64,000 bases of DNA from Candidatus Latescibacterota bacterium. GTDB lineage: Bacteria > Latescibacterota > UBA2968 > UBA8231. Shown piece after piece: positions 1-64,000 of the stretch. The DNA is taken from positions 4,640,001 through 4,704,000 of the forward strand of contig OZ241362.1 in the NCBI GenBank assembly GCA_965200315.1, read 5' to 3'. The notes beneath the pieces were generated by a model that was not told where the DNA came from, searched no databases, and worked only from the letters and a program-made list of their open reading frames with translations. The translations under genes and the position numbers were made by a program. How positions within the stretch are numbered: position 1 is the first letter of the stretch; every line of letters begins with the position of its first letter.

Positions 1-1
1 C

Positions 2-643
2 GGAACCCTCAAGGGCTTCCACACCATTGAGTACCTGCTCTTTGACGAAGGCGGCAGCAAGACTGCGGCCGATTTCACCGAGCGCGAGTTCGTCTATCTG
101 ATCGCCACGACCCAAGATCTAAAGGCCACTACCGAGGCCCTGCACACGAGTTGGATCGCCTCCGGTGGCAACTTTGGCCAAAAGGTCCGCAACGCCGGCC
201 GTGGCAGCGACGCGTATCCGTCCGCCCAGTCGGCAGTCCAAGAAATGGTCAACGGCATGATCGGCATCTGCGACGAGGTGGCCAACGGCAAAATCGCCGA
301 TCCCTTCGTCGAGCAAGATACCCGCCTCGTCGAATCCCAATTCAGCTTCAATTCTATCGCCGACTTCCAAAACAACCTGCGCAGCGTCCATCACGTCTAT
401 ACCGGCGACTACGCGGGCATCGGATCGGGCTTGGACGAATTTATCCGCCAAGCCGACGCCGACCTCGATCAGCGGCTCAAACGGGAGATCCAAACGGCCA
501 TCGACGAGATTGGCAATATCCAACAGCCCTTCCGCGACGCCATTGCCTCGGATCGGGACCAAATCGAGAAGGCGCAGGCCGCGGTGGCCAAAGTCCAGCA
601 AACCTTGGAGGAAGGTATCCTGCCGTTGGTTTTAGGTAATTAA
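2..643 (+). CDS. Imelysin (peptidase M75-like) iron-regulated protein, 5'-truncated by window edge
   Basis: Frame open from base 2: GTLKGFHTIEYLLF contains the imelysin GFHxIE motif. In frame with ORF 245..643. Directly upstream of a di-heme oxidoreductase, the usual partner. Confidence 0.85.
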   Translation, partial: GTLKGFHTIEYLLFDEGGSKTAADFTEREFVYLIATTQDLKATTEALHTSWIASGGNFGQKVRNAGRGSDAYPSAQSAVQEMVNGMIGICDEVANGKIADPFVEQDTRLVESQFSFNSIADFQNNLRSVHHVYTGDYAGIGSGLDEFIRQADADLDQRLKREIQTAIDEIGNIQQPFRDAIASDRDQIEKAQAAVAKVQQTLEEGILPLVLGN

Positions 644-656
644 CCTCGTTTCTCGC

Positions 657-2045
657 ATGATCATTACCCGTATATCTATACTCTGTATAGGCCTCCTTAT
701 GCTCACCCACTGCGGCGACGACCGGGGGTTAGACCCAACTCCCGTGGAAGACGACCGCGCCCTATCCGGCGGGGCGGCAACGGTCTTTGACGCCAGCAGT
801 TTGGCCTTTGAAAACCCCATCCCCTCTTTGGACGGGATGCAAATGGACCGCTTTTTGGCCGGAGACGCGGCCTTTGGACAGGTCTTTGTCACCTCGCCGG
901 CCGAAGTGGGGCACGGCTTAGGGCCGGTTTTCAATCAGACCTCGTGCGTGGGCTGTCACGCTCGCGATGGCCGGGGGCGCGAAGGGTTTGGCGAGGTCGC
1001 TCCTTTTATCGGCTCCATGCTCATGCGGGTCAGCCTACCCGGCACCAATCCCGAAGTGCCCGGGGGACCGCAGCCTGTGCCGGGCTTTGGCGAACAGATC
1101 GGGGATCGCGCCGTTTTCGAGGTTGCGCCCGAGGCGCGGATCGACGTCACCTACTTTGAGGAGACCCGCCATTTTGCCGACGGCACCGCGTACTCCCTGC
1201 GCTTTCCGGTTTACGACGTAGTGGAGACCTATCAGCCATTGCCGGCGGACGTGCTGTTCTCGCCGCGCATGGCCCCGCCGGTTTTTGGCCGCGGCCTGCT
1301 CGAAGCCATTCCCGAAGAGACCATTCTGGCGCTGGCCGACCCCGGCGACCGCGATGGCGATGGCATATCCGGCCGCCCCAATCGAGTGTACAACTTCCGC
1401 ACGCAACAGACTGAATTGGGCCGCTTTGGCCTCAAGGCCAACAATCCCAACCTATTGCAGCAGGTCGCCGGGGCCTACCAACAGGACATGGGGATTACCA
1501 ATCCCTATTTCCCCGAGGAGTCCACCGCCGGCCAGCCACAAATGGACGAGCACCAAGACGACCCTGAAATCGGCCAAGAGACCTTGGATATCAACACCTT
1601 TTACGTGCGCACCCTAGCGGTGCCCGCCCGCCGCAACATCGACGATCCGCAGGCTTTGCGCGGCGAAGTGCTCTTTGCCGCGGCTCAGTGCTCGGGGTGC
1701 CACATCCCCACCCTGCAGACGGGCCACCACGAGATTGCGGCCCTAGCCAACCAGACCATTCGTCCCTACACGGACCTGCTATTGCACGATATGGGGGAAG
1801 AGTTGGCCGACGATCGTCCCGACTTTGAGGCCGATGGCCGCGAGTGGCGTACGCCGCCGCTGTGGGGCATTGGCCTGACGGCAACGGTCAACGGCATTCC
1901 AGCGTATCTGCACGATGGACGAGCACGTACGCTGATGGAAGCGGTCATGTTCCACGGCGGCGAAGCGGAAGCAGCGCGGGAGTTTGTGCGCCAACTCAGC
2001 GAGAGCGACCGGGACGCGCTCGTGGCCTTTTTGCAGTCCCTGTGA
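657..2045 (+). CDS. Di-heme oxidoreductase family (DHOR/DUF1111-type) thiol oxidoreductase, probable lipoprotein
   Basis: Two CxxCH motifs (CVGCH, CSGCH), GLGPVFN, TDLLLHDMG, WRTPPLWG, YLHDGRARTL; signal peptide ending LTHC. Confidence 0.88.
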   Translation: MIITRISILCIGLLMLTHCGDDRGLDPTPVEDDRALSGGAATVFDASSLAFENPIPSLDGMQMDRFLAGDAAFGQVFVTSPAEVGHGLGPVFNQTSCVGCHARDGRGREGFGEVAPFIGSMLMRVSLPGTNPEVPGGPQPVPGFGEQIGDRAVFEVAPEARIDVTYFEETRHFADGTAYSLRFPVYDVVETYQPLPADVLFSPRMAPPVFGRGLLEAIPEETILALADPGDRDGDGISGRPNRVYNFRTQQTELGRFGLKANNPNLLQQVAGAYQQDMGITNPYFPEESTAGQPQMDEHQDDPEIGQETLDINTFYVRTLAVPARRNIDDPQALRGEVLFAAAQCSGCHIPTLQTGHHEIAALANQTIRPYTDLLLHDMGEELADDRPDFEADGREWRTPPLWGIGLTATVNGIPAYLHDGRARTLMEAVMFHGGEAEAAREFVRQLSESDRDALVAFLQSL

Positions 2046-2220
2046 TTGCGGCTTACAAGAACTATGTAGCAAGTATAATAGAAGCTATTTGCGAAATCCC
2101 CATAACGGTCATTCCCCACCCCACAGCCCCTGTCCACTCGTCGTTCCCGCAGCTAATTTTACCTGACCCTTGCATGCGCTCAGCGCCTTGATAGAGGGGC
2201 CAAAAAGGTGCCTTATATAC

Positions 2221-2360
2221 GACCTATCTATCTATACACGAGTCCGGTTCCATCGGGCTGCCTCACTGCGGCAGGTACGAGGTGTAGACCCCGCGAATCC
2301 GGTAGCGATCTGGGAGCCGGACGCCGCCGGCTAAGCCGGGTGCCGTTCTAAATAGGGTCA
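2221..2360. ncRNA. Candidate structured non-coding RNA, family not recognised
   Basis: 10-bp stem 2242-2251/2313-2322, inner hairpin 2258-2262/2270-2274, hairpin 2327-2339, and possible closing stem 2221-2227/2352-2359, all in a 400-bp intergenic gap. Confidence 0.3.
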
Positions 2361-2447
2361 TCAGTGCTTGCGTGCGCTTGCCCTTTGATAGAGGGTCAAT
2401 AAAAAGTGTCTCATTCTGTCTAATCCAACTTCACAGAGGCAACGACC

Positions 2448-3440
2448 GTGAAAGCACAACAATTGATATGCACAGACATCCGGCAGATCGAATTGACGGA
2501 ATTTGAGCTGCCGCGCATGCCCGACCACGGCATTTTGGTGCAAAACGATTACACCGCCGTAAGCGTTGGTACGGAAATCTACGGCTACGCACACGGCGGC
2601 GAACCAGCGAGTGCGATAACATTTCCGCGCTCCACCGGCTATTGCAACACGGGCGTGGTGCTCGAAGTCGGCAAAGACGTGCAGGGGATACAACCCGGCG
2701 ACCGCATTGCTGGCCAAGGCAACCACGCAAGCCACGCGGTCCTGACCGGCAATTTCCGCAAAGCACCCGCCGGCGTTGCGCCCAAATCTGCGACATTCAT
2801 GGTCATGGCTGCCATTGCCCTGCACGGGCATCGGGTTGGCCGTCCCGAATTGGGTGAAGCTGTTGCCATCACCGGCATGGGCATTGTGGGCCAATTGGCA
2901 GCGACCTTTGCGCGGTTGGCTGGTGCCCTCCCGGTCATTGCAATCGATTTGGACGATTTCCGCTTGGGCAAAGCCAAAGACCGAGGCGCGGATGTTTGCA
3001 TCAATCCCAACACCACCAGTGATGTCGCCGAAATCGTGCGCCAGCATTGCGTGGGCGATGGCGTCGATCTAGTCATCGAAGCAACCGGCATCCCCGCCGT
3101 CTATCCCATGGCCCTAACCTTGCCGCGACTAGGAGGCCGCCTAGTCGCACTAGGGTCTCCACGTGGCACTGTCGAAGTAAGTTTTCTACCCGAAGTTCAC
3201 CAGCGCGAAATTGCCATCCTCGGCGCACATCAGCCCAAAACCCCGGACGACGACCACATCTACTATTCTTGGAACAAAACCAGAGACCGCCATCTGGTCT
3301 TGCGTTTGATGGCCGCAGGTAAGCTGCCCATCGAAGACCTAATCACCCACGTCGCCAACCCCGCCGATTGCCAACTCACCTACGACATGCTCGCCGACAA
3401 TCCACAAGAAGCGTTGGGCGTGGTATTTGCATGGACGTGA
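2448..3440 (+). CDS. Medium-chain (zinc-binding) alcohol dehydrogenase family protein
   Basis: GroES-like N-domain, Rossmann GMGIVG, GVDLVIEATG. Has SVGTE where the catalytic-Zn CGSD usually sits. Confidence 0.85.
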   Translation: MKAQQLICTDIRQIELTEFELPRMPDHGILVQNDYTAVSVGTEIYGYAHGGEPASAITFPRSTGYCNTGVVLEVGKDVQGIQPGDRIAGQGNHASHAVLTGNFRKAPAGVAPKSATFMVMAAIALHGHRVGRPELGEAVAITGMGIVGQLAATFARLAGALPVIAIDLDDFRLGKAKDRGADVCINPNTTSDVAEIVRQHCVGDGVDLVIEATGIPAVYPMALTLPRLGGRLVALGSPRGTVEVSFLPEVHQREIAILGAHQPKTPDDDHIYYSWNKTRDRHLVLRLMAAGKLPIEDLITHVANPADCQLTYDMLADNPQEALGVVFAWT

Positions 3441-3441
3441 T

Positions 3442-3526
3442 TCCGAGAACCTCGCCCAAGCTCTTGATCTGGTTGGCTAGGATGACTCCCGCCACAGTCC
3501 TAGATGGGAGGAAGGGCAACCTCAAA
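3442..3526 (-). pseudogene. mazF: MazF/PemK toxin remnant
   Basis: Minus strand reads FEVALPP /frameshift/ SRTVAGVILANQIKSL, resembling the MazF PFEV..GVILADQxKSLD segment. No start codon. Confidence 0.6.
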
Positions 3527-3591
3527 GGAACGGGCCATTGCCCCAGCCCCGGCGGTTGGGTACATTGAATTTTTGTAGGCAGGCGTAGAAA

Positions 3592-4347
3592 ATGAGCTAC
3601 AAATTGGCGTACAGCGGGCTATTCTGGCGGGCACCCGACCTAGCGCAAGAGCTAGAGGCCCTGCGGACTTTTGGCTGGGATGGCTGGGAAGCGCGGCAAC
3701 CGCTCGACTGGTTGGGTACGCCGCAGCGCGTGCGCCAGCTCTGCGAGGCATATGGTGTGGAAGTGGCCGCCGTCTGCGGCCCGAATGTCGCGCTGGACCT
3801 CGACGGGCCGAGCCAACAGATCAACAAGCGGCGAATCGAGTTTGCTGCCGAGCTCGGGGTCGAAACCTTTATGACCAAAGGGCCGGGGCGCGCAGGCCGT
3901 AACAGCACGGACGCGGAGTTGGACCAGATGGCGACTGTGTACGAGGATCTGGCGGCGTACGGCGCGAACTTGGGCGTTATGGTTACATTTCATCCACATA
4001 TCAATCACCTCGTCGATAGTGCCGACGAGTGGAAGCGCTTCATGAGGCGCCTAGACGCGTGTCGCCTCTGCATGGACATGTCTCACGCCGTGCATTGGGG
4101 CTACGACCCGGTGCAAGCCGTGCGCGACTTCGCCGCGCGGATCGCGTACGTACATCTGCACGATTTCAAGGATGGACAGACCGTGGAACTGGGCGAAGGC
4201 CCCATGTGCGACTACCCGGCATTTATGGCGGCGTTGCAGGAAGCCGAATACGCCGGCTGGATCACGGTCTGCCCTGGAGAAGCCGCACGGCCCGAAACCG
4301 AAAAGATGCAAATCAACCGCCAGTACCTGCACAGCATTGGCTATTAG
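3592..4347 (+). CDS. Sugar phosphate isomerase/epimerase (xylose isomerase-like TIM barrel)
   Basis: FHPH, CMDMSH, YVHLHD, ELGEG motifs. Confidence 0.85.
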   Translation: MSYKLAYSGLFWRAPDLAQELEALRTFGWDGWEARQPLDWLGTPQRVRQLCEAYGVEVAAVCGPNVALDLDGPSQQINKRRIEFAAELGVETFMTKGPGRAGRNSTDAELDQMATVYEDLAAYGANLGVMVTFHPHINHLVDSADEWKRFMRRLDACRLCMDMSHAVHWGYDPVQAVRDFAARIAYVHLHDFKDGQTVELGEGPMCDYPAFMAALQEAEYAGWITVCPGEAARPETEKMQINRQYLHSIGY

Positions 4348-4367
4348 AAGCGCAGAGGAGAAAAAGC

Positions 4368-5495
4368 ATGAGTCAGATACAGGCAGCGATCATGACCGGC
4401 CCCGGCCAGATCGCTGTGCGCTCGTATCCCAAACCCCAAATCGGCGACGACGAAGTCCTATTGAAGATCGAACGCACCGGCATCTGCGGCAGCGACAAGC
4501 ACATGTTCGCCGGCCACATGGCCCTGCCGTTTCCCGTGATACCCGGGCACGAATTAGTAGGCATCGTCGAGGAGATGGGGCCGGCCGCAGCCGATAGCTT
4601 GGCCATAGTGGGCGGCCCGGTTGCAGTGGGAGACCGCGTGACGACAACGCCCTCGTCGCGGGCCTGTGGACGGTGCTATTACTGCCTGCACATGCCCCAG
4701 CGGCCCACCCTGTGCTCCAACCGCTTTGTGTACGGATTCGTGTCCGCCGATCTCGCGCCCATGCCGCGCGGCGGCTTTGCCGAATACTTGCATTTGACGG
4801 GCCATTCGTGGCTCTTCAAAATCCCCGACGACCTGCCTTCGGAACGGGCTGTGCTCACCGAGCCAGCCGCTGTGGCCACCCGGGCCGTAGAGCGCGCCTT
4901 AGGGCCGGGCATCCCCCACATCGGCGAAGGGCTGGGCCTCGACAAATCCGTGCTGGTCCTCGGAGCCGGCCCCATCGGTCAGCTCGTAGTAGCAGTACTG
5001 AGCCACATCGGCACCGACTTGATTATCGCCGGCGACCTGAGCGCGTCCCGGCTGGAACTCGCCCGCTCCATGGGTGCTCATCAAGTGCTCGCGATGGGCG
5101 AAGGTAGCCCCGAGCAGCGACAGCAAGCCCTCCACGACATGACCGAGGGCGTGGGGGCCGATATCGTCATTGAAACCGCCGGCGTACCCGTAGCCTTCAA
5201 GGAATCGCTCGACTTGGTGCGTCGGGGTGGCATCGTCGTGGAGGTGGGGCACTTCACCGATCCAGGAGCCGTGGAGATACGTCCGCACATCGTCTGTTTT
5301 AAGGATTTGGACATCCGCGGCATGTGGGCGTACCCTTCCATGCAGTTCAAGACCGCGCTATCTTTCTTGCGCCGCACGACCGCGCCTTTAAATCGCTTTA
5401 TCACGCATCGGCTGCCGCTGTCCCACATCCGCGAAGGGCTCGACATTACCGGCGGCGAAGCAGCCATGAAGGTAGTGGTGGAGCCGGGCAATTAA
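4368..5495 (+). CDS. Zinc-dependent alcohol dehydrogenase
   Basis: CGSD, GHE, CGRCYYC...C, GAGPIG. Start moved to ATG 4368, after a GAGGAG RBS. Confidence 0.9.
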   Translation: MSQIQAAIMTGPGQIAVRSYPKPQIGDDEVLLKIERTGICGSDKHMFAGHMALPFPVIPGHELVGIVEEMGPAAADSLAIVGGPVAVGDRVTTTPSSRACGRCYYCLHMPQRPTLCSNRFVYGFVSADLAPMPRGGFAEYLHLTGHSWLFKIPDDLPSERAVLTEPAAVATRAVERALGPGIPHIGEGLGLDKSVLVLGAGPIGQLVVAVLSHIGTDLIIAGDLSASRLELARSMGAHQVLAMGEGSPEQRQQALHDMTEGVGADIVIETAGVPVAFKESLDLVRRGGIVVEVGHFTDPGAVEIRPHIVCFKDLDIRGMWAYPSMQFKTALSFLRRTTAPLNRFITHRLPLSHIREGLDITGGEAAMKVVVEPGN

Positions 5496-5499
5496 CCGT

Positions 5500-5528
5500 T
5501 TGACAGTCGCGTTAGGCTAACCCAAACT
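5500..5528 (+). promoter_or_regulatory. Putative sigma70-type promoter of the signalling operon
   Basis: TTGACA-17 bp-CAAACT just upstream of ATG 5542. Confidence 0.4.
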
Positions 5529-5541
5529 TGGGGAAAGAGAA

Positions 5542-6711
5542 ATGGCAATAATACGACCTAAGATCCTCGTCGTCGATGACGAGCCAGATTTAGAGCACCT
5601 AGTAAGGCAGCGCATGCGCCGCGAAATTCGCTCGGGTCAGTACAGCTTTGTGTTTGCCCAAAACGGCGTTGAAGCCTTAGAGGTGCTAAGCGAAGAGCAA
5701 GACATCGACATGGTGCTCTCGGATATCAACATGCCCCGAATGGACGGACTTACCTTGCTAGAGCAGATCCCCAAGGTGGATCCCAATGTCCGCTCGGTCA
5801 TCGTCTCGGCATACGGCGACATGAAGAACATCCGCACGGCCATGAACCGGGGTGCGTTTGACTTCATCACCAAGCCCATCGACTTCGAGGACATGAAGGT
5901 GACCATCCAGCGGACCTTGCGCCATCTAGAGCTGTGGCGCGATGCGCTGGAATCGCGCGACAAACTGGTCGCCCTGCAAAACGAGCTCAACGTGGCCAAC
6001 AAGATGCAGCAGTCCATCTTGCCCACCAGTTTTCCCAAGGGACCGGGCTTTGAGATCTTCGGCAGCATGAAGCCCGCACGCGACGTCGGCGGCGACTTCT
6101 TCGACGTCTTGTCCCTCGAAGACGGCCGCATCGGCCTCGTCGTCGCCGATGTCTCGGACAAGGGAGTGCCGGCGGCCCTGTTTATGATGTCGAGCCGCAC
6201 CCTGCTGAAGGGCTCGGCCATTGGCCTCGATTCGCCGGGCAAGGTGTTGAGCGAAGTAAATCAACTGCTGCAAGAAGAAAACGACGCCGCCATGTTCGTA
6301 ACCGTGTTTTACGCGACTTTCGACCCAGAAACCGGCGAGTTGGCCTATGCCAATGGCGGGCACAATACCCCGCTCGTGGTCCACGCCGACGGCAGCTCGA
6401 CCGTGTTGCCGGCGCTCGGCGGGGTGGCGCTCGGCGTGGTGCCCGGGTTCACCTACGAAGAAAGCTTGATAACCTTGCAATCCGGCGACCGCGTCGTCTT
6501 GTACACCGACGGCGTTACCGAAGCCGAAAACGCCCAAGGCGACCAGTTCAACCTAGAGCGCCTGTGCGAGATTTTCACCGACGGGACACCTATGGACGCC
6601 CGCACTACCAACGAGGCGGTTTTTGCGGCAGTCGAGACCTTTGCCGGCGATGCTCCTCAATTTGACGACGTCACTTGCCTGACGCTTCACCGCAGCGAGA
6701 CAGACCAATGA
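5542..6711 (+). CDS. Response regulator receiver + PP2C/SpoIIE phosphatase (RsbU-like)
   Basis: REC motifs VVDDE, SDINMP, TKP; PP2C motifs VGGDFFD, ADVSDKG, LYTDG, DDVT. Confidence 0.93.
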   Translation: MAIIRPKILVVDDEPDLEHLVRQRMRREIRSGQYSFVFAQNGVEALEVLSEEQDIDMVLSDINMPRMDGLTLLEQIPKVDPNVRSVIVSAYGDMKNIRTAMNRGAFDFITKPIDFEDMKVTIQRTLRHLELWRDALESRDKLVALQNELNVANKMQQSILPTSFPKGPGFEIFGSMKPARDVGGDFFDVLSLEDGRIGLVVADVSDKGVPAALFMMSSRTLLKGSAIGLDSPGKVLSEVNQLLQEENDAAMFVTVFYATFDPETGELAYANGGHNTPLVVHADGSSTVLPALGGVALGVVPGFTYEESLITLQSGDRVVLYTDGVTEAENAQGDQFNLERLCEIFTDGTPMDARTTNEAVFAAVETFAGDAPQFDDVTCLTLHRSETDQ

Positions 6712-7130
6712 GCACTCATAGATCGCTGCTCATAGCAACTGAACTGGACGAACTGCACAAGGTCAACGCCGCTATTGAGGAGCTAGCAGAGGAAGAAAAC
6801 TGGCCTCCAGACGTCACCTTTCAGATCGGGCTGGCCATCGAGGAAGTGGGGGTCAACATCGTCAGCTACGGACACGCCGACGACAAAGCCCACGAAATCA
6901 AGATCGTCATTTCCTCAAAAGACGAGACCATCACAATCGAGATCGAGGACGACGGCTACGCCTTCAATCCGCTCGTCGACGCGCCAGAGCCAGACTTGAA
7001 CGCCGCTGTTGAGGATCGCACTGTGGGTGGCCTCGGCATCCACCTCGTGCGCTCCATGATGGACGAGGTTCACTACCAGCGACAGCAAGACAAAAACTGC
7101 CTGACCTTGGTCAAGCGGAGGGATAGTTGA
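6708..7130 (+). CDS. Anti-sigma factor Ser/Thr kinase (RsbW-like HATPase)
   Basis: EEVGVNIVSY, EDDGYAFNP, GGLGIHLV. ATG 6708 overlaps the upstream stop. Confidence 0.9.
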   Translation: MSTHRSLLIATELDELHKVNAAIEELAEEENWPPDVTFQIGLAIEEVGVNIVSYGHADDKAHEIKIVISSKDETITIEIEDDGYAFNPLVDAPEPDLNAAVEDRTVGGLGIHLVRSMMDEVHYQRQQDKNCLTLVKRRDS

Positions 7131-8308
7131 GCAACGCGCTTGCTCGATGCACGGCCGCGCTGTTAGTGGCGAGTGCTGCGCTTGGCGCGGAACTTTCGGC
7201 TGAGCAGCCCGGCGTCGCCGACCGGAGTATCCTCTTTGGCCAATCCGCCGCCTTTAGCGGGCCAGCCCAGAAGTTGGGCCGCAACATGCGGCTCGGGATA
7301 CAGGCGGCCTTCCGGGAGGTGAATGAGCAGGGCGGAGTCCACGGACGCCGGCTCGAATTGGTGTCGCTCGACGATGGGTATGAGCCGGAAGCTGCCATCG
7401 ACAACACCCGCCAGCTGATCGAAGGCGAGCAGGTCTTCGCGCTGATCGGTGCCGTCGGCTCCCCAACCTCGCGTGCAGTTGTTCCCATTGCCGAGGATGA
7501 TGGAGTTCCCTACATCGCTCCCCTCACGGGCAGTAGTTTTCTCCGCGACCCCAAGTGGCACGGCGTGATCAATATGCGTGCCTCCTACTACCAAGAAATC
7601 GAGGAAATCGTCGCCCGTCTGACCGACGACTTGGGCATTGAGCGCATTGCCATAATGTACCAAGACGACTCCTTTGGTCGGGAGGGATTTCGCGGTGTGC
7701 GCCGCGCACTAGAGCGTCGTGCGCTATCCCTCGTGGCGGTTGGCGTGTATCCGCGCAACACCAAGGCAGTAAAGACTGCCCTGCTCGACCTGCGCAGTGG
7801 CCAGCCCAAAGCCGTGATTTTGGTCGGGATCTACCAACCGGTCGCTACCCTCATCGCTTGGGCGCGCCATATCGGGTTTATCCCCATCTTCGCGACCATC
7901 TCTTTTGTAGGCAGCAACGCCTTGGCCCAAGAGATCGGATCCGTTGGCACGGGAGTTTTAGTCTCTCAGGTCGTGCCCTTCCCGATGGCCACCGAGCCGG
8001 CCATCGTCGGCTCGTACCGCAGCGCCCTCGCAGTTCACGCCCCGCGAGCAGAGCCTAGCTTTGTCTCATTCGAGGGCTACCTAGCCGGCCGCTTGGCCAT
8101 CGCCGCCCTCACTAGCTGCGGCCGAGCAGTCAGCCGCGCCTGCCTACTAGACAACTTGCGCCGCGCCGATGTCATCGACCTAGAGGGGTTTGAGCTCCGC
8201 TATGGGGATGGCGACAATCAGGGCTCGGACGCGGTCTTCCTCACCGTGCTCGACAGCGACGGCCAATACCGCCCCATCCGCTCCTTGAAGGGAGCGACGA
8301 AGCGATGA
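7127..8308 (+). CDS. Periplasmic ligand-binding protein (type I, Leu/Ile/Val-binding-like)
   Basis: Signal peptide; GQSAAFSGP, NEQGGVHGRRLEL, DDGYEP, RASY motifs. No ABC permease adjacent. Confidence 0.88.
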   Translation: MSNALARCTAALLVASAALGAELSAEQPGVADRSILFGQSAAFSGPAQKLGRNMRLGIQAAFREVNEQGGVHGRRLELVSLDDGYEPEAAIDNTRQLIEGEQVFALIGAVGSPTSRAVVPIAEDDGVPYIAPLTGSSFLRDPKWHGVINMRASYYQEIEEIVARLTDDLGIERIAIMYQDDSFGREGFRGVRRALERRALSLVAVGVYPRNTKAVKTALLDLRSGQPKAVILVGIYQPVATLIAWARHIGFIPIFATISFVGSNALAQEIGSVGTGVLVSQVVPFPMATEPAIVGSYRSALAVHAPRAEPSFVSFEGYLAGRLAIAALTSCGRAVSRACLLDNLRRADVIDLEGFELRYGDGDNQGSDAVFLTVLDSDGQYRPIRSLKGATKR

Positions 8309-10503
8309 TCTCCCTGCTGAAACGCGTACTCACAGCCCGGCACCGCATCGCCTTCCATCTCTACCTCAGCATCGGCACGGCCGTGGTCCTCACCATGACC
8401 GCGAGCTTAGTGGCTTGGTTTTCCTTCGACCAGGTCGGCGATGCCCAAAGACAGGTAAACGAGCGGGCTGTCCCGGAGATAGCCACCGCTTTTGCGGTCG
8501 CTCAGCAAAGCGGTACCCTCGCAGCAGCAGCTCCGCGTCTAGCAGCGGCCGAGACGCCGATGGCCTTTGCCGAGGTCGCCGCCAAAGTCGCCTCCGAACG
8601 GGACGACTTTAAGAAGCAATTGGCAGCCCTGACCAAGCAGGGCGCAGCCGAGGAACGCTTCGCGCGGATTCGCGCCCACGGCGACACCCTCATTGCCAAT
8701 ATCAATGCGATTGAGGCTTCGGTGGCCAGGCGCTTTGGTCTCAATGCGCGCCGCCGCGGGTTGCAAAAAAACCTAGAATCACTGCAAAACGATCTGACCG
8801 GCATCTTGATTCCGGCTATCGACGATCAGCTATTCTACGCAATGACCGGCTACCGCACCCTCGACGAACCGCCCGCACCCCGCGTTCAGCACCTTTCAGA
8901 GGCCGAACTTTCTCGCTATCGCGATCTGGCCGAGTTGCAGGAAGGGGTCACTACGGCCACGCGGCTGCTGGCCAGCACCTTTAATCTGTCGGACGCGCGC
9001 CTGCTAGAGCCTTTACAGGAGCGTTTCGACTCCACAGTCGGGGGCATTGAGCGGAAACTCTCCGCACTGGGCGAAGGCCCCTTGCGCAGTGAACTCAGCC
9101 AAGCCTTTAACCTCCTGTTCGACTTGGGCCGCGGGGACTTGAAAATTTTCGCTCTGCGCTCCTTAGAACTCCAAGTCGTTGAACAACAGCGAACACTGCT
9201 CGACCGCAACCGCGATTTGTCCATTGAGCTAGTCGCCGAGGTCGAGGGGCTAGTGAACACGGCCCGCGGGAGCGCACAGGAGGCCACGCAAACTTCTAGC
9301 CAAGCCATCTTCACTGGCCGCAAGCTCCTGCTCGCGATTAACGCGGTCGGCATAGCCGGAGCGATCTTGATCGCTTGGCTGTTCGTCGGCCGAATGCTAC
9401 TGCGCCGTCTCGAATTTCTGTCGAACCGAATGCGTCTCATGGCCGGAGGCGACCTAGAGGCAAAGATCGAGATGCCCGGGCGCGACGAGGTTGCCGACAT
9501 GGCTGTGGCCCTCGAAATTTTTCGCCGCAACTCTTTGGAGGCTCAGCGGCTCAACTTGGTGGAAAAGCTGGCCGCCGACTTAGAAGAGAAAAATGCCACG
9601 CTCGAAAAGGTGCTCGCCGATCTACAGCAGGCACAGGATCAGATCGTCATGCGCGAAAAACTAGCCGCACTGGGCGAACTCACCGCGGGCGTGGCACACG
9701 AAATCCAGAATCCCTTGAACTTTGTGAAGAACTTCGCGGAAGCCTCAGAGGAACTGTTAGAGGAATTGCAAGAGGTACTACAAGAGGTACTAGAGGAAGA
9801 AGGCCTACAGATAAACGAAGAGCAGCGCGAGCTAATCAACGAGATCAAGGGCGACTTGACCGACAATCTCGGGCGCATCGGCCAACATGGTGCTCGCGCC
9901 AATCGCATTGTCCGCGACATGCTACAGATGGGTCGCGGGTCGGGCGAGGTACGGGCCACGGATATCAACGCCCTGCTCGAAGAACACGCCCGGCTCGCTT
10001 TCCACAGCGCCCGAGCGACCAATTCGGATTTTCAGCTCGACATCAAGGAGGATTTAGACGAGGAGATGGGGGAATTAGAGGTGGTCCCCCAGAACTTGGC
10101 CCGCGTCTTTCTGAACATGGTAAGCAATGCCTGCTACGCCACCAACGAGAAGCGGCAGGCTTCAGAGACAGCACCCGACTACGTTCCCACGCTCTGGATC
10201 AACACCCAGCGAATGCCTGACCGTGCCGCAATCTGCATCCGCGACAATGGAAACGGGATTCCACCGGATGTCGTCGATAAGATATTCAACCCGTTTTTTA
10301 CGACTAAGCCGACCGATCAGGGAACCGGGCTTGGGCTCGCGCTGTCCAACGACATCGTACGCGAACACGGGGGCATCATAAAGGTCCACTCCGAGCCTGG
10401 AGAATTTACCGAGATGACCATCGAACTGCCCACGGCAAAATCGGAATCCCTGCAATCAGACCCAGCCGATTCGGACGCGATCACAACGCCCGCTTCAGTT
10501 TAA
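8305..10503 (+). CDS. Membrane sensor histidine kinase (large helical periplasmic domain, HAMP, HisKA, HATPase)
   Basis: Two TM segments, HAMP (RDEVADM), H-box AHEIQNPL, N-box, DNGNG, FFTTK, GTGLGL. Confidence 0.92.
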   Translation: MISLLKRVLTARHRIAFHLYLSIGTAVVLTMTASLVAWFSFDQVGDAQRQVNERAVPEIATAFAVAQQSGTLAAAAPRLAAAETPMAFAEVAAKVASERDDFKKQLAALTKQGAAEERFARIRAHGDTLIANINAIEASVARRFGLNARRRGLQKNLESLQNDLTGILIPAIDDQLFYAMTGYRTLDEPPAPRVQHLSEAELSRYRDLAELQEGVTTATRLLASTFNLSDARLLEPLQERFDSTVGGIERKLSALGEGPLRSELSQAFNLLFDLGRGDLKIFALRSLELQVVEQQRTLLDRNRDLSIELVAEVEGLVNTARGSAQEATQTSSQAIFTGRKLLLAINAVGIAGAILIAWLFVGRMLLRRLEFLSNRMRLMAGGDLEAKIEMPGRDEVADMAVALEIFRRNSLEAQRLNLVEKLAADLEEKNATLEKVLADLQQAQDQIVMREKLAALGELTAGVAHEIQNPLNFVKNFAEASEELLEELQEVLQEVLEEEGLQINEEQRELINEIKGDLTDNLGRIGQHGARANRIVRDMLQMGRGSGEVRATDINALLEEHARLAFHSARATNSDFQLDIKEDLDEEMGELEVVPQNLARVFLNMVSNACYATNEKRQASETAPDYVPTLWINTQRMPDRAAICIRDNGNGIPPDVVDKIFNPFFTTKPTDQGTGLGLALSNDIVREHGGIIKVHSEPGEFTEMTIELPTAKSESLQSDPADSDAITTPASV

Positions 10504-10833
10504 TTACGACAGCGCGGCGAGTGCCTCTTCTTCGGAGGCGTGGAGCGCGATGATCTTGTCAAAACCGCTGATTTCAAAAATTTCCCGTATCGGCTCTGAA
10601 AGCGAGCATAGCGCGAACTGGGCACTGCGCTGCTGGAGCGTTTTGGCAACCAGCAGGAATGTCCGCAGGCCCGCACTGCTGATGTAGTTGATGTCCGCCA
10701 AATTGACGAGCACCGCGCTGTTGTCCGTGCCGATCGCCTCACTTAAGGCTTCGTGGAAGTTGCGGGCATTGACCCCGTCGATGCGGCCTTCGGGTTTGGC
10801 AATTAATACGCCATCCTTCTGTTCGGTGTTCAC
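10504..10833 (-). CDS. STAS-domain anti-sigma factor antagonist (RsbV-like)
   Basis: EGRID, YISSAGLR phosphorylation motif, FEISGF. Confidence 0.92.
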   Translation of the reverse strand: MNTEQKDGVLIAKPEGRIDGVNARNFHEALSEAIGTDNSAVLVNLADINYISSAGLRTFLLVAKTLQQRSAQFALCSLSEPIREIFEISGFDKIIALHASEEEALAALS

Positions 10834-10878
10834 TTGATCGCCTACCTTTCTAAATGGTATGCACCGGTTGGTGGCCGG

Positions 10879-12258
10879 TTATGAGTTGTTCTGAATTTGA
10901 TCAACGTCATCTTGATCGGGCATGAGTACAAACTCGGGATACGCCTCGATTCCGAGCTCTGCGGTATCCTGGCCGAGCTCTTCAACAGTCTGCGACACCC
11001 GCACCCCCATTGTTTTGCTCAGAGCAAACCACGCGAGCCACGAAGTCGCAAACGCGAACGCGCCCACCGCCAACACCCCGATGAGCTGAACGCCAAAGTT
11101 GCCATCGGCTGCAATGCAGACCGCTAAGGTCCCCCAAACGCCGGCGAATAAGTGGGCCGGAATCGCCCCTACAACATCGTCTAATTTGGCAACCTCCAAC
11201 AACCTCATCGCGCCGACGCACAACGCGCCGCCTATAGCACCAATTACGAGCGACCAATGGTGATCGACGATATCTGGCCCAGCTGTAATGGAGACGAGGC
11301 CGGCGAGCGCACCGTTGAGGACGGCGAGCAGATCGATGCGTCCTAAGATCGGTCGCGATACGATGAGAGCAGCTATGACGCCGGCTGCTGCCGCAAGGTT
11401 GGTATTCACGAGCACATTGCTCATGGCGACGGCATCGGCCGCGCTCGACAGCGCGAGCTGCGAGCCGCCGTTGAAGCCGAACCACCCAAGCCACAAAATG
11501 AAGACGCCCAAGGTCACGGCGGGGATGTTGGAAGGCGACGTGGCCTTGACGCTGCCGTCGGCGCGAAATTTCCCGTACCGCGCCCCGACGACGAGTGCCC
11601 CGGCGAGCGCAGCCCAACCTCCGGTCGAATGCACGATAGTAGAGCCAGCGAAATCCTTAAACCCCATTTCACTCAGCCAGCCGCCACCCCAAGTCCAAGC
11701 CCCGACAATGGGATAGATGATTATGGTCAACACGACCGTAAAAGCGAGAAACGCCCACAACTTCACCCGCTCGGCCAGCGTGCCCGATACAATAGAAGCG
11801 GTTGTCGCCACAAAGACCATCTGGAAAAACCAATCCGACATAGTGGCATAACCGGCCTTTGTAACTTCGGCCGCGGCCTGACCGGACAACAGCTTGAGCT
11901 CATCGTCCGAAGACCCGTATAAAAACTTGAGTGTGCCAATCCAGCCTTCCTGCACATCGACGTACATGAGGTTGTACCCAACCAAGTAGTACGTGAGCCC
12001 GGCAATCGAATAAAGCCCGATGTTCTTGAGGCAGATCATGGAGGCGTTCTTGGTGCGCACGGACCCGGCTTCGAGCATGGTAAAGCCCGCGCACATCCAC
12101 ATTATGAGTACGCCCCAAACGAGAAACGAGAAGGTATTGAGAATGAATTGCAATTCTTCACCGCTCGCGGCATAAGCCCGGGTCGCCCCCATTAGGAGGC
12201 CGCAGGCCACAATAAGTCCGCCCACCCGCAAGGCCCTGCCACTCGATTTTCTAATCAT
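10879..12258 (-). CDS. amt: Ammonium transporter
   Basis: DFAGSTIVH, WFGFNGGS, LDDVVGAIPAH; twin His and Phe gate retained. Confidence 0.95.
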   Translation of the reverse strand: MIRKSSGRALRVGGLIVACGLLMGATRAYAASGEELQFILNTFSFLVWGVLIMWMCAGFTMLEAGSVRTKNASMICLKNIGLYSIAGLTYYLVGYNLMYVDVQEGWIGTLKFLYGSSDDELKLLSGQAAAEVTKAGYATMSDWFFQMVFVATTASIVSGTLAERVKLWAFLAFTVVLTIIIYPIVGAWTWGGGWLSEMGFKDFAGSTIVHSTGGWAALAGALVVGARYGKFRADGSVKATSPSNIPAVTLGVFILWLGWFGFNGGSQLALSSAADAVAMSNVLVNTNLAAAAGVIAALIVSRPILGRIDLLAVLNGALAGLVSITAGPDIVDHHWSLVIGAIGGALCVGAMRLLEVAKLDDVVGAIPAHLFAGVWGTLAVCIAADGNFGVQLIGVLAVGAFAFATSWLAWFALSKTMGVRVSQTVEELGQDTAELGIEAYPEFVLMPDQDDVDQIQNNS

Positions 12259-12494
12259 AGCGATTTCCCTCCTGTGATCGAGTAGAGCCTACTCTAACAA
12301 TTTTATATATAATAGCCAATCGCCAATCCTCTCGCAATCACCAAATCGCTTTTCCAAACATCCAAACGACAGGGCTTGAATATCACTGATTTCTGCAAAA
12401 ACAAAACGACAAAATGCTTTCGGGATGTTAAAAATGTGTTGAATATCGCTGCGATTAGTAGCCCTTGAAGTTGGCGAGGCGGCGAGCTTGAGAA

Positions 12495-14240
12495 TCAAGC
12501 CTCGTCTCCCGCAGGGGTCGCACGCTCCGCGACCCGCACGATCGCGTCCAGTTTTTTGCTAATCTCGGGATCAATCTCGCTATCGGGAACGTATTCAGCC
12601 AACTCGTAGAAATTTTTCTTGGCCATCAGGTTGGGTAGGCCCAGCTTCCCGAAGTAGGACTCAAAGAGCGGGACTAGAAAATCATCGCTGGCCTTGATGT
12701 CAGCACTCCAAGGAGATCCCTTGCCAAGCGTCTTTAGGGCCGACTCTACTTCCTCAATGGCTTGGCTCATCACATCCTGACGCTTTTCTACTTCGGCTGC
12801 CGCGAACAGTGGTCCCGATGCAGCCTCCTCCGACACCAATGCCGACGCGTACTTTTTGAGTGTGGCCCGCGAGCAGATGTAGTTTTCTATCTCCCGGCGT
12901 TTCCAGCTCAGGCGCTCGACCGGGGAAATATCGAGAGGCTCTAATTCGAGGCGATCAAAAAGGGCAACTCCACCAAGTGTGGGGAGTGCTTCTCGCAGGC
13001 CGTGGTAGTGGTTCTGAACCGCCGATGCTTGGTTCCCCACATATTTCACAAACGGCCGCTCAAGCACCTGAAGCGCACGATCATGCCCCAGTCGTCTAGC
13101 AAAAGCTTGCATTATCGCAAGGTCCGTTGAACCCTCTAGGTAGAGTACCCATCCAGTCTGTTTCGCCTGATAGTACTGGTCAAACCCTATCTCTCTGAGT
13201 GCTTTCAAGACCTGACTGCCGCGGTCGTTGATGCGGTGTGGCTGGCCGACGAAGGCGACGACTAAGTCCCGGTCCGCAGCTTCGTTGAGTAGCACTTCAG
13301 AGTGACTGGCGGCGATAATCTGGCTGTCGCTTGCTCGCGCCACATCGGTGAGCAGACGGTAGATCTGGCGCTGGCGAAGAATCTCTAGGTGCGCGTCAGG
13401 CTCGTCGAGGAGCAAGACGGCACCGGGGTTCGCGTACATATATGCTAGGAGGAGTAGCGTCTGTTGCAGGCCGCGCCCGGCGGACGACAAATCGAGTTCA
13501 GCACCCTGCTCGCGATAGGTCATTGCGAGCTCGCCGCGTTCGGCAATGTAGCGCGGCGGACGGAGTTGCGACCCGAACAGGTTCTCAATCTGCTCGACGA
13601 GTTCGTTCCACTTCGTTTTGTCTTCGTCGTAAATTCGGAAGCAGAGGTTGCGCAACACTTCGGCGGTACGGCCCTCGCCGATTCGGACATTCACGGCACC
13701 GTCATCGAGACGTGTTTCCGTAGCTGCAAGCCCCGACATAGGCGGTAGGAAGGCGATCTGGACGCTTCCCGCTTCGTCCGGCACCGGCATGCGGTCGGGG
13801 GTTTTGCCGTCCGATCGGCGAAGCGGCCGGCAGTAGAAAGACTCGTCGTTGGCATAGTCGAACTCCAGGCCACACGTCCAGCTTTGGTCATTGGTCACGC
13901 CCTCGACGATGATGTCGATGCGAATGTTGCTGGTGCGCTGCTGGCTGTTGACTCTGCGGACGTCTCGCACGTGCAGCCCGCGCCACAGGAGGTTTGCGTC
14001 TGGAATCGGAATGGCTATGAGGTCGCGGCGGTTGATGGTCACGCCGGGACGCTTCTCGGGTGTACTCTTCCCGGACCGCTTCTCTTTCCAGCGCTTGAGA
14101 CCGATGTACCATAAGGAGAGCGCCTGCATGGCCGAAGTCTTCCCGGAGTTGTTGGGGCCGATGAAGACCACCGGACTCCCGAGTTCGATAGCGACCTCGT
14201 CGAAGCGTTTGAAGTTGCGGGTGGTGAGTTTGGTCAGCAT
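12495..14240 (-). CDS. ABC-type ATPase with TOPRIM-like C-terminal domain (OLD-family-like nuclease)
   Basis: Walker A GPNNSGKT, LSSAGRG, Walker B LLLDEPD, ASHS, then LYLEGSTD and REIENY. Confidence 0.75.
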   Translation of the reverse strand: MLTKLTTRNFKRFDEVAIELGSPVVFIGPNNSGKTSAMQALSLWYIGLKRWKEKRSGKSTPEKRPGVTINRRDLIAIPIPDANLLWRGLHVRDVRRVNSQQRTSNIRIDIIVEGVTNDQSWTCGLEFDYANDESFYCRPLRRSDGKTPDRMPVPDEAGSVQIAFLPPMSGLAATETRLDDGAVNVRIGEGRTAEVLRNLCFRIYDEDKTKWNELVEQIENLFGSQLRPPRYIAERGELAMTYREQGAELDLSSAGRGLQQTLLLLAYMYANPGAVLLLDEPDAHLEILRQRQIYRLLTDVARASDSQIIAASHSEVLLNEAADRDLVVAFVGQPHRINDRGSQVLKALREIGFDQYYQAKQTGWVLYLEGSTDLAIMQAFARRLGHDRALQVLERPFVKYVGNQASAVQNHYHGLREALPTLGGVALFDRLELEPLDISPVERLSWKRREIENYICSRATLKKYASALVSEEAASGPLFAAAEVEKRQDVMSQAIEEVESALKTLGKGSPWSADIKASDDFLVPLFESYFGKLGLPNLMAKKNFYELAEYVPDSEIDPEISKKLDAIVRVAERATPAGDEA

Positions 14241-14384
14241 CTGTCAGAAGCTAAGCTGCGATCTCGCACTTGGCTTGCAGCACTTGGCGGATCAACTCCG
14301 CCGGGGCACCTCGTCGGAGCTACTACTCGACCAATGCGCGCCTTGTAGCCAACGGCCTAGCAGGCATGGAGCCATAGGGCAGGG

Positions 14385-15182
14385 CTACACCCGACCGTCG
14401 AATTCGCGTCCCCTAATCAACAGAAAGCGAAATTCGCCGCGCGGCTTTTCGCACTCGGTCATCAGGCGGTGTGCCTCGCTTGCAGCACCGAGGTACATGG
14501 TCTCCGAGCGGAGGTAGTGCAGGGCTAGGCCGCGCCGCCGCTTGGGGGTGGGATTGGCACCTGTGCGGTGGAAGTTGAGGCCGTGGTGGAACAAGCAGGA
14601 GCCGGCCGGCAATTCCACGGGCACGGGCTCGGGGAGCAGGGGATTTTCCAAAAAACGGGCTTTGTGCGCCGGATTGATAGGCCCCCATTTGTGGCTGCCC
14701 GGCAGTACGGTCATGCAGCCGTTTTCCACGGTGGCGTCGTCGAGGGCGACCCAGCAGGAGACGTGGTCTTGCGGAGCAAACTGCGGCCACGCCACGGAAT
14801 CCTGGTGCCAGTCGGTGACCGTACCGTGATAGCGGGCTTTCATCATCAACTGGTCGCAGTAGAGTTTGATGTTGGGACCGAGCAAATCCTCAATGACATC
14901 GACGATCTCCGCCTTGCGGGCCACGGCCTCAAACAGGGGATCAAAATAGCATAGGTGAGTCATTTTGCGCACCTGATCGAGGCGGTCCACCTCAGCGTCC
15001 TCTTCCTCGCGGAAGGCGGCTTCCAACTGGACGTAGCGCGGCGGCACGTGGTCGGCTTGGCCCCGGGCGATCGCCTCGCTGCGCTGGCGCAGGGCCTGCA
15101 ATTCGTCGTCGGAGAGGAGCCGGTGATAAGGCAGGTAGCCCTGTTCATCAAAGTGGATTTTTTGCGCTTGTGTTAAGGCCAT
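14385..15182 (-). CDS. Phytanoyl-CoA dioxygenase (PhyH) family Fe/2OG oxygenase
   Basis: WHQD, WVALDD, NGCM, H..GAN, RR. Start moved to MALTQ. Confidence 0.9.
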   Translation of the reverse strand: MALTQAQKIHFDEQGYLPYHRLLSDDELQALRQRSEAIARGQADHVPPRYVQLEAAFREEEDAEVDRLDQVRKMTHLCYFDPLFEAVARKAEIVDVIEDLLGPNIKLYCDQLMMKARYHGTVTDWHQDSVAWPQFAPQDHVSCWVALDDATVENGCMTVLPGSHKWGPINPAHKARFLENPLLPEPVPVELPAGSCLFHHGLNFHRTGANPTPKRRRGLALHYLRSETMYLGAASEAHRLMTECEKPRGEFRFLLIRGREFDGRV

Positions 15183-15198
15183 GAATCGAACCGCCGGG

Positions 15199-15882
15199 CT
15201 AGCCCGCCATCTCAGCGCGAATTTCCCGAATCCAGCCGACGCTCTGGCGCACCTTGGCCTCCAAACCATCCCAGTCTTTGGCGGCGACGAGCTCCTTGGT
15301 AATCAGCTTGGAGCCAGCGCCGACGGCAGCAACACCTGCTGTAAACCACGCCTCCAAGCTCTCGCGGGTGGCATCGACGCCGCCGGTGGGCATGATGCGA
15401 GTCCAAGGACAGGGGCCGAGCACGGATTTGACGAAAGCCGGACCGCCGACTTCGCTGCCGGGGAACACCTTGACGATCTCGACGCCTAGCTCCTCGGCTT
15501 GGCCTATTTCGCTGACCGAGCCGCAGCCGGGCGAATAGGCAATTTTGCGGCGATTGCACAGGCGGGCGACCTCCTCGTTGAGCAAGGGGCCGACGACGAA
15601 GTTCGCGCCGTTGGCAATATAGAGGGCCGCGGTGGGCGCGTCGCAGATCGAGCCAACGCCCATGATGATGTCGATTTTTTGGGCCATTACATGGCGCACC
15701 ACTTCTGTGAAGACGTGGTAGGCCAAATCGCCGCGATTGGTAAATTCAGCGCAGCGAGCACCCCCTCGGGCGCAGGCTTCGACGATGTGGATGGTGGTTT
15801 CTGGGGCTGCGTTGTAAAAGACTGGGACGATACCCGTGTCGTAGATGGCGTTGAGAACGGCCATCCGGTCGTACTGAGCCAT
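15199..15882 (-). CDS. eda: KDPG/KHG aldolase
   Basis: EFTNR, GVGSI, GANFVVGP, VKVFPG, IMPTGGV. Confidence 0.9.
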   Translation of the reverse strand: MAQYDRMAVLNAIYDTGIVPVFYNAAPETTIHIVEACARGGARCAEFTNRGDLAYHVFTEVVRHVMAQKIDIIMGVGSICDAPTAALYIANGANFVVGPLLNEEVARLCNRRKIAYSPGCGSVSEIGQAEELGVEIVKVFPGSEVGGPAFVKSVLGPCPWTRIMPTGGVDATRESLEAWFTAGVAAVGAGSKLITKELVAAKDWDGLEAKVRQSVGWIREIRAEMAG

Positions 15883-15893
15883 TGTGTCTCCTT

Positions 15894-15955
15894 ATGTGCG
15901 GCTGACTGTGTAATTATCGGGAAAATGTGCGGCTGACTGTGTAATTATCGGGAAA
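15894..15955. repeat. Perfect 31-bp tandem duplication
   Basis: ATGTGCGGCTGACTGTGTAATTATCGGGAAA at 15894-15924 and 15925-15955. Confidence 0.95.
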
Positions 15956-16706
15956 CGGAGGCAAAGGGCACGTGCTGCTCGGGAAAATTGCAGTAGCGAT
16001 CCTCGCCGCGCACCAAGACGGTCGGATACTTGTTGCCCAGCGAGTTGAGCTCGACCTGCTCGACGTGCGGGCTCACGTAGCGCAGCGTCAGACCGCAACG
16101 GCGGCGGTTGGAGATATTGGGATTGCTGGCGTGGAATATCTGGCCGTCGTGGATGGATATCTGACCCGGCGCGAGCACTAGATCGACGGCGTGGCTGTCA
16201 TCGACGAGTTCGTCGGGAATCTCCTGATTAATGCTGAGCAAATTGCCGGCTTTGGCCGACTCGCCGTGGGTGGCAATGCCGTTTGTGTGCGAGCCGGGGA
16301 TGACCCGCATGCAGCCGTTTTCTACATCGCTGACATCCACAGCCACCCAAGCAGTGTGGGCCTCGGGCGGTTCTAAGCCCCAGTAGGTGACGTCTTGGTG
16401 CCAAGCCACAAAGTGCTTGGCCTCCGGGTCGGGATACTTGCAGAAAAAGTGGGTCGAGAGCAGCATAATATCCTCGCCCATGACCTCCTGCATGGCGTCG
16501 AGGATGCGCGGGTTTGTGGCCATCTGCCAGATGAATTCTTCGTCGAGATGGCGGGCTTGCAGGCCGATCTGACACTTTTCGCGGCCCTCGCGGGCTTCCA
16601 ATTCGTCGAAGCAGGCGCGGAAGTAATCGATCTCGCTGGCGCTGAACAAGTCGATGCCCGTGAGAAAGCCTTGCTCGGCATACGTCTGGGCGGCGTCTTG
16701 GGTCAT
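15945..16706 (-). CDS. Phytanoyl-CoA dioxygenase (PhyH) family protein
   Basis: WHQDVTYW, ENGCMRVIPGSH, FHAS..N, RRCG. Start moved to MTQDAA. Confidence 0.9.
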   Translation of the reverse strand: MTQDAAQTYAEQGFLTGIDLFSASEIDYFRACFDELEAREGREKCQIGLQARHLDEEFIWQMATNPRILDAMQEVMGEDIMLLSTHFFCKYPDPEAKHFVAWHQDVTYWGLEPPEAHTAWVAVDVSDVENGCMRVIPGSHTNGIATHGESAKAGNLLSINQEIPDELVDDSHAVDLVLAPGQISIHDGQIFHASNPNISNRRRCGLTLRYVSPHVEQVELNSLGNKYPTVLVRGEDRYCNFPEQHVPFASVSR

Positions 16707-16812
16707 GGTGGCTCCGTTTTTGTAGGGCTGCGGCTGCGTGTATATATTGCACAAATCCCTCGTGCGAAACAAGGCTCGGTTCGCCGCATCAACACATCTG
16801 AGGAAGGCCGCA

Positions 16813-18045
16813 ATGGGTAGTGTGCAGATCAACGAGGACCTGCTAGCGGATAGTGCCTATTTTGCCGCAGCAAATCGGCGGGCAGCGCTAGCAGAAATGT
16901 TCAATTTCCGCGACCGGCGGGTCGTATTCGGGGCAGGTGCCCTGTCGCGGCTAGCCGATGAGTGCGTCCGCCTCGGCGCGGGCCGGGTGTTGTTAATCCA
17001 CGATCCGGGCATTGCCCTTCTCGTCGATTTAGTCCGCCAAGCCCTCGGCGACTTAGACGTGGTGAGCGCGTACAGCGAGATTGCGCCCAACCCCTCAGTG
17101 CAAAGCGTTGATGCCTGCGCGCACGCGCTGGCAGCAGCAGATTTCGACGTGGCCGTGGCCGTGGGCGGGGGCAGCACCATGGACACGGCCAAATCCGCAC
17201 TCTGCACGGCTGCAAATGGCGGCTCGGTGGCCGATTACTTTGGCTTCGACCTATACGAAAAACCGTCGCTGGCCCCGCTCGTCGGCATCCCGACGACAGC
17301 GGGCACGGGCAGCGAGGTCAGCCGGGTGGCGGTGATCGCCGACGCAACCGGCAAGAAGGCCGTGTACAGCAGCTATTTACAGCCCAAGGCCGCGTTGGTG
17401 GACCCGCGTTTGCACCAAGAGCTGCCGCCGGTATTGACCGCGATCACCGGCTTAGACGCCCTCGGGCACGCCCTCGAATGCACGGCTTCCACCAAGAGCA
17501 ATGCCATCGGCGACGCCGTAGCGCGAGCGGCCCTGACCGCGGGGTGCCCGGCATACGTGCAAGCCGTGGTCCGCGGTGATCCAGACGCGCGCTGTCAAAT
17601 GGCGCGCTGTGCCCTGTTGGCTGGACTGCTGTTGAGCCCCATCAACACCGGAGCCGGCCACGCGCTCGGCTACGGGATCGAAAAGGTCTCTTTTGAGCGC
17701 GGCGCACCCGTGCCGCACGGCGCGGCCGTGGCCCTCGTCTTGCCCGGAGTGATGCGGCACAACGCCCCGGTTGTGGCCGACAAATACTATTTTGCCGCGG
17801 GAGCCGCCGGCCTAGCGCTGGGCGGCAAGAGCCGCGAGGAGGGGGTCGAGCTAGCCGCGGCGTGGCTCGACGGGTTGCGGCGGCAGCACACACCCTACGG
17901 CTCGCTGAGCGCGGCCGGGATAAGCGCCGCCGACATTCCGCCGATGGTCGAAAGCGCCCTGAGCGTCCAGCGCTTGCTCGAACCCAATCCGGTCGCGGTG
18001 GAAGCGGACGACGCGGCCCGCATCTATCGGGACGCACTCAACTAA
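16813..18045 (+). CDS. Iron-containing alcohol dehydrogenase
   Basis: GGGSTMD, IPTTAGTGSE, DALGHALE, GH...PHG. Confidence 0.9.
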   Translation: MGSVQINEDLLADSAYFAAANRRAALAEMFNFRDRRVVFGAGALSRLADECVRLGAGRVLLIHDPGIALLVDLVRQALGDLDVVSAYSEIAPNPSVQSVDACAHALAAADFDVAVAVGGGSTMDTAKSALCTAANGGSVADYFGFDLYEKPSLAPLVGIPTTAGTGSEVSRVAVIADATGKKAVYSSYLQPKAALVDPRLHQELPPVLTAITGLDALGHALECTASTKSNAIGDAVARAALTAGCPAYVQAVVRGDPDARCQMARCALLAGLLLSPINTGAGHALGYGIEKVSFERGAPVPHGAAVALVLPGVMRHNAPVVADKYYFAAGAAGLALGGKSREEGVELAAAWLDGLRRQHTPYGSLSAAGISAADIPPMVESALSVQRLLEPNPVAVEADDAARIYRDALN

Positions 18046-18061
18046 AGCGAAAGGAAACGCG

Positions 18062-18535
18062 ATGGCGTTTGATCCTCAGCTTCAACGGCAAATTATGGGC
18101 CGCTTTGCCACCGGCGTCACCGTGGTAACCACTTCCTGCGACGGCCAGTTTTTGGGCATGACGGCCAATGCGGTCATGTCGCTGTCGCTATCGCCGCCGC
18201 TGGTGGTGGTCTCGGTTGACAAAAGCGCGTCCATGCACGGACTGTTGCAAAAAGCCGAGGGCTTTGCCATCAACATCCTCAAGCGAGAACAGGAGGACCT
18301 CTCCGTGCGCTTTGCCCAGCGCGGCCCCAAAGACTTTGCGGACCTGGCGACCAAAGTGGCCCAGACTGGCGCGCCGATTCTGGCCGACGCCTTGGCCTAT
18401 GTGGAATGCAAGCTAGTTGACATCGCGGCCGCGGGCGACCACGACATGTTCATCGGCGAATGTCTGACCGGCGAGGTAGGTAGCGGTGCGCCGCTGATCT
18501 TCTTCGGCGGACAATACGCCGAGTTGGCCGATTAG
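18062..18535 (+). CDS. Flavin reductase-like protein
   Basis: RFATGVTVVT, SLSPPL, GDH motifs. Confidence 0.92.
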   Translation: MAFDPQLQRQIMGRFATGVTVVTTSCDGQFLGMTANAVMSLSLSPPLVVVSVDKSASMHGLLQKAEGFAINILKREQEDLSVRFAQRGPKDFADLATKVAQTGAPILADALAYVECKLVDIAAAGDHDMFIGECLTGEVGSGAPLIFFGGQYAELAD

Positions 18536-18562
18536 ACTGACCCAAGGGAAAGGAATGCTACA

Positions 18563-18972
<410 letters not shown>

Positions 18973-18976
<4 letters not shown>

Positions 18977-19287
18977 ACGACGAGAGATACTTGCAGATTG
19001 TGCTCAAACGCATTCGAGTCTCCGCAGAATACAGGCCAAAATTCGGACGAGGGCGTGGAGATAAGGGCCTGTCGTTAGACGAGTTCCAAGTGCTTTATGG
19101 AAGCGATCCCTTCTATCCTTGGTTCGGCCTTGACCATCCGTTGATGTGCGCGGCACATAAAGCAGCGGGAGGCATGACAAGTGTTTACAGGCAGATCGGG
19201 ATCGGATGCGAAGAGTTGGTTCGCACCACCTTGCGGGTGAGATCGACTCGATTCTGGGCAAACTGCTGGAGCCGTGGCCGTTACTGA
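18973..19287 (+). pseudogene. Probable type II restriction endonuclease remnant (internally deleted)
   Basis: Short ORF (DPFYPWFGLD...AAHKAAGGMTSVYRQIGIGCE) overlapping a DNA methylase. A C-terminal-looking EIDSILGKLL follows in another frame. Confidence 0.55.
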
Positions 19288-19930
19288 GAGGCTTCGACGT
19301 TCACTCGCGCAAAGGGCCGATTACACCCACAAGCATAACGCCGAATCCGGGCGGCATGGTTGGCTGCGCCTGACTCCGGCTTACTCGCTCAAAATCGTCG
19401 ACGAAATTCTGCTAGCGTACGAAGGCATCGCCAAAATCAATGTTTTCGATCCTTTTTGCGGGACCGAGACGACCGCTCTCTGCGCGGCGTATCGCGGTCG
19501 CCGGGCAGGCACAGTAGAAATCAATCCCTTTCTGGTCTGGTTGAGCCGTACCAAGACCGACACTTATTCTACACAAGAGATTTCCGAACTGACTCAGGCC
19601 GGCCACGCGGTGTCTGACGACATTCGCCACGGCAGGACGCCGAGTGCGCCGACACCGCGTATGCACAATGTTGAACGGTGGTGGAACGCCACCGCACTCG
19701 ATTTCCTTTGTGCCCTAAAAGGTGCCATAGATGCCAGATTTGCCGAACAGACCAAGCAACGTTCTTTGCTTTTAACCGCGTTCTGTCGGACCTCGCTCCA
19801 CCTCTCCAATGCCGCCTTTAATCACCAGTCCATGTCCTTTAAGTCGGGCGTTCAGGCAACCTTTGATTTCGCTATCGACTTGTGTGGAATTTTTATTAAA
19901 AACCTGAACTTTGTTCTGGGAGGAGCGAGG
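19274..19930 (+). pseudogene. N4/N6 DNA methyltransferase, truncated
   Basis: HGWLRLTPAYS; motif I reads FDPFCGTETT (E where G is expected). No catalytic (S/D)PPY motif. The ORF then runs antisense into the next gene. Confidence 0.7.
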
Positions 19931-19951
19931 GAGCGAGTCGGCGCCAAATCC

Positions 19952-21190
19952 CTACGTCCGCTCCAGCACCACTCCCTCGCGCTCAATCCTACTGAACATC
20001 GCCCGGTACTCCTTTGTCCCGTCGTCGTCCCAATACTCGGTCTCAATGGGCGCGGCGTAGCTCATGGGTATTAGGCGGTTGCGGTCGGGCCGCACCATGA
20101 AAATCGAGTTGGCCGGATCGGCGATGTTGTACATGCGGGTGCCGTTTTTGAAGCGCGATTTGATGATCCACTTGTCTTGTGCAGGTAGCTCCAGCGCTTT
20201 CAGCCGCTCCAATTCTTCCCGGTCCAAAGTCAGCCCCAGCCCCGGTTTTTCCGGCACCCGCACAAAGCCGTTGATCGGGTCCAGCCGCTCTTCAACCACG
20301 TCGCTTTGCCAGACCTCGTAATCGTTGTGGCAGTGGAAGGTAGCTGTGGGCGCGGCGGCCATCATGTGCATGACCATGGCGCGAGTGACGGCACCGCCGA
20401 CGTTTTGCAGCATAAAGGGCTTGCCCGCCGCGGCAAACAAGCCCGCGCGACGCATGGCGTCGCCGATTTTTGCGTGGCCGAGCATGTAGATATCGGCCGG
20501 CTCCATCAGCACCTCGTAAGTGGCCCCCAGCGGAAAGTGGTGCAAGACGATGGGCCGCTTGGCTCGCTTGCGCAGGTCGATGTAGCCGTCGATATCCCCG
20601 GGCGGCAACGGGTCTTCAAAGCAACCGGCAATCGGATACTCGGCTAATTTTTCCACCAACTCGGGCATGTGGTCGTCCGTGCCGTGCATGGTGAAATCGT
20701 AGTGGATCTTGAAACCGGGCGGCGCGACCTTTTGCATGGCCTCGGTCTGGTCAAAGACGTTTTCAAACGGCGAGAGGTGGTACTTCAGCCAAGTGTAGCC
20801 CTGCGCCGCGTAGCGGGTTATGGCCTCGGCCATATGCTGGGGATGGGTCGATACCGTCCAAGCGTCCACGGGCACAAACGACCGATACTTCTGGCCGAAT
20901 AGCTTATAGACGGGGACGCCAGCAGCCTGCCCCATCAGGTCGTACATGGCCGTGCCCAACCCCAGCGAGGTCTCGTCGCCGATCCAGTCAAAGGGGTTGC
21001 TGCCGATATATTGGTCGATGGTCTCCTGCGGCTCGGGCCTCCCGCTCTCGCCGAGGCCAATCCGACCGTCGTCGGTGTGGGCGATGTAGATCGTGCGGTG
21101 TGCAGGGCCGTAGTAGTGGTTGAGCGGGTAGGCGATCCAATCTTGGTAGGCGAGCGCGACCTCGTGGACTTCGATTTGGGTAACTTGCAT
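19952..21190 (-). CDS. Mandelate racemase/muconate lactonizing enzyme family protein
   Basis: AMYDLMGQAAGVPVYKLFG, LKYH, FEDP, PEKPGLG. Confidence 0.88.
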   Translation of the reverse strand: MQVTQIEVHEVALAYQDWIAYPLNHYYGPAHRTIYIAHTDDGRIGLGESGRPEPQETIDQYIGSNPFDWIGDETSLGLGTAMYDLMGQAAGVPVYKLFGQKYRSFVPVDAWTVSTHPQHMAEAITRYAAQGYTWLKYHLSPFENVFDQTEAMQKVAPPGFKIHYDFTMHGTDDHMPELVEKLAEYPIAGCFEDPLPPGDIDGYIDLRKRAKRPIVLHHFPLGATYEVLMEPADIYMLGHAKIGDAMRRAGLFAAAGKPFMLQNVGGAVTRAMVMHMMAAAPTATFHCHNDYEVWQSDVVEERLDPINGFVRVPEKPGLGLTLDREELERLKALELPAQDKWIIKSRFKNGTRMYNIADPANSIFMVRPDRNRLIPMSYAAPIETEYWDDDGTKEYRAMFSRIEREGVVLERT

Positions 21191-21214
21191 ACCTAGATGC
21201 CTTTCTGCTCAGAG

Positions 21215-22183
21215 TCAGGGGAATTTGAGCACGACCTTCAGGGCTTGGTGCGGCTCGGGATCGTCAAAGGCCATGGCAAAGGCTTGCTGGATCTCGGCAA
21301 AGGGCAGGACGTGACTGATGATCGGCGCGATGTCAATGCGTCCTTGGACGATCCAGTCGAGTGCTGGCCGGTAGTCGCGGTCGGGATTGGGACCGATCGA
21401 GAAAATCAAGCGCAGTTCTTGGCGCAACAGGTCCAGCATCCTGACCGTCATCAAGCCCTCGACGTGGTCCTTGTCCGGGACGCCAAAGCAGATCACCTCC
21501 GCGTTGCGATGACAGAGAGCCGGTACGAGGCTGAGAGTCGCGGCGACGCCCACGGCCTCGACTGCGAGACCGGCCATGGCACCGCCGGTGATCTCGGCAA
21601 CCGCGGCGACCGGGTCTTGGGAGGCCGAGCAAATCGCGTGCGTGGCCCCCATCTGCCGGCCCACCTCCAAGCGGTAAGGCAGCGAATCGATCGCCACGAT
21701 GCGACGTGCGCCGAGGTTGCGCAGTACCGAGTTGAACAGCAGCCCCACCGGCCCTTGACCGATCACTACCACATCGCGGTCGATGATGTTGCCCAGCTTG
21801 TAGAAGCTGTGGATCACCGTGCCCAAAAGCTGGCTCATCAGCACCTTTTCCTCGGGCAGGTCGCCGGGCAGGCGGATGCAGCCGCCATCGTCCTTGGCTA
21901 AGACGTACTCCTGAAAAAGCCCGCGGTCAAATCCCCACAACAGCACCCGTTCCCCCTCTCGATAGCGACCCGACGGGCAGGCTTCGACCACGCCCATGCC
22001 TTCATGTCCAGTGGCTCCTAGCGGCTGTGGATAGCGCTTGTGGGGGCCGCAAAACGGCGGCTTGTCGCTGCCGCAAACCGCGACCCGCTCCATCCGCACG
22101 AGCATCTGGTCGCCGACTGGCTGGGGTTTGTCCGTCTCGATGATTGCCCACTGACGCGGGGCGACTAGTTGAGCCGCACGCAT
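21215..22183 (-). CDS. Zinc-binding dehydrogenase
   Basis: CGSD, GHEG, GQGPVG. Confidence 0.88.
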   Translation of the reverse strand: MRAAQLVAPRQWAIIETDKPQPVGDQMLVRMERVAVCGSDKPPFCGPHKRYPQPLGATGHEGMGVVEACPSGRYREGERVLLWGFDRGLFQEYVLAKDDGGCIRLPGDLPEEKVLMSQLLGTVIHSFYKLGNIIDRDVVVIGQGPVGLLFNSVLRNLGARRIVAIDSLPYRLEVGRQMGATHAICSASQDPVAAVAEITGGAMAGLAVEAVGVAATLSLVPALCHRNAEVICFGVPDKDHVEGLMTVRMLDLLRQELRLIFSIGPNPDRDYRPALDWIVQGRIDIAPIISHVLPFAEIQQAFAMAFDDPEPHQALKVVLKFP

Positions 22184-22205
22184 ACCTTTCCTTTCTACCT
22201 ATCAT

Positions 22206-23423
22206 TTACTGATCGAAGAAGTCGGCGTCTTCCTCGCGTAGATAGTGCCGCGCTTCTTCGGCGATTAGATCGACGCCCATCCCGGGCGCGTCCCAAACGG
22301 CGATGTGGCTATCGACCACAATCGGATCGGGCAAGCCCTCGACAATGTCGTACCACCACTCGGGCTGGCCAGTCGGATATTCAAAGGCAATGTAGTTTTG
22401 CGGCAGCGTCGCTGCGACCTGCACCAAAGCCGCCAAGCCCAACAGGCCGTCGAGCACGCCGTGGGGAGCCATGAGGATACCGTGCAGGTCGGCGTATTCG
22501 GCCACCCATTTGAGCTCGGCGATGCCGCCGATGTCGCAGGGATCCGGGCCGATGATATCCACGGCGCGCTTTTCGATCAGATCCTGAAAATTGTGTCGCA
22601 AATAGATCTGCTCGCCGGTGTGGATCGGCGTTGAGGTGCTCTGTGTGACCTCTCGGTAGTGATCCGCCGAAACGTAAGGGACGTAATCGCCGGTGAGCAT
22701 GTCCTCTAGCCAAGCCACGTTGAGCTCTTCAACGGCCCGGCCCAAGCGCAGCGCGTCTGGCACGAGAAAACCCGGGCCTAAGTCCAGCGCCAAGCCAACC
22801 TCGTCGCCGCAGACTTCCTTCATCGCGTGGATGCAATCGACTATGTAGTTGAGGCCGCGTTCGCTCAAGGGGCCGCGATTGGCGTGGAACGGGCCGGCTT
22901 GGTGGGTGCCGTAGAAATGTTCAGGCGACTCGGTAATCCTGCCGCCGTGGAAGGCGAGGCCCTGTTTGATGATGCTGAACTTCTGCGGCGCGTCCTTCAT
23001 GCGCTGCATGTTGTCCGCGTAGTCCTCGGGCGGGCGGGCGCCCGCCGCGGGCGAGCGGGCGGGTGCCATGGGGAAGCGCACCGCACCATTGTACACCCGC
23101 ACGCGGTCGCGGACCTTGCCGCCGAGCAGCTTGTACACCGGCGCACCCACGGCCTTGCCGGCAATGTCCCACAGCGCCATTTCAATCGCACTGACCGCAC
23201 TGCCCCAAGGCTTGAAGCTGCCCAAGCGCCGGATATTGAGCATCACTCGCTCGACATCGGTCGGGTCCTGACCGAGGATGCGGTCTTTGTAAAACAGCAC
23301 GTGGGGCTTGAGGTAGGACTTGCTCGCCTCGACTTCCCCGAGGCCGTAGATGCCCTCGTCGGTATTGATGCGCACGACCGGGTTGTTGCCAATGACCGCG
23401 CATTTGAGGTCCGTGATTTTCAT
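22206..23423 (-). CDS. Mandelate racemase/muconate lactonizing enzyme family protein
   Basis: EMALWDIAGK, LLGGKVRD, WLED, TGEQ, APH. Start moved to MKITDL. Confidence 0.9.
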   Translation of the reverse strand: MKITDLKCAVIGNNPVVRINTDEGIYGLGEVEASKSYLKPHVLFYKDRILGQDPTDVERVMLNIRRLGSFKPWGSAVSAIEMALWDIAGKAVGAPVYKLLGGKVRDRVRVYNGAVRFPMAPARSPAAGARPPEDYADNMQRMKDAPQKFSIIKQGLAFHGGRITESPEHFYGTHQAGPFHANRGPLSERGLNYIVDCIHAMKEVCGDEVGLALDLGPGFLVPDALRLGRAVEELNVAWLEDMLTGDYVPYVSADHYREVTQSTSTPIHTGEQIYLRHNFQDLIEKRAVDIIGPDPCDIGGIAELKWVAEYADLHGILMAPHGVLDGLLGLAALVQVAATLPQNYIAFEYPTGQPEWWYDIVEGLPDPIVVDSHIAVWDAPGMGVDLIAEEARHYLREEDADFFDQ

Positions 23424-23474
23424 CTGTTGCCTTTCTCTAAGGAGTCCTTTCCTAACCCCTGAATACATTTGTGT

Positions 23475-23497
23475 CGGGCGACCCTTGTGATCGCCCG
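23475..23497. repeat. REP-like palindrome
   Basis: CGGGCGA-cccttgtga-TCGCCCG; minus strand resembles the GGGCGAcCACAAGGGTCGCCC REP type. Confidence 0.55.
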
Positions 23498-23613
23498 TTG
23501 TTTGACAATCGCAGGGGCTGCCCGAGAAAGCCAGTGGCATGTATGAGAGGGCTTCTAATAATTGCCGGCTCTAATCTGCCGTTTATCCGGCCTGTGGGCA
23601 ATCGGTTGGGGAG

Positions 23614-26529
23614 TCAGTCCCCGCTCACCAGCTCCTTCAGCTTCCAGTCGAGCGGGATGCGCATCCGCCCCTCGTTGCGGCGGTCGAAGAGCAAGTAGTT
23701 TTCGCGCAGCCCGAAGTAAAACAAGTCGCGGGTCAATTCCACGTCCTTTTGGCAGTACTCGGCAATCAAATCGAGTCGCCCCTCCTTGAACCACCGCAGC
23801 GCGTCCAGCCCATCGGCGCTCTTGGGTGCGTCGAGCGTGGCCCGGCCCAGCGAATCGAGGCTCACCCGGTAGCGCAGCCGCTGGTGGATCTCGCGCAGCA
23901 TATCGAGCGTGTTGAGCGTGCGGAAGTCGAATGGACTGTACCCGCGCAAGACCGAATAGTCAAAGCCGATGATGTTGAAACCGACGATCAAATCGGCCGC
24001 CTGTAGATGCTCTAAGAGCCGGTCGATGTCTTCCTCAAAATACGTCGTACAATCCTGAGCACGGCTGTCCCACACCACGCCGACCGACATGCCCATCATG
24101 TGCGCCTTGTTCCATCCGCCAACCTCGGCGGCCGAGCGCTGGGTCTCGAGGTCGAACACGACCAAGTGCGGGCCTTGTTCGGGCGGCGCGTCCTCTGCCA
24201 CCTCCTCTGCTTCCCACTCGGCAAAAATCGGCGCGTCCTCTGAGACCTCGGCTGTGGATGGAATGCGCTCGATGGCCCGGCGGCCCGTGAGTGCGCCGAG
24301 CAGGTGAATCGCGCCGGCCTTGTCGAGGGGGACGTTGCCCGCGCCGCACGTGGGAAAATGGATGCAAGACGGACAGCCGAGCAGACAATCGCAGGTTTCG
24401 ACCATGGACCGCGTCATGTCCAAGAGGCGGTCGAGCTGGGCAAAGCCCTTTTCCGCCAAGCCAATGCCGCCGGGGTGATAGTCGTACACGAAAATCGCGC
24501 CTTTGCCGAGCTGGGGGTGTTGGGGATAGCAGATCCCACCGACGTCCGTGCGGTCGCACAGGGCCAGCAGCGGAAAGAGCGACTTCATGGCGTGTTCAAT
24601 CGCGTGGATCGACCCCATGTAGTGGTGCTGGTGGCGGCTGAGGTCGGCCTTAAAGTGGGAGTCGAGTTCAAGCCAGAAGCCAATCGTCTCAAAGTGCTCC
24701 ACCGGCGACTCCAACGGGTGTTTGCTGAGCACGACTTGGTCGCCGACGCGGATTTTTTCGTAGCCTACCACTTGCGAGCTGACCTTGAGCCGGCCCAACC
24801 GCGCCATAAAGCCCTTTAAGGGCCGCGAGCGCAATTCCGCTAAAATCTCGGTGTCCTTTTCCGTGCGGGCGCGAGTGAAGTACGCCACATCCACTTCCTC
24901 GGCGTAGAGCTGGCCCCGCTCGGGGTTGCGGTCGCCGATCTCGTACTGGCGGCCTCGGTGCAAGTAAATCGCGCCTTTGTAGCACTCGCCGTACACCTGA
25001 CCGCCGCTGACTGTGCCGATCGGGTTGTTGTGGCGATCGACGATGTTATACGACTCGCCGATGGTGCGCATGTTGACCAAGCGATGCGGTTGCTTGCGTG
25101 CGGCAAACCACGCGTCGCCCTCGGCGTTCTGCAGCAGTGTGCCCTCCTCAGTCAGCGCATCAATCGCCTCCTGATAGTTGGGCAGCGCGTACTCGGGCTC
25201 GCAAGCGGCGAGGGGCAATTCGCGCGCCGCGCACACGAGGTGGTTTTTGAGGATGTACTGATTCGTCGGATCCACCACCGCGTCTTCTAAATCGCGTCCG
25301 AAAAACTCCCTTGGGTGCCGCATGAAATACTGGTCGAGGGCGTCGGGAGAGGCAATGAGGAGGATTAGCGACTCGCGGCCGGCGCGGCCCACGCGGCCCG
25401 CACGCTGCCAAGTGTTGATGATCGAACCCGGATAACCGACCAACACGCAGACATCCAAGCCGCCGATGTCAATGCCCAACTCCAAGGCCGACGTGGCCAC
25501 CACGCCTATGAGCGGACCGCCGTTGAGCGCCTGCTCAATCTGGCGGCGCTCGCTGGGCAAATAGCCCGCGCGATACGAGGAGATCCGCTCCCGCAAGTCC
25601 GGGCGGCTCTGGGTGGCCCAGCGGTACACGAGTTCGGTGGTGATGCGAGCGCGGGTGAAGACAATCGTGCGGAAGCCCTTGAGTACGCTGGTGCGCAGCA
25701 CATGGGCCGCGAGGGTGTTGGGGCTTTCGCTCGGATTGACGAACACGAAGTGGCGCGCCGCAGCCGGTGCGCCGTGGTCTTCAATCGCGTAAAAGGAGCG
25801 GTTGAGCAACTCGCCCGCCAGCTCGCGGGGATTGCCCATCGTCGCCGAGCTGGTGATGTACACTGGATCGGCCCCGTAGTGCGCGCAGATGCGGTTCAAG
25901 CGGCGAAACAGGTGCAGCACGTGGGTGCCAAAGACGCCGCTATACGTGTGCAGCTCGTCGATGACCACGTAGCGCAGGCGGGCGAAGAAGCCGGCCCAAG
26001 CCTCGTGGAAGGCGAGGATGCCCGAGTGCAGCATGTCCGGCGTGGTGAAGAGCACCTGCGGCGGCTTGGTGCGAATTTGCCGGCGGCGGTGGGCCGTGGT
26101 GTCGCCGTCGTAGATGGCCGCTTGCAGCGTGCCGCCCAAGCCCTGCATCAGGCCGCTCAGCTCGTCGAACTGATCCTGCTCCAGGGCCTTGAGCGGGAAC
26201 ACGTAGAGCGCGTGCGCCGCTGGATCGTCGAGCAGCGTGGCCAGCACGGGCGCGTTGTACACCAAGGTCTTGCCCGAGGCCGTGGGCGTGGCAATGGCCA
26301 CGTGCTGGCCCTCCAGCACCTTTTGGATGCCCTCGGCTTGGTGCGTATAGAGCGCGTGGATGCGGGCGATTCCGAGGATGCGGGCCATGGCCGGAGGCAG
26401 GCCAGCCAAGTCGCGGACTAGGCGCGCCGGGCGCGCGGGCAAGGTCTGGTGGTGGACGACCTCATTGCCCAAGATGCGGCGTTTGAGAAAGCGGATGTGC
26501 TCGGCGATGCTCTCGGCGTCGCAGATCAA
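23614..26529 (-). CDS. DEAD/DEAH helicase with DUF1998 (YprA/MrfA/Hrq1-type) fused to a C-terminal RNase H-like exonuclease
   Basis: TASGKT, DELH, SAT, QRAGRVGR, CDC..GCPSC, then FDLETQ...GFNIIGFD...YCQKDV. Confidence 0.9.
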   Translation of the reverse strand: MICDAESIAEHIRFLKRRILGNEVVHHQTLPARPARLVRDLAGLPPAMARILGIARIHALYTHQAEGIQKVLEGQHVAIATPTASGKTLVYNAPVLATLLDDPAAHALYVFPLKALEQDQFDELSGLMQGLGGTLQAAIYDGDTTAHRRRQIRTKPPQVLFTTPDMLHSGILAFHEAWAGFFARLRYVVIDELHTYSGVFGTHVLHLFRRLNRICAHYGADPVYITSSATMGNPRELAGELLNRSFYAIEDHGAPAAARHFVFVNPSESPNTLAAHVLRTSVLKGFRTIVFTRARITTELVYRWATQSRPDLRERISSYRAGYLPSERRQIEQALNGGPLIGVVATSALELGIDIGGLDVCVLVGYPGSIINTWQRAGRVGRAGRESLILLIASPDALDQYFMRHPREFFGRDLEDAVVDPTNQYILKNHLVCAARELPLAACEPEYALPNYQEAIDALTEEGTLLQNAEGDAWFAARKQPHRLVNMRTIGESYNIVDRHNNPIGTVSGGQVYGECYKGAIYLHRGRQYEIGDRNPERGQLYAEEVDVAYFTRARTEKDTEILAELRSRPLKGFMARLGRLKVSSQVVGYEKIRVGDQVVLSKHPLESPVEHFETIGFWLELDSHFKADLSRHQHHYMGSIHAIEHAMKSLFPLLALCDRTDVGGICYPQHPQLGKGAIFVYDYHPGGIGLAEKGFAQLDRLLDMTRSMVETCDCLLGCPSCIHFPTCGAGNVPLDKAGAIHLLGALTGRRAIERIPSTAEVSEDAPIFAEWEAEEVAEDAPPEQGPHLVVFDLETQRSAAEVGGWNKAHMMGMSVGVVWDSRAQDCTTYFEEDIDRLLEHLQAADLIVGFNIIGFDYSVLRGYSPFDFRTLNTLDMLREIHQRLRYRVSLDSLGRATLDAPKSADGLDALRWFKEGRLDLIAEYCQKDVELTRDLFYFGLRENYLLFDRRNEGRMRIPLDWKLKELVSGD

Positions 26530-26654
26530 GGCCCAATTTCCTGAAGCAGTGTATGGCGAAGACGAGCAGGGACAACAGGGAGGAGAAGAGGATAGCTAAG
26601 CTGTTGGGCTAGGGCAAGGCGAAGGGAGAACTTAGATGCGCGTCATTTTGAAAC

Positions 26655-26795
26655 TTAGTTAGGAGAATCTACGCCGACTTTGATTTCTCTGTGCCGGGGT
26701 ATCGCAGATCGTCGGCCATCAGAGATATTCCTCCACCATGAGTGTTTTCCGCATCCGCTCTGACGGAGATGTTTCAACAGATCAATCCGTTTCAC
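26655..26795 (-). pseudogene. hicA: HicA toxin remnant (46 aa, short internal deletion and truncated C-terminus)
   Basis: MKRIDLLKHLRQSGC-GKHSWWRN...SAIPRHREI. GTG start overlaps the hicB stop (GTGA). Not in ORF track. Confidence 0.75.
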
Positions 26796-26998
26796 ACGGT
26801 AATCACTAGCTCTTCGTAGGCATCGCCTACAAGGTCCAAGATCTCTTGGCGATGAAAATCAAGAGCCTCGTGGAGTGCCTCCCTAATACTTTCCAGCAAC
26901 TCCTCGCGGGTGCGTTCTTGGCAATTAACACCAGGAACGTTTTGAACCCACCCAATCCACCATTCCCCTTCTTGTTTTAGGATAGCAGTATATGTTTT
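26792..26998 (-). pseudogene. hicB: HicB antitoxin lacking its start codon
   Basis: KTYTAILKQEGEWWIGWVQNVPGVNCQERTREELLESIREAL...ITV*. Not in ORF track. Confidence 0.8.
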
Positions 26999-27958
26999 GC
27001 CTGAATAACAGATCTACTTCGTTGCCTTTATTGTCGCGGAAAAAGTAGAGTTCAGGCTCTTTGCCCGCGTTGAGTCTGGCTTTCAAGGCTTCGATGACGA
27101 CCATGTTTTCAAAGAGCTGGCCGATCAGTGGATCCCGGGCCGCGAGTGCGGGCGATTCAATGCCGAGCAAGTAGGACGCGAGCCCGACATCGGTAAAATG
27201 GATTTTTGGCGATTTGACGATGCGTTTGCCAAAGTTTTCAAAATAGGGATTCAGCCGGAAAATAGTGTGCGATGCTTCGAGTACCGAGAGCCATTCTTTT
27301 AGCGTGGTACCCGACACCCCCACGTCGTTAGCCAGCGAACTCAGATTCAAAACCTGACCGACGCGTCCAGCCAGCAGGCGCGTGAAGTTCTCAAAATCTG
27401 TCAGGCTCCTGAGGTTGATCATCTGTCTGATGTCGCGCTCGATATAGGTTTGACAGTAATTGCGGTATAGGCGCGTTGGATTGACTTGTTCGCTGTGCAG
27501 GCGGGGCATAAAGCCTTGGTGGATAAATTCGTCGCGGGTGTGTGTGATGCCGGTTGCTTTGAGTTCTCCTATCGACAAGGGCAGCAGGCTCAAGAGGGCG
27601 GTGCGTCCAGCCAAGGATTGGGCCACGGTTTCTTGCAGACGCAACTGGTGACTGCCGGTGAGGATGTATTGTCCGCGTTGCCGGCTGCTGTCAGCGAGGC
27701 CTTGGATGGTTGAGAGTAGTTCAGGTACGCGCTGGATTTCGTCGATAATAACGGGTGGCGGAAATTGCGAGAAGAAAGCGTGGGGATCGCTCATCGCTAG
27801 CCTGCGTACATCGGGTGCTTCTAGATTCGCATAAGCGTGGTTGGGAAACTGCATACGCGCCAACGTGGTTTTCCCGCCTGCCATGGACCGATGATTGTCA
27901 CCACGGGAAATTCGGTTGCCGTCGCCGCCAATTCTCCGGCGATTTGTCGTAAAATCAC
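26999..27958 (-). pseudogene. AAA+ ATPase (AAA_14/DUF4143 type), frameshifted and C-terminally truncated
   Basis: GTG 27958 gives MILRQIAG...VVTIIGPWQAGK, then a 1-nt frameshift inside Walker A. IIDEIQ, LTGS, SLAGR, FEN, EVDL follow, then the frame runs into hicB. Confidence 0.85.
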
Positions 27959-28157
27959 GGTTCTGATCTCTATTCGCGTGGATGTTCCTCAAGGACAAAA
28001 TGAGAAATCGGTACAGATTTCAAATTAAACCTTAAATATGTACCAATTTCAAGCCTGTCCTTGACATCATCAGTTATCGAAAATGTATTTCGCAGATGAA
28101 CCGGGCGGTCGAGACCGCCAACGAGCTTCGACCGGCACTTTTGAACCGAGAAAGAGA

Positions 28158-28877
28158 ATGGAATCCTCGCAAACATCTATTAAAGCCCTGACTGTCGATG
28201 TCTTTGGCACGGTCACCGACTGGTACTCTACCATTGTGCGAGAGGGTGAGCGCTTAGGCTGCGGCAAGCGGCTTTCCGTGGACTGGGCGCGCTTTGCCAC
28301 GGCTTGGCGCGGTGGCTATGAACCTGCTATGGGTCGTGTGCGGCGCGGCGAATTGCCGTGGACGAAAATAGACGCGCTCCACCGAATGATTCTCGATGAC
28401 ATTCTGCAAGACTTCTCGATTCCTGCGTTGTCCGAGGACGAGCGAAGTGATTTCAATCGCGTTTGGCACAGACTGGACCTGTGGCCCGATGTGGTCGGCG
28501 GCATGTTGCGGCTAAAGTCCAAATACATTGTTGCCGCGCTTTCCAATGGCAACGTGTCGCTGCTGACCAACATGGCCAAGCACACCGGTATTCCGTGGGA
28601 CTGTATCTTGTCAGCAGAGCTTGCGCGGCATTACAAGCCGGACCGGGAAGTGTACGAGACGGCGGCGCATCTTCTAGATTTGGAGCCGCCTTCAATCCTG
28701 ATGGTCGCGGCGCATCGCCACGACTTAGAGGGGGCTAGAGCCGTTGGGTTCAAAACGGCCTTCATTGGACGTCCACTTGAATGGGGACCGGGAGGCCAAG
28801 CAGACACCGCGCAAGACGGAGATTTTGACATAATTGCTCGAGATTTCCACGACCTTGCAGCGCAGCTTGGAATCTAA
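28158..28877 (+). CDS. Haloacid dehalogenase type II
   Basis: DVFGTVTDW, LSNGN, YKPD, MVAAH..DL. Start moved to ATG 28158. Confidence 0.92.
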   Translation: MESSQTSIKALTVDVFGTVTDWYSTIVREGERLGCGKRLSVDWARFATAWRGGYEPAMGRVRRGELPWTKIDALHRMILDDILQDFSIPALSEDERSDFNRVWHRLDLWPDVVGGMLRLKSKYIVAALSNGNVSLLTNMAKHTGIPWDCILSAELARHYKPDREVYETAAHLLDLEPPSILMVAAHRHDLEGARAVGFKTAFIGRPLEWGPGGQADTAQDGDFDIIARDFHDLAAQLGI

Positions 28878-28982
28878 TCTACGAATGGCGACCTGTCTGC
28901 CCCTCGCCGTGGGGGAGACGTGCCTTCGGCAGCAGGAACGACACCGGGCAGCGACAATGTTGGCCGACCCGTTGCAAAGGTC

Positions 28983-29063
28983 TTGTTCCTGTGCGGATAC
29001 TTCGACAGCGGCTACTTAGGCTACGAGGCGGCGGAAGGCATCGACTGGGTGTGGGAGCATCGG
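28983..29063 (+). pseudogene. C-terminal fragment of a XamI-like restriction endonuclease
   Basis: LFLCGYFDSGYLGYEAAEGIDWVWEHR, recalled as the conserved XamI-family C-terminus. Flanks are unrelated. Confidence 0.55.
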
Positions 29064-29112
29064 AGTCGTTTCTATTATCTTTCTGTCCATAATGCGATAA
29101 GGCGGCCTGTGA

Positions 29113-29517
29113 ATGCCGATACCATTCGAGCTGATTATGGAACAGGCTCCGGTGTCTTCCCAAACCCGTCGGAGGCAGAGACTCCACGAGTGGCGACAAG
29201 AGCTGGAAAGGGCCGCCAGACCGATCTGGGCTACGGAGGCCCCTGTTGCCGTTCCGGTATCGGTCACAATCACTTATTTCTTTGACGACACGCCAGTTGA
29301 TGTTGATAATTTACCCAAACCTATCCTCGACGCTTTGAAAGGATTGGTATTTCGGGATGATTCTCAGGTGTACGACCTACTTTGTCGCAAGAGAAATAGA
29401 GCTGATAACTTGTGGATCGTAGAGCCATCGCAAGGCTTGCTAGACGCTCTCGATAGTTATAGGCAAGTACTGCACATCAAAGTGACCGCCGCCCAGAATC
29501 AGGAGATCGCATTTTGA
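29113..29517 (+). CDS. RusA-family Holliday junction resolvase-like endonuclease
   Basis: DVDNLPKPILDAL and DDSQV motifs. Confidence 0.85.
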   Translation: MPIPFELIMEQAPVSSQTRRRQRLHEWRQELERAARPIWATEAPVAVPVSVTITYFFDDTPVDVDNLPKPILDALKGLVFRDDSQVYDLLCRKRNRADNLWIVEPSQGLLDALDSYRQVLHIKVTAAQNQEIAF

Positions 29518-30185
29518 TGAGAAATCCGACTAATGCTGAATATCTTCTTGCTCTTAAAACAGCACGGGAATATCGAAGCAAAGGATACGATGTTTCGACA
29601 GAGGTGCTTCTCGACTTCTTTCCCAACTTCCTAGCGGACCTCGTTGTACGGAAAGGTGCCGAGTCGAAGGTGATTGAAGTGATGTCTCGGGCCTCACTGG
29701 CCGCGGACCGTAGAATCAGCGAATTGGCAAATATCATAGAATCGAAGCCGGATTGGACGTTTGAGTTGATCCTGGTGAGTGAGCCTGAGATCCGTGATGC
29801 ACCTGCTGGTGCAAGGTCTTTTGAAAGTGAAAGCATCCTCCAGCGAATTGAACAAGCTGAGAAAGCCCTGCAATCAGATATTCCCGAAGCTGCTTTCATG
29901 CTTGCGTGGTCGGCTTGCGAAGCTGCGATTCGAGCATTGGCGTCTAACGAAGGAGTTTCAAGGCCGGGTATTACCTCGGCGAGTTACGTCCTTGACCAAG
30001 CACGTTACTTGGGAGTTATCTCCAAGGACGAGTATCTCAAACTGACTGACTTGCATAAATATAGAAACGCGATTGCCCACGGATTTAGCCACGATGACCT
30101 AGACATCGAGATGGTTTTGGAATTGATCGAGACTACCCGTAGATTGACGAACGGGCAAAACGCAGAGGAATATGCCCAAACTTGA
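29514..30185 (+). CDS. Restriction-endonuclease-fold (AHJR-like) domain + HEPN-like domain protein
   Basis: N-terminal GYDV...ADLVVRK...IEV; C-terminal AWSACEAA and RNAIAH (Rx4H). Lower GC; overlaps rusA-like stop. Confidence 0.6.
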   Translation: MMRNPTNAEYLLALKTAREYRSKGYDVSTEVLLDFFPNFLADLVVRKGAESKVIEVMSRASLAADRRISELANIIESKPDWTFELILVSEPEIRDAPAGARSFESESILQRIEQAEKALQSDIPEAAFMLAWSACEAAIRALASNEGVSRPGITSASYVLDQARYLGVISKDEYLKLTDLHKYRNAIAHGFSHDDLDIEMVLELIETTRRLTNGQNAEEYAQT

Positions 30186-31864
30186 ATCCCCACCCCACCG
30201 GAATTGATCGCAACCTAACGCACTACGCCGACCGAGGTTTTAGCCGCTACCTACGCCGCGCTTTTCTCGCGTCGGCTGGCTACGACGAGGCGGATTTAGA
30301 GCGGCCCGTCGTCGGCATCGCCGACACCTCATCCGACTACACCACCTGCCATCGCGCCATGCCCCAGCTCGTAGAAGCGGTCAAACGGGGCGTGCTAGAA
30401 GCCGGCGGCCTACCCCTCGTCTTTCCGACCCTGGCCCTCGGCGAAATCCTCCTCTCCCCCACCGCCATGCTCTACCGCAACCTCATGGCCATGGCGACCG
30501 AGGAAATGATCGCCGCCCAGCCCATGGACGCGGTCGTGCTGCTCGGCGGCTGCGACAAAACCCTGCCCGCCCAACTCATGGCCTCGGCTTCCGCGTCCGT
30601 GCCCGCCATCCACCTCGTCGCCGGGCCGATGCTGGCCGGAGACTGGCGAGGCGAGCGATTGGGCGCATGCACGGATTGCCGCCGCTACTGGGCGCAGCAC
30701 CGGGCCGGTGCGCTCGACGCCGAGGAAATCGCCGCTGTCCGGCAGAGCCTGTGCCCAACCGCCGGGACCTGCATGGTCATGGGCACGGCCTCGACCATGG
30801 CTTGCGTGGCCGAGGCCCTCGGACTCATGCTGCCGGGCGCGGCCACCCCGCCCGCCGTCTCAGCTCAGCGTTTGCGGCTCGGAGTCGCCACAGGCCGCCG
30901 AGCCGTTGCCTTAGCCACCGAGGGACGGACGCCGCGAGACATACTAACGCCAGCGGCCTTTGCCAACGCACTCAAGGTGCTGGCCGCGCTGAGCGGCTCG
31001 ACGAATGCGGTCGTGCATCTGCTCGCCATTGCGCGTCGGGCCGGCGTGGACTTGTCGCTAGACGACTTCCATGAGGCAGCCCAACAAGTGCCGCTGCTGG
31101 TCGACTGCAAGCCAGCGGGCACTGGATACATGGAGGATTTCGACAAGGCCGGCGGCGTGCCCGTCCTGCTCAAAGCACTGGAGCCGATGCTCGACCTCGA
31201 TGCCGTAGGAGGCAGCGGCCAAACGCTCGGCGCACTCTTGCAGGACGTGGCCGGGCCCGGCGATTGGCAAACCGCGATCCGCACCGTGGCCGCGCCGCTG
31301 GGGCCAGCCTCGTCCCTCGTGGTGCTAAAAGGCTCGCTCGCGCCAGACGGAGCCGTCTTGAAAAAGGCCACCTCGTCCCCGCATCTACACAAGCACTGCG
31401 GGCCAGCCATCGTGTTTGAGGGGCCAGATGACGCCGCGCGCGTTGACGACCCGGCATTGGGCATTACGCCGGAACACGTGCTGGTGCTGCGCGGAGCCGG
31501 GCCGGTGGCCTTGGGGATGCCGGAAGCCGGCTCCATGCCCTTGCCCAAGCACCTCGCGGCGCAGGGCGTCGAGGATATGGTGCGCATCTCCGATGGGCGG
31601 ATGAGCGGCACGGCGTATGGGACGGTCGCTCTACACGTAGCGCCAGAAGCGGCCATCGGCGGGCCGTTGGCACTCGTCCGCGATGGCGACCTAATCGAGC
31701 TGGACGTAGCAGCCGGGCGCTTGGATTTGCTAGTCCCCGCAGAAACCCTCGCCTGCCGGCGGGCCGAATGGACCGCACCCGCTGCGCCAGCCCGGGGGTG
31801 GCGGCGGCTGTACGCCGAGCGCGTATTGCAGGCGAACTTGGGGGCGGATTTAGATTTTTGCTAA
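30182..31864 (+). CDS. Dihydroxy-acid/sugar-acid dehydratase (IlvD/Edd family)
   Basis: TTCH, GGCDKT, CMVMGTASTM, GSTNAVVH, SDGRMSGT. Confidence 0.93.
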   Translation: MNPHPTGIDRNLTHYADRGFSRYLRRAFLASAGYDEADLERPVVGIADTSSDYTTCHRAMPQLVEAVKRGVLEAGGLPLVFPTLALGEILLSPTAMLYRNLMAMATEEMIAAQPMDAVVLLGGCDKTLPAQLMASASASVPAIHLVAGPMLAGDWRGERLGACTDCRRYWAQHRAGALDAEEIAAVRQSLCPTAGTCMVMGTASTMACVAEALGLMLPGAATPPAVSAQRLRLGVATGRRAVALATEGRTPRDILTPAAFANALKVLAALSGSTNAVVHLLAIARRAGVDLSLDDFHEAAQQVPLLVDCKPAGTGYMEDFDKAGGVPVLLKALEPMLDLDAVGGSGQTLGALLQDVAGPGDWQTAIRTVAAPLGPASSLVVLKGSLAPDGAVLKKATSSPHLHKHCGPAIVFEGPDDAARVDDPALGITPEHVLVLRGAGPVALGMPEAGSMPLPKHLAAQGVEDMVRISDGRMSGTAYGTVALHVAPEAAIGGPLALVRDGDLIELDVAAGRLDLLVPAETLACRRAEWTAPAAPARGWRRLYAERVLQANLGADLDFC

Positions 31865-31883
31865 ACAACGCGAGGAGGAATGC

Positions 31884-33230
31884 ATGCTTAGCGCATTGCT
31901 CGCCGAGCGCGAGCGGCAAGGCAGATCGATCCGGGTCGGCATCATCGGCGCGGGAAAATTCGGCGGCGGGCTGGTCGCGCAGATTGCCCAGATGCAGGGC
32001 ATGGTCGTCTCGGCCATCGCCGACATCGACCTAGCGCGCGCCCGCTACGCCTACGCAGCGGGGTACGGGGATGTGGCGGTGGGAACGGCGGATAGCCCGC
32101 AGGCGTTGGCGGAGGCCATTCACGCGGGGAAATTTACCGCCGTTGAAGACGGGGTGTTAGTCGCGCAGGCCGAAGGTTTGGACGTGGTGGTGGAGGCGAC
32201 CGGCTCGACCTCGGTCGGGGCCAGCATGGCCAGCGCGGCCATCGCCAGCGGCAACCACCTCGTGATGGTCAATGTCGAAACGGACGTGACCATCGGCGCA
32301 CAACTCAAGCGCAAGGCCGACAGCGCGGGCGCAATCTACTCGCTCGTCGATGGCGATCAGCCCGGAGTGACCATGAACATAATCGAATGGGCGTGGTCGC
32401 TGGGCTTGGAGGTGGTGGCCGCCGGTCGGGGCACCATACTCTTTGCCGACGATCCCCAAGGCACACCCGACAACACCGCGGTGCGCTTTGGCTTTGACGA
32501 AGAGACCTTAGAGCGGCGCAGCATCAGCTTGAAGATGTACAACTCCTTCCGCGACGGCACCAAAGCCCAAGTTGAGGCCACGGCCATCGCCAACATGGCC
32601 GGGTTAGTCCCCGACGTAAGGGGGATGCACGAGCCATCGTGCAATTTGGCGGACATCCCGCAAAAATTCAGCTTGGTCGCAGAGGGCGGGCTGCTGAGTC
32701 AGCGCGGGGTCGTCGAGCTAGCCAACAGCGTCGCCGAGGACGGCAAGACCCAGCTCGCCAACCCGTTGGGCATGGGCGTCTTTGTCGTCGTCCGCAGCGA
32801 GCACCCCTTTACCGTCGAAGACCTCGCCACCTACGGCTTGCATTCGGGCGGCGACGGCCAAAACTTCCTTCTCTATCGCCCCTATCACTTGGTGGCGGTA
32901 GAAGCCCCGATCACCATCGCCAAAATCGCGCTCTACGGCCTGCCAACCGGCACTCCGCGCCCGGTGCCCACAGCCGATGTAATCGCCGTAGCCAAGCGAG
33001 CTCTCAAGGCCGGAGAGACCCTCGACGGCGGGGGCGGCTACACTGTATTGGGTCAAAGCGAAAAGGCAACTGTGGTGCGCCAAGAGGGCCTGTTGCCGTT
33101 AGGAATATCGGGCGGAGCCGTGCTCAAACAAGACGTGCGGCAAGGCGACGCCATTGGCTATGCCATGGTCGATTTGCCGGATTCGCTCGCGTTGCAACTG
33201 CGGCGCGAACAGGACGCAACGGTCTGGTGA
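31884..33230 (+). CDS. NAD(P)-binding oxidoreductase with C-terminal SAF domain (homoserine dehydrogenase-like)
   Basis: GAGKFG, NVETDVTIG, GDQPG, DGTK, AKRALKAGETLDG. Confidence 0.85.
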   Translation: MLSALLAERERQGRSIRVGIIGAGKFGGGLVAQIAQMQGMVVSAIADIDLARARYAYAAGYGDVAVGTADSPQALAEAIHAGKFTAVEDGVLVAQAEGLDVVVEATGSTSVGASMASAAIASGNHLVMVNVETDVTIGAQLKRKADSAGAIYSLVDGDQPGVTMNIIEWAWSLGLEVVAAGRGTILFADDPQGTPDNTAVRFGFDEETLERRSISLKMYNSFRDGTKAQVEATAIANMAGLVPDVRGMHEPSCNLADIPQKFSLVAEGGLLSQRGVVELANSVAEDGKTQLANPLGMGVFVVVRSEHPFTVEDLATYGLHSGGDGQNFLLYRPYHLVAVEAPITIAKIALYGLPTGTPRPVPTADVIAVAKRALKAGETLDGGGGYTVLGQSEKATVVRQEGLLPLGISGGAVLKQDVRQGDAIGYAMVDLPDSLALQLRREQDATVW

Positions 33231-33326
33231 ATCGGCGAGCAAACGCCCGTGCAGCCGATACGATTGAGCGAATAGGATACATGGCTACAGGATGTGTTGG
33301 GCAAGAGGCTGCCGTATAGGATGTTC

Positions 33327-33356
33327 TTGACAAGCCCTCTCGCCATATTGTACCAT
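33327..33356 (+). promoter_or_regulatory. Putative sigma70 promoter
   Basis: TTGACA-18 bp-TACCAT upstream of AAGGAG RBS and ATG 33389. Confidence 0.5.
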
Positions 33357-33388
33357 CGAATATCACTTCCCTCGACAAGGAGACTTGC

Positions 33389-33988
33389 ATGGCGGCCACC
33401 CCTGCCGCAGAAAAGGATTGGCCAAACATGACTGAACAGGACCGCGAAATTGAACGCCTCAGCGATCAAGTCGTGTTTTTATATGACCAATACCGGACAG
33501 CCCGTTATAACGTACTATACTATGGAAAGCGACTGAAGAAAACCAAGCAGCTAAATTTTTTCCTTGAGGCCATTATAGCACTGGCGGCACCCGGGTCTAT
33601 CGGGACATGGTTTGTGTTCGGCACGGCTGAATACGGCCTTCTCTTTGCAAAAATCTTGGGGGCTTTCGCCGCGGTCGCTGCTATTATCAAACCGCTTTCT
33701 TCCATAAGCGATAATCTCCAGCGGTACACACGTCTTAATACCACGTATAACGAAATTGCGTCTGAATTGGGTCAGCTAGTAGAGAAAATACGTATTGAAC
33801 AAGAGTACTCCCAAGAAATCCGGATACGATTTGAGGTCCAAGTTAAACGTATGGGGACTTTGGCCGCATTGGATGATCCAGAAATGGCCCCCGAAGAAGA
33901 AGATAGGTGCTATCAAAGGATCAATGAACAAGTACCTGCTGATTCCTTATGGATTCCGTCTGTCACGATACATGAACCAAGATCGTAA
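33389..33988 (+). CDS. Two-TM membrane protein, SLATT-like
   Basis: N-terminal helix, two hydrophobic segments, C-terminal helical region; AT-richer than neighbours. Confidence 0.55.
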   Translation: MAATPAAEKDWPNMTEQDREIERLSDQVVFLYDQYRTARYNVLYYGKRLKKTKQLNFFLEAIIALAAPGSIGTWFVFGTAEYGLLFAKILGAFAAVAAIIKPLSSISDNLQRYTRLNTTYNEIASELGQLVEKIRIEQEYSQEIRIRFEVQVKRMGTLAALDDPEMAPEEEDRCYQRINEQVPADSLWIPSVTIHEPRS

Positions 33989-34094
33989 AAGAAAGTCCGA
34001 TCCGCCCGCTGGAGCACAACCGCCTCGCCCTTGGCCAAGGCCGACTCCTAAGCCGACTCCTAAGCCGCCGACCAAACCGCCACCCAAGCGGTAG
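33972..34094 (+). CDS. Putative 40-aa proline/lysine-rich micro-protein
   Basis: MNQDRKRKSDPPAGAQPPRPWPRPTPKPTPKPPTKPPPKR; overlaps the end of the SLATT-like gene. Confidence 0.4.
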   Translation: MNQDRKRKSDPPAGAQPPRPWPRPTPKPTPKPPTKPPPKR

Positions 34095-34191
34095 CAAGTA
34101 CCAATAATAATCCCTAAATGTGGTACCTGCTCCGTAATTGCAAAGGGTAAAGCTCAGGTTTCCATAATCTTTTGCTTTGGACATTCGGGCG

Positions 34192-34269
34192 ACAAAAAAG
34201 GGGAAAAAGGCGCGAGGCCCTTCCCCTTTTGCGTGTCCAATGCAGGCTAGTCGGCTTTGACTTCGACCT
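34192..34269 (-). repeat. Diverged duplicate of the hsp20 3' end and terminator
   Basis: Aligns with 34757-34832. Encodes VEVKAD* versus VEVKVG*, followed by the same AAGGGGAA..TTCCCCTTTT hairpin. Confidence 0.85.
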
Positions 34270-34277
34270 ATTGGAAA

Positions 34278-34610
34278 ATGTCCGAATATCAAGAAGCTAA
34301 AGTAGTAATCGTCTCCATCTTGGAACTTTCAAAGGACTCAATCCACATGCACGTAGGATTGATCGTGTTTTTTTTGGCTGTAGTCCTTTGGAAAAAAGGA
34401 TCAATTGAAGCGCGATGTTTGATCCCCGTCGTAATTGTAGCATCCTTGATGGAGATTCTCGATCTAAGATATGATTATCTCTCTCTGGGTCGCTTTCGTC
34501 TGAAGGCAATAACGGCAAGCATACACGATTTAATCAATACCACGTTTTGGCCGGTGGTCATTGTAGTACTGGCTTGGATGGGCAAATTGCAGAATGCGCG
34601 GAATACATAG
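34278..34610 (+). CDS. Small hypothetical membrane protein
   Basis: Three hydrophobic segments; LSKDSIHMHVGL and DLINTTFWP; low GC. Confidence 0.7.
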   Translation: MSEYQEAKVVIVSILELSKDSIHMHVGLIVFFLAVVLWKKGSIEARCLIPVVIVASLMEILDLRYDYLSLGRFRLKAITASIHDLINTTFWPVVIVVLAWMGKLQNARNT

Positions 34611-34654
34611 TGCCTAAAACCCTCTTATAGCAATCCTACATCATTTACAAGAAA

Positions 34655-34684
34655 ATCCGCAGATGGACGCAGATAGACGCAGAA
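34655..34684. repeat. Short tandem (C)GCAGAT 10-bp-period repeat
   Basis: ccgcagat ggacgcagat agacgcaga. Confidence 0.6.
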
Positions 34685-34758
34685 TAGGAGGCACAAGACT
34701 AGGATCCACCGCCCGAATCGTTCAAATCATTTCGGGTTGCTATATCAGTCATAGGTAC

Positions 34759-34793
34759 AAAAAAGGGGAAGGGCATCGTGCCCTTCCCCTTTT
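34759..34793. terminator. Intrinsic (likely bidirectional) terminator downstream of hsp20
   Basis: AAAAGGGGAAGGGCA-tcg-TGCCCTTCCCCTTTT perfect hairpin with A/T tracts. Confidence 0.9.
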
Positions 34794-34809
34794 GCGCGTC
34801 TAAGGCTAG

Positions 34810-35271
34810 CTAGCCGACCTTGACTTCGACCTGACGGACGACCTTTTTCGCCTCCTCCTTCTTGGGCAGGTGGAGGGTGAGGACGCCGTTTTTGAACTTG
34901 GCCTCGATGGCGTCGTCCTGCACACCATCGGGCAGGTGGAAGGCGCGCTCAAAGCGTCCGTAGATGCGCTCCGTGCGGAAAAACTTGCCTTCCTTTTCCT
35001 CGCTAGCCGCGCTCTTTTCGCCCCGCAACACGAGCGTTCCGTCGTCGACGGTGATCTCGAGATCCTGCTCATCCAAACCTGGCAGTTCGGCCGAGATTTC
35101 GTAGGAGGCGTCGTCTTCCTTGACGTCGATGCGCGGGCTGAAAGCCGCGTTGCCAGTCAAAACGGGCAGGCGCGAGTCTTCGCCAAATAAGGCGTCGAAG
35201 AGGTTGTCGAACGGGCTGCGCCACGGGCGATTGCTGACGCGAATGCTGGGTAGTAAAGTCTTGACGGCCAT
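34810..35271 (-). CDS. Hsp20/alpha-crystallin small heat shock protein
   Basis: PRIDVKE, AELPG, ERIYGRFERAF, FKNGVLTLHLPK. Confidence 0.96.
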   Translation of the reverse strand: MAVKTLLPSIRVSNRPWRSPFDNLFDALFGEDSRLPVLTGNAAFSPRIDVKEDDASYEISAELPGLDEQDLEITVDDGTLVLRGEKSAASEEKEGKFFRTERIYGRFERAFHLPDGVQDDAIEAKFKNGVLTLHLPKKEEAKKVVRQVEVKVG

Positions 35272-35325
35272 GAGCTTGTCTCCTTGTTAAGTGGCTGTGG
35301 GTTTGTATGGCCTTTGCCCGTTGTA

Positions 35326-35343
35326 TTGCAAAAGCCGTGCCAA
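35326..35343 (-). promoter_or_regulatory. Sigma54 (-24/-12) promoter of hsp20
   Basis: Minus strand TTGGCACGGCTTTTGCAA matches the TGGCACG-N4-TTGC consensus, about 55 bp upstream of the ATG. Confidence 0.75.
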
Positions 35344-35531
35344 CGTTTTATGTTTTTTATATCTCGCTGTTATACATAGAGTTGAGAAATTTTTACCCAA
35401 AAAGGGGCATGGTCCGTATTGTCAGCGCGGCTTGGAAAAATTGGCAGGCGTTGTGCGAAATTGGCCGAGGTCCGTGCCGTTATTGCACTATGTTGTAGGG
35501 ATAGGCCCCTTTGGCAAGAGGAGTCAAGTAC

Positions 35532-35906
35532 GTGGGAATCTTTCAGGTCGAACTGGAAATAGGCGATCAGCAAGGGCAGCACTTTGAGACCGTTAGTGCT
35601 CTGGTAGACTCTGGCGCGACCTACACCACGCTGCCTGAAACCCTTCTGCGAAGATTGGGAGTTGTCCCTCTCAGCAGAGCCAATTTTGTACTTGCCGACG
35701 GCAGCAGGATGGAGCGCGGAATCGGTCAAACTTGGATGAGATTAGAGGGTGAAGAGTTCATAGTACCCGTCGTCTTTGGACCGGAAGCCACTCAGCCACT
35801 GTTGGGAGCAGTACCTTTAGAGATTTTCCGGCTGGGGATAGACCCCGTAAGGCAACGGCTGATTCCCGTTGACGGGCTGCTGTTGGTCAATAAGGAACCA
35901 TTGTGA
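35532..35906 (+). CDS. Clan AA (retropepsin-like) aspartic protease
   Basis: ALVDSGATYT, LADGS, PLLG...LE. Probable GTG start at 35532. Confidence 0.85.
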   Translation: MGIFQVELEIGDQQGQHFETVSALVDSGATYTTLPETLLRRLGVVPLSRANFVLADGSRMERGIGQTWMRLEGEEFIVPVVFGPEATQPLLGAVPLEIFRLGIDPVRQRLIPVDGLLLVNKEPL

Positions 35907-37252
35907 TCGACTGGAAAGCTGTGCGCACCGAAGTAACCGGGCATTTGCAGGCCCTCCTCCGCATCGACACCACCAACCCCCCGGGCAACGAAAGCGCCGC
36001 CGCGCGCTATCTAGCAGGAATACTGCGGCGGGAGGGCTTTGAGCCCGTCTTCGTCGAGTCCGCGCCCGAGCGAGGCAACGTCCTCGCACGGCTGTCCGGC
36101 GGCGACGAACCGCCGCTCATGCTCTTGGGGCACACCGACGTGGTAGCGGCCGAGCCTGAGCACTGGACCTATCCGCCCTTTTCGGGGGTGCTGGCCGACG
36201 GCTGCGTGTGGGGGCGGGGCGCATTGGATATGAAGAACATGGTCGCGGCGAATCTGATGGTGTTGCTCCTGTTGCAACGGGAAGGAGTCCAGCTCAACCG
36301 CGACATCGTCTTCGCCGCCACGGCCGACGAGGAAGCCGGCAAAGGCAATCACGGGCCGGGGTGGATTATCGACAACCGACCCGAGCTGTGGGACGCGCCC
36401 TTGATTATCACCGAGGGCGGTGGCAGCGACTTCGCGGTTGGTGCGCAGCGGTTTTACACCTGCCAGACCGGGCAAAAGGGATTGTGTCGGTTGCGACTCA
36501 TCGCCCGCGGAACGCCCGGACACGGCTCCATGCCGCACGGCGACAGTGCCATCGTCAAGCTTTCCAAGGCCCTAGCCGGCTTGGAAGGAGCCGCGTTTCC
36601 CGCGCACATCTCCGCGAGTGTGCGCCGCTTTGTCGAGGGAATTGCCAGCCGCCGTCCAGCCGCCGAGGCCACCCTGTGGCGGCAAGTACTCGACCCAACG
36701 ACCGCAGATGCTGCGCTGCTTGAACTGCCTATCGGCCGCACCTTGCGCCGCGAGTTGGGTGCCGTGCTGCACAACACGGCCTCGGCGACCATGGTGCAGG
36801 CCGGTTCTAAGATCAACGTTATTCCAGGAGAGGCGACTGCTTGGATCGATGGGCGCTTAGTGCCCGGGCAGACGGCCGAGAGTTTTGCGGCCGAGCTGCG
36901 CGCGTTTGTCGGAGATGAGGTCGCCATCGAGATCGATCAGTACACGCCGCCGTTGGAAGCATCGTCCGATACCCCGCTTTTTCAGGCGATCGTCGAGGCG
37001 ATGCAGGAGCGCGAGCCAGACGCGCCGGTGCTCCCGTATCTGATGCCAGCCGGCACCGACGCCAAGCACATCGTGCCGCGCCGCCCCGCAACCCAGATCT
37101 ACGGCTTCATGCCCTATCGGCAGCAGCCGGGCGAGGAGGAAATGGTCCTGATCCACGGCCACGACGAACGCACTCCGGTGAAAGAGCTACTCTTTGCGAC
37201 GCAGGTGCTCTACGAAATCGTCTGCCGCTTTGGAGGGGTGGACAACCGCTAG
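35903..37252 (+). CDS. M20/M25/M40 family metallo-hydrolase
   Basis: GHTDVV, GRGALDMK, ADEE, GTDAK, HGHDER. Confidence 0.92.
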   Translation: MIDWKAVRTEVTGHLQALLRIDTTNPPGNESAAARYLAGILRREGFEPVFVESAPERGNVLARLSGGDEPPLMLLGHTDVVAAEPEHWTYPPFSGVLADGCVWGRGALDMKNMVAANLMVLLLLQREGVQLNRDIVFAATADEEAGKGNHGPGWIIDNRPELWDAPLIITEGGGSDFAVGAQRFYTCQTGQKGLCRLRLIARGTPGHGSMPHGDSAIVKLSKALAGLEGAAFPAHISASVRRFVEGIASRRPAAEATLWRQVLDPTTADAALLELPIGRTLRRELGAVLHNTASATMVQAGSKINVIPGEATAWIDGRLVPGQTAESFAAELRAFVGDEVAIEIDQYTPPLEASSDTPLFQAIVEAMQEREPDAPVLPYLMPAGTDAKHIVPRRPATQIYGFMPYRQQPGEEEMVLIHGHDERTPVKELLFATQVLYEIVCRFGGVDNR

Positions 37253-37749
37253 CTCGAATCGACGACAGCGACGCCATCGTCGATTTCGAGGACCAAAACC
37301 TTATCGCCGGGGTTGAGGGGGCCTTGCGCGCCGGCCCGGCGCGCCAACAGTTCGATGGTGCGGCCTTGGACGGTAGCGGAAATTTTGCCGGTGCTGCCAC
37401 TGGCGATAGGAACGGTGACTTCAGCTTCGAGGCCGATCAAGTCGTCGCCCGCCAGCGAACTGTCGGGGCTTGATCCGCTCAACCGGCTCAGCATCCAGTC
37501 GCCCACAAAGGCGCAAACTACGCCGCTACCCAGCGCCGTGAACAACGCAGCACTTGGGGCCATTAGCAGGCTGCCGAGCATCCCGGCCAAGCCAAAGAAG
37601 AAGGCAAAAAAGAAGAACAGCCGCAGCCGCAAAACAGCCAGCGCTTGCAGGCCCTCGCCCGTACCATCGCCGTCCCCGCCAAACAGCGAGGCCCCAACGG
37701 CGACCCCCCCAACGATCAGCCCGCTCAAGTACAGATAAAAGAGCTCCAC
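37249..37749 (-). CDS. NfeD-like membrane protein
   Basis: Three TM segments and C-terminal OB fold (LIGLEAEVTVPI...GKI); directly downstream of flotillin. GTG start 37749. Confidence 0.8.
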   Translation of the reverse strand: MELFYLYLSGLIVGGVAVGASLFGGDGDGTGEGLQALAVLRLRLFFFFAFFFGLAGMLGSLLMAPSAALFTALGSGVVCAFVGDWMLSRLSGSSPDSSLAGDDLIGLEAEVTVPIASGSTGKISATVQGRTIELLARRAGAQGPLNPGDKVLVLEIDDGVAVVDSS

Positions 37750-37750
37750 G

Positions 37751-39031
37751 CTACCCTTCCTGCGTTGGAACCTGCCCGTCGGTCTTGTCGGCGATGACCG
37801 AAGCCAAATCAACGCCGGTGGTAGCCTTAATGCTCTCGAAAAGCGCAGGAGCCAGCGTCCCGATCTGGTTGACGACCGCTGGCAGCCCGCTCTGGCCGCC
37901 ATGGCCTGAATCGACGACGGCGAGGTGGTCAATTTTGATGTCTTTGGCCATGGCGGTGATTTGCTGGACCAAGCTCGGCAGCATCTGGATCAATAGCAGT
38001 TCCTTGCCGTTGGAACCAGCAAGGGTCCAGACCTCGTTTTTCTGCTTGAGTACCTCGATCTCGGCGAGGCCATTTTCGCGGATGTTGGCCGCTTCGCCCT
38101 TGGCGCGCAGCTCGGCCGCGTCGCGGTCGGCGCGGGCCGGCTCAATGACCTCGATCTCCAACTGGCGCTTCTGCAGCACCAAGCGCTCCTGCTCGACTTC
38201 CTGCTCGGCTTGGACTTCGGCTTTGCGGGCAACTTGCGCGGCGCGTTTCTCCGCAGCTAAGCCCTCGCCTTCCAAATCGGCCTTGCGAACTCGGAGCGTG
38301 TTTTGTGCATCGACGATCTGGACCTGAGCCTCGGCGTCGGCGACTTCGCCGCGACGGCGAGCTTCGGCGGATTTTTCCTGTGATTCAGCGCGGTTTTCAG
38401 CCTCGGCGATTTCAGCTTCCTTGAGGACTGAGGCCGTGCTCTTGCGGCCAATAGCGTCGAGATAGCCAACATCGTCGGCGACGTTCTGGATTTTGAGCGT
38501 GTCGAGCACCAAGCCGAGCTTCTGTAGATCGACGTCGGCCTCGCCGATGAGCGATTGGGCGAATTTGAGGCGGTCCTCGTTGACCTCTTCGGGGGTCAGG
38601 GTGGCGAGGACGCCGCGCAGGTTGCCTTCGAGCGTATCTTTGGCAATGTCTTGGACTTCGGCGAGCGCGATGCCCAAGAATCGCTCTAGCGCGTTGCCGA
38701 GCAGCGGCTCGTCACCAGCGATCTTGATATTGGCGATGCCCTGCACCGACAACGGGATGCCGCCTTTGGAGTACGCGTTCGTGATCGACACTTCGAGGGG
38801 AATCGTGCGCAAGTCGAGGCGATCGACCTTTTCGAGGAGTGGGATGCGGAAGGCGCGGCCCCCCTTAATCACTCGGTAGCCCACCTCACGACCGTCGGCC
38901 GTCTGGCGTTTGCGACCCGAGAAAATGATTACTTCGTTGGGCTGGCAGATAAAGAGGTTCAGCCGGACGACGGAGATCACCACGATCAGCAACACCGCGA
39001 AAACTAGGGCGAAAGTCAGGAACATTTCCAT
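37751..39031 (-). CDS. Flotillin/SPFH domain protein
   Basis: N-terminal TM, PNEVIIFSG, LEGNLRGVL, AEA-rich coiled coil. Confidence 0.92.
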   Translation of the reverse strand: MEMFLTFALVFAVLLIVVISVVRLNLFICQPNEVIIFSGRKRQTADGREVGYRVIKGGRAFRIPLLEKVDRLDLRTIPLEVSITNAYSKGGIPLSVQGIANIKIAGDEPLLGNALERFLGIALAEVQDIAKDTLEGNLRGVLATLTPEEVNEDRLKFAQSLIGEADVDLQKLGLVLDTLKIQNVADDVGYLDAIGRKSTASVLKEAEIAEAENRAESQEKSAEARRRGEVADAEAQVQIVDAQNTLRVRKADLEGEGLAAEKRAAQVARKAEVQAEQEVEQERLVLQKRQLEIEVIEPARADRDAAELRAKGEAANIRENGLAEIEVLKQKNEVWTLAGSNGKELLLIQMLPSLVQQITAMAKDIKIDHLAVVDSGHGGQSGLPAVVNQIGTLAPALFESIKATTGVDLASVIADKTDGQVPTQEG

Positions 39032-39107
39032 CTGGCACCTCCTGAGGCGTTTGCGGCGTAATATACGGAAAGAAACCGCTAAATCCTACGAAGGTTTGCT
39101 CGACAAT

Positions 39108-40568
39108 TTAATAAGCTCCCTTAATCCGCCCGAACCACCCGCGCAACGGGTCGCCCAATTCCTCCATGTAGCGATCCATCCGCCCCATCAAGTCGTGGCG
39201 CACGGCTTCATAAGCCGGATTGCCATACACATTGTCGAGCTGATAAGGGTCGCGTTGCAAGTCGTACAGCTCGCCCGGATCGCCCGAATTAAAGGTGAAC
39301 TGATGGGTGCGGGTGCGGACCATGCGCTGGTTGACGACCGTAAAATGGCGGTCAAACACGCAGTAGACTTCCTCGCGGCCATTGGCAAACGGGCGTCCCT
39401 CAATGGCCGGGAGAAAGGACTGCCCGTCGAGGTCGGAAGGAACTTTGAGACCAGCCGCGTCGAGCGACGAAAGCATGATCTCGTGCAGATAGACGAACTC
39501 GTCGCAGGCCGTGCCGGGTGCCTCGCAGGCGGGATGGGCGATGACGAGCGGGATGCGGTAGATCTCGTCGTACATGAACTCGCCCTTCTCGATCAGCTTG
39601 TGTGCGCCGAGGCAATCGCCGTGATCCGAGGTATAGACGATGATGGTGTCGTCGAGAACGCCCAGTCGTTCCAAATGGGCCACCACTCGCCCCACCATAT
39701 CGTCGATCAGCGTGCAATGCCCAAAGTAGCGAGCGGCGATTTCCTGAAAGCCCGCCCAACCGTAGTCGCCCAATCCCCACAGCCGCTCGATTAACTGCTG
39801 GCGATAGGGCTTTTTCTCAAACGTCTCGGCGTACCCAGGATGTTCGGGAATGGCTTTTGGATCGTACATGGAAAAGTACGGCTCCGGCACCAGCGACGGA
39901 CTGTGCGGCCCCCAAAAGTTGGCCCACAAGAAGAACGGCTGCTCAGCGGTGGCCACTTCGTCGAGGACGCGAATAGCTTCTTCGGCGACGAAATACTCTA
40001 TGCACGACTCGACCGGCCCCTCGTGCAATGCGAACATCTCCTGAGCCTGATTCGAGGGGTTGGTGCCGACAAAGCGGTGCGACACCGGCGGCGGTGGGTC
40101 AAAGCCGCGTTCTTTTAGATAGTCGGCATACGGGTTGTGTCCCCTCGGTTTGGCGCCAAACTGCAAACCGGGCAGCAGGTCGGAACCCGGAAAGGCATAG
40201 CCCATAAAGTCTTGGCCTGCAAACCCGTAACCCGTCGGGCCGGTTTGCTCATCCACGTGCCACTTGCCGGCGTATCCACAGCGATAGCCGGCCTCGTCCA
40301 GATAGTGATTTAGACCGCGCAGGCCCTCGCGCAAGCACAGGCCGTTGGCCGTAACCCCGTGCCTGTGAGGGTAAAGACCCGTGTAAAAGGAAGCGCGGGC
40401 CGGCGAGCAGATCGCCGTCGGCGTAAACGCCGAGTCAAAGCGAACGCCACGCGCCGCCAACGCGTCGATGTGCGGCGTCCGGCACACCTCGTTCAGCCCG
40501 TAGCAGCTCACCGTGTCGAGCCGCTGTTGGTCGGACATTAGGACGACGACATTAGGTTGCTTAGCCAT
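39108..40568 (-). CDS. Sulfatase (formylglycine-dependent)
   Basis: SDQQR, CSPARAS, GKWH, TSDHG. Start moved to MAKQPN. Confidence 0.93.
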   Translation of the reverse strand: MAKQPNVVVLMSDQQRLDTVSCYGLNEVCRTPHIDALAARGVRFDSAFTPTAICSPARASFYTGLYPHRHGVTANGLCLREGLRGLNHYLDEAGYRCGYAGKWHVDEQTGPTGYGFAGQDFMGYAFPGSDLLPGLQFGAKPRGHNPYADYLKERGFDPPPPVSHRFVGTNPSNQAQEMFALHEGPVESCIEYFVAEEAIRVLDEVATAEQPFFLWANFWGPHSPSLVPEPYFSMYDPKAIPEHPGYAETFEKKPYRQQLIERLWGLGDYGWAGFQEIAARYFGHCTLIDDMVGRVVAHLERLGVLDDTIIVYTSDHGDCLGAHKLIEKGEFMYDEIYRIPLVIAHPACEAPGTACDEFVYLHEIMLSSLDAAGLKVPSDLDGQSFLPAIEGRPFANGREEVYCVFDRHFTVVNQRMVRTRTHQFTFNSGDPGELYDLQRDPYQLDNVYGNPAYEAVRHDLMGRMDRYMEELGDPLRGWFGRIKGAY

Positions 40569-40569
40569 G

Positions 40570-41538
40570 TTAGCGCTCCTCGCGCCGCAAATCCAGCCAC
40601 GCCATCTCCGCCTCAGTGAGCGGGTTGTGGAGCGCTTGGACGTTGGCCGCGATCTCATCGCCGCTCATGCTACCGACCAAGGCGTAGATGTCGAGCGGAT
40701 AGCTGAGCACGTACGACAAGGCGATCTGCGGCACCGACAGCCCCTTGTCTTCCGCTAGTTTCCACGCGCGATCGAGCCGCTTGAAGTTGTCTTCGCAGTA
40801 GTACGATTTGGGCATGGAGCCGTCGAATTGGTCGCGCATTTGCTCGGCGTTGGCGCGGGTGATTTTGCCCGAGAAGAAGCCGCGCGCCACGCTCGACCAA
40901 GTAAAGAGCGGCATGTCGTGCTCGGCGTACCACGCCCGGGCGGCAGCTTGGCCTGGCCCGGCAATCGATAGGCAATCCTTCCACGGCTCGGCGATCTGAT
41001 CGGCCAAGCTGAAGTTCGGACTGGAAGCGGCAAAAGGCACGAGCCCGCGTTTGTCGGCGTATTCGTTAGCCTCGGCCAAGCGCTCCGGCGTCCAATTCGA
41101 GCCGCCAAAAGCGTGGATGCGGCCGGCGACGTGGTGCTCGTTGAGTGCCTCGACGATAGGGCCGACCGGGACCGCCGGATCGTCGCGGTGCAACAGGTAG
41201 AGGTCGATGTAGTCGGAGCGCAGACGCACGAGCGAGTCGGCCATGTCCGCGGCGATGTCGTACGGGGTGACGCGGTTGCGGTCTTGGTTGAGATGGGCGC
41301 CCTTGCCAATGATGACGATTTCATCGCGGTTGCCCCTTTCCTCCATCCACAGCCCCAGCATGCGATCCACTTCGCCGCCGCCGTAGCCATGAGCCGAATC
41401 GTAGGTCGTGATGCCAGCCTGCCAAGCGGCGTCGAGCAAGGCAAAGCCTGCTTCCTTATTGCTGCGATTGAGCATGATCGAGCCTTGAACTATGCGCGAG
41501 ATCTTTTTTTTGATGCCTTGTACGTTGCCGTATTGCAC
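40570..41538 (-). CDS. Aldo/keto reductase
   Basis: DSAHGYG, YIDLYLLHRDD, GGSNW. Confidence 0.92.
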   Translation of the reverse strand: MQYGNVQGIKKKISRIVQGSIMLNRSNKEAGFALLDAAWQAGITTYDSAHGYGGGEVDRMLGLWMEERGNRDEIVIIGKGAHLNQDRNRVTPYDIAADMADSLVRLRSDYIDLYLLHRDDPAVPVGPIVEALNEHHVAGRIHAFGGSNWTPERLAEANEYADKRGLVPFAASSPNFSLADQIAEPWKDCLSIAGPGQAAARAWYAEHDMPLFTWSSVARGFFSGKITRANAEQMRDQFDGSMPKSYYCEDNFKRLDRAWKLAEDKGLSVPQIALSYVLSYPLDIYALVGSMSGDEIAANVQALHNPLTEAEMAWLDLRREER

Positions 41539-41551
41539 GAGTGTTTTCCTT

Positions 41552-42535
41552 TCATTCCATTGGGTATTTTAGGCCGATCTGGGCGCGGATTTCGTCGAGG
41601 ATCCTCATCAGCGCCACCGTTTCGTCGAGCGGCATGCCCGCACTCTCGGTCTGATCTTCGCCGAGACAGCGGGCGACTTCTTGCGCCTCGTAGTTGTAGC
41701 CATTGCCCACCAAAGGCAACTCGATGCGCTCTTCGCGGCCTCCGGCTTTGAGCGTGGCGCTTTCGCCCTTCCACCACGACGGGTCAAGGGCAATCGTCCC
41801 CTCGCTGCCGACGATGCGCGCTTCGTGCGAAGTCGAAGCGCGGATGGCGCAAGACAGGTTGGCGACGGCACCGCCGCTATAGAGGAGTACGATGCCCGTT
41901 TGTTCGTCAACGCCGGTTTTCCCGAGGTGCGCGGCCGCGGCGATCTGAGCTGGCTGCGACCCAAGCACCATCGCCGCAAAGGAGACGACGTATATGCCGA
42001 TGTCGAGCAGAGCACCACCGCCCAAGGCGGGGTTAAAAAGCCGACCGTCGGGATTGACGCCCGCGCGAAAACCAAAGTCAGCGCTAACCATCAACGGCTC
42101 GCCAATGGCACCAGCGTCGAGCCACTGGCGCACCTGCGCCATAATGGGCAGGTAGCGGGTCCACATGGCCTCCATCAGAAAGACGCCGTTGGCGCGGGCA
42201 CAGGCGACGACGGCTTCGGCCTCAGTGGCGTTGATGGTAAAGGGCTTCTCGCAGAGCACGGCCTTGCCGGCTTTGAGGCAGAGAATCGAATTGTCTTTGT
42301 GGAAGGGATGGGGGGTAGCCACGTATATCGCGTCGATGTCGGGATCGGCGCTGAGGGCCTCGTACGAGGCGTGACGGTTGGGGGCACCGTACTGGTCGGC
42401 AAAGGCGTCGGCGCGCTGCTGGTCGCGCGAGCCAACGGCGACCAACTCTCCTTCGGGAATGGCTTGGAGGCCAACAGCAAATTTGTGGGCAATGCTGCCC
42501 GGGCCGAGGACCCCCCAGCGGATGGGTTCGGTCAT
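41552..42535 (-). CDS. Gfo/Idh/MocA family oxidoreductase
   Basis: GPGSIA, VLCEKP, EAMWTRY, GGALLDIGIY. Confidence 0.93.
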   Translation of the reverse strand: MTEPIRWGVLGPGSIAHKFAVGLQAIPEGELVAVGSRDQQRADAFADQYGAPNRHASYEALSADPDIDAIYVATPHPFHKDNSILCLKAGKAVLCEKPFTINATEAEAVVACARANGVFLMEAMWTRYLPIMAQVRQWLDAGAIGEPLMVSADFGFRAGVNPDGRLFNPALGGGALLDIGIYVVSFAAMVLGSQPAQIAAAAHLGKTGVDEQTGIVLLYSGGAVANLSCAIRASTSHEARIVGSEGTIALDPSWWKGESATLKAGGREERIELPLVGNGYNYEAQEVARCLGEDQTESAGMPLDETVALMRILDEIRAQIGLKYPME

Positions 42536-42624
42536 GGATACTCCTAGCTTGGACTGATGTGAAAAATAAGTGAGGATATAGTTTGGCCGGGCGTAGGAAA
42601 GACGTCAAGGATTGGCGAGTGTCC

Positions 42625-42708
42625 TTGACCGCTGGCGACAAAGCCACCCAACAACGCGGAGACATCGCCAAAGCTCGGCGTCTCAGGGAACGCTACTTAC
42701 AAAATTAG
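42625..42708 (+). pseudogene. C-terminal remnant of a RelE/HigB-type addiction-module toxin
   Basis: LTAGDKATQQRGDIAKARRLRERYLQN*, resembling the GGDKxTQxxDI motif. Sits directly before an antidote-like ORF. Confidence 0.6.
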
Positions 42709-42717
42709 GAGGGCATT

Positions 42718-42921
42718 ATGGCGCTTACCACACACGATGACTACGCCCGACTGCGAGCGAATCGAGATCCAGAATTCGCCCGACTGCTACGTCAAAGAGC
42801 GGTTGAACTTTTGGACGGTGATGAAGAGGATCGCCGGATTGCCCGACGGATACTCCAGAATCAGCTCGGGATCGCCGCTAGCGAAATCGAGGAACTGGAA
42901 CGGGAGAAGGCGACCGCCTGA
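42718..42921 (+). CDS. Short addiction-module antitoxin-like protein (no HTH visible)
   Basis: AGGAGG RBS; MALT...RDPEFA..L motif; 67 aa. Confidence 0.55.
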   Translation: MALTTHDDYARLRANRDPEFARLLRQRAVELLDGDEEDRRIARRILQNQLGIAASEIEELEREKATA

Positions 42922-43032
42922 TGAGATAGGAGGGCAGATTGGATTTTGTCCAAAACGGCCCTGCGCAACCGCGATGGTGTGAAATGCGTTGTGCTTTTTG
43001 CGGCTAATCTCGGTAGATTCGCCGTTCAATAG

Positions 43033-46000
43033 TCAGCTCGTATCGGCAAAGTCGCGAGCATTTTGAAATAGCTTCAGCCACGGCCCTTCTCCGCCCGTCC
43101 ACTCCGCCGGACGCCAAGAAAGCTGGACATTGCGGAAGACGCGCTCGGGGTGCGGCATCATAATGGTGGCGCGGCCATCAGCGCTGGTCAGAGCTGTCAA
43201 CCCGCCGGGCGAGCCGTTCGGGTTGGACGGATAGCGTTCGGCCGGCTGACCGTAATTATCCACGTAGCGCAAGCAAAGCTGATTTTGCATCCGCACTCGT
43301 TCTATTTTTCGCTCATCGCCAAATTGGACGCGGCCCTCGCCGTGCGCCACCGCAATGGGCAAACGAGACCCCGCCATGCCGCACAAGAGCACCGACAGGC
43401 TCTCCAGCACCTCTACGGTGGCGAACCGCGCCTCAAACTGCTCGGAGCGGTTGCGCACAAATTGCGGCCAGTTGGCCGCGCCTGGGATCAGCTCCTTGAG
43501 GTGCGACAGCATCTGGCAGCCATTGCACACCCCCAAGGAAAAGGTATCCGGCCGCTCGAAGAAGGCGGCGAATTGCTCGCGCAGGCGGTCGTGGAAGAGA
43601 ATCGAACGCGCCCAGCCAGCCCCGGCCCCAAGCACGTCTCCGTAGCTGAAGCCGCCGCAGGCAGCCAGCCCGTGAAACGAACTCAATTTGACGCGGGCGG
43701 CCAACAGGTCGGTCATGGTCACGTCAACCGCTTCGCAGGCGGCTGCGTCAAAGGCCGCGGCCATTTCCACCTGACCGTTGATGCCCTGTTCACGCAGTAT
43801 CGCCACGCGGGGCCGCGCCTTCCCTCCTATGGTCGGAGCGACTTTGTGCGCCAAGTGGAAGTTCAGGCCCGAGTCTTGGCCGTCGGCAAGGGCCTCGAAC
43901 TCCTCGCGGGCGCAGTCTGGGGAGTCGCGGTGGGCCTGCATCCGATACGTCAGTTCCGCCCATGCCGCGTGAAGGGCGAGCAGTGGGGCTTCATAGACGA
44001 GATCGTCGCCGTGGCAAATGCGCAGGTGTAAGTCGTCACTAGGCTGGCCCACGCCGTCGACCAAGTCGGCGATGCCTTGGTCCGCAAAGACCTCGTACAC
44101 GGCTTCTTCATCTTCAGAGCGATATTGGATCACAGCGCCCACTTCTTCGCAAAAGAGCGCGGCGAGTGGGTCGCAGCCCAGCGCGGCAATTTCTAGCTCC
44201 ACGCCGTAGCGGCCAGCAAACGCCATCTCGGCCACCGCAGTGAAAAGACCGCCATCGGACCGGTCGTGGTACGCGAGTACGAGCTCTTGGTCGAGCAGAG
44301 TCTGCACGGCCTCGTACAAGCCGCGCACATCGCCTGCATCTACGTCTGGGACCTCGCCACCGATCTGATTGTACGTTTGAGCAAGACAAGAGCCGCCGAG
44401 ACGGTTTTGCCCGCGACCCAAATCCACCACCAGCAGCCGGGTGTCGCCCCGCTTTAGGTCGGGCGTGGCGTGGCGGCGCACATCGTCCACCGGCGCGAAG
44501 GCCGAGACGACCACGCTCAACGGCGCGACCACCTTGTGAGCCGCGCCCTCGTCGTCTTCCCACACCGCCCGCATGGACAGCGAGTCTTTCCCCACCGGGA
44601 TCGACACCCCTACTGCCGGGCAAAACTCCAACCCCACGGCGCGCACGGTGTCGTAGAGAGCCGCGTCTTCGCCCTCTTCGCCGCAGGCGCACATCCAGTT
44701 GCCCGACAGCTTGATGCGGTGAATCGGGCCGATGCGCGCCGCCGCGATGTTGGCAATGGCCTCGGCAATGGCCATGCGCCCGGACGCCGGCGCATCCACC
44801 AAGGCGAGGGGTGTGCGCTCACCCATAGCCATGGCCGACCCGGTGTACCCCTGAAAAGAGTGGCAAGTCAGCGCCAGATCTGCGACCGGCACCTGATGGG
44901 GGCCGACCATCTGATCGCGGGCCACCAAGCCGGTGACCGTGCGGTCGGCAATGGTGATGAGGAAGGTCTTGGCTGCCACAGCCGGGAAGCGGAGTACGCG
45001 CTCTACAGCCTCGGCTATCGAAGGCTCTCCTAGGTCGAGGGGCGGCCGCACGGGCTGGCTGCGCGTGGCTCGGCGCAGCATCTTGGGCGGCTTGCCCAAA
45101 ATCACCGCTAGGTTGAGGTCGTCGATGGGCTTGCCGCCGAGCAGAGAGTCGTCGAGAGACAGCGTGCCATCGCCAGTGATCTCGCCGATGACCGCAAACA
45201 GGCAGCGCTCGCGCGCGGCCAACTCAGCAAAGCGCTCCAAGTCAGCGCAGCCTACCACCAGCACGTAGCGCTCTTGCGCCTCATTGCTCCAAATTTGCAT
45301 CGGGCTCATGCCCGGATCGTCGTTGTGAATGGCCCGCAAGTCAAAGTGTGCCCCCACGTCTGCCACCAACTCCGGGCAAGCGTTGGACAGGCCACCGGCC
45401 CCCACGTCGTGGATGCTGATGATGGGGTTTTCCGCACCGAGCGAGATGCAGCGGCTGATCAGCTCTTGGCAGCGGCGCTGCATCTCGGGATTGTCGCGTT
45501 GCACCGAGGCAAAGTCGAGTTCCTCGCTGTTGGCCCCGGTATCCATGCTGGAGGCCGCGCCTCCACCGAGGCCGATGAGCATGGCCGGCCCCCCGAGCTG
45601 AATGACGCAATCGCCCGCAGCCGGAGTTTTCTTTTCCACGTGCATAGCGTCGATGAGGCCAACGCCGCCAGCGACCATGATCGGCTTGTGATAGCCGCGC
45701 CACACCCCAGTGCTGTCATCCTCCAAGGTGCGAAACATCCCGAGGATGTTCGGTCGGCCGAATTCATTGCCAAAGGCCGCGCCGCCAATCGGCCCTTCGG
45801 TCATAATGGCCAGCGGGGTAGCCAAGCGGTCTGGGAAGGCCGCGCGCTCTTTTTCCCACGGCTGGGCAAACTCGGGCAAGCGCAGATGCGAGGTAAAAAA
45901 GGCGCACAGGCCCGCCTGCGACCAGCCGCCGGTACCAGCCGCCCCCTCGTCGCGAATCTCCCCTCCAACTCCAGTAGATGCCCCTGGATAAGGCGCAATG

Positions 46001-46896
46001 GCAGTAGGATGGTTGTGAGTCTCGACCTTGATCAAGACGTGAGATTGCCGCTGGCGATAGCCATAGCGAAAATCGTCGTCTAGCTGCGGGCCAAAGACCG
46101 ACACGTCAAAGCCCTCAATTACGCCGGCGTTGTCGGAATAGGCCTTAACCGTGCCTTCGGGATGGGACGCGTGCGTGTGGCGAATCATGTCGAAGAGCGA
46201 GCGAGTCTCGCGCTGGCCGTCGATGATCCAATCGGCATTGAAAATTTTGTGGCGGCAGTGCTCGGAGTTGACCACCGCAAACATCATCAACTCCACGTCG
46301 GTCGGGTCGCGCCCAGCAAAGGCGTGCAGCGCGTAGTCGATTTCCTCGTCCGAGAGGGCCAAGCCCATCTCGCGGTTGGCGGCCACGAGCGCACATCGTC
46401 CCTCGGCCCGCACCGGAATATGGACTAGCGGCTTGGGAGCCACGCGGCGAAAGAGGGTTTCTAAGGAGTCGAGCGGGGCCTCAATCATGCGGTCGTAGAG
46501 CAGCGGCAAGACGACTCGACTGAGCTCGCCGAAGCCCTCACTAGGCACTTTATCGGCGGCAAAGGAATACAGAGTACCGCGCTCAACGCGATGCACGAAT
46601 TCGAGGCCGCAGTTTTTGAGAATATCGGTAGCCTTGCTCGACCACGGAGATGTCGTGCCCGGCCGCGGACCAATGGCCACCTCGTTGTGCGCCCGCGCCG
46701 GCAAAGTCGCGTCCACATTGAGGATGTGCATGAGTCGCGCCAGCTCATCGTCCGCTAGGGTCCGCGCACATTGCACGGCATAGAAGTACGTGGCACTCAA
46801 ATCCTCAACTTCGGGTGCGCAATGCTGGCAGCTCACCAGCAGCGACTGGCGGCGAAGGGACGATAGGGCCGGGGGGCCGACAAAGGCGAGTAACAT
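43033..46896 (-). CDS. purL: Phosphoribosylformylglycinamidine synthase (large single-chain type)
   Basis: [46 protein letters not shown]. Confidence 0.98.
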
Positions 46897-47179
46897 GGGT
46901 TAGTGGTTAGTAGCTAAGAACACGACAGTAATCTAAGTTTTGGTCTGGCCCTGATTTAGGTTTATTTTTACTCGCGCTGATTACAAATAAAGTGCCCTAA
47001 ACACAGGAGCCGTAGCGTGCCTATTCATACGCTAAAGAAAGCCCTCATGCAAGAGGCTGTATCCCTCACGCGCCCCCGTATCGACCTGCGTAGCGGCTTG
47101 GTCTGTACGCTGATACCAGTGCGCCGGGGCAATCGGAGAAAACGGGCGTGTAGTCGGCCGGGGTCCGACAGCTCCGTCC

Positions 47180-49162
47180 CTAAAACACAATGCTCGACAC
47201 GGCCTTGGAAATCAGTGCCAGCGCGATGGAAGACATGCCGACCAGCCCCATGCCGCACGAATAGCCGGCCAACAAAATCGGCGCGTACGCCCGCCAGCGC
47301 GCCTCGCCAAAGCGCTTCTGCAAGTGATAGCGGCCCAGCAAGGCACCGATGAAGTTGGGCAGCAGAAAGTGCGGCCACGCGCCCACACCACCGATGAATC
47401 CGTAGAACAGGGCGACCGGCCACCTCAAGAGCGCCAGCGCCCCCAAAATTCCCGCGCTGCCCAGCGCCCCCGTGAGCACGTATTCCCAGCGAATGATGGT
47501 CTTGATCAGCTCGTTGCCCCCCTCGGCGAGGGTGGATTTGGCCCAGAACGCCTGCATAGTGGCGTGGAAGGGCCAAAACTTCTGCACGTAGGGATAGGCC
47601 GACGAGGGAATCGGCCCGAGCTTCCAGATAAAGGACCAGAATATAAACGAGCAGACGAACATGATCAGCAAGGTTACGCCGGCCAGCTTGACGATGCTGC
47701 CGAAGTGGGTGCGGGTCAGTTCTAGTTGCTTGAAGGCCGCGGCTTCGTAGCCCCACTGGAAGAGCGGAATCGGCGCGAACCACACGGCCGCGCCCTGATA
47801 GCCCGACAGGTAAAAGGAGCCTTCGCGCAGATAGGGAAAGGACGCCCCTTGCGGCGAGCCGGTCAGGCCGATCATGCGCGCGCCGATGTACGAGTAAATC
47901 GGCGTCCACACAAAGCCGAAGAACGCGCTAATCCACCAAGGGAATTCCGGCACCAAATACCACACCAAGACCACGAAGCCGAGCGTACTCACCGCCCAGA
48001 TGCCCAAGGCGAGGGGGATGGGGATGTCGCCGCGGCCCTCGGGCAGGCCCTCGTCGCCGCCTTCGCGCTTGACCCCGCGCAAAGTCCACAGGGTCTTGCC
48101 CACCATGGCAAAACCCATCAGAGCCACCATGACTGCGCCGCCAATGGAGAAGCTAAGCCAGAAGTCGAAGGAATTGGCGATCTGCGTGGGGATCGCCGAC
48201 ATGCCCGGCTCCCAGGTGTGCAGTACGTCGTAGGCGTAGAGCACCGGGTTGACGAGGATGTTGACGAGAAAGGCCGCGGCAAAGGAGCCGACCACGATCC
48301 AAAAGGGCAAGACAAAGCCGACCATGACGTGTCCGAGGTCCGTGCCCAGGCCCATGATGCTGGCCGGCAGCATTTCCTTGAGCGAGACGGTCAGATCGAT
48401 AAATGGAATCGGCAAGATCGTCACGGTTTCAGTGAAGAAAATGCCCGAGATCGTGGGGATGACTACGTAGAACAGCCCCCAGATAATGCCGATAAAGGCC
48501 CCGACGCTAAAGACCTCCCACCGCCAGCCTTGGCTCGGTCCCGAGCTCTCGGCGAGGGCGGTCGCGCCGCCGGCCTGCACCGCTGCCAGCGGGTACGGCA
48601 GGCGCTCGATGTCGTTGGTGATGCGGAAGAGCACGTAGCCGAGGGATAGGCTGTTGATCTTCTGCATCACGATGACGGTCAGCAGCAGGGCGATGGGCTT
48701 GAGCCAAGCGGGGTGTAAAAAGGAGCGCCCCTCCAGCCCCGGCGAGCCGCGCGGAGGCACCACCCAATCGGGGATGTGCTGGTGCAAGCCGTCGGCTTGG
48801 GGCGATTGGATCAAGTACTGGTCCCAGATCAGCCCGCCAAAAGGCCCGCCGAACAGCTCGGCGCCGGTGCCCAACTTGCCGCCCATCATGACTAGGCCGC
48901 CAGCCACCCAGTAGAGAATGATCACCTCTTGGGTGCGCAGGCGCGCAAAGGAACGCTTGGCGATTTCGATGAAGAGGATGAGCGTCACCCACTCGGCACC
49001 GCCGGCCATGCTCTGGCCGGTCACCAACCCCAAATAGATGGCCCCGGGCAGCATGATGAAGCCAACGAAGAGCGCGGCCCACAAGGTCTTGAGGTTGAAA
49101 CCCGGTTCAAATTCGAGGTCTGCGGGAATGAGTTCGGGCGTTTTTTTGTCGTCTTTGGCCAT
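47180..49162 (-). CDS. OPT-superfamily-like polytopic membrane transporter
   Basis: 660 aa, roughly 15 hydrophobic segments, ERLPYPLA motif resembling the OPT LxFP segment. Confidence 0.65.
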   Translation of the reverse strand: MAKDDKKTPELIPADLEFEPGFNLKTLWAALFVGFIMLPGAIYLGLVTGQSMAGGAEWVTLILFIEIAKRSFARLRTQEVIILYWVAGGLVMMGGKLGTGAELFGGPFGGLIWDQYLIQSPQADGLHQHIPDWVVPPRGSPGLEGRSFLHPAWLKPIALLLTVIVMQKINSLSLGYVLFRITNDIERLPYPLAAVQAGGATALAESSGPSQGWRWEVFSVGAFIGIIWGLFYVVIPTISGIFFTETVTILPIPFIDLTVSLKEMLPASIMGLGTDLGHVMVGFVLPFWIVVGSFAAAFLVNILVNPVLYAYDVLHTWEPGMSAIPTQIANSFDFWLSFSIGGAVMVALMGFAMVGKTLWTLRGVKREGGDEGLPEGRGDIPIPLALGIWAVSTLGFVVLVWYLVPEFPWWISAFFGFVWTPIYSYIGARMIGLTGSPQGASFPYLREGSFYLSGYQGAAVWFAPIPLFQWGYEAAAFKQLELTRTHFGSIVKLAGVTLLIMFVCSFIFWSFIWKLGPIPSSAYPYVQKFWPFHATMQAFWAKSTLAEGGNELIKTIIRWEYVLTGALGSAGILGALALLRWPVALFYGFIGGVGAWPHFLLPNFIGALLGRYHLQKRFGEARWRAYAPILLAGYSCGMGLVGMSSIALALISKAVSSIVF

Positions 49163-49165
49163 GTG

Positions 49166-51100
49166 CTAGTTTCCGTACAGCGGGTGCCCCTGCCCGGGGA
49201 ACCAAATCATATCGATGCAAAAAGACAGGCCAATCGCGGTGAAATACCCGAGGATGAGGCCGATGAAAAAGGGCTGGGCGCGGTGGTAGAGGCCGATGCC
49301 GCCCGAGCGCATGATGGCCCATTTGGCCAGCCAAGAGACGAAGATCGAAAAGACGATAATGGTCATGGGGTAGGAACAGATGCCGACCGGCATGCCGATC
49401 GGGTGCAGGGGCCACCACGAGAAGCGGTAGCGCATAAAGGTCAGCAACCCCATTGCGCCCGCGCCGCTTAGGAGGTGGCCCAATCGCGTCCAGTCTGGAG
49501 CCTTGAGGTCGATTTTGCGCAGGCTTTCCACGTAGGGCACTTGCGAGCCGGTGCCGAATATCCACCCCCCGTAGTTGTACGCGCCAAAGGAGTAGCCCAT
49601 GTAGAGCGCGAAGGCCATAGAGACGACGAGGGCCACTAGCGCCGAGAAGAGTATGAAAAAGCTCAGCCAGCGGCGGCTTCGACCGGAGCTCAGCCGAGGG
49701 TTGCCGCGAATGTGGCCGGACACCTTGGCGCTGTTGGCCGCGGCGACCATGAAGAAGCCCTTGAGCTCGTGGTGCCAGCCATAGGACAGCCCCATGACGA
49801 TGTTGCTCTGCGCGGTGGCGTGCGGCCCAAGCGCGTAGCCAACGAAGGTTTGGCCAACTAGCGGGGCGCGGCTGAAGAGCAAGCCACCTTCCATGATGAT
49901 GCGCGTAATGCCGACGTAGAGGACCAAGGTGGCCAAGATGAAGAGCGCGACCGTGGGCGGGTTCATGCCGGCGCGCCACATCGAGAAGGCGATGTAGAGC
50001 AGGGCCAACCCGCCGCCAAAGACGATCATCCGGTAGGACATCAGCTCGTCGGTGTCGTCGATGTCCGCATCGTTGCGCATGGCTTTGCGCCAGATCGCGC
50101 CGAGGTGCCCACGCGCCATCCACAGCATCCCGACGACGAGGGCGATCAAGGCACCGAAAGACTGCCAGCCGATGCCGGGATGCCCAAGGGTGTACACGTC
50201 GCGGCCAGCGATCGCGTAGCCAAAGCGGTTGAACAGGCCCTGTTGCAGCATGGTGAGCGCGGTGAAAAACCACATGCTGAACGACACGTCGAGGTTGACA
50301 AAGTACGTGAAGCCGACGATGGCCCAGTTGACGTTGGTGTTGATGGCGGGAAATTCGCGGCCAATGCGGATGGGGTCAGAAAGATCGCGCGGGATGGGCG
50401 GGAAGGCCGGGGTAAAGTACGTGACCACGTTCCACATAACCATGCAGAAGGGCAGGGCAAAGCCGAACCAGAATGCCTTTTGGCGCACAAAGCTGGGCCA
50501 GTTAGAGCCGGGCGGCGGGGCGATGAGCTGTTGGGGCAATTCCATCAGGGCGAAGGGCAGGCGCTCGTATTCGACCCACTGCTTGCGCAGGGCCGCGACC
50601 ATGCACTGACACAAAAAGAAGATGGCCATCACCAAGCTGGTCCACCAAAAAAGCGGCACGATCCAAGCACCCCAAGGGATGGATTCGCCCGCGGGCAGGC
50701 CGTTGTAGAACCACTTGAGGGCAATCGCGTCGTTGGGCACCAGCCATTCCTCGATGTACTGCACCACCTTGCTCTGCCACTGATTTTCGGGCGAGGCAAA
50801 GTACTGGGGAGCGGCGATGACTGCGATCATGTACGTGGAAGTGCCCCAGGTGGGAATTGAGGCCCCCACTAAGGACATGATGAAGATGAGGCCCAGTTCG
50901 CTGGTGCTCAGGCCGCGCACTTTTAGCAGCGACTTGGCCGTGGCGTTGAGAAAGACCAAGCCGGTAAAGAGAAAGACCACGCTCAAGGGCAAATAGCTGA
51001 TCGCCCACTGCGAGGACTTGAGGATGAACATGCTGTACGGGGCCCCAATGTTGATCAAGATCACGAGGCCCAAGCCGATGAGGAAGGCGCGTGCGGTCAT
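49166..51100 (-). CDS. Polytopic membrane protein, DUF6785/DUF6784-type (OPT-related)
   Basis: 644 aa; IPWGAW..P, RKQWVEYERLPFAL, WWPLHPIG, PFFIGLILG. Family name from recall. Confidence 0.65.
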   Translation of the reverse strand: MTARAFLIGLGLVILINIGAPYSMFILKSSQWAISYLPLSVVFLFTGLVFLNATAKSLLKVRGLSTSELGLIFIMSLVGASIPTWGTSTYMIAVIAAPQYFASPENQWQSKVVQYIEEWLVPNDAIALKWFYNGLPAGESIPWGAWIVPLFWWTSLVMAIFFLCQCMVAALRKQWVEYERLPFALMELPQQLIAPPPGSNWPSFVRQKAFWFGFALPFCMVMWNVVTYFTPAFPPIPRDLSDPIRIGREFPAINTNVNWAIVGFTYFVNLDVSFSMWFFTALTMLQQGLFNRFGYAIAGRDVYTLGHPGIGWQSFGALIALVVGMLWMARGHLGAIWRKAMRNDADIDDTDELMSYRMIVFGGGLALLYIAFSMWRAGMNPPTVALFILATLVLYVGITRIIMEGGLLFSRAPLVGQTFVGYALGPHATAQSNIVMGLSYGWHHELKGFFMVAAANSAKVSGHIRGNPRLSSGRSRRWLSFFILFSALVALVVSMAFALYMGYSFGAYNYGGWIFGTGSQVPYVESLRKIDLKAPDWTRLGHLLSGAGAMGLLTFMRYRFSWWPLHPIGMPVGICSYPMTIIVFSIFVSWLAKWAIMRSGGIGLYHRAQPFFIGLILGYFTAIGLSFCIDMIWFPGQGHPLYGN

Positions 51101-51258
51101 GTTGGCTGCCCGGTGCTACAGAGGGCAACGGACGGCACCCGCTTTCGGTACTCTTGGCTGATTCCCGGCGACCGGAGTGGCCACGCGAGGAACCGCTCGC
51201 AAAGCATCTTGAGGATTTGGCTCATCCCCCCTCGATCTTCTTGCGACTCTTCATGGCT

Positions 51259-51639
51259 TCAAACCTCCATGGTGGCCACGTCGTATTGCGAAATGTGGCC
51301 GTCCCGGGTCACGAGGATCAGCCCTTCGGCCCGGGCTTGAGCAATCAGGAACCGATCGAATGGATCCCGGTGGTGCATCGGGAGGTGGCCGGCCTGCTCA
51401 GCGTGATGGAACGTCAGCGGAAGGTGAGTGAAGCCCCTTTCCTCAACCAACACCGACAGATTGTCTGGAGCGACTAAGCGCCCCTTTGCCCGCTTGACCG
51501 CGATTTCCCACCCGGTGATGGCGCTGACGAAGACGTCATTGTGCGGATCGGCGATTGTGGCACGGATATCTTCGGCCAGTTGCTCAACATCGGATAGGCA
51601 CCACAAGAGGGTGTGGGTATCCAACAGTAGCCGCGACAT
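51259..51639 (-). CDS. vapC: PIN-domain toxin
   Basis: LLLDTHTLLW, SAITGWEI, HRDPFDRFLIAQA, TRD. Confidence 0.93.
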   Translation of the reverse strand: MSRLLLDTHTLLWCLSDVEQLAEDIRATIADPHNDVFVSAITGWEIAVKRAKGRLVAPDNLSVLVEERGFTHLPLTFHHAEQAGHLPMHHRDPFDRFLIAQARAEGLILVTRDGHISQYDVATMEV

Positions 51640-51641
51640 TG

Positions 51642-51896
51642 CTAGCGCTTATCTGGAAAAATTTTCGCGTTCTCCACTAGGTCCATGAGCTCTTCATCAG
51701 GATCGTCAAAGTCTGGAGACATCCAAATCTTTCCCTCTAGCCCACCAAGCTGACGTTCCTCTAGGCGATCCCGATACGGTTCCAGCCGCAAATACGGCTC
51801 GCCGGCCTTGGCGATCACAACTTCTTCCCCGGCCCAAGCCAACCTGCCTAGGCGCGAAAGTTGCGATTTGGCCTCGTGCATGTTCACCTTTAGCAT
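51642..51896 (-). CDS. Phd/YefM family antitoxin
   Basis: VNMHEAKSQLSRL, GEEVVIAKAG, SPDFD. Confidence 0.92.
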   Translation of the reverse strand: MLKVNMHEAKSQLSRLGRLAWAGEEVVIAKAGEPYLRLEPYRDRLEERQLGGLEGKIWMSPDFDDPDEELMDLVENAKIFPDKR

Positions 51897-51910
51897 TATA
51901 GTTCCTCCGA

Positions 51911-51955
51911 TAGCTAAGTTAAGCTAAGTCTATTTTTGTGGCGGGGCCGTGTCAA
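51911..51955 (-). promoter_or_regulatory. Sigma70 promoter and probable autorepression operator of the TA pair
   Basis: TTGACA (51955-50)-17 bp-TAGACT (51932-27). Repeated AGCTAAGT boxes at 51912-51929 overlap the -10 and start region. Confidence 0.75.
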
Positions 51956-51993
51956 GGGCGCACGGCAAGCGGCCTAGCGAGCGAACTTTGGTC

Positions 51994-54900
51994 CTACACC
52001 GCCGCCGGCTCAGCCCCGGCAAACGCCTTTTCCACCTCGTCCTGATACCCTTGGCGAATCCCGGGCGACAGAGTGCGCCAGACGAGGAATCGCTTGCGTA
52101 GCACGTTGAGGAACTTGCGATTCATCCGCTGCCAAGAGGCCACGTCGCCGCTGAGGCGCTCGATGTGGGTCTCGATCTTGTAGATGCGGTGCTCGCCGGT
52201 GGGAGTTGCCTGTAGGCGCACCTGCTGGCTGATCCCGAGGTCGTAGGGTGCCAGCCAAGTGCGCATGGCAATGGCGTAGGATGGCTCCGGCCCGTTGGTG
52301 GCGACGGATAGCTCGACGTCGCGGGCGATGAAGTCGCCGATGGAGCCTTCTCCATAGGCGGCAAAGACCGACTTGAGATACACGTACATGCTCGGCACTT
52401 CGGCCCCGCCGACCGTGAAGGGAAAGTCAAAGTGCCAGTGGTCGCCAACGGGCGGGGGGAATTGCCATTGCCGCGTCACGTCTGGGACGGCCATGTTGGC
52501 CGCCATGCGCGCTGGATACAAGGTCGATAAATAGACCGTGCCGATGACTACTACCGTAGCCCACACCGCCGAGAGCGACGAGTAGTTGAGAGTCAGGCCG
52601 GCGAGTAGCCCGTATTGCAGCATGAACAGATGGGCGATCTGGCCCAAGGCATAGCCGACCACCGCACCGAAAGTGGCAAAGACCGTGGATTCGGCCAAAA
52701 ACAGCAGACCGATGTGGCTGGGGGCCAAGCCGACGACGCTGTAGATGCCGATTTCGCGCACGCGCTCGTACACGGCTCCCATCATGGTATTGAGCACGAT
52801 CAAGGCAGCGATGATCACCGGCACCAAAAGCTGGCCGGCTCCGCTTATTTCGGTGGAGCCGATCGAGCTGTAGGCCACGACGCGGTCGCCTTGGCCGACG
52901 AACAAGGTCAGCGCCACCCGCGACATAAAGGACTCCACGCGCTGGACGAATTCCGGGTCGTCCGCGTCTGCGGCGATGGCGATGGAGCGCAGGCGGCCAT
53001 CCATGGCGCGGACGCGCTGGTAGGGTAAGAAGAGGGTGTTGATTACTTCGAGGTGGTTGAAGGTCTCGACCGCGGTGGCGGCCAAGGTGCGCGGGTCTTC
53101 GGTGCTTTCGCGGGTGATGAGGCCGGCGTCTTTGACCGTATCCACCGGTGTCAGGCGCTCGCCATCGAGATCGACGACCTCTTTTAGGGCCGCGCTGTCG
53201 AATAGGCCGATGACTTGGTACTCTTCTCCGTAGAGTGCGATGGAAGCCATGCCCACATCCTCGGCGCCAATGCCGACGAGCGCGGCTAGGCTGTCGGGCA
53301 AAATGACGGCCTGGTCGTCGCCGGTCGCAAAGAAGCGGCCAGCCGAGAGGTGCGCGTCGAGGCCCGTTACTTTGGCTTCAGCCGGCTGCAATCCCACCAA
53401 GCCGTGCGCGAAACTAGCCGCGCCGGTCGCGGTGGCGGCAAAGTCGATGTAGGCCCGTTCGGATTCGACCGGCGACAAGTACCAGGCGCGCGGCACGACC
53501 AAGCCGCGGTCGCCGAATGCGCTCTGCACGTAGTCCAAGATGGAATCCTGCATGCCGCGCCAAGCGCGGTCGCGGATGAGGCCGCCCTCGTATAGGGGCG
53601 AGGTATCGCGCGGCAGGCGATAGAAGTCGAAATTGGACTTGACCGAGGTAAAGGAATTGACGGTAAAGGTCAAAAAGGTCAGGGTCGCGGCTGTCAGCGC
53701 GGTGCGCAGGCGGCGTTTGCTCAAGTTGGAAATGCCCAACAGCACGGCCGCAAAACCTGCGGCAATGCGCCCCACGTCAGTCTCATGTACGCCCGCGGCC
53801 GCGCCCTTGCGCCGCTGCAAAAGCGCCTTGAAGCGAGTGACGACGATAAAGATGACGAGGACGCCTAAGGCGAGGATGACAAACGCGAGGAAGATGATGT
53901 ACGGCGAGCTGCTCAGCTTGAAGGCCGGATGGACGAAACGCAGTATCAGAAACACGAGGACGAAGATGCCGACAAAGCCGGCGATTTGCCGCCGCACGTC
54001 CGGGAAGCCGAAGAAAAACCGCTCGCAGAAGAAGGCAAAGGGCAACAGGAGCGCGAAGTAGAAAATCACCGCCCGGACCGCGTCGTTGGCGGTGGCCTTG
54101 ACTTGCGGGTAGATGCGGGCCTCTAGCCCGAGGGCGCGGCGCACTGCGCGTTGGTAGCCGGTGTAATCGAAGGCCGCGAGTTTGTCGCGGGCCTCAATCA
54201 GGGCCTCCCGCGCTCGATCGTGCATGGCTTGTAGCTGTTCGAGGACGATGCCGTGGCGCACCATTTGTTTGATCCGCGCCTCGTCGATGATCCAGATATC
54301 GCGGGCCGCCTGCAATGCCGGATAGGGGATGAGTCCCTGTTCAACGGGGAAGCCCTCGCCCTGTGCCCGCTCAATGGTCGCCAGATCGACGCGGGCTGGA
54401 TCGAGGTCGGCGAACAGGGTGGAGTCTGCGTTGGTGAGCATGTAGCGCACGCCGGCGAGTGCGCTCTCGCCGCCAAAGGCTCCTTCGCCGGCGAGGATTT
54501 TGACGCGGGTACCCGGCTCGGCAAACACCACGCCGGCCTGCACCACCCGGTCCTGCACTGCGCTCTGGTTTTCGATGTAGCTGAGGGAAAAAGAGCGCGG
54601 CGGCGCGTCGTTGGTGCCGAGGACGTTGACGCGGTCCATGGCCGACAGATAGCGCGGATCGACCACCTCCAAGAAGCTCAGGGCGCGGCAGCGAAACAGG
54701 ACCTGCAACATGCGGTTTTCCCACCAGCCATAGGGCTGGGTGCCCGGATAGGTTTTGTCGCCCTCTTCGCCGAGGTCGGGCGCGGAGACGATGCGCCCGT
54801 ATTCGTCGAGTTCAAAGGCTTGGATCCGGTTGGCAAAGCGGTTGCGCACGATGTCGAACTTGAAGTAGCCGCTCTCGTCTCCGTGCGTGGCCATCAGCGT

Positions 54901-56589
54901 GCGGACGCCGGCCACCGAGTTGGGGCCGGGCTGGAGATAGGTGACGAGGGCGTTGGGCACCGGGGCTTTGGGCACGGCAAAATTCACGTCGCGGTCAAAC
55001 CAATAGATGCTGCCCTCTAGGCTGTGCCCCCAATCGCGCAGGGTCAGCTTGGTGTCGTTGAAGAAATCTGGGTCGGAAGCGGCCTTGAGCATTAGCCCAG
55101 CTATGGTGCGGGTCTGTTCGGCGAGGTTGTCGAGCGCGACGAATTCGAGCCGGTCTAGGGGCGTATCGACGCGCTGGCGCAGTTGGTTGGGCGTGACAAA
55201 AGAAAGCGCCTCTTTGCCCACGAAAGCCGCGGCCTCGCTGTCGAGGCCCAGCCGCACGGGCATGAAGTTTTTCCACACCCGCTTCTGAGGGGCGATGGCG
55301 TCTTGGTAGCGAGCCGAGTCGGCGAAAATCTCGCGGCTATAGCGGGCAAAGCGCATCGCGTAGTGAGCCATCAAATTCTTCTGATAGTCGTCGTTGCGCC
55401 AAGCCGAGTTGTAGAACGTGCCCATGGTGAAACTGCCGACTTGGGGGCTGTGGCTGGCCAAGTCGAGGCCGACGAAGAGGCGGAAATCGATGCGTTCAGC
55501 CGGCGGAATCTGGTCGCGGAAATGCTCGCTTTTGCGTGCGTGGCGGTAGAGGAAATCGTTGACGCCGGCCAAGCCCTGAAAGTGCCCGGGGGTAGCCAAA
55601 AAGAGCACTGTGTAGCGGGTGCCTTCGGCGACGAGCAAACGCGCGATTTCGAGCAGCGCGGCCATGCCGGTCGCGCTCTCGGCCCCTGGAGCCAGCGCCG
55701 GGACGACCGAGATCGCGTCGTAGTGCGCTTGCAGGACGATGATTTGCTCGTCCCACTGCTGGATTTCGTGGCGCTGACCGCGCGGCATGTCCTCGGCCAA
55801 GCCGCGCAGGACGGCGAATATATTGCGCGCTTGGACCTGCTCCCAGTCCATGCGCGCTTCGAGATGCACTTGGGAGTCGCCGCTGCGCGCTTGCTGCCGC
55901 AGGATTTCCGCGCCCGCCGCTTCGACCCAAAAGCGCGGGATATCCACGGGCACTTGGAGGAATTTTTCCGCGGCCTCGCTGCGCGTGACGCGGCCATCGT
56001 CGTACAGCAAGACCGCTTGTGCGCCCAAGGCCCGCGCTTGGACATAGGAGTTGCCCGAGCCAAACCCCATCAGCGCAACGCTGCCGGCTAGCCGTTTCCC
56101 ATCCATCTCGGCTAAGCTGCCGCGCCCCAAGTCGATGAGGTGGCCGGAGATGCCGCCCGGCGGCAGGGACGGCGAGCGCACGTGGTTGGGCCACAATCCG
56201 TAGATGGGGATGGTTTCGTCCGCGCCGATCAAGCGCAGCCGACCGCCGCGATCTAGGGGGACGGAAAGAGGGAAAGATTCGCTGGTGACTTGCAGGCCGA
56301 GGCGGCGGAATTCCCCTTCGATATAGCGAGCCGCGTTAGTGGCCCCGGCATAGCCGGTAACGCGGGACGAGTCCGCGGTGAGGATGCGGAGGTGGTGCTC
56401 TAAGTCGGCGGCGTTTATTTGCGCGACCGCTTCGCGCAGCGAGGGCGCTTCGTCGGTCGCTGGGGCTTCGCGCAGGGGTTCCCAGCCAATGGCCCGTTCA
56501 ATCCAGCGGGAAATGGTGGCTGGATCAAAGACCGTAACCGATAGGAGGAAGAAGGCCGCGGTGGCGAATAGGAGGGATTTGGTCAGCAT
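51994..56589 (-). CDS. 1531-aa fusion: PA + M28 peptidase-like ectodomain, extra TMs, MacB/FtsX-like permease
   Basis: SRVTGY, AHYDA..PGAES..GMAALLE; then three TMs, RRLRTALT, a periplasmic domain, and NTMMGAVYERVREIGI...GL...LFLAES (FtsX signature). Confidence 0.8.
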   Translation of the reverse strand: MLTKSLLFATAAFFLLSVTVFDPATISRWIERAIGWEPLREAPATDEAPSLREAVAQINAADLEHHLRILTADSSRVTGYAGATNAARYIEGEFRRLGLQVTSESFPLSVPLDRGGRLRLIGADETIPIYGLWPNHVRSPSLPPGGISGHLIDLGRGSLAEMDGKRLAGSVALMGFGSGNSYVQARALGAQAVLLYDDGRVTRSEAAEKFLQVPVDIPRFWVEAAGAEILRQQARSGDSQVHLEARMDWEQVQARNIFAVLRGLAEDMPRGQRHEIQQWDEQIIVLQAHYDAISVVPALAPGAESATGMAALLEIARLLVAEGTRYTVLFLATPGHFQGLAGVNDFLYRHARKSEHFRDQIPPAERIDFRLFVGLDLASHSPQVGSFTMGTFYNSAWRNDDYQKNLMAHYAMRFARYSREIFADSARYQDAIAPQKRVWKNFMPVRLGLDSEAAAFVGKEALSFVTPNQLRQRVDTPLDRLEFVALDNLAEQTRTIAGLMLKAASDPDFFNDTKLTLRDWGHSLEGSIYWFDRDVNFAVPKAPVPNALVTYLQPGPNSVAGVRTLMATHGDESGYFKFDIVRNRFANRIQAFELDEYGRIVSAPDLGEEGDKTYPGTQPYGWWENRMLQVLFRCRALSFLEVVDPRYLSAMDRVNVLGTNDAPPRSFSLSYIENQSAVQDRVVQAGVVFAEPGTRVKILAGEGAFGGESALAGVRYMLTNADSTLFADLDPARVDLATIERAQGEGFPVEQGLIPYPALQAARDIWIIDEARIKQMVRHGIVLEQLQAMHDRAREALIEARDKLAAFDYTGYQRAVRRALGLEARIYPQVKATANDAVRAVIFYFALLLPFAFFCERFFFGFPDVRRQIAGFVGIFVLVFLILRFVHPAFKLSSSPYIIFLAFVILALGVLVIFIVVTRFKALLQRRKGAAAGVHETDVGRIAAGFAAVLLGISNLSKRRLRTALTAATLTFLTFTVNSFTSVKSNFDFYRLPRDTSPLYEGGLIRDRAWRGMQDSILDYVQSAFGDRGLVVPRAWYLSPVESERAYIDFAATATGAASFAHGLVGLQPAEAKVTGLDAHLSAGRFFATGDDQAVILPDSLAALVGIGAEDVGMASIALYGEEYQVIGLFDSAALKEVVDLDGERLTPVDTVKDAGLITRESTEDPRTLAATAVETFNHLEVINTLFLPYQRVRAMDGRLRSIAIAADADDPEFVQRVESFMSRVALTLFVGQGDRVVAYSSIGSTEISGAGQLLVPVIIAALIVLNTMMGAVYERVREIGIYSVVGLAPSHIGLLFLAESTVFATFGAVVGYALGQIAHLFMLQYGLLAGLTLNYSSLSAVWATVVVIGTVYLSTLYPARMAANMAVPDVTRQWQFPPPVGDHWHFDFPFTVGGAEVPSMYVYLKSVFAAYGEGSIGDFIARDVELSVATNGPEPSYAIAMRTWLAPYDLGISQQVRLQATPTGEHRIYKIETHIERLSGDVASWQRMNRKFLNVLRKRFLVWRTLSPGIRQGYQDEVEKAFAGAEPAAV

Positions 56590-56660
56590 TAAACGGGTGC
56601 CGGACAGAAAAAGCGGCAGGCCGCGGCCTGCCGCTAGGCTATGCAGCTTGGCCGACTCGG

Positions 56661-57425
56661 CTAGTTGGCCGCCAACTTGTCGATGTTTTTGAGCTTCTTA
56701 ATGTCGCGCTTGAAGCGGAAGCGGAGGTCAATAGTCTCCAGCGGTTCGTTGCGGAAGTTGTAGCGCAGCCCAAATTCGGGAATCTCGACGGCGATTTCGG
56801 CGACGTCGTCGTGAATCTTGGGGAAGACCACGTAGCCTTCGACCTCTTGCCCTGAGAAGCAAAACTCGTCGTCTGGGTACTTGGCTTGGTTGTAGAGGTC
56901 GCGGCGCTCGTCGAAGCGCATATAGCCCAAACCGTTGAAGGCTAGGGGGAAACGCCGGAAGTACTCCTCTACATCGTAACTGCCCCAAGGATAATAGTGC
57001 CGCCCATTGGCCGACTCCACGTTCACCATCAGCGGATCGAACTTAACTTTGGGATATTCGTAGTTTTTGACCGTGATCTTGAAGATGGACAAGCGCTGTG
57101 GTGCTTGGCCCGTGCGCGGATCGATCCAATTGCCATAGGTGAATGGGTTGGACGGTAGCTCGTCAGTCGGGCCGCTGGCATTGGTAGATTGGGCCGGGTA
57201 CTGGCGATTGATCTCCTCGTCGTTCATGGGCCGCACGGACACTTCGAGGCGGTTCTGCACGAAGGTGACCGTGCCGTCGTCGAGGATTTTCATGCTCGAT
57301 CCTTGAACATCGGTCTGCTGCTGGGTCACCTCAAAGGGCTGAAACTGCCCGGGAACGAGGTAGTGGCCACAGCCCAACAAAAGGGCCGCAGCGACGAGGA
57401 TGGAAATTTTTTTGCAAGCGTACAT
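56661..57425 (-). CDS. Hypothetical lipoprotein
   Basis: Start MYACKK after a GAGGAG RBS; lipobox LLGC; beta-rich body. Confidence 0.75.
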   Translation of the reverse strand: MYACKKISILVAAALLLGCGHYLVPGQFQPFEVTQQQTDVQGSSMKILDDGTVTFVQNRLEVSVRPMNDEEINRQYPAQSTNASGPTDELPSNPFTYGNWIDPRTGQAPQRLSIFKITVKNYEYPKVKFDPLMVNVESANGRHYYPWGSYDVEEYFRRFPLAFNGLGYMRFDERRDLYNQAKYPDDEFCFSGQEVEGYVVFPKIHDDVAEIAVEIPEFGLRYNFRNEPLETIDLRFRFKRDIKKLKNIDKLAAN

Positions 57426-57447
57426 GGAACACTCCTCTCTGACAAGC

Positions 57448-58755
57448 TCATAGCTCGACTGGATTGGCAGCCTGTCTGCGTCGGGAGACAAATTCCCCCA
57501 ATTGCCCTTCCTCCACCACCACGACCGCGGCGTATTTTTCGCGCAATTGCTCAATGTAGCGGTCGAACAGGGGCGCGGCTTGGGCATCGCGCAGATCGCG
57601 TGCGACTTGCGCTTGTAGTTCCCGCCCGAGCGCGCCTGAGCGGGCGTAGCGTTGCGCGTTGGCCTCGTAAAAGGTGCGCACCTCGGCAGGGTCAAGCTGA
57701 ATATGTGCGAAAATTTCTCGCTCCCACAAGGCTTGGATTAGCTTCTGTTGGCGCACTTTTGCGCGGCGCGATTCCAACTCGGCGTCCAGACCGTGCTTGT
57801 GCGCCTCCTGCGGTAGAATCTGGTCGGCGACAAAGGCCCGCGTCACCTTGAATCCGAGGGTGCTGACATCGGTCGGCTGCGACCCGGCGGCTGCCCCAAG
57901 CCGGGCGAGGGCCTGCTGGTAGTCCCCGACGCTCCAGGCGCCCGCAGCACTGCGAACCAACCGCACCTCCGGCCGCGCCGCGCCCGCGGCGACCTGCCGC
58001 AACGCGGCCGTATCTAACTGCACGGTGTGCTGGCTGGTCAACCGCTCTAGATAGGCTAGGTTCGCCTGTTGCTTCTTGTGCCGAGTTAGGGCCGCTTCCA
58101 CGAGCGGGCGGCGGTCTGCCAACGAGACGGTGCGCTCGGCTGCAATGGCTACCACTAAAAATTGACCGTCAGTTTCTACCAATTCAACGGTCCCCACTTC
58201 CTGCAGGAACAGGGCGGCTGTGCGCACGTCGCCCGCGTTGAGCGCGTTGAGCCACCCGCTCTCGCTCCACTCCCCGTCCAAATCCAATCCCTCTTGAGCC
58301 TTTCTAAGTGCCGCCAAGGCTGCGGCCCGCTCGCGCACAGGCAAACGCCGCAAGCGAATTTCGCGGCCCCCGCCCGATTCGGCGAAGAATTCCGCTAGCT
58401 CCGTTTCCGTATAAGTCAACTGCTCGCCCATCTCGCGTGTGAGCAAAGCCTCGACCCGTTCTTTGCGCTCCCAAGCCGCCATCTCATCCGCGACCGCTTC
58501 GTCTAGCCCTTGGGCCTGCGCTTCGAGCAGCAGCAGCTCTTTGTCGATGAGGGCCTGCAATTGGCGACGCCAATCCGCAAGCGGCTGGGCTTGGCTGCCG
58601 GCGGGTAGCTTTTCTAGCGCAGCCGCAAAATCCCGCTCGCTAATCGCGGCCTCGCCCACTCGGGCTAAGATCGCCGACGCGCTTTCGGGCGGCGCGTCGG
58701 CGCAGGCCATAAAGCCCAAGGCTAAGATGACCGTCTGCGGCTTTAGAAGCTCCAT
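57448..58755 (-). CDS. SurA/PrsA-like chaperone lipoprotein with degenerate PPIase region
   Basis: Signal ending FMAC; ILARVGEAAIS, LIDKELLLLEAQAQGLD, EVRTFYEAN, YIEQLREKY. The chaperone-like module occurs twice. Confidence 0.65.
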   Translation of the reverse strand: MELLKPQTVILALGFMACADAPPESASAILARVGEAAISERDFAAALEKLPAGSQAQPLADWRRQLQALIDKELLLLEAQAQGLDEAVADEMAAWERKERVEALLTREMGEQLTYTETELAEFFAESGGGREIRLRRLPVRERAAALAALRKAQEGLDLDGEWSESGWLNALNAGDVRTAALFLQEVGTVELVETDGQFLVVAIAAERTVSLADRRPLVEAALTRHKKQQANLAYLERLTSQHTVQLDTAALRQVAAGAARPEVRLVRSAAGAWSVGDYQQALARLGAAAGSQPTDVSTLGFKVTRAFVADQILPQEAHKHGLDAELESRRAKVRQQKLIQALWEREIFAHIQLDPAEVRTFYEANAQRYARSGALGRELQAQVARDLRDAQAAPLFDRYIEQLREKYAAVVVVEEGQLGEFVSRRRQAANPVEL

Positions 58756-61361
58756 CCCCTTCTTTCGGCTGGCCGACCGCCCAAGCGCTCTTCTTCTAGC
58801 CCTGCATAGAGCTCGATGAAGGCAATGGTGTTGCTCACGTCTTGGTCGGTGAGGGTGGCAAAGTTGATGTCGTTGACCTGAAAGCCAACGTTGGATGTGA
58901 CGCTGTAGCCTTGGTACTGGACCCGATTGGTGTACTGCACGGTGAACACCTTGCCGATGAAGTCGTCGATGTACTCGGGCGGCAATGGGTCGGGGATCGC
59001 CTCGGCATTGCGGAAAATTATGGCCTCCACTCCGACCTCGACGCGGCTTCTCGTCAGCACTGGGAACACGGCCGACAAGGAGAAAATTTCGCTCAACTCG
59101 TTGATCTCAAGCTGGACGGTGCGCGGTTGGGTGCGCTTGCGCCACATGTTTTTCCAGCGCGGGATCAAGGTGATGTTGCGCCCAATGGAAAACGGATAGT
59201 CCGCTTTGTTGATCACTCCGTAGAACGCGCTATCGCGGAGGCGGTCGGCTGTTTCGTCGCGCTGCTTGAAGTGATCGAGGCGGAACTTGTTGACAAAGGT
59301 CAGGTTGCCGCGGGTGTACTTGTAGCCGACGAAGCTCTGATTGACGATGGTGTTGCCGGTGATTAGGGGGTCGTCAAAAGGTTGCAAGCCGCCAATGGAG
59401 CCAGGGCGCTGCACCCATTGCAGCAGGTTGTCGGCGATGTTGTCCTCAACGGACTTGAGCATGTGGAAGATTTCAAACTTGCCCATCCCAGAGATGTCGC
59501 GCACCGCGCTGAGCAATGCGTATATGGCTGTTGACCGCTCTTGGCCGGCGATCAGCCACTCGCGATTGCGGCCTACGGTGAGATTAACCCCGGGGTAAAT
59601 CTCGGCCCCCCCGTATGCGTTCCAGCCGCGATGCCCCTTGCGGTAGGGATAGTCGGCCTCGTCGTCGTTTTCAAAGCGATCCACTACGGTATTGTGGTTC
59701 ATATCGACGCCGAAGAGGAAGTCAGGTGGGTCGATATAGTGGCGCAAGAATGGCTCTTCGTAGTCCGGGGTGAGGTTGGAGTTTTCGTTGAAGTCCGAGA
59801 GCAGGTCGTTGTTTTCGTCGAGGCCGGGGAAGACGGCGTTGTCGCCGCCGCCCGGATCGCCAAAGCGCGGCCAATCCACGAGTTGGTCTTGATCGTCGTT
59901 ATCGTCGATGTACTCGAACCAGTTCTGGCGCTGGTTTTCGTAATCCACGACATCGTTTTGGTCGGTGATGTACCCGCGCGTGGTGTACCCGTAATCCATG
60001 CTGAACACCTCGCCGTAGCCAAAGTAGCGGCCGGTGCGGCGCGTGGCGTTGACGAACCAAGCATCGGCCGTGCGGCTGCTCTTTTTGAGGTTGCTCAGTT
60101 TCTGGATGTTGATGTTGGGATAGCGCTGAAACTGGGTGTTGCGTGCGAATTCGCCGCGCACCTCCAAGCCCCATATATCCTCAATGGTCAAATCGACGCT
60201 GGCGATTTGGTTGGCCGAGGGCAGGCCGTAGTCAAAGCGGACGACGCGCTGGTTGGTGTTGTCGCGCACATTGCCTTCTGAGCGAGTGACCGGCAAGAAG
60301 ATGGGCTGGCCGTTGATATTAGTCTGCAAGTTGGAGGTTATCTCCACTCGGTAGTCGTTGGAGAGCACCATGGCGTAGCTGACCTTTTGTACCACCAACG
60401 GATCGGGCACTCGGTAGCGGAGGAGGATCGGTGCCTCTTCGAGGGCTTCGAGAAAGCCCTCGCGCTGGCGGCCCCCCTCAATAGTAGGATTGACCGAGGT
60501 CTCTTGGCCATCGACGATCATCTGCGCCGAAAAGAACAAAGCGCCGGAGCCGTCGCCGGGCGAGTCGTCAGAGATGCGGATGACGATTTCGGTGACGTTG
60601 CCTGAATTCTGGCTGCTGGTCAGCAAGCCAGCGCGCGAATTTTCCGAGAAATTGCTGCTCGCCGAGCCGAAATTAGTATTGACATACGTGACTCCTAAGC
60701 CCATGAAGTCGCCGACTTGGGCAGTGCCGCGCAGGCCGATGAAGTTGGTGAAGTCCGTGTCTTGCACTCGGTTCCCCCCCTGTGCCAACCGCACCGGCTC
60801 ATTGACGCGCGACAGCAGCACGGTGGCCTCGTATTTGTCGGACGCAAAGTCCCATTGGACGCCGTTGAAGCGCGAGCGACTGAAGGTCAGCGGGGTCAGG
60901 GTCGTGCGGATGTAATCGCCGACGGTCAGAGCAGAGTAGTACTGGCCCTTGGAGTCGGCGGCCACCAGTAGGTTTTGGAACCAAGAGCCAAAGCGGCTAT
61001 CTTTGAAGACCGAGCTGCCAAAGGCCAGTGGCTGCTGTTGACGCCACTCGTAAATGCGCCAGCCCCGGGTGATCCAGTTGCCGAAGATGTCGTACTGGCC
61101 CGTGCCTTCTAACTGCGTGTTGACATAGCGCTGAAACGGTTCCTTGGCGTAGTTGGTGTACTTGTAGCCTCCCCAGTGGTAGATGTAGTAGAGGTCTTGG
61201 GGCACGTACCACTTGCGCAGGGTCGGGACCAATGGGTCGAAGCCATCGATCCTAACTTGCGAGGTGGCACCGCGCTCGCGCCCCGGGGTTGCCGCTCGGA
61301 CGCTGGACGCTGCAACAACTAGGACCAGCAGGGCAACCCCCCAGAACATAACTTTGTGCAT
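58743..61361 (-). CDS. Large exported protein, putative outer-membrane beta-barrel with Asp-rich Ca-binding-like loops
   Basis: Signal peptide; aromatic, amphipathic beta-like segments; DNDDQD, DENNDLLSD, DMNHNTVVD; terminal WSF. Confidence 0.55.
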   Translation of the reverse strand: MHKVMFWGVALLVLVVAASSVRAATPGRERGATSQVRIDGFDPLVPTLRKWYVPQDLYYIYHWGGYKYTNYAKEPFQRYVNTQLEGTGQYDIFGNWITRGWRIYEWRQQQPLAFGSSVFKDSRFGSWFQNLLVAADSKGQYYSALTVGDYIRTTLTPLTFSRSRFNGVQWDFASDKYEATVLLSRVNEPVRLAQGGNRVQDTDFTNFIGLRGTAQVGDFMGLGVTYVNTNFGSASSNFSENSRAGLLTSSQNSGNVTEIVIRISDDSPGDGSGALFFSAQMIVDGQETSVNPTIEGGRQREGFLEALEEAPILLRYRVPDPLVVQKVSYAMVLSNDYRVEITSNLQTNINGQPIFLPVTRSEGNVRDNTNQRVVRFDYGLPSANQIASVDLTIEDIWGLEVRGEFARNTQFQRYPNINIQKLSNLKKSSRTADAWFVNATRRTGRYFGYGEVFSMDYGYTTRGYITDQNDVVDYENQRQNWFEYIDDNDDQDQLVDWPRFGDPGGGDNAVFPGLDENNDLLSDFNENSNLTPDYEEPFLRHYIDPPDFLFGVDMNHNTVVDRFENDDEADYPYRKGHRGWNAYGGAEIYPGVNLTVGRNREWLIAGQERSTAIYALLSAVRDISGMGKFEIFHMLKSVEDNIADNLLQWVQRPGSIGGLQPFDDPLITGNTIVNQSFVGYKYTRGNLTFVNKFRLDHFKQRDETADRLRDSAFYGVINKADYPFSIGRNITLIPRWKNMWRKRTQPRTVQLEINELSEIFSLSAVFPVLTRSRVEVGVEAIIFRNAEAIPDPLPPEYIDDFIGKVFTVQYTNRVQYQGYSVTSNVGFQVNDINFATLTDQDVSNTIAFIELYAGLEEERLGGRPAERRGWSF

Positions 61362-61451
61362 AACAACCCTCCCTTAGGCGTTCACTTGTGCTTGGCGCGG
61401 CTAGCCGCGCAGTGAAAAGATCGGCGGCCGAGATGGCCCGGCCCATGTAGG

Positions 61452-63233
61452 TCAGTACACTACGGCAATACTCCGCATCTGTGTGGCGATGCCAGCGTCG
61501 GTAGCGGCCTTGAGGCGGAGCAAGTACATGCCCGGCGGCACCACGCCGCCGGCATCGCGGCCATCCCAACGAACTTGGTTGGGGCCGGAGCGGTCGCGGG
61601 CTTGGTAGAGGCGATGCACTGGCCGGCCGCTCAAGTCGTACACGACGACCTCGACTTCGACCTCGTGGGTCGCCTTGAGCAGAATGTAGTCGAGGGTGAT
61701 ACGGTCGTTGATGCCGTCGCCATTGGGCGTGATTACCGCGGATGAGAACACAACGCCGGTAAAAAGCTCGTCGTCGATGCGGGCACTGACGACGAGCGTG
61801 TTGTCGGTGGCTTCTTCGGCCGCATCGCCGAAAGCGACTCGCTGCGGAAACGCGTCGGATTGGCTGTCGGCGACCTCGCCGCGAAATTCCGTGCCGGAGA
61901 CGGTGACCAAACTGGCAAAGCGCACGGCGACTTCTTGGCCGCTACGGGTGATGCGTTGGTCGGGAAAGCTCACCTGCAAGCGGCCCAAATCGGACGCCGT
62001 GGTAAAGTTGTCAACCTCCACACCATCGACGCGCACGCCCGTGGCGCGGGCCGCAAACGGAGTGTGGATGATCACGGTGTCAAAGCCTCGGTTGCCGCTC
62101 GAGACGACCGAGCGCAGGTGATAGGTAAATTCGTTCTCGCGCCCGAGGGTGGCCGTGGCCGGACTGATTTCGGCGATGACCGAGTCGGCGAGGGACGGCA
62201 CCGTGTAGTTGAAGACCACTGAGTCGATGATGGCTTTGTGCTGCAAGCTACTCGACAGCAGCTTGAATTGGAACTGGAGGTAGCGCCGGTTGTCCGGCGA
62301 ATTGATCGTCGATTCGAGTAGCTCGGCGTAGGGCGGGGACCACGCACTCCAATCGCGGTCGTTTTCGAGGACGACGCCGGCGTATGATGGATCGAGTGTG
62401 CGGTCGAAATCCGCTAGTGCCACTTCCTCCACTTCCCCGGGAATGCCCGTCTGGCGGAAGTAGAGCGAGTCCGTAGCGACAAAACCGGTCTTGGTGCTGA
62501 ACTGGGCTTGAGCGATACTGTCGATGCGGCTGTACACATCGACCGGACCGAAGTTGGCCGCTTCACCTAGGTCAATCACCTTGGATATGTACTGGGCAAA
62601 GGGCGTGACGCCAACGCCAAAAACTTCAAGGTCGCCCATCTGAAAGCCTCGTTCGCCCGTACTGCGCAGCCTAAAAGAGCGCACCTTAGTCGGCGGAAAG
62701 CTCAGATCCAGCTCGGGCTGGCCGTGCGAGCGGTCTTGTGCTATGAGCGCGTACACGGGATTGCCGCCAACGAAGTTGAGCGGGTCGCCATCGTTGGCGT
62801 AGAACTCGTAGCCACGCAGCGAGCGCTCGTCGTCGTTGAGGACGCCGCGGCGAAAATAGAGGCGATGGAGGACAAAGATGGCACCCATATCGACTTCGAG
62901 TTCGGCACCATTGGGGTTGGTGTACACGCGCCAACCCGTGGTGTGGGAGCCGTCAATGAGTTCGTTGAGTATCTGGTTGGAGCGCGCCGCAGCCGTGCTC
63001 ACCGAGGTGGTTGCGCTGCCATCGAGTTCCTTGATGCGCGGCAGGATATTTTCCTCGGGGTCGGCCTCCAGCGGCGATAGGCCCCTATCTTCGGTGACTT
63101 CAAGTGCCTTGAATATGAGCGAGTTGCCTTCCCACTCCAGTCCATCGCCGCCTATTTTGAGCCGTTCCGCGGCCGCGGCCGGAGTGCTGTATCCCATCGC
63201 TAGGAGAGCTAATGCGAGTGCGGCACGGGTCAT
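61452..63233 (-). CDS. Exported protein with discoidin-like domain and C-terminal FlgD-Ig-like domain
   Basis: Start MTRAAL with signal peptide; LIDG...VDMG; ITPNGDGIND, YDLSGRPV, WDGRD, PPGMY, terminal AVVY. Confidence 0.8.
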   Translation of the reverse strand: MTRAALALALLAMGYSTPAAAAERLKIGGDGLEWEGNSLIFKALEVTEDRGLSPLEADPEENILPRIKELDGSATTSVSTAAARSNQILNELIDGSHTTGWRVYTNPNGAELEVDMGAIFVLHRLYFRRGVLNDDERSLRGYEFYANDGDPLNFVGGNPVYALIAQDRSHGQPELDLSFPPTKVRSFRLRSTGERGFQMGDLEVFGVGVTPFAQYISKVIDLGEAANFGPVDVYSRIDSIAQAQFSTKTGFVATDSLYFRQTGIPGEVEEVALADFDRTLDPSYAGVVLENDRDWSAWSPPYAELLESTINSPDNRRYLQFQFKLLSSSLQHKAIIDSVVFNYTVPSLADSVIAEISPATATLGRENEFTYHLRSVVSSGNRGFDTVIIHTPFAARATGVRVDGVEVDNFTTASDLGRLQVSFPDQRITRSGQEVAVRFASLVTVSGTEFRGEVADSQSDAFPQRVAFGDAAEEATDNTLVVSARIDDELFTGVVFSSAVITPNGDGINDRITLDYILLKATHEVEVEVVVYDLSGRPVHRLYQARDRSGPNQVRWDGRDAGGVVPPGMYLLRLKAATDAGIATQMRSIAVVY

Positions 63234-63274
63234 CGCTGTTCCTTTTTGCTGTAAGGTGGCAAAAGTAGGCTCCT

Positions 63275-64000
63275 TCAGTAGGCTACCGGCACGATTCGCT
63301 GCACCGTCTCGGTCTGGGAGTCGCCGGCAATCTCGATTTGCACTAGATAGGTCCCTGGACTCACGAGCGCACCGGTGCCGTCGCGGCCATCCCAAGTGAA
63401 GCGGTAGCGCCGAGCCAGCCCATCGCCGCTGTCGAGGGCGCGCACGTTGCGGCCGGCCAAATCGTAGATGTAGACCCGGATTGGCCGCGGCGTCACCAGC
63501 TTGAGTGCGTCGAATTCAATGGTCAACTCGTCGCCGACCCCATCGCCATTGGGCGTCAGCACGAGCGTCGAGAGGGCGACGTTAGCTAGCAGCAGGTCGT
63601 TGACCGGCAGTTGCACCGAGACGGATTCGCTCGGCACATTGGCTTTGACGTCGCCTTGGTCAACGAGTTGGCGCACGTCGGTGCCGAGGTTGCTGTTGCC
63701 GAGGAAGAGGTCAAAGCGCGTCTGATTTTGGTAAATGGTACTGCTGAACGAGAGTTCGATTATCTCCGAGCGGCGGACTGTGGCTGGTAGATCGACGACA
63801 AAGCCCTCGGCGACCGGAGTAATTGCGAACTCCTCCACCGGCTCATCCCCCAACTTCAGGCTGGTGAAATTGACGGGCACGGACGCGGCCATGGTCAGGC
63901 GGTCAAAGCCCTGCGAGCGCCCGCCAAAGATCGGCAGGACAAAGTATGTAAAGTCCTTTTTGACGCCCGGTTCGACTTGGCTGGGGAAGACCTCGGCGCG
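63275..64000 (-). CDS. Paralogous exported protein with C-terminal FlgD-Ig-like domain, 5'-truncated by window edge
   Basis: Frame open to 64000 (RAEVFPSQVEPGVKKDFTYFV..GFD); LTPNGDGVGD, YDLAGRNV, WDGRD, SPGTY, terminal PVAY. Confidence 0.8.
   Translation of the reverse strand, partial: RAEVFPSQVEPGVKKDFTYFVLPIFGGRSQGFDRLTMAASVPVNFTSLKLGDEPVEEFAITPVAEGFVVDLPATVRRSEIIELSFSSTIYQNQTRFDLFLGNSNLGTDVRQLVDQGDVKANVPSESVSVQLPVNDLLLANVALSTLVLTPNGDGVGDELTIEFDALKLVTPRPIRVYIYDLAGRNVRALDSGDGLARRYRFTWDGRDGTGALVSPGTYLVQIEIAGDSQTETVQRIVPVAY

Follow-up and report, generated by a model that had tools for sequence, protein, structure and literature searches.

The gene cluster at the right end of the window, i.e. 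of the whole 64,000-nucleotide stretch of DNA analysed, consists of two conserved modules lying side by side and not of one self-contained trans-envelope machine. About thirty such near-copies exist in the genome, this cluster among them; they are best, if still tentatively, understood as nutrient-capture loci in multiple copies, in analogy to polysaccharide utilisation loci (PULs). In the surface module (K-J-I-H-G-F-E-D) exported proteins and lipoproteins are combined with a predicted outer-membrane barrel, the inner-membrane module (C-B-A) encodes a giant FtsX-type protein and two polytopic membrane proteins. The first-pass annotation, which had seen one dedicated machine for either protein display or TonB-independent capture and import, is thus partly supported: its component calls stand, namely F as a (modelled) outer-membrane barrel, D and E as lipoproteins and C as an M28-like/FtsX fusion, and capture and import remains the best reading, but not the single machine. 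The host is an uncultured sponge-associated bacterium; sponge-metagenome runs contain the stretch.

Layout of the locus

All minus-strand genes listed in the first-pass annotation are present (Table 1). The start of D was reassigned to MYACKK, followed by the lipobox LLLGC, and that of G to MTRAAL. The intergenic distances are 3 nt (A-B), 158 nt (B-PIN), 2 nt (PIN-antitoxin), 97 nt (antitoxin-C), 71 nt (C-D), 22 nt (D-E), -13 nt (E-F), 90 nt (F-G) and 41 nt (G-H). The cluster does not stop with the window at 64000: H continues beyond the edge and is followed by I, J and K; the co-oriented, tightly packed run extends to about 71121.

Table 1 Features of the locus. Positions are those of the window; for genes outside the window, positions in the extended locus L001 are added.
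Feature	Position	Strand	Description
A	47180-49162	-	660-aa polytopic membrane protein, putative distant OPT-like relative of B
B	49166-51100	-	644-aa DUF6785+DUF6784 permease, predicted OPT/Yellow-Stripe-like fold
PIN toxin	51259-51639	-	VapC-like, PF01850; half of the inserted toxin-antitoxin pair
Antitoxin-like gene	51642-51896	-	84 aa
C	51994-56589	-	1531 aa, PA/M28-like periplasmic domain and C-terminal MacB/FtsX-type membrane domain
Terminator-like hairpin	56612-56635	-	within the 71-nt gap between D and C
D	56661-57425	-	lipoprotein of ~254 aa, without family match
E	57448-58755	-	SurA-like lipoprotein
F	58743-61361	-	872-aa exported protein, modelled outer-membrane beta-barrel
G	61452-63233	-	exported, discoidin/CBM32-like, T9SS-type C-terminal domain; S family, subgroup S6
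H	63275-65647	-	790-aa S-family paralog, subgroup S2; the window holds the C-terminal part (63275-64000)
I	65701-67500 (L001:5701-7500)	-	S protein, upstream of H, outside the window
J	67611-68522 (L001:7611-8522)	-	CBM9-like, outside the window
K	68755-71121 (L001:8755-11121)	-	S protein, outside the window

The hairpin between D and C has a 10-bp stem with eight G-C pairs, a loop of four nucleotides and a T-run, and it likely marks the boundary of the two modules. As a weak hint from RNA libraries, one set of contigs ends at 56628/56637 and another contig spans the site. Metatranscriptome contigs from two libraries cover the cluster, which fits its expression without proving it.

The surface module

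The S proteins G, H, I and K are four exported paralogs with a signal peptide, a CBM32/discoidin-like domain and further beta-sandwich domains. Their shared tail, described as FlgD-like in the first-pass annotation, indeed matches PF13860 (FlgD_ig) and additionally PF13585 (CHU_C), both with a cut-off of 27 bits. For PF13585 the scores were 29.7-30.5 (H), 32.5 (K), 27.5 (I) and 26.4 bits (G); for PF13860, G (28.8 bits) and H (31.7-34.1 bits) were above and I and K below the cut-off. F5_F8_type_C was matched by G with 21.1 and by H with 33.8 bits, and the S-family profile matched CBM32 modules of glycosidases and FlgD in the PDB. TIGR04131 (cut-off 35) gave 20.8 bits for G and 12.8 bits for H; of the 60 matches listed genome-wide (E <= 0.01), one reached the cut-off. 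The S tails are type-B-like but also resemble type A/FlgD domains. J weakly matches CBM9 and bears a strictly C-terminal SWGxIKxxF tag; the J-family proteins have this kind of tag in common with 10 other small proteins.

The cluster had been reported not to match T9SS. This does not hold for the tails, which are T9SS-type C-terminal domains. PorU (NF033707, 615.1 bits, cut-off 420) and SprA (TIGR04189, 622 bits combined, cut-off 200) are encoded elsewhere in the genome, and a PorV-like gene (149.8 bits, under its cut-off of 250) adjoins PorU. Since PorU and SprA are present, T9SS most likely exports the tailed proteins, which means that export of these paralogs does not have to be a function of the locus itself. 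Type B cargo genes commonly have a PorP/SprF-like shuttle gene directly after them (PMC12618676), and PorP-like barrels anchor type B cargo (PMC9143113). In our cluster the position of the cognate PorP/SprF gene, downstream of the cargo genes, is taken by F. The sets resemble SprB-SprF of Flavobacterium johnsoniae and PG1035-PorP of Porphyromonas gingivalis in the exported cargo with a C-terminal domain matching CHU_C/type B models, in the outer-membrane barrel gene directly downstream of the cargo genes (PMC12618676, PMC9143113), in the many cognate sets per genome and in the T9SS core encoded elsewhere. They differ in that two to three different cargo paralogs accompany each barrel, that J, D and the SurA-like gene belong to the set, that the tails mostly fall under the TIGR04131 cut-off and that the hosts are Latescibacterota, not Bacteroidota. 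Because the TIGR04131 cut-off is rarely reached and the tails are also type A/FlgD-like, the type B cargo/shuttle logic for S and F is to be taken as an analogy.

F carries a signal peptide and a C-terminal Phe; searches of Pfam (E <= 0.01) and NCBIfam (E <= 0.1) yielded no family for it, and among the relatives listed every one with a source name is a "hypothetical protein". The structural model (pLDDT 74.8, pTM 0.72, ends of low confidence) predicts an outer-membrane beta-barrel of large size, which contains a beta-sandwich insertion and a loop rich in Asp. Its closest folds are generic large barrels, i.e. SlpA (7zgx, Z 15.0) and SprA (6h3i, Z 13.5), and the matches to TonB-dependent transporters are likewise generic (Z about 10-11.6). 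PorP/SprF barrels comprise ~300-400 aa; F, in contrast, has 872 aa and, in the model, roughly two dozen or more strands. Membership in the PorP/SprF family was rejected as F lacks a PF11751 sequence match; a PF11751 profile search of the whole genome gave no match, and control genomes likewise gave none. Assignment to TonB-dependent transporters/SusC was discarded as well, since F shows no Plug or TonB_dep_Rec match and the 14 Plug matches of the genome, compared to 42 F copies, all lie away from F genes.

The lipoprotein D matched no family of Pfam or NCBIfam and nothing meaningful in the PDB; an alignment of nine paralogs has a mean column identity of 46%. E exhibits the lipobox GFMAC and matches SurA_N_3 (19.4 bits) and SurA_N_2 (17.9 bits), both under cut-off, as well as TIGR02925 (26 bits). 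Parvulin domains (Rotamase/Rotamase_2) were found in 17 of 18 aligned E-family members, and the copy in the window is without a PPIase domain.

The inner-membrane module

B matches PF20581 (of the DUF6785/DUF6784 pair) with 359.2 bits (cut-off 25) and PF20580 with 86.6 bits (cut-off 26.4). Its AlphaFold model (pLDDT 88.1, pTM 0.90) superposes nearly full-length, with a probability of 1.00, on barley Yellow Stripe 1 (HvYS1; 7wsr, 7wst; TM 0.64-0.69, E 7e-9), the top Foldseek match, and the next matches have TM <= 0.16. According to the model, B would thus adopt the fold of this OPT-family transporter. In contrast to HvYS1, with which it shares 12% sequence identity, B is a member of DUF6785 and DUF6784, both uncharacterised Pfam families; it further differs from the OPT family in its ~37 copies per genome and in its coupling to the giant C, to which it is once fused (2119-aa ORF, genome position 1296121-1302480). 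As a lead only, the named Atlas clusters nearest to B are those of a "peptide transporter" and of OPT, with scores of 0.76-0.79. A matched no family of Pfam or NCBIfam, and PF03169 (OPT) was without a match in both A and B, even at E <= 1. Comparison of the A and B families via hhalign (probability 95.1, E 3.3e-8, 288 columns) suggests that A is a distant homologue of B, and the "OPT-like pair" of the first-pass annotation is corroborated by both comparisons. One A paralog has C-terminal PDZ domains.

C matches FtsX (44.5 bits, cut-off 25.5) and Peptidase_M28 (PF04389, 34 bits, cut-off 21.3); its paralogs also match PA and MacB_PCD, the latter in one paralog only (L023, 30.4 bits, cut-off 27). 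In M28 metallopeptidases a Glu-Glu pair is catalytic. In the alignment of C to the aminopeptidase 2ek8, the EE of the GAEENG stretch of the enzyme aligns with HF; this position is HF or HH in all seven full-length C paralogs, and the first His is changed to Tyr in five of them. Despite the PF04389 match an active M28 metallopeptidase was therefore rejected, and judging from these replacements the M28/PA-like domain is probably inactive and non-catalytic. With MacB/LolCE/FtsX type VII ABC transporters C shares the FtsX match of its C-terminal part and the MacB_PCD match of the one paralog. It differs from them in its N-terminal ~1000 aa, which are PA/M28-like with Glu-Glu replaced, in being partnered with an OPT-fold permease (as modelled) and in the nucleotide-binding domain, which is neither fused nor adjacent in any of the seven paralogs. 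The ABC ATPase that had been expected possibly beyond the window edge was not found among the seven ORFs scanned in the following 12.5 kb (to window position 76454). Likewise, around the seven full-length C paralogs PF00005 matches are absent out to 14 kb, and C itself contains no ABC_tran match. For comparison, the same C search also caught two ordinary short FtsX permeases, and for each of these an ABC ATPase match lies at most about 1.3 kb away.

Between C and B a VapBC-type toxin-antitoxin pair is inserted. The PIN gene matches PF01850 with 61.9 bits (cut-off 23.6), and the 84-aa gene directly upstream of it shows weak matches under cut-off to PhdYeFM (17.4 bits) and DUF2281. Such a pair would find no space in four of the orthologous loci (L041, L044, L045, L046), where C directly neighbours B or overlaps with it. 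Two promoter-like sites lie directly upstream of the antitoxin gene (51955-51895), the regional count of such sites being not above that of shuffled sequences.

Copy number and conservation

Iterated HMM searches over the 5075 called ORFs of the genome yielded 101 S, 42 F, 37 B, 31 J, 31 E, 14 D, nine C (seven full-length) and five A copies. DUF6785 has 39 matches in the genome. The paralogs are 24-43% identical in sequence. Two locus types recur, J-D-S4-S4-S2-F-E in about five and J-S6-S3-S5-F(F)-E in about 14 loci, indicating that whole multi-subunit sets were duplicated en bloc. An S gene is found within three genes of 35 of the 42 F genes. B lies within 10 genes of F in 16 of 37 cases, compared to 4.5 expected by chance, and away from any F gene in the other 21. 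The 27 accessory genes scanned in paralogous loci encode mostly TPR and FG-GAP/ASPIC proteins and one sulfatase; glycoside hydrolases, lyases and active peptidases were absent from this set.

In other assemblies 12 orthologous loci were identified (F 74-96% identical), in which the gene order is the same up to the contig ends, some contigs being truncated. Three of them span the whole cluster, with the order S-J-S-S-S-F-E-D-C-B-A in L041 and L045 and the same order, without E called, in L039. Since the order is kept in all 12, the arrangement is not due to chance, and the gene-order conservation by which the first-pass annotation had proposed to examine its idea was indeed observed. Of 80 related loci taken from public assemblies, 76 contain S, which directly adjoins F in 66. 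The counts for the other genes are 55 (J), 46 (E), 39 (D) and 27 (B, within 10 kb of F). In a set of 61 Latescibacterota genomes F co-occurs with J and B with C, and the two pairs separate: B and C were found without F or J in 19 genomes, F and J without B or C in 13. B and C share one phyletic profile, being present in 47 and 48 genomes, respectively, both of them in 19 of 19 f2 and f3 genomes and in 0 of 13 f9 genomes. B adjoins C in at least nine other genomes. At three loci in two f2 genomes without F, the neighbours of B are outer-membrane-type genes of other kinds, PorV-like at two loci and CarboxypepD_reg at one.

Discussion

The reading we favour, with somewhat less than even confidence, is a composite, PUL-like nutrient-acquisition locus built from two separable, heavily duplicated modules. 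The single T9SS of the genome would export G, H, I and K. They would then be held on the cell surface by F, their cognate giant barrel, whose gene lies directly downstream, as is known for type B cargo with its PorP/SprF-like shuttle barrels. J and the lipoprotein D may serve as accessory subunits and E as a dedicated SurA-type periplasmic chaperone. Material caught by the S proteins and J could pass the outer membrane through F. At the inner membrane B would act as an OPT-fold secondary transporter for peptides, glycopeptides or chelates, with A as its divergent paralog, and C would work together with B, contributing a binding domain of the M28/PA-like kind, probably non-catalytic, that is anchored in the membrane on a scaffold of the MacB/FtsX type. 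The docking of S on F, the conduction of substrate by F, the nature of the substrate and the cooperation of the modules are the steps that we infer. As F and B each occur without the other (in 13 and 19 genomes, respectively), their cooperation cannot be obligatory.

That all components form one trans-envelope machine, from A through the tailed paralogs, which exports and displays these proteins with the help of a missing ABC ATPase, is very improbable. The genes are co-oriented and tightly packed, the whole order is kept in orthologous loci and the components cover every envelope compartment. Nevertheless, the genome has T9SS core genes that would serve the tailed proteins, the decoupling of F/J and B/C in 32 of 61 sampled genomes argues against a single device, and the hairpin splits the cluster. 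The ATPase is lacking both past the edge and around the full-length C paralogs, unlike for the short FtsX permeases, and the modelled fold of B is that of a secondary importer. Another reading, in which the F barrels belong to an outer-membrane device energised by an ExbB/ExbD-type motor, with a giant TPR protein, DUF5683 and DUF4159 as partners, appears improbable, though less so. Such a device would be either a TonB-like uptake system without canonical plug or a translocator of surface proteins or lipoproteins for J and D, and the locus in the window would be a satellite copy using a motor encoded elsewhere. A locus of the same genome (L118) reads S-F-F-F-TPR(1080 aa)-DUF5683-162aa-DUF4159-D-307aa-ExbB. 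Loci in two distant-family genomes share S-F-F-TPR(1100-1106 aa) followed by ORFs of equal sizes and order; in L033, the one scanned against Pfam, these are DUF5683, a 148-aa protein, ExbB, ExbD, ExbD and DUF4159. A genome of the window's own family has F-D-DUF4159-TPR(1085 aa)-F-F-S-S (L037). The linkage is kept across distant families, and the strictly C-terminal tag of the J family and the 10 small proteins could be a recognition signal. However, only a minority of F loci carry such genes, the locus in the window carries none, and F matches neither Plug nor a TonB-box family. ExbB/ExbD clusters occur frequently and may be next to F by coincidence, and no TonB-like gene was identified beside them in the stretches scanned. 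With some paralogous F loci beside ExbB/ExbD genes, the TonB independence proposed in the first-pass annotation is not established.

More serious, but still rather unlikely, is that the surface module serves display and anchoring only, F being a PorP/SprF-like shuttle and anchor for its cognate T9SS cargo. The ~30 variant S/F sets would then form a diversified adhesin or surface coat, e.g. for attachment to the sponge matrix or for evasion of phage or host recognition, with no import through F and with the C-B-A transporter module functionally independent. In favour of this, F directly follows the S genes as in the type B cargo/shuttle arrangement (PMC12618676), its closest fold is the S-layer-anchoring barrel SlpA, the massive divergent paralogy fits diversifying surface proteins, and the stretch occurs in sponge-metagenome runs. 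Enzymes were not found in the loci, the phyletic profiles of F/J and B/C differ, and a terminator-like hairpin separates D from C. On the other hand, B is enriched near F, lies close to it in 27 of the 80 loci of other assemblies, and both modules stay together in orthologous loci. CBM32/CBM9-like domains and the sulfatase or solute-binding genes of some loci fit nutrient capture, and the predicted barrel far exceeds the needs of an anchor.

Several of these observations also count against nutrient capture: no enzymes among the 27 accessory genes, 21 of 37 B copies not near any F gene, the hairpin between the modules, the absence of a PorP/SprF sequence match for F together with its generic fold matches, and the linkage of some F loci to ExbB/ExbD and a giant TPR protein, which could indicate an energised process rather than diffusion-type uptake. 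A classical PUL would carry enzymes. The loci described here share with the PULs of Bacteroidota (SusC/SusD and surface glycan-binding proteins) the dozens of paralogous loci per genome and the combination of a large, here modelled, outer-membrane barrel with CBM-like surface proteins and a lipoprotein, often with an inner-membrane transporter nearby. They differ in that F shows no Plug or TonB-dependent-receptor match, that no SusD-like protein is present, that the surface proteins are T9SS cargo instead of lipoproteins and that glycoside hydrolases were not among the accessory genes scanned. Taken as a nutrient-acquisition locus, the cluster seems to represent a route of nutrient capture and import that has not been described so far.

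Extent and content of the gene cluster

The window lies within one 5.36-Mb contig of a 5.4-Mb genome. ORF and family scans confirmed the run of minus-strand genes described in the first-pass annotation, in which neighbouring cluster genes are separated by -13 to 158 nt. The genes themselves are as described there, but the cluster is longer than reported and continues past the window edge through H, I, J and K. None of 7 ORFs scanned over the 12.5 kb past 64000 encodes the ABC ATPase suspected beyond this edge. At the opposite end the cluster is delimited by purL, which is unrelated to it. The CCP_MauG gene of the divergent pair ends in a FlgD_ig/Por_Secre_tail domain, so tails of the T9SS (type IX secretion system) type are not limited in this genome to S, the family of tailed discoidin/CBM32-like exported paralogs (G, H, I and K); the tail alone was matched in 114 ORFs of the genome.

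Table. Positions of the cluster genes, flanking genes and related features (window coordinates unless a genome contig is named).
Feature	Coordinates	Strand	Description
purL (FGAR amidotransferase)	43033-46896		full-length, 1287 aa, downstream of A
A, B, PIN/antitoxin pair, C, D, E, F, G, 3' part of H	47180-64000	minus	cluster genes inside the window
PIN/VapC-type toxin-antitoxin pair	51259-51896		between C and B
Terminator-like hairpin	56612-56635		in the 71-nt D-C gap
E	57448-58755	minus	SurA-type lipoprotein
H	ends at 65647	minus	tailed S protein, runs past the window edge
I	 	minus	599 aa, upstream of H
J	67611-68522 (L001:7611-8522)	minus	303 aa, CBM9-like
K	 	minus	788 aa
FGE-sulfatase-family gene and CCP_MauG di-haem cytochrome c peroxidase	71291-73814 (L001:11291-13814)	plus	divergent, directly upstream of K
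C-B fusion	G000:C1:1296121-1302480		one 2119-aa ORF
F locus with ExbB/ExbD	G000:C1:3929001-3949000		L118
Tandem S array	G000:C1:4940613-4953884		six S genes

The stretch is present in sponge-metagenome runs. Contigs from two metatranscriptome libraries of one study covered 30 of 30 and 29 of 30 bins, and some of them span all of C, the D-E-F junctions or the F-G-H junctions; runs X17 and X19, which contained only relatives (95-99% identical fragments), were left out. Because RNA-library contigs can include DNA and prove neither transcription nor operon structure, nor a single transcript, these data are only consistent with expression.

Surface genes and their probable link to type IX secretion

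The genome encodes a T9SS core, with PorU scoring 615 bits against a cut-off of 420, SprA scoring 622 bits against one of 200, and a PorV-like gene adjoining PorU. Family scans of G and H gave F5/8-type-C, FlgD_ig and CHU_C. The "FlgD tails" score at or near cut-off with CHU_C, which is the type B sorting domain, match FlgD_ig too, and match the type A model more weakly; of the 60 TIGR04131 matches listed for the genome at E <= 0.01, only one was above cut-off. A TPNGDGxND-like motif is typical of type B domains. Against the PDB, the S profile matched CBM32 modules of hyaluronidases, sialidases and NagJ. T9SS cargo is accordingly the most probable identity of the tailed paralogs, and the locus need not export them itself.

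Directly downstream of these probable cargo genes lies F, to which the family scan assigned no Pfam or NCBIfam family. The structure model of F (24-sequence alignment, pLDDT 74.8, pTM 0.72) is a large beta-barrel into which a beta-sandwich is inserted (residues 240-370, approximately), with an Asp-rich loop around residues 465-575. Fold searches returned SlpA (Z 15.0) and SprA (Z 13.5), followed by porins, LptD and ushers; as these are only generic large barrels, no family was assigned. DUF6029, an Atlas lead for F (0.89), was dropped for want of a supporting Pfam match. Complex prediction of F with the C-terminal domain of G (residues 540-647) scored 0.00 with no controls and gave no answer; it weighs neither way. 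In Bacteroidota, as described in PMC12618676, type B cargo genes are commonly followed directly by the gene of a cognate PorP/SprF-like barrel, which according to the same paper and PMC9143113 is needed for cargo release from the translocon and for anchoring. F sits in exactly the same position, but it does not belong to that family by sequence. A PorP_SprF search gave no match in our genome and likewise none in control genomes, so that absence of the family is not implied.

J is weakly CBM9-like and ends in an invariant TAVExxSWGxIKxxF motif. Of 5075 ORFs, 35 carry the pattern [ST]W[GA]x[IVLM]Kxx[FYLWMV] in their final 30 residues, namely 25 of the 31 J proteins and 10 other, small proteins (116-372 aa), and it is found nowhere else in any ORF. 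The C-terminal SWGxIKxxF motif may serve as a sorting or docking tag, possibly a new signal. For D, the lipobox LLLGC became visible after the start was moved to MYACKK; no Pfam or NCBIfam family was found for it, and its profile gave nothing meaningful against the PDB. E carries the lipobox GFMAC and matches SurA_N only below threshold. Parvulin PPIase domains are present in 17 of 18 aligned E-family members and absent from the window's E and likewise from its orthologues (418-449 aa).

Inner-membrane genes

B matches DUF6785 (359 bits) and DUF6784 (86.6 bits). Its structure model (28 sequences; pLDDT 88.1, pTM 0.90) convincingly resembles a single solved fold, that of barley Yellow Stripe 1 of the OPT family (E 7e-9, TM 0.64-0.69), the next hits having a TM of 0.16 or less. 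There was no sequence match to PF03169, and PDB sequence searches with B alone and with the B profile returned nothing. For A the family scan yielded no family, and a direct BLASTP comparison with B was not significant; the sole link found was the profile-profile comparison with B (probability 95.1%, E 3.3e-8, 288 columns). Matches of A to armadillo-repeat proteins in the PDB were spurious, covering a 23-residue stretch, and this assignment was rejected. One A paralog carries PDZ domains.

C combines PA, M28-like and FtsX domains (Peptidase_M28 34 bits, FtsX 44.5 bits), with MacB_PCD recognized in one paralog. In M28 peptidases the Glu-Glu pair is catalytic. Aligned with aminopeptidase 2ek8, C has His-Phe in place of the Glu-Glu pair, and all 7 full-length C paralogs have HF or HH at this position, 5 of them also having Tyr for the first His. 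The M28-like domain is, as far as sequence comparison indicates, probably a binding module rather than an enzyme. Of the genome's 67 ABC_tran matches, none is closer than 14 kb to a full-length C gene; by contrast, both ordinary short FtsX permeases that also came up in the C search have such a match no more than about 1.3 kb away.

Conservation and paralogy

Scanning GTDB species genomes with the F profile gave 543 relatives, and among 1.84 billion proteins 1226 cluster representatives were matched at E <= 0.001. Among the F relatives listed, every one with a source name is a "hypothetical protein", and a precomputed Pfam domain is given for none. The best 80 of the 543 loci come almost all from MAGs titled Candidatus Latescibacterota, with some Gemmatimonadetes and two Handelsmanbacteria. 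Among them are twelve orthologues of the window locus, with F 74-96% identical, and these keep the order S-J-S-S-S-F-E-D-C-B-A as far as the contigs extend. Four of the twelve have abutting or overlapping C and B genes and leave no space for the toxin-antitoxin pair, which is consequently a secondary insertion; three others contain a different 331-339-aa gene in this interval. Promoter-like sites lie directly upstream of the pair, but over the region such sites are not more frequent than in shuffled sequence (5 versus 4.0 +/- 2.0).

Table. Occurrence of the cluster families in the own genome and in relatives. Paralogs were counted by tblastn of each cluster protein with more than half of the query covered; HMM matches are from iterated searches of 5075 ORFs; loci are the best 80 of 543; the 61 sampled genomes of the phylum include the own genome, and f2, f3 and f9 are families of the phylum.
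Family	Paralogs	HMM matches	Loci (of 80)	Genomes (of 61)	f2+f3	f9
S (G, H, I, K)	51-98 each	101	76 (66 directly adjacent to F)			
J	21	31	55	35	0/19	13/13
F	40	42		37	0/19	13/13
E	16	31 (takes in general SurA-type genes)	46			
D	13	14	39			
C	7	9 (7 full-length, 2 ordinary short FtsX permeases)	12 (orthologous only)	48	19/19	0/13
B	35	37	27	47	19/19	0/13
A	5	5	5 (orthologous only)			

Massive paralogy is the decisive fact for reading the cluster. DUF6785 alone has 39 matches in the genome, 35 of them essentially full-length. ORF calling was crude, the longest ORFs being picked greedily, and it missed the window's D. The cluster-family genes are not scattered but repeated as stereotyped loci. 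Clustering of the S proteins gave six main subgroups, which combine in two fixed patterns, J-D-S4-S4-S2-F-E in about 5 loci and J-S6-S3-S5-F(F)-E in about 14, and the window locus is a hybrid (S2-J-S6-S2-S6-F-E-D). The recurrence of fixed patterns indicates that whole multi-subunit sets were duplicated en bloc. Separately, six S genes arranged in tandem, with S2 and S4 in alternation, have no F, J, D or E gene nearby. The 27 accessory genes scanned in the paralogous loci encode mainly TPR and FG-GAP/ASPIC proteins and one sulfatase; no glycoside hydrolases were found among them.

Two modules and the interpretation of the cluster

As evident from the counts over the 61 genomes, F goes with J, and B with C, and either pair can occur without the other. 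Each of the 19 f2 and f3 genomes has at least 20 B matches; a single genome (G001) has F without a J match. Coordinate comparison placed B and C next to each other in at least nine other genomes, and in the own genome one ORF joins a C-type N-terminal part to a DUF6785 B-type permease. Similar fusions may also exist in five other genomes, where C matches lie in open frames of 1900-2179 aa. Furthermore, the gap between D and C contains a strong terminator-like hairpin with a 10-bp stem, 8 G-C pairs and a T-run. Separability and hairpin argue against one dedicated machine, and the proposal of the first-pass annotation that all genes together form a single ATPase-driven trans-envelope apparatus is very improbable. 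The placement of the two modules relative to each other is nevertheless not random, since 16 of the 37 B genes have an F gene no more than 10 genes away, compared with 4.5 expected. In two F-less f2 genomes (G007, G018) B stands beside other outer-membrane-type genes in three loci (L030-L032), its neighbours being a PorV-like gene in two and CarboxypepD_reg in one. Tandem B-B pairs adjoin a 324-326-aa PorV-like gene and exported proteins of 780-1785 aa without Pfam family in these loci.

The best-supported reading, which we hold tentatively as possible rather than probable, is a PUL-like locus for capture and import in three steps. The T9SS would export the CBM-like S proteins, which would attach, along with J and D, to the cognate barrel F, with E chaperoning the S/F/J/D set; captured material would then cross the outer membrane; finally, the OPT-fold permease, with the C scaffold and A, would import small products. 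The main rival takes the surface genes as a pure display or adhesin coat and the transporter module as an independent neighbour. The separate distributions of the F/J and B/C pairs are compatible with it, the non-random spacing of B and F genes is less so, and on balance we regard it as somewhat unlikely. A subset of F loci shows linkage with a giant TPR protein of about 1100 aa with a YfiO/BamD-like part, DUF5683, DUF4159 and ExbB/ExbD. This arrangement occurs at L118 of the own genome, at L037 of another genome in the same family and in two distant f9 genomes, by Pfam scan in one (L033) and by matching ORF sizes in the other (L034), and the linkage is thus conserved between distant families of the phylum. 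An ExbBD-energised device, to which such loci could point, is quite unlikely as a reading of the present cluster.

Within capture and import, a more far-reaching joint proposal is doubtful as a whole. F would represent a new giant-barrel class that acts as shuttle and anchor for type-B-like T9SS cargo and as uptake channel, in some 30-40 substrate-specific machines per cell. Each machine would comprise a CBM-like cargo trio, a tagged J, a lipoprotein and a private SurA-type chaperone. It would be joined to OPT-fold permeases partnered by a pseudo-peptidase that sits on an ATPase-less MacB/FtsX scaffold.

Novelty and significance

T9SS cargo-shuttle pairing, multi-copy capture loci and OPT transport are already known principles. 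Undescribed, with no account found in our literature search, are the family of F barrels, the fixed combination of S, J, D and E, the tag at the C-terminus, the fold assignment of DUF6785 and the C-B pairing. DUF6785 and DUF6784 were named nowhere in this search, Latescibacter* and type IX secretion were never joined, and none of the papers listed by a wider search dealt with the topic. A term search of the paper on Latescibacterota of Amazon-reef sponges (PMC12993501) gave no mention of secretion system, discoidin, oligopeptide, outer membrane, paralog or sulfatase.

A sizeable share of the genome is devoted to stereotyped loci with two unannotated families, amounting to 42 F, 101 S, 31 J and 37 B genes. 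A fold and a testable role can now be given to the Pfam families DUF6785 and DUF6784, and an ATPase-less MacB/FtsX scaffold with a pseudo-peptidase is identified as partner of OPT-fold transporters. To our knowledge, the Latescibacterota (WS3) are uncultured and their mode of feeding has been inferred only from genomes. If the loci are capture-and-import units, they would represent the solution to polymer capture of an FCB-group phylum outside the Bacteroidota and would bring a new barrel family under the T9SS cargo-shuttle principle. Were the joint proposal true as well, the Latescibacterota would have in them an equivalent of SusCD loci of their own, based on the T9SS instead of lipoprotein export.

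Follow-up and report, generated by a model that had tools for sequence, protein, structure and literature searches.

The accepted picture of type VII ABC systems is of machines that act outward, by pushing or extraction, or that activate periplasmic enzymes. In MacB, LolCDE, FtsEX, YtrEF, HrtBA, and YbbAP-TesA, the permease is an FtsX-type unit of four transmembrane helices (TMs), with a big periplasmic domain between TM1 and TM2 and a coupling helix; the protein described here has the same arrangement. Passages of three papers describe such a core as coupled to a periplasmic hydrolase or a hydrolase-like partner, namely FtsEX with EnvC or PcsB and YbbAP with TesA (PMC12646458, PMC7668044, PMC5985334). 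A second group of related proteins includes transferrin receptor 1 (TfR1), nicalin, nicastrin, and GPAA1 of the GPI transamidase. In these, an N-terminal anchor is followed by a PA and M28-like ectodomain without zinc ligands, which acts as a receptor or as a subunit of a complex.

The current work concerns an open reading frame at 51994-56589 of a window, the whole stretch of 64,000 nucleotides that was analysed, from an uncultured Latescibacterota bacterium. It encodes a genuine, strongly conserved membrane protein, hereafter the giant, which may be the large subunit of an envelope module spread throughout Latescibacterota. This inner-membrane protein places a head of PA+M28 fold in the periplasm, with a beta domain and a stalk of helices beneath it. 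The explanation that we tentatively prefer, possible rather than probable, is that the head is a non-canonical ligand-binding domain which a shared type VII ABC engine drives in trans and which serves OPT-like permeases.

The giant gene and its domains

At least 732 homologs of the giant (E<=1e-3) were found among 7997 candidates scored, and some of 1797 representative hits carry the labels Gemmatimonadota and Planctomycetota. The giant occurs in 155 of the 168 Latescibacterota genomes sampled and is absent from all 13 genomes of one family (f10); this genome has seven paralogs, with 34-52% identity to the copy in the window. The giant is a member of a large family and not a single fusion. In databases its homologs are labelled only "FtsX-like permease family protein", "M28 family peptidase", or "hypothetical protein", and a full-text literature search found no published study of the family. 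Contigs from four RNA libraries cover at least 99% of the gene, one of them (4743 nt) spanning 51886-56628; all four runs belong to the same study, neither strand nor operon structure can be read from the contigs, and they document presence in libraries, which is not proof of transcription. The gene and its parts are as follows:

51994..56589, minus strand: the giant, whole gene, 1531 aa (P0001), stop codon included (ORF list and translation)
56512..56589, minus strand: N-terminal hydrophobic anchor or signal segment, aa 1-26 (hydropathy; model helix 2-20)
55045..56454, minus strand: PA + M28-fold ectodomain, aa 46-515 (VIA-align, Foldseek, Pfam PF04389)
54085..55044, minus strand: beta-rich domain (about aa 520-720) followed by three long helices (757-826), the stalk to the membrane (model secondary structure)
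53812..54084, minus strand: three extra transmembrane helices, aa 836-926 (hydropathy; helices 2-29, 35-56, and 66-101 of the C-terminal model)
52504..53772, minus strand: MacB/FtsX-type permease unit, aa 940-1362 (Pfam FtsX, Foldseek, profile)
51997..52503, minus strand: conserved cytoplasmic alpha/beta tail, aa 1363-1531 (169 aa; model strands 554-650, helices 653-694)

The preliminary description of this locus, made from the sequence, had proposed a long ectodomain, three extra TMs, a MacB-like permease, and a cytoplasmic tail. This architecture is borne out by Pfam, hydropathy, and AF2 models. No lipobox Cys was found in the N-terminal segment (aa 1-26).

The AF2 model of aa 1-830 (pLDDT 93.2, pTM 0.90) superposes well on active M28 enzymes, in agreement with the fold first proposed; the Aeromonas aminopeptidase 1rtq_A was matched with Z 28.7 and rmsd 2.5 A over 267 of 291 residues (VIA-align). 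The PA-containing enzyme 2ek8_A follows with Z 28.0 over 392 residues (Foldseek E 5e-24), TfR1 with Z 25.0 (VIA-align, model range 46-515), and the GPI-transamidase chain 7w72_A with Z 18.6. Pfam Peptidase_M28 (PF04389) matches aa 280-413 with 34.0 bits against a cut-off of 21.3, which places the head in the M28 family. The PA insert is present: the phmmer alignment to 2ek8 spans query aa 63-345 with the insert included, and the superposition covers the 392 residues given above. The PA model PF02225 stays below threshold in relatives (20.3 and 19.8 bits vs 23.9).

In the base, the permease unit runs in the order amphipathic helix, TM1, periplasmic domain (aa 986-1245), TM2, coupling helix VYERVREIGIYSVVGLAP (aa 1273-1290), TM3, and TM4. 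Its C-terminal three-TM domain was recognised by Pfam FtsX (PF02687; aa 1258-1366, 44.5 bits, cut-off 25.5), and a match to YtrF 9o9x has E 1e-6. The AF2 model of aa 831-1531 (pLDDT 87.3) matches MacB, LolC/E, YtrF, and HrtB with Foldseek E values of 8e-11 to 1e-6, including MacB 5gko (8e-11), LolCDE 9rld, and YtrF 9o9x, and the giant-family profile matches MacB 5lil at 1.1e-15. Between TM1 and TM2, strands and helices of the model at about aa 982-1249 form a large periplasmic domain, similar in Foldseek to the isolated MacB, LolE, and YknZ domains (3ftj, 5udf, 5f9q); PF12704 is precomputed for some giant homologs and was found in paralogs B and F. The coupling helix between TM2 and TM3 aligns with the motif of MacB and YtrF. 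At least 97% of the 119 close sequences retain E1275, R1276, E1279, and I1280, and the motif is recognisable in all seven paralogs, with R/E 1278-1279 substituted in paralogs C, D, and E. The region of this helix is the most conserved stretch of the giant (mean column conservation 0.84, aa 1251-1300). What forms the base is a full type VII ABC permease unit of the MacB type; its coupling helix is intact, and it brings no ATPase of its own. The cytoplasmic tail contains many invariant residues, and neither Pfam nor ESM-Atlas gave a usable match for it.

The rewired pocket of the head

According to the preliminary description, the metal site of the peptidase domain had lost its Glu-Glu pair and one Asp ligand, with AHYD, PGAES, and PGHFQG standing for the canonical motifs. 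These three motifs lie where they had been placed, and two further sites can be added:

55717..55728, minus strand: AHYD (aa 288-291), replacing HxD (alignments, phmmer to 2ek8)
55675..55689, minus strand: PGAES (aa 301-305), replacing GAxD[DN], with E304 where the bridging Asp stood (alignments, phmmer)
55573..55590, minus strand: PGHFQG (aa 334-339), replacing GxEE, with H336 for the catalytic Glu and F337 for the ligand Glu
55462..55464, minus strand: D376 in GLDLAS, assigned by motif order as the retained fourth ligand (Asp; column counts)
55234..55245, minus strand: LDSE (aa 449-452), replacing SDHE, with S451 at the last His ligand (weak profile alignment)

In the phmmer alignment to the solved PA-aminopeptidase 2ek8, H-x-D corresponds to H289-Y-D291, the bridging Asp of GAxDD to E304, and the E-E of GAEE to H336-F337. 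The His of S-D-H-E corresponds to S451 in a weak second stretch (2.8 bits) of the match between the giant-family profile and 2ek8. D376 is presumably the Asp179 of the Aeromonas enzyme, an equivalence drawn from motif order and residue numbering. The five canonical ligands (His, Asp, Glu, Asp, His) are thus represented by H289, E304, F337, D376, and S451, the last through a weak alignment, and His336 occupies the position of the catalytic Glu in G-x-E-E.

Conservation was counted in two sets of homologs. The close set consists of 119 aligned sequences at or above about 49% identity, query included (two of 121 were dropped as shorter), and the remote set of 102 representatives that have full length, taken from clusters at 50% identity (of 149, the 47 shorter ones were dropped). 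D291, H336, and F337 are each invariant in the close set (119/119), and E304 is found in 116 sequences, with D in the other three; position 289 is Y in 56, H in 38, F in 24, and N in one. Among the remote representatives, D291 is kept in 100, H336 in 99, D376 in 97, and E452 in 82, while position 304 is E in 73 and D in 14, position 337 is F in 54, H in 11, G in 11, C in 10, and Y in seven, and position 289 is Y in 78 and H in eight. A Glu-Glu pair occurs in none of the 119 close sequences and in none of the 102 remote representatives. The GAE and GH substitutions singled out in the preliminary description are therefore family-wide, and no homolog in either set keeps GEE. The replacement of the Glu-Glu pair and of one Asp also stands, but the extent of the loss had been undercounted: the last His is S451, and the first His is unconserved.

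Judged from the aligned residues, the canonical two-zinc ligand set cannot form, and the head is unable to build the canonical co-catalytic zinc site; a conserved polar cluster of D291, E304, H336, D376, and E452 is kept in its stead. Because H336, D291, D376, and, for the most part, E304 and E452 are conserved, a working, rewired pocket fits better than simple decay. Conservation of the replacement residues also makes the new function of the pocket open to testing by mutation.

A working pocket could also belong to an active hydrolase of altered chemistry, with one metal on E304, D376, and E452 and His336 as general base, that trims peptides or another amide in the periplasm before OPT-like uptake. 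We regard this as unlikely. The near-invariance of H336, D291, and D376 agrees with it, as do the same pocket residues in all seven old paralogs, the closeness of the fold to active enzymes such as 1rtq, and the existence of single-metal M28-fold enzymes (glutaminyl cyclases match at Z about 24), whereas three of the five canonical ligand positions carry non-liganding residues in the consensus (Tyr289, Phe337, Ser451), position 337 is free to vary, and, among the 102 remote representatives, about 14 have neither Glu nor Asp at 304 and 20 lack Glu at 452. Strict conservation of His336 and of the acidic cluster is equally compatible with catalysis, and in this respect it counts against the receptor reading.

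Partner permeases and the candidate ATPase

The genes that follow the giant in the window are all on its strand:

51259..51896, minus strand: VapBC-like toxin-antitoxin pair between the giant and the DUF6785 gene (PIN 1.1e-16, weak Phd/YefM)
49166..51100, minus strand: partner permease, DUF6785+DUF6784, 644 aa (P0123; Pfam 4e-107 and 1.5e-24)
47180..49162, minus strand: second partner permease, OPT-like, 660 aa (P0122; hhalign, ESM-Atlas)

Genes for large polytopic permeases of the DUF6785/6784 family almost always accompany the giant. Across 54 related loci, a DUF6785 gene lies downstream of the giant in 38, and the 660-aa gene in 49, the most distant loci included. Five of the seven paralogs adjoin a DUF6785/6784 gene, and a sixth is fused to one in a single frame of 2119 aa (M28 + MacB_PCD + FtsX + DUF6785 + DUF6784); at least 14 DUF6785 copies are present in the genome. 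The VapBC-like pair is an insertion and lies outside the system: a PIN homolog is found in 16 of the 54 loci, and elsewhere the giant directly adjoins DUF6785. T9SS-tagged secreted proteins are encoded upstream of the window giant and at paralog E.

The two partner families are, judged by profile comparison, distant homologs (hhalign probability 95.7%, E 9.9e-9, 200 columns); BLASTP between the two permeases gave nothing (E 0.92), so that the profiles alone linked them. Both families look like OPT-type peptide transporters. The ESM-Atlas features of P0122 bring it close to clusters named "peptide transporter" (score 0.98), of whose members 15-33% carry PF03169; across ESM-Atlas neighbours the range is 11-33%. 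Neither P0122 nor P0123 matches PF03169 at the Pfam threshold, nor does either pass any Pfam or NCBIfam threshold with OPT, and for P0122 no Pfam family at all reaches its threshold; paralogous partners score 22-23 bits with PF03169, short of the cut-off of 25.8, and in two of them the match is C-terminal. The OPT assignment draws on language-model features and sub-threshold PF03169 matches. Sequence searches of the PDB gave nothing meaningful for P0122, for the 872-aa upstream protein, or for a 294-aa protein of the operon described below; matches of P0122 to designed armadillo proteins were dismissed as arising from a 23-residue low-complexity stretch.

In the preliminary description the head was moved by a type VII ABC core, a motion that could only be inferred there because the window has no ATPase. 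No ABC_tran domain was found in any ORF of at least 200 aa in the window, either adjacent or fused to the giant. The seven giants have no LolD-like ATPase closer than 12 kb, the nearest ABC match being 14 kb off. A candidate engine in trans can nevertheless be named, since a mini-FtsX and a LolD-like ATPase are operonic with the giant elsewhere and co-occur with it. In genomes of three deep-branching families (G030 and G026 of f12, G024 of f11, G008 of f8), one same-strand cluster holds, in order, the giant, a large membrane protein, a protein of about 300 aa, a PqqD-like protein, a mini-FtsX, and a LolD-like ABC ATPase; the operon link is thus seen in three families of one phylum. In this genome the best counterparts of the operonic pair lie side by side at 4512261-4513723, about 180 kb from the window giant, and encode a 233-aa mini-FtsX with almost no periplasmic domain (58% identity to the operonic one) and a 256-aa LolD-like ATPase (74%).

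An ortholog of the mini-FtsX (E<=1e-33) is present in 148 of the 155 giant-bearing genomes, and the 13 giantless genomes of f10 have none (best match 1e-13 to 1e-17). Of the seven giant genomes without a strong match, five are 60-84% complete; the other two, G034 (89%) and G032 (75%), come from f14, a family in which the orthologs diverge more. This co-occurrence rests on one clade (f10) and therefore represents one evolutionary event. When a complex of the mini-FtsX with the base of the giant (aa 930-1400) was predicted, the score was 0.29, the mark being 0.32, a result that weighs neither for nor against binding.

Other identities were considered for the two components. The mini-FtsX scores 26-31 bits with FtsX equivalog models, whose cut-offs are 225-255. 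A role as the cell-division FtsX was rejected for G030, because that genome carries its own near-canonical FtsX (239 bits); in the present genome no canonical FtsX was matched (best 29.5 bits), and the mini-FtsX could be the division FtsX here. An orphan LolD-like ATPase beside uvrB (P0273, genome 1047274-1048023) was rejected as the shared motor by reciprocal search: the G030 operonic ATPase shares 74% identity with the ATPase at 4512261-4512977 and just 56% with P0273, of which clear orthologs (82-98%) occur in family f1 only.

The lack of an ATPase in the window or close to any of the seven paralogs would also suit an FtsX part that is a passive scaffold, the giant being a static accessory or gating subunit of an OPT-like permease in the manner of nicastrin or nicalin, and the mini-FtsX/ATPase pair being unrelated and near by chance in a few lineages. 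The DUF6785 fusion has no need of an ATPase, the conserved cytoplasmic tail could stand in for a nucleotide-binding domain, and the family profile matches nicalin (E 9.8e-12), which gives sequence support to the nicalin comparison of the preliminary description. This explanation is nonetheless improbable: the E-R-x-R-E-I-G coupling motif, an ATPase contact in solved relatives, lies in the most conserved stretch and is recognisable in all paralogs, and the operon link in three families goes with a concordant phyletic pattern. For nicalin and nicastrin, fold and ligand loss match, and membership of a complex is implied by gene fusion and adjacency alone.

PqqD is a type of peptide chaperone from RiPP biosynthesis and points to export as much as to import. 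The PqqD-like protein (PF05402, 1.5e-10 to 7.5e-12), with weak matches to lasso-peptide PqqD models, is encoded in the ancestral operon and at paralog F. It would have a role if the module exported or extracted, expelling or processing a peptide, a lipopeptide, or an envelope component: in the cytoplasm a peptide would be presented by the PqqD-like chaperone, the OPT-like protein would carry it across the membrane, and the head would handle it outside. The structural relatives of the base (MacB, LolCDE, HrtBA, YbbAP, BceAB), which all act outward or extract from the membrane, likewise favour such a direction. Yet the clusters examined contain no gene for a precursor peptide, a radical-SAM or other RiPP enzyme, an adaptor, or an outer-membrane duct, the PqqD gene is missing from most paralog clusters, and seven giants and 14 or more DUF6785 copies in one genome look like the expansions seen in nutrient uptake. 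Export is, in our judgement, quite unlikely.

Proposed module and comparison with known systems

In the preferred explanation, that of a ligand-binding head driven in trans, the head would bind a ligand, most likely a peptide or a protein terminus, and would not act as a standard di-zinc aminopeptidase. ATP would be hydrolysed by the single shared pair of mini-FtsX and LolD-like ATPase at 4.512 Mb, which may join any of the seven giant paralogs in a heteromeric type VII core. This core would move the head by mechanotransmission, and cargo would be delivered or released to the adjacent OPT-like permeases for uptake. Multi-copy giants, the numerous DUF6785 genes, and T9SS-tagged secreted proteins upstream give the locus a nutrient-uptake flavour. 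To our knowledge, type VII ABC systems export or extract, and none serves an importer, which counts against the uptake reading.

A bolder form of this explanation, which we put forward as speculative and on balance doubtful, is a hybrid machine in which a once-per-genome mini-FtsX/ATPase engine is shared by up to seven interchangeable giant "receptors", each capturing a different periplasmic peptide or protein cargo with its rewired peptidase-fold head and passing it to its own OPT-fold permease. Such a machine, a secondary importer with ABC assistance, would be the first of the type VII ABC class to work in uptake.

The presence of the giant in 155 of the 168 genomes of the phylum, together with its seven copies here, suggests that it is likely central to feeding or envelope building. 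A peptidase-shaped head in one chain, tied to permeases that resemble peptide transporters and with a motor apparently encoded elsewhere in the genome, would broaden the picture of type VII ABC systems. Compared with the known members, the giant carries its hydrolase-like head within one polypeptide and adds three further TMs and a novel cytoplasmic tail; the ATPase is neither fused nor adjacent, OPT-like permeases are the constant partners, and the likely second permease subunit is a mini-FtsX of 230 aa. The ADOP "orphan" duplicated FtsX permeases of Acidobacteria (TIGR03434) also occur in many copies per genome without an adjacent ATPase. In contrast to these, the FtsX unit of the giant is not duplicated; the giant has no match to TIGR03434 at E<=0.01, and the mini-FtsX reaches 37-39 bits against a cut-off of 622. 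Members of the OPT family (PF03169) resemble the partner genes in size (640-680 aa) and polytopic nature, and the ESM-Atlas neighbours of the partners are named peptide transporters; we know of no OPT protein that works with an ABC-type accessory.

The PA-domain M28 aminopeptidases (Aneurinibacillus 2ek8, B. subtilis BSAP 6hc6, P. aeruginosa PaAP 8ac7, Aeromonas AAP 1rtq) have the same fold (Z 26-29), and they share with the giant the PA insert and five motif positions in the same order and at the same spacing. The giant differs from them in the change of the catalytic Glu to His, the ligand Glu to Phe, the last His to Ser, and the bridging Asp to Glu, in the Tyr found at the first His in most of its relatives, and in an ectodomain tethered to the membrane at both ends. 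TFR_dimer, searched with Pfam, was not detected in the giant. Compared with TfR1, nicalin, nicastrin, and GPAA1, the giant is bacterial and is joined to an ABC-type permease, and its altered pocket residues have not drifted but are strongly conserved. Nicastrin, nicalin, and the transferrin receptor, in which a peptidase fold was turned into a receptor, would have in the giant a counterpart among bacteria.

Domain structure and altered metal site of the giant

The open reading frame at window 51994-56589 (-) encodes a protein of 1531 aa, termed the giant. Metatranscriptomic contigs from four libraries of one study match the region at >=99% identity, one of them (window 51886-56628) ending close to the gene limits, although such contigs do not prove transcription and DNA carry-over is possible. 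Pfam matched Peptidase_M28 at aa 280-413 (34.0 bits, cut-off 21.3) and FtsX at aa 1258-1366 (44.5 bits, cut-off 25.5), and NCBIfam returned weak MacB, FtsX and aminopeptidase matches, with nothing stronger. AlphaFold2 models were built as two halves from a family alignment of 62 rows. The model of aa 1-830 (pLDDT 93.2, pTM 0.90) superposed on Aeromonas aminopeptidase 1rtq_A (Z 28.7, rmsd 2.5 A, 267/291 residues aligned), the PA-domain aminopeptidase 2ek8 (Z 28.0, 392 residues aligned), transferrin receptor 1 (Z 25.0) and glutaminyl cyclases (Z about 24), in agreement with Foldseek. The model of aa 831-1531 (pLDDT 87.3, pTM 0.66) resembles MacB, LolC/E, YtrF, HrtB, YbbP and BceB (Foldseek E 8e-11 to 1e-3). 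Pfam, hydropathy and both models bear out the anatomy proposed in the preliminary description.

Layout of the giant, from hydropathy and the two models (parts within the ectodomain from the models)
aa 1-26: N-terminal anchor
aa 27-835: ectodomain
aa 46-515: PA+M28 fold, within the ectodomain
about aa 520-720: beta-rich domain, within the ectodomain
aa 757-826: three long stalk helices, within the ectodomain
about aa 838-920: three extra TMs
between the extra TMs and the MacB unit: basic cytoplasmic loop
4-TM MacB unit: periplasmic domain aa 986-1245, coupling helix aa 1273-1290
C-terminus: cytoplasmic alpha/beta tail of 169 residues

The motifs reported earlier were located as AHYD (aa 288-291), PGAES (aa 301-305) and PGHFQG (aa 334-339). 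A phmmer alignment with 2ek8 sets them opposite H-x-D, GA-x-D-D and GA-E-E, placing Glu304 at the bridging Asp, His336 at the catalytic Glu and Phe337 at the ligand Glu. In a weak second stretch (2.8 bits), S-D-H-E of 2ek8 lies opposite L-D-S-E of the family profile; the last His ligand would therefore be Ser451, a change that the preliminary description did not list. Motif order alone assigns Asp376 to the fourth ligand. The claimed loss of the canonical two-zinc ligand set holds, as the set is absent from the aligned positions.

Residues at metal-site positions. The close set (n=119) includes the query and reaches down to ~49% identity, with 2/121 proteins <1400 aa left out; the remote set (n=102) comprises full-length proteins that represent 50%-identity clusters, with 47/149 proteins <1300 aa left out
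Position 289: close Y56, H38, F24, N1; remote Y78, H8
D291: close 119/119; remote 100/102
Position 304: close E116, D3; remote E73, D14
H336: close 119/119; remote 99/102
Position 337: close F119; remote F54, H11, G11, C10, Y7
D376: remote 97/102
E452: remote 82/102

The Glu-Glu pair occurs in none of the 119 close and 102 remote relatives, so that the ligand changes are a family trait and a one-off variant fails as an explanation. The seven giants of the source genome, the window copy and paralogs A-F, share [YH]-Y-D, GAE, [GA]-H-[FH] and LDL at merely 34-52% identity of the paralogs to the window copy. As the replacement residues are conserved, a pocket still in use is more probable than one in decay. 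In the periplasmic PA/M28-fold head, zinc catalysis may have given way to a different role for this pocket; a hydrolase of altered chemistry is a rival explanation for the head.

Distribution of the family

Of 7997 candidates scored in a word-index search with the giant, at least 732 proteins reached E<=1e-3. The top 120 measure 1146-1625 aa, all except two exceeding 1400 aa, and where named are labelled 'FtsX-like permease family protein', 'M28 family peptidase' or 'hypothetical'. At E<=1e-3, an exhaustive search with aa 1-830 gave 1797 cluster representatives, of which 589 also passed E<=1e-30; the majority of the top 150 align end to end with the full-length family profile. Within the phylum, matches at E<=1e-20 were found in 155/168 genomes and 13/14 families, family f10 having none in its 13 genomes. 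Records of the 54 related loci are mostly labelled Latescibacterota MAGs. Full-text searches, including DUF6785/DUF6784, found no paper on such a protein.

Some relatives are larger: in P0125, P0127 and P0129 (2769-3053 aa) a further 1000-1200 residues separate the N-terminal anchor from the M28-like domain, and P0181 (2120 aa) carries ~660 additional C-terminal residues, as in the DUF6785 fusion of paralog B.

Permease partners and neighboring genes

Neighbors in the 54 loci, several of which end at contig edges, were counted by blastp at 1e-5 against the window's proteins.

Window 47180-49162: 660-aa protein, downstream of the giant in 49/54 loci
Window 49166-51100: DUF6785+DUF6784 protein, downstream in 38/54 loci
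Window 51259-51896 (-): VapBC-like toxin-antitoxin pair, an insertion that separates the giant from its DUF6785 partner
Window 56661-63395 (-): four same-strand genes upstream of the giant, conserved with it in closer relatives only (30-33/54 loci): 647 aa, F5/8 type C domain and T9SS C-terminal domain; 872 aa, without family, whose conservation (77-96% identity) exceeds that of the giant; 435 aa, SurA_N-like; about 264-344 aa, without family
Window 12495-14240 (-): AbiEii/AAA_21-type ATPase, 581 aa, possible defence or mobile gene, unrelated to the giant
Window 26925-27998 (-): DUF4143/AAA_14 ATPase, likewise

The VapBC-like pair comprises a PIN toxin of 126 aa and an antitoxin of 84 aa with weak Phd/YefM and DUF2281 matches; a PIN homolog was found in 16/54 loci and a recognisable antitoxin in just 1/54.

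Where the loci are most distant (about 50% identity), the 660-aa protein directly adjoins the giant. The source genome, one 5.36-Mb contig (C1), contains seven giant frames with FtsX hits and at least 14 DUF6785 copies. A DUF6785/6784 gene lies downstream of the window copy and directly upstream of paralogs A, C, D and F; paralog E is the sole giant without an adjacent copy. Paralog B is a natural fusion, in which one frame of 2119 aa (C1:1296121-1302480 (-), equal to L058:6121-12480) carries M28, MacB_PCD, FtsX, DUF6785 and DUF6784. Two FG-GAP/ASPIC proteins follow it.

Comparison of the 660-aa and DUF6785 families by hhalign (probability 95.7%, E 9.9e-9, 200 columns) indicates that they are homologous. 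The ESM-Atlas neighbors of the 660-aa protein (score 0.98) are clusters that bear the name of peptide transporters, 15-33% of whose members contain PF03169 OPT; for the genes partnering paralogs A and F, PF03169 is sub-threshold (22-23 bits, cut-off 25.8). No curated OPT model matched the partner permeases above threshold, and 'OPT-like' is therefore only a lead.

A proposed ATPase in trans and probable function

No ABC domain was found in window ORFs of >=200 aa, and none of the seven giants has a LolD-like ATPase closer than 12 kb. Despite this, the coupling helix is the best-conserved stretch of the giant and is present in all seven paralogs. A scaffold independent of ATP is a rival reading; in the favored one, the giant would belong to a heteromeric type VII ABC assembly as its large subunit. 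In three other families (G030 and G026 of f12, G024 of f11, G008 of f8), a same-strand cluster runs DUF6785/6784, TPR protein, giant, 660-aa-type permease (in G008 a 959-aa protein instead), ~300-aa protein without family, PqqD-like protein, mini-FtsX, LolD/MacB-type ATPase. The mini-FtsX (228-233 aa) is FtsX only, its periplasmic loop almost nil. It scores far under the FtsX equivalog cut-offs, and in G030 it occurs alongside a separate FtsX-like gene of 239 bits.

Reciprocal best matches of the clustered mini-FtsX and ATPase in the source genome are adjacent genes at 4512261-4513750 (ATPase 74%, mini-FtsX 58% identity), flanked by unrelated genes. A mini-FtsX ortholog (E<=1e-33) is present in 148/155 giant-bearing genomes of the phylum; in the giant-free f10 genomes (13/13) the best hit is merely 1e-13 to 1e-17, and as one clade these represent one event. 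In genomes with many giants, one shared mini-FtsX/ATPase pair would serve them.

An orphan LolD/MacB-type ATPase adjoining uvrB (P0273, 249 aa, C1:1047274-1048023 (-), equal to L063:5274-6023) was first considered as the ortholog of the cluster ATPase and was rejected by reciprocal search; no permease gene lies beside it, and its orthologs of 82-98% identity are confined to the window's own family. No canonical cell-division FtsX was detected in the source genome (best TIGR00439 hit 29.5 bits), its absence being unproven at 94.7% completeness; G030 and three f10 genomes gave hits of 214-242 bits.

At paralog F, too, the OPT-like gene is followed by the ~300-aa protein and the PqqD-like (RiPP-recognition-type) protein.

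L062:10954-12322 (+), genome 4032954-4034322: the two genes at paralog F
L065:11235-12533: the two genes in a deep-branching operon

The giant would work together with the OPT-like permeases. Capture of a peptide or protein for uptake is the most economical function, in keeping with the association with permeases, the expansion to many copies and the nearby T9SS-tagged secreted proteins. The PqqD-like gene leaves an export or maturation role open, and an extractor acting outward is a rival reading of the module.

Only 3 kb separate a stand-alone DUF6785 copy (C1:5068742-5070643 (+)) from a double-FtsX permease, a frame of 1100 aa that has a LolD-like ATPase of its own (C1:5073880-5077733 (-), L070). 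This is a hint that ordinary type VII ABC systems, too, may have DUF6785 proteins as partners.
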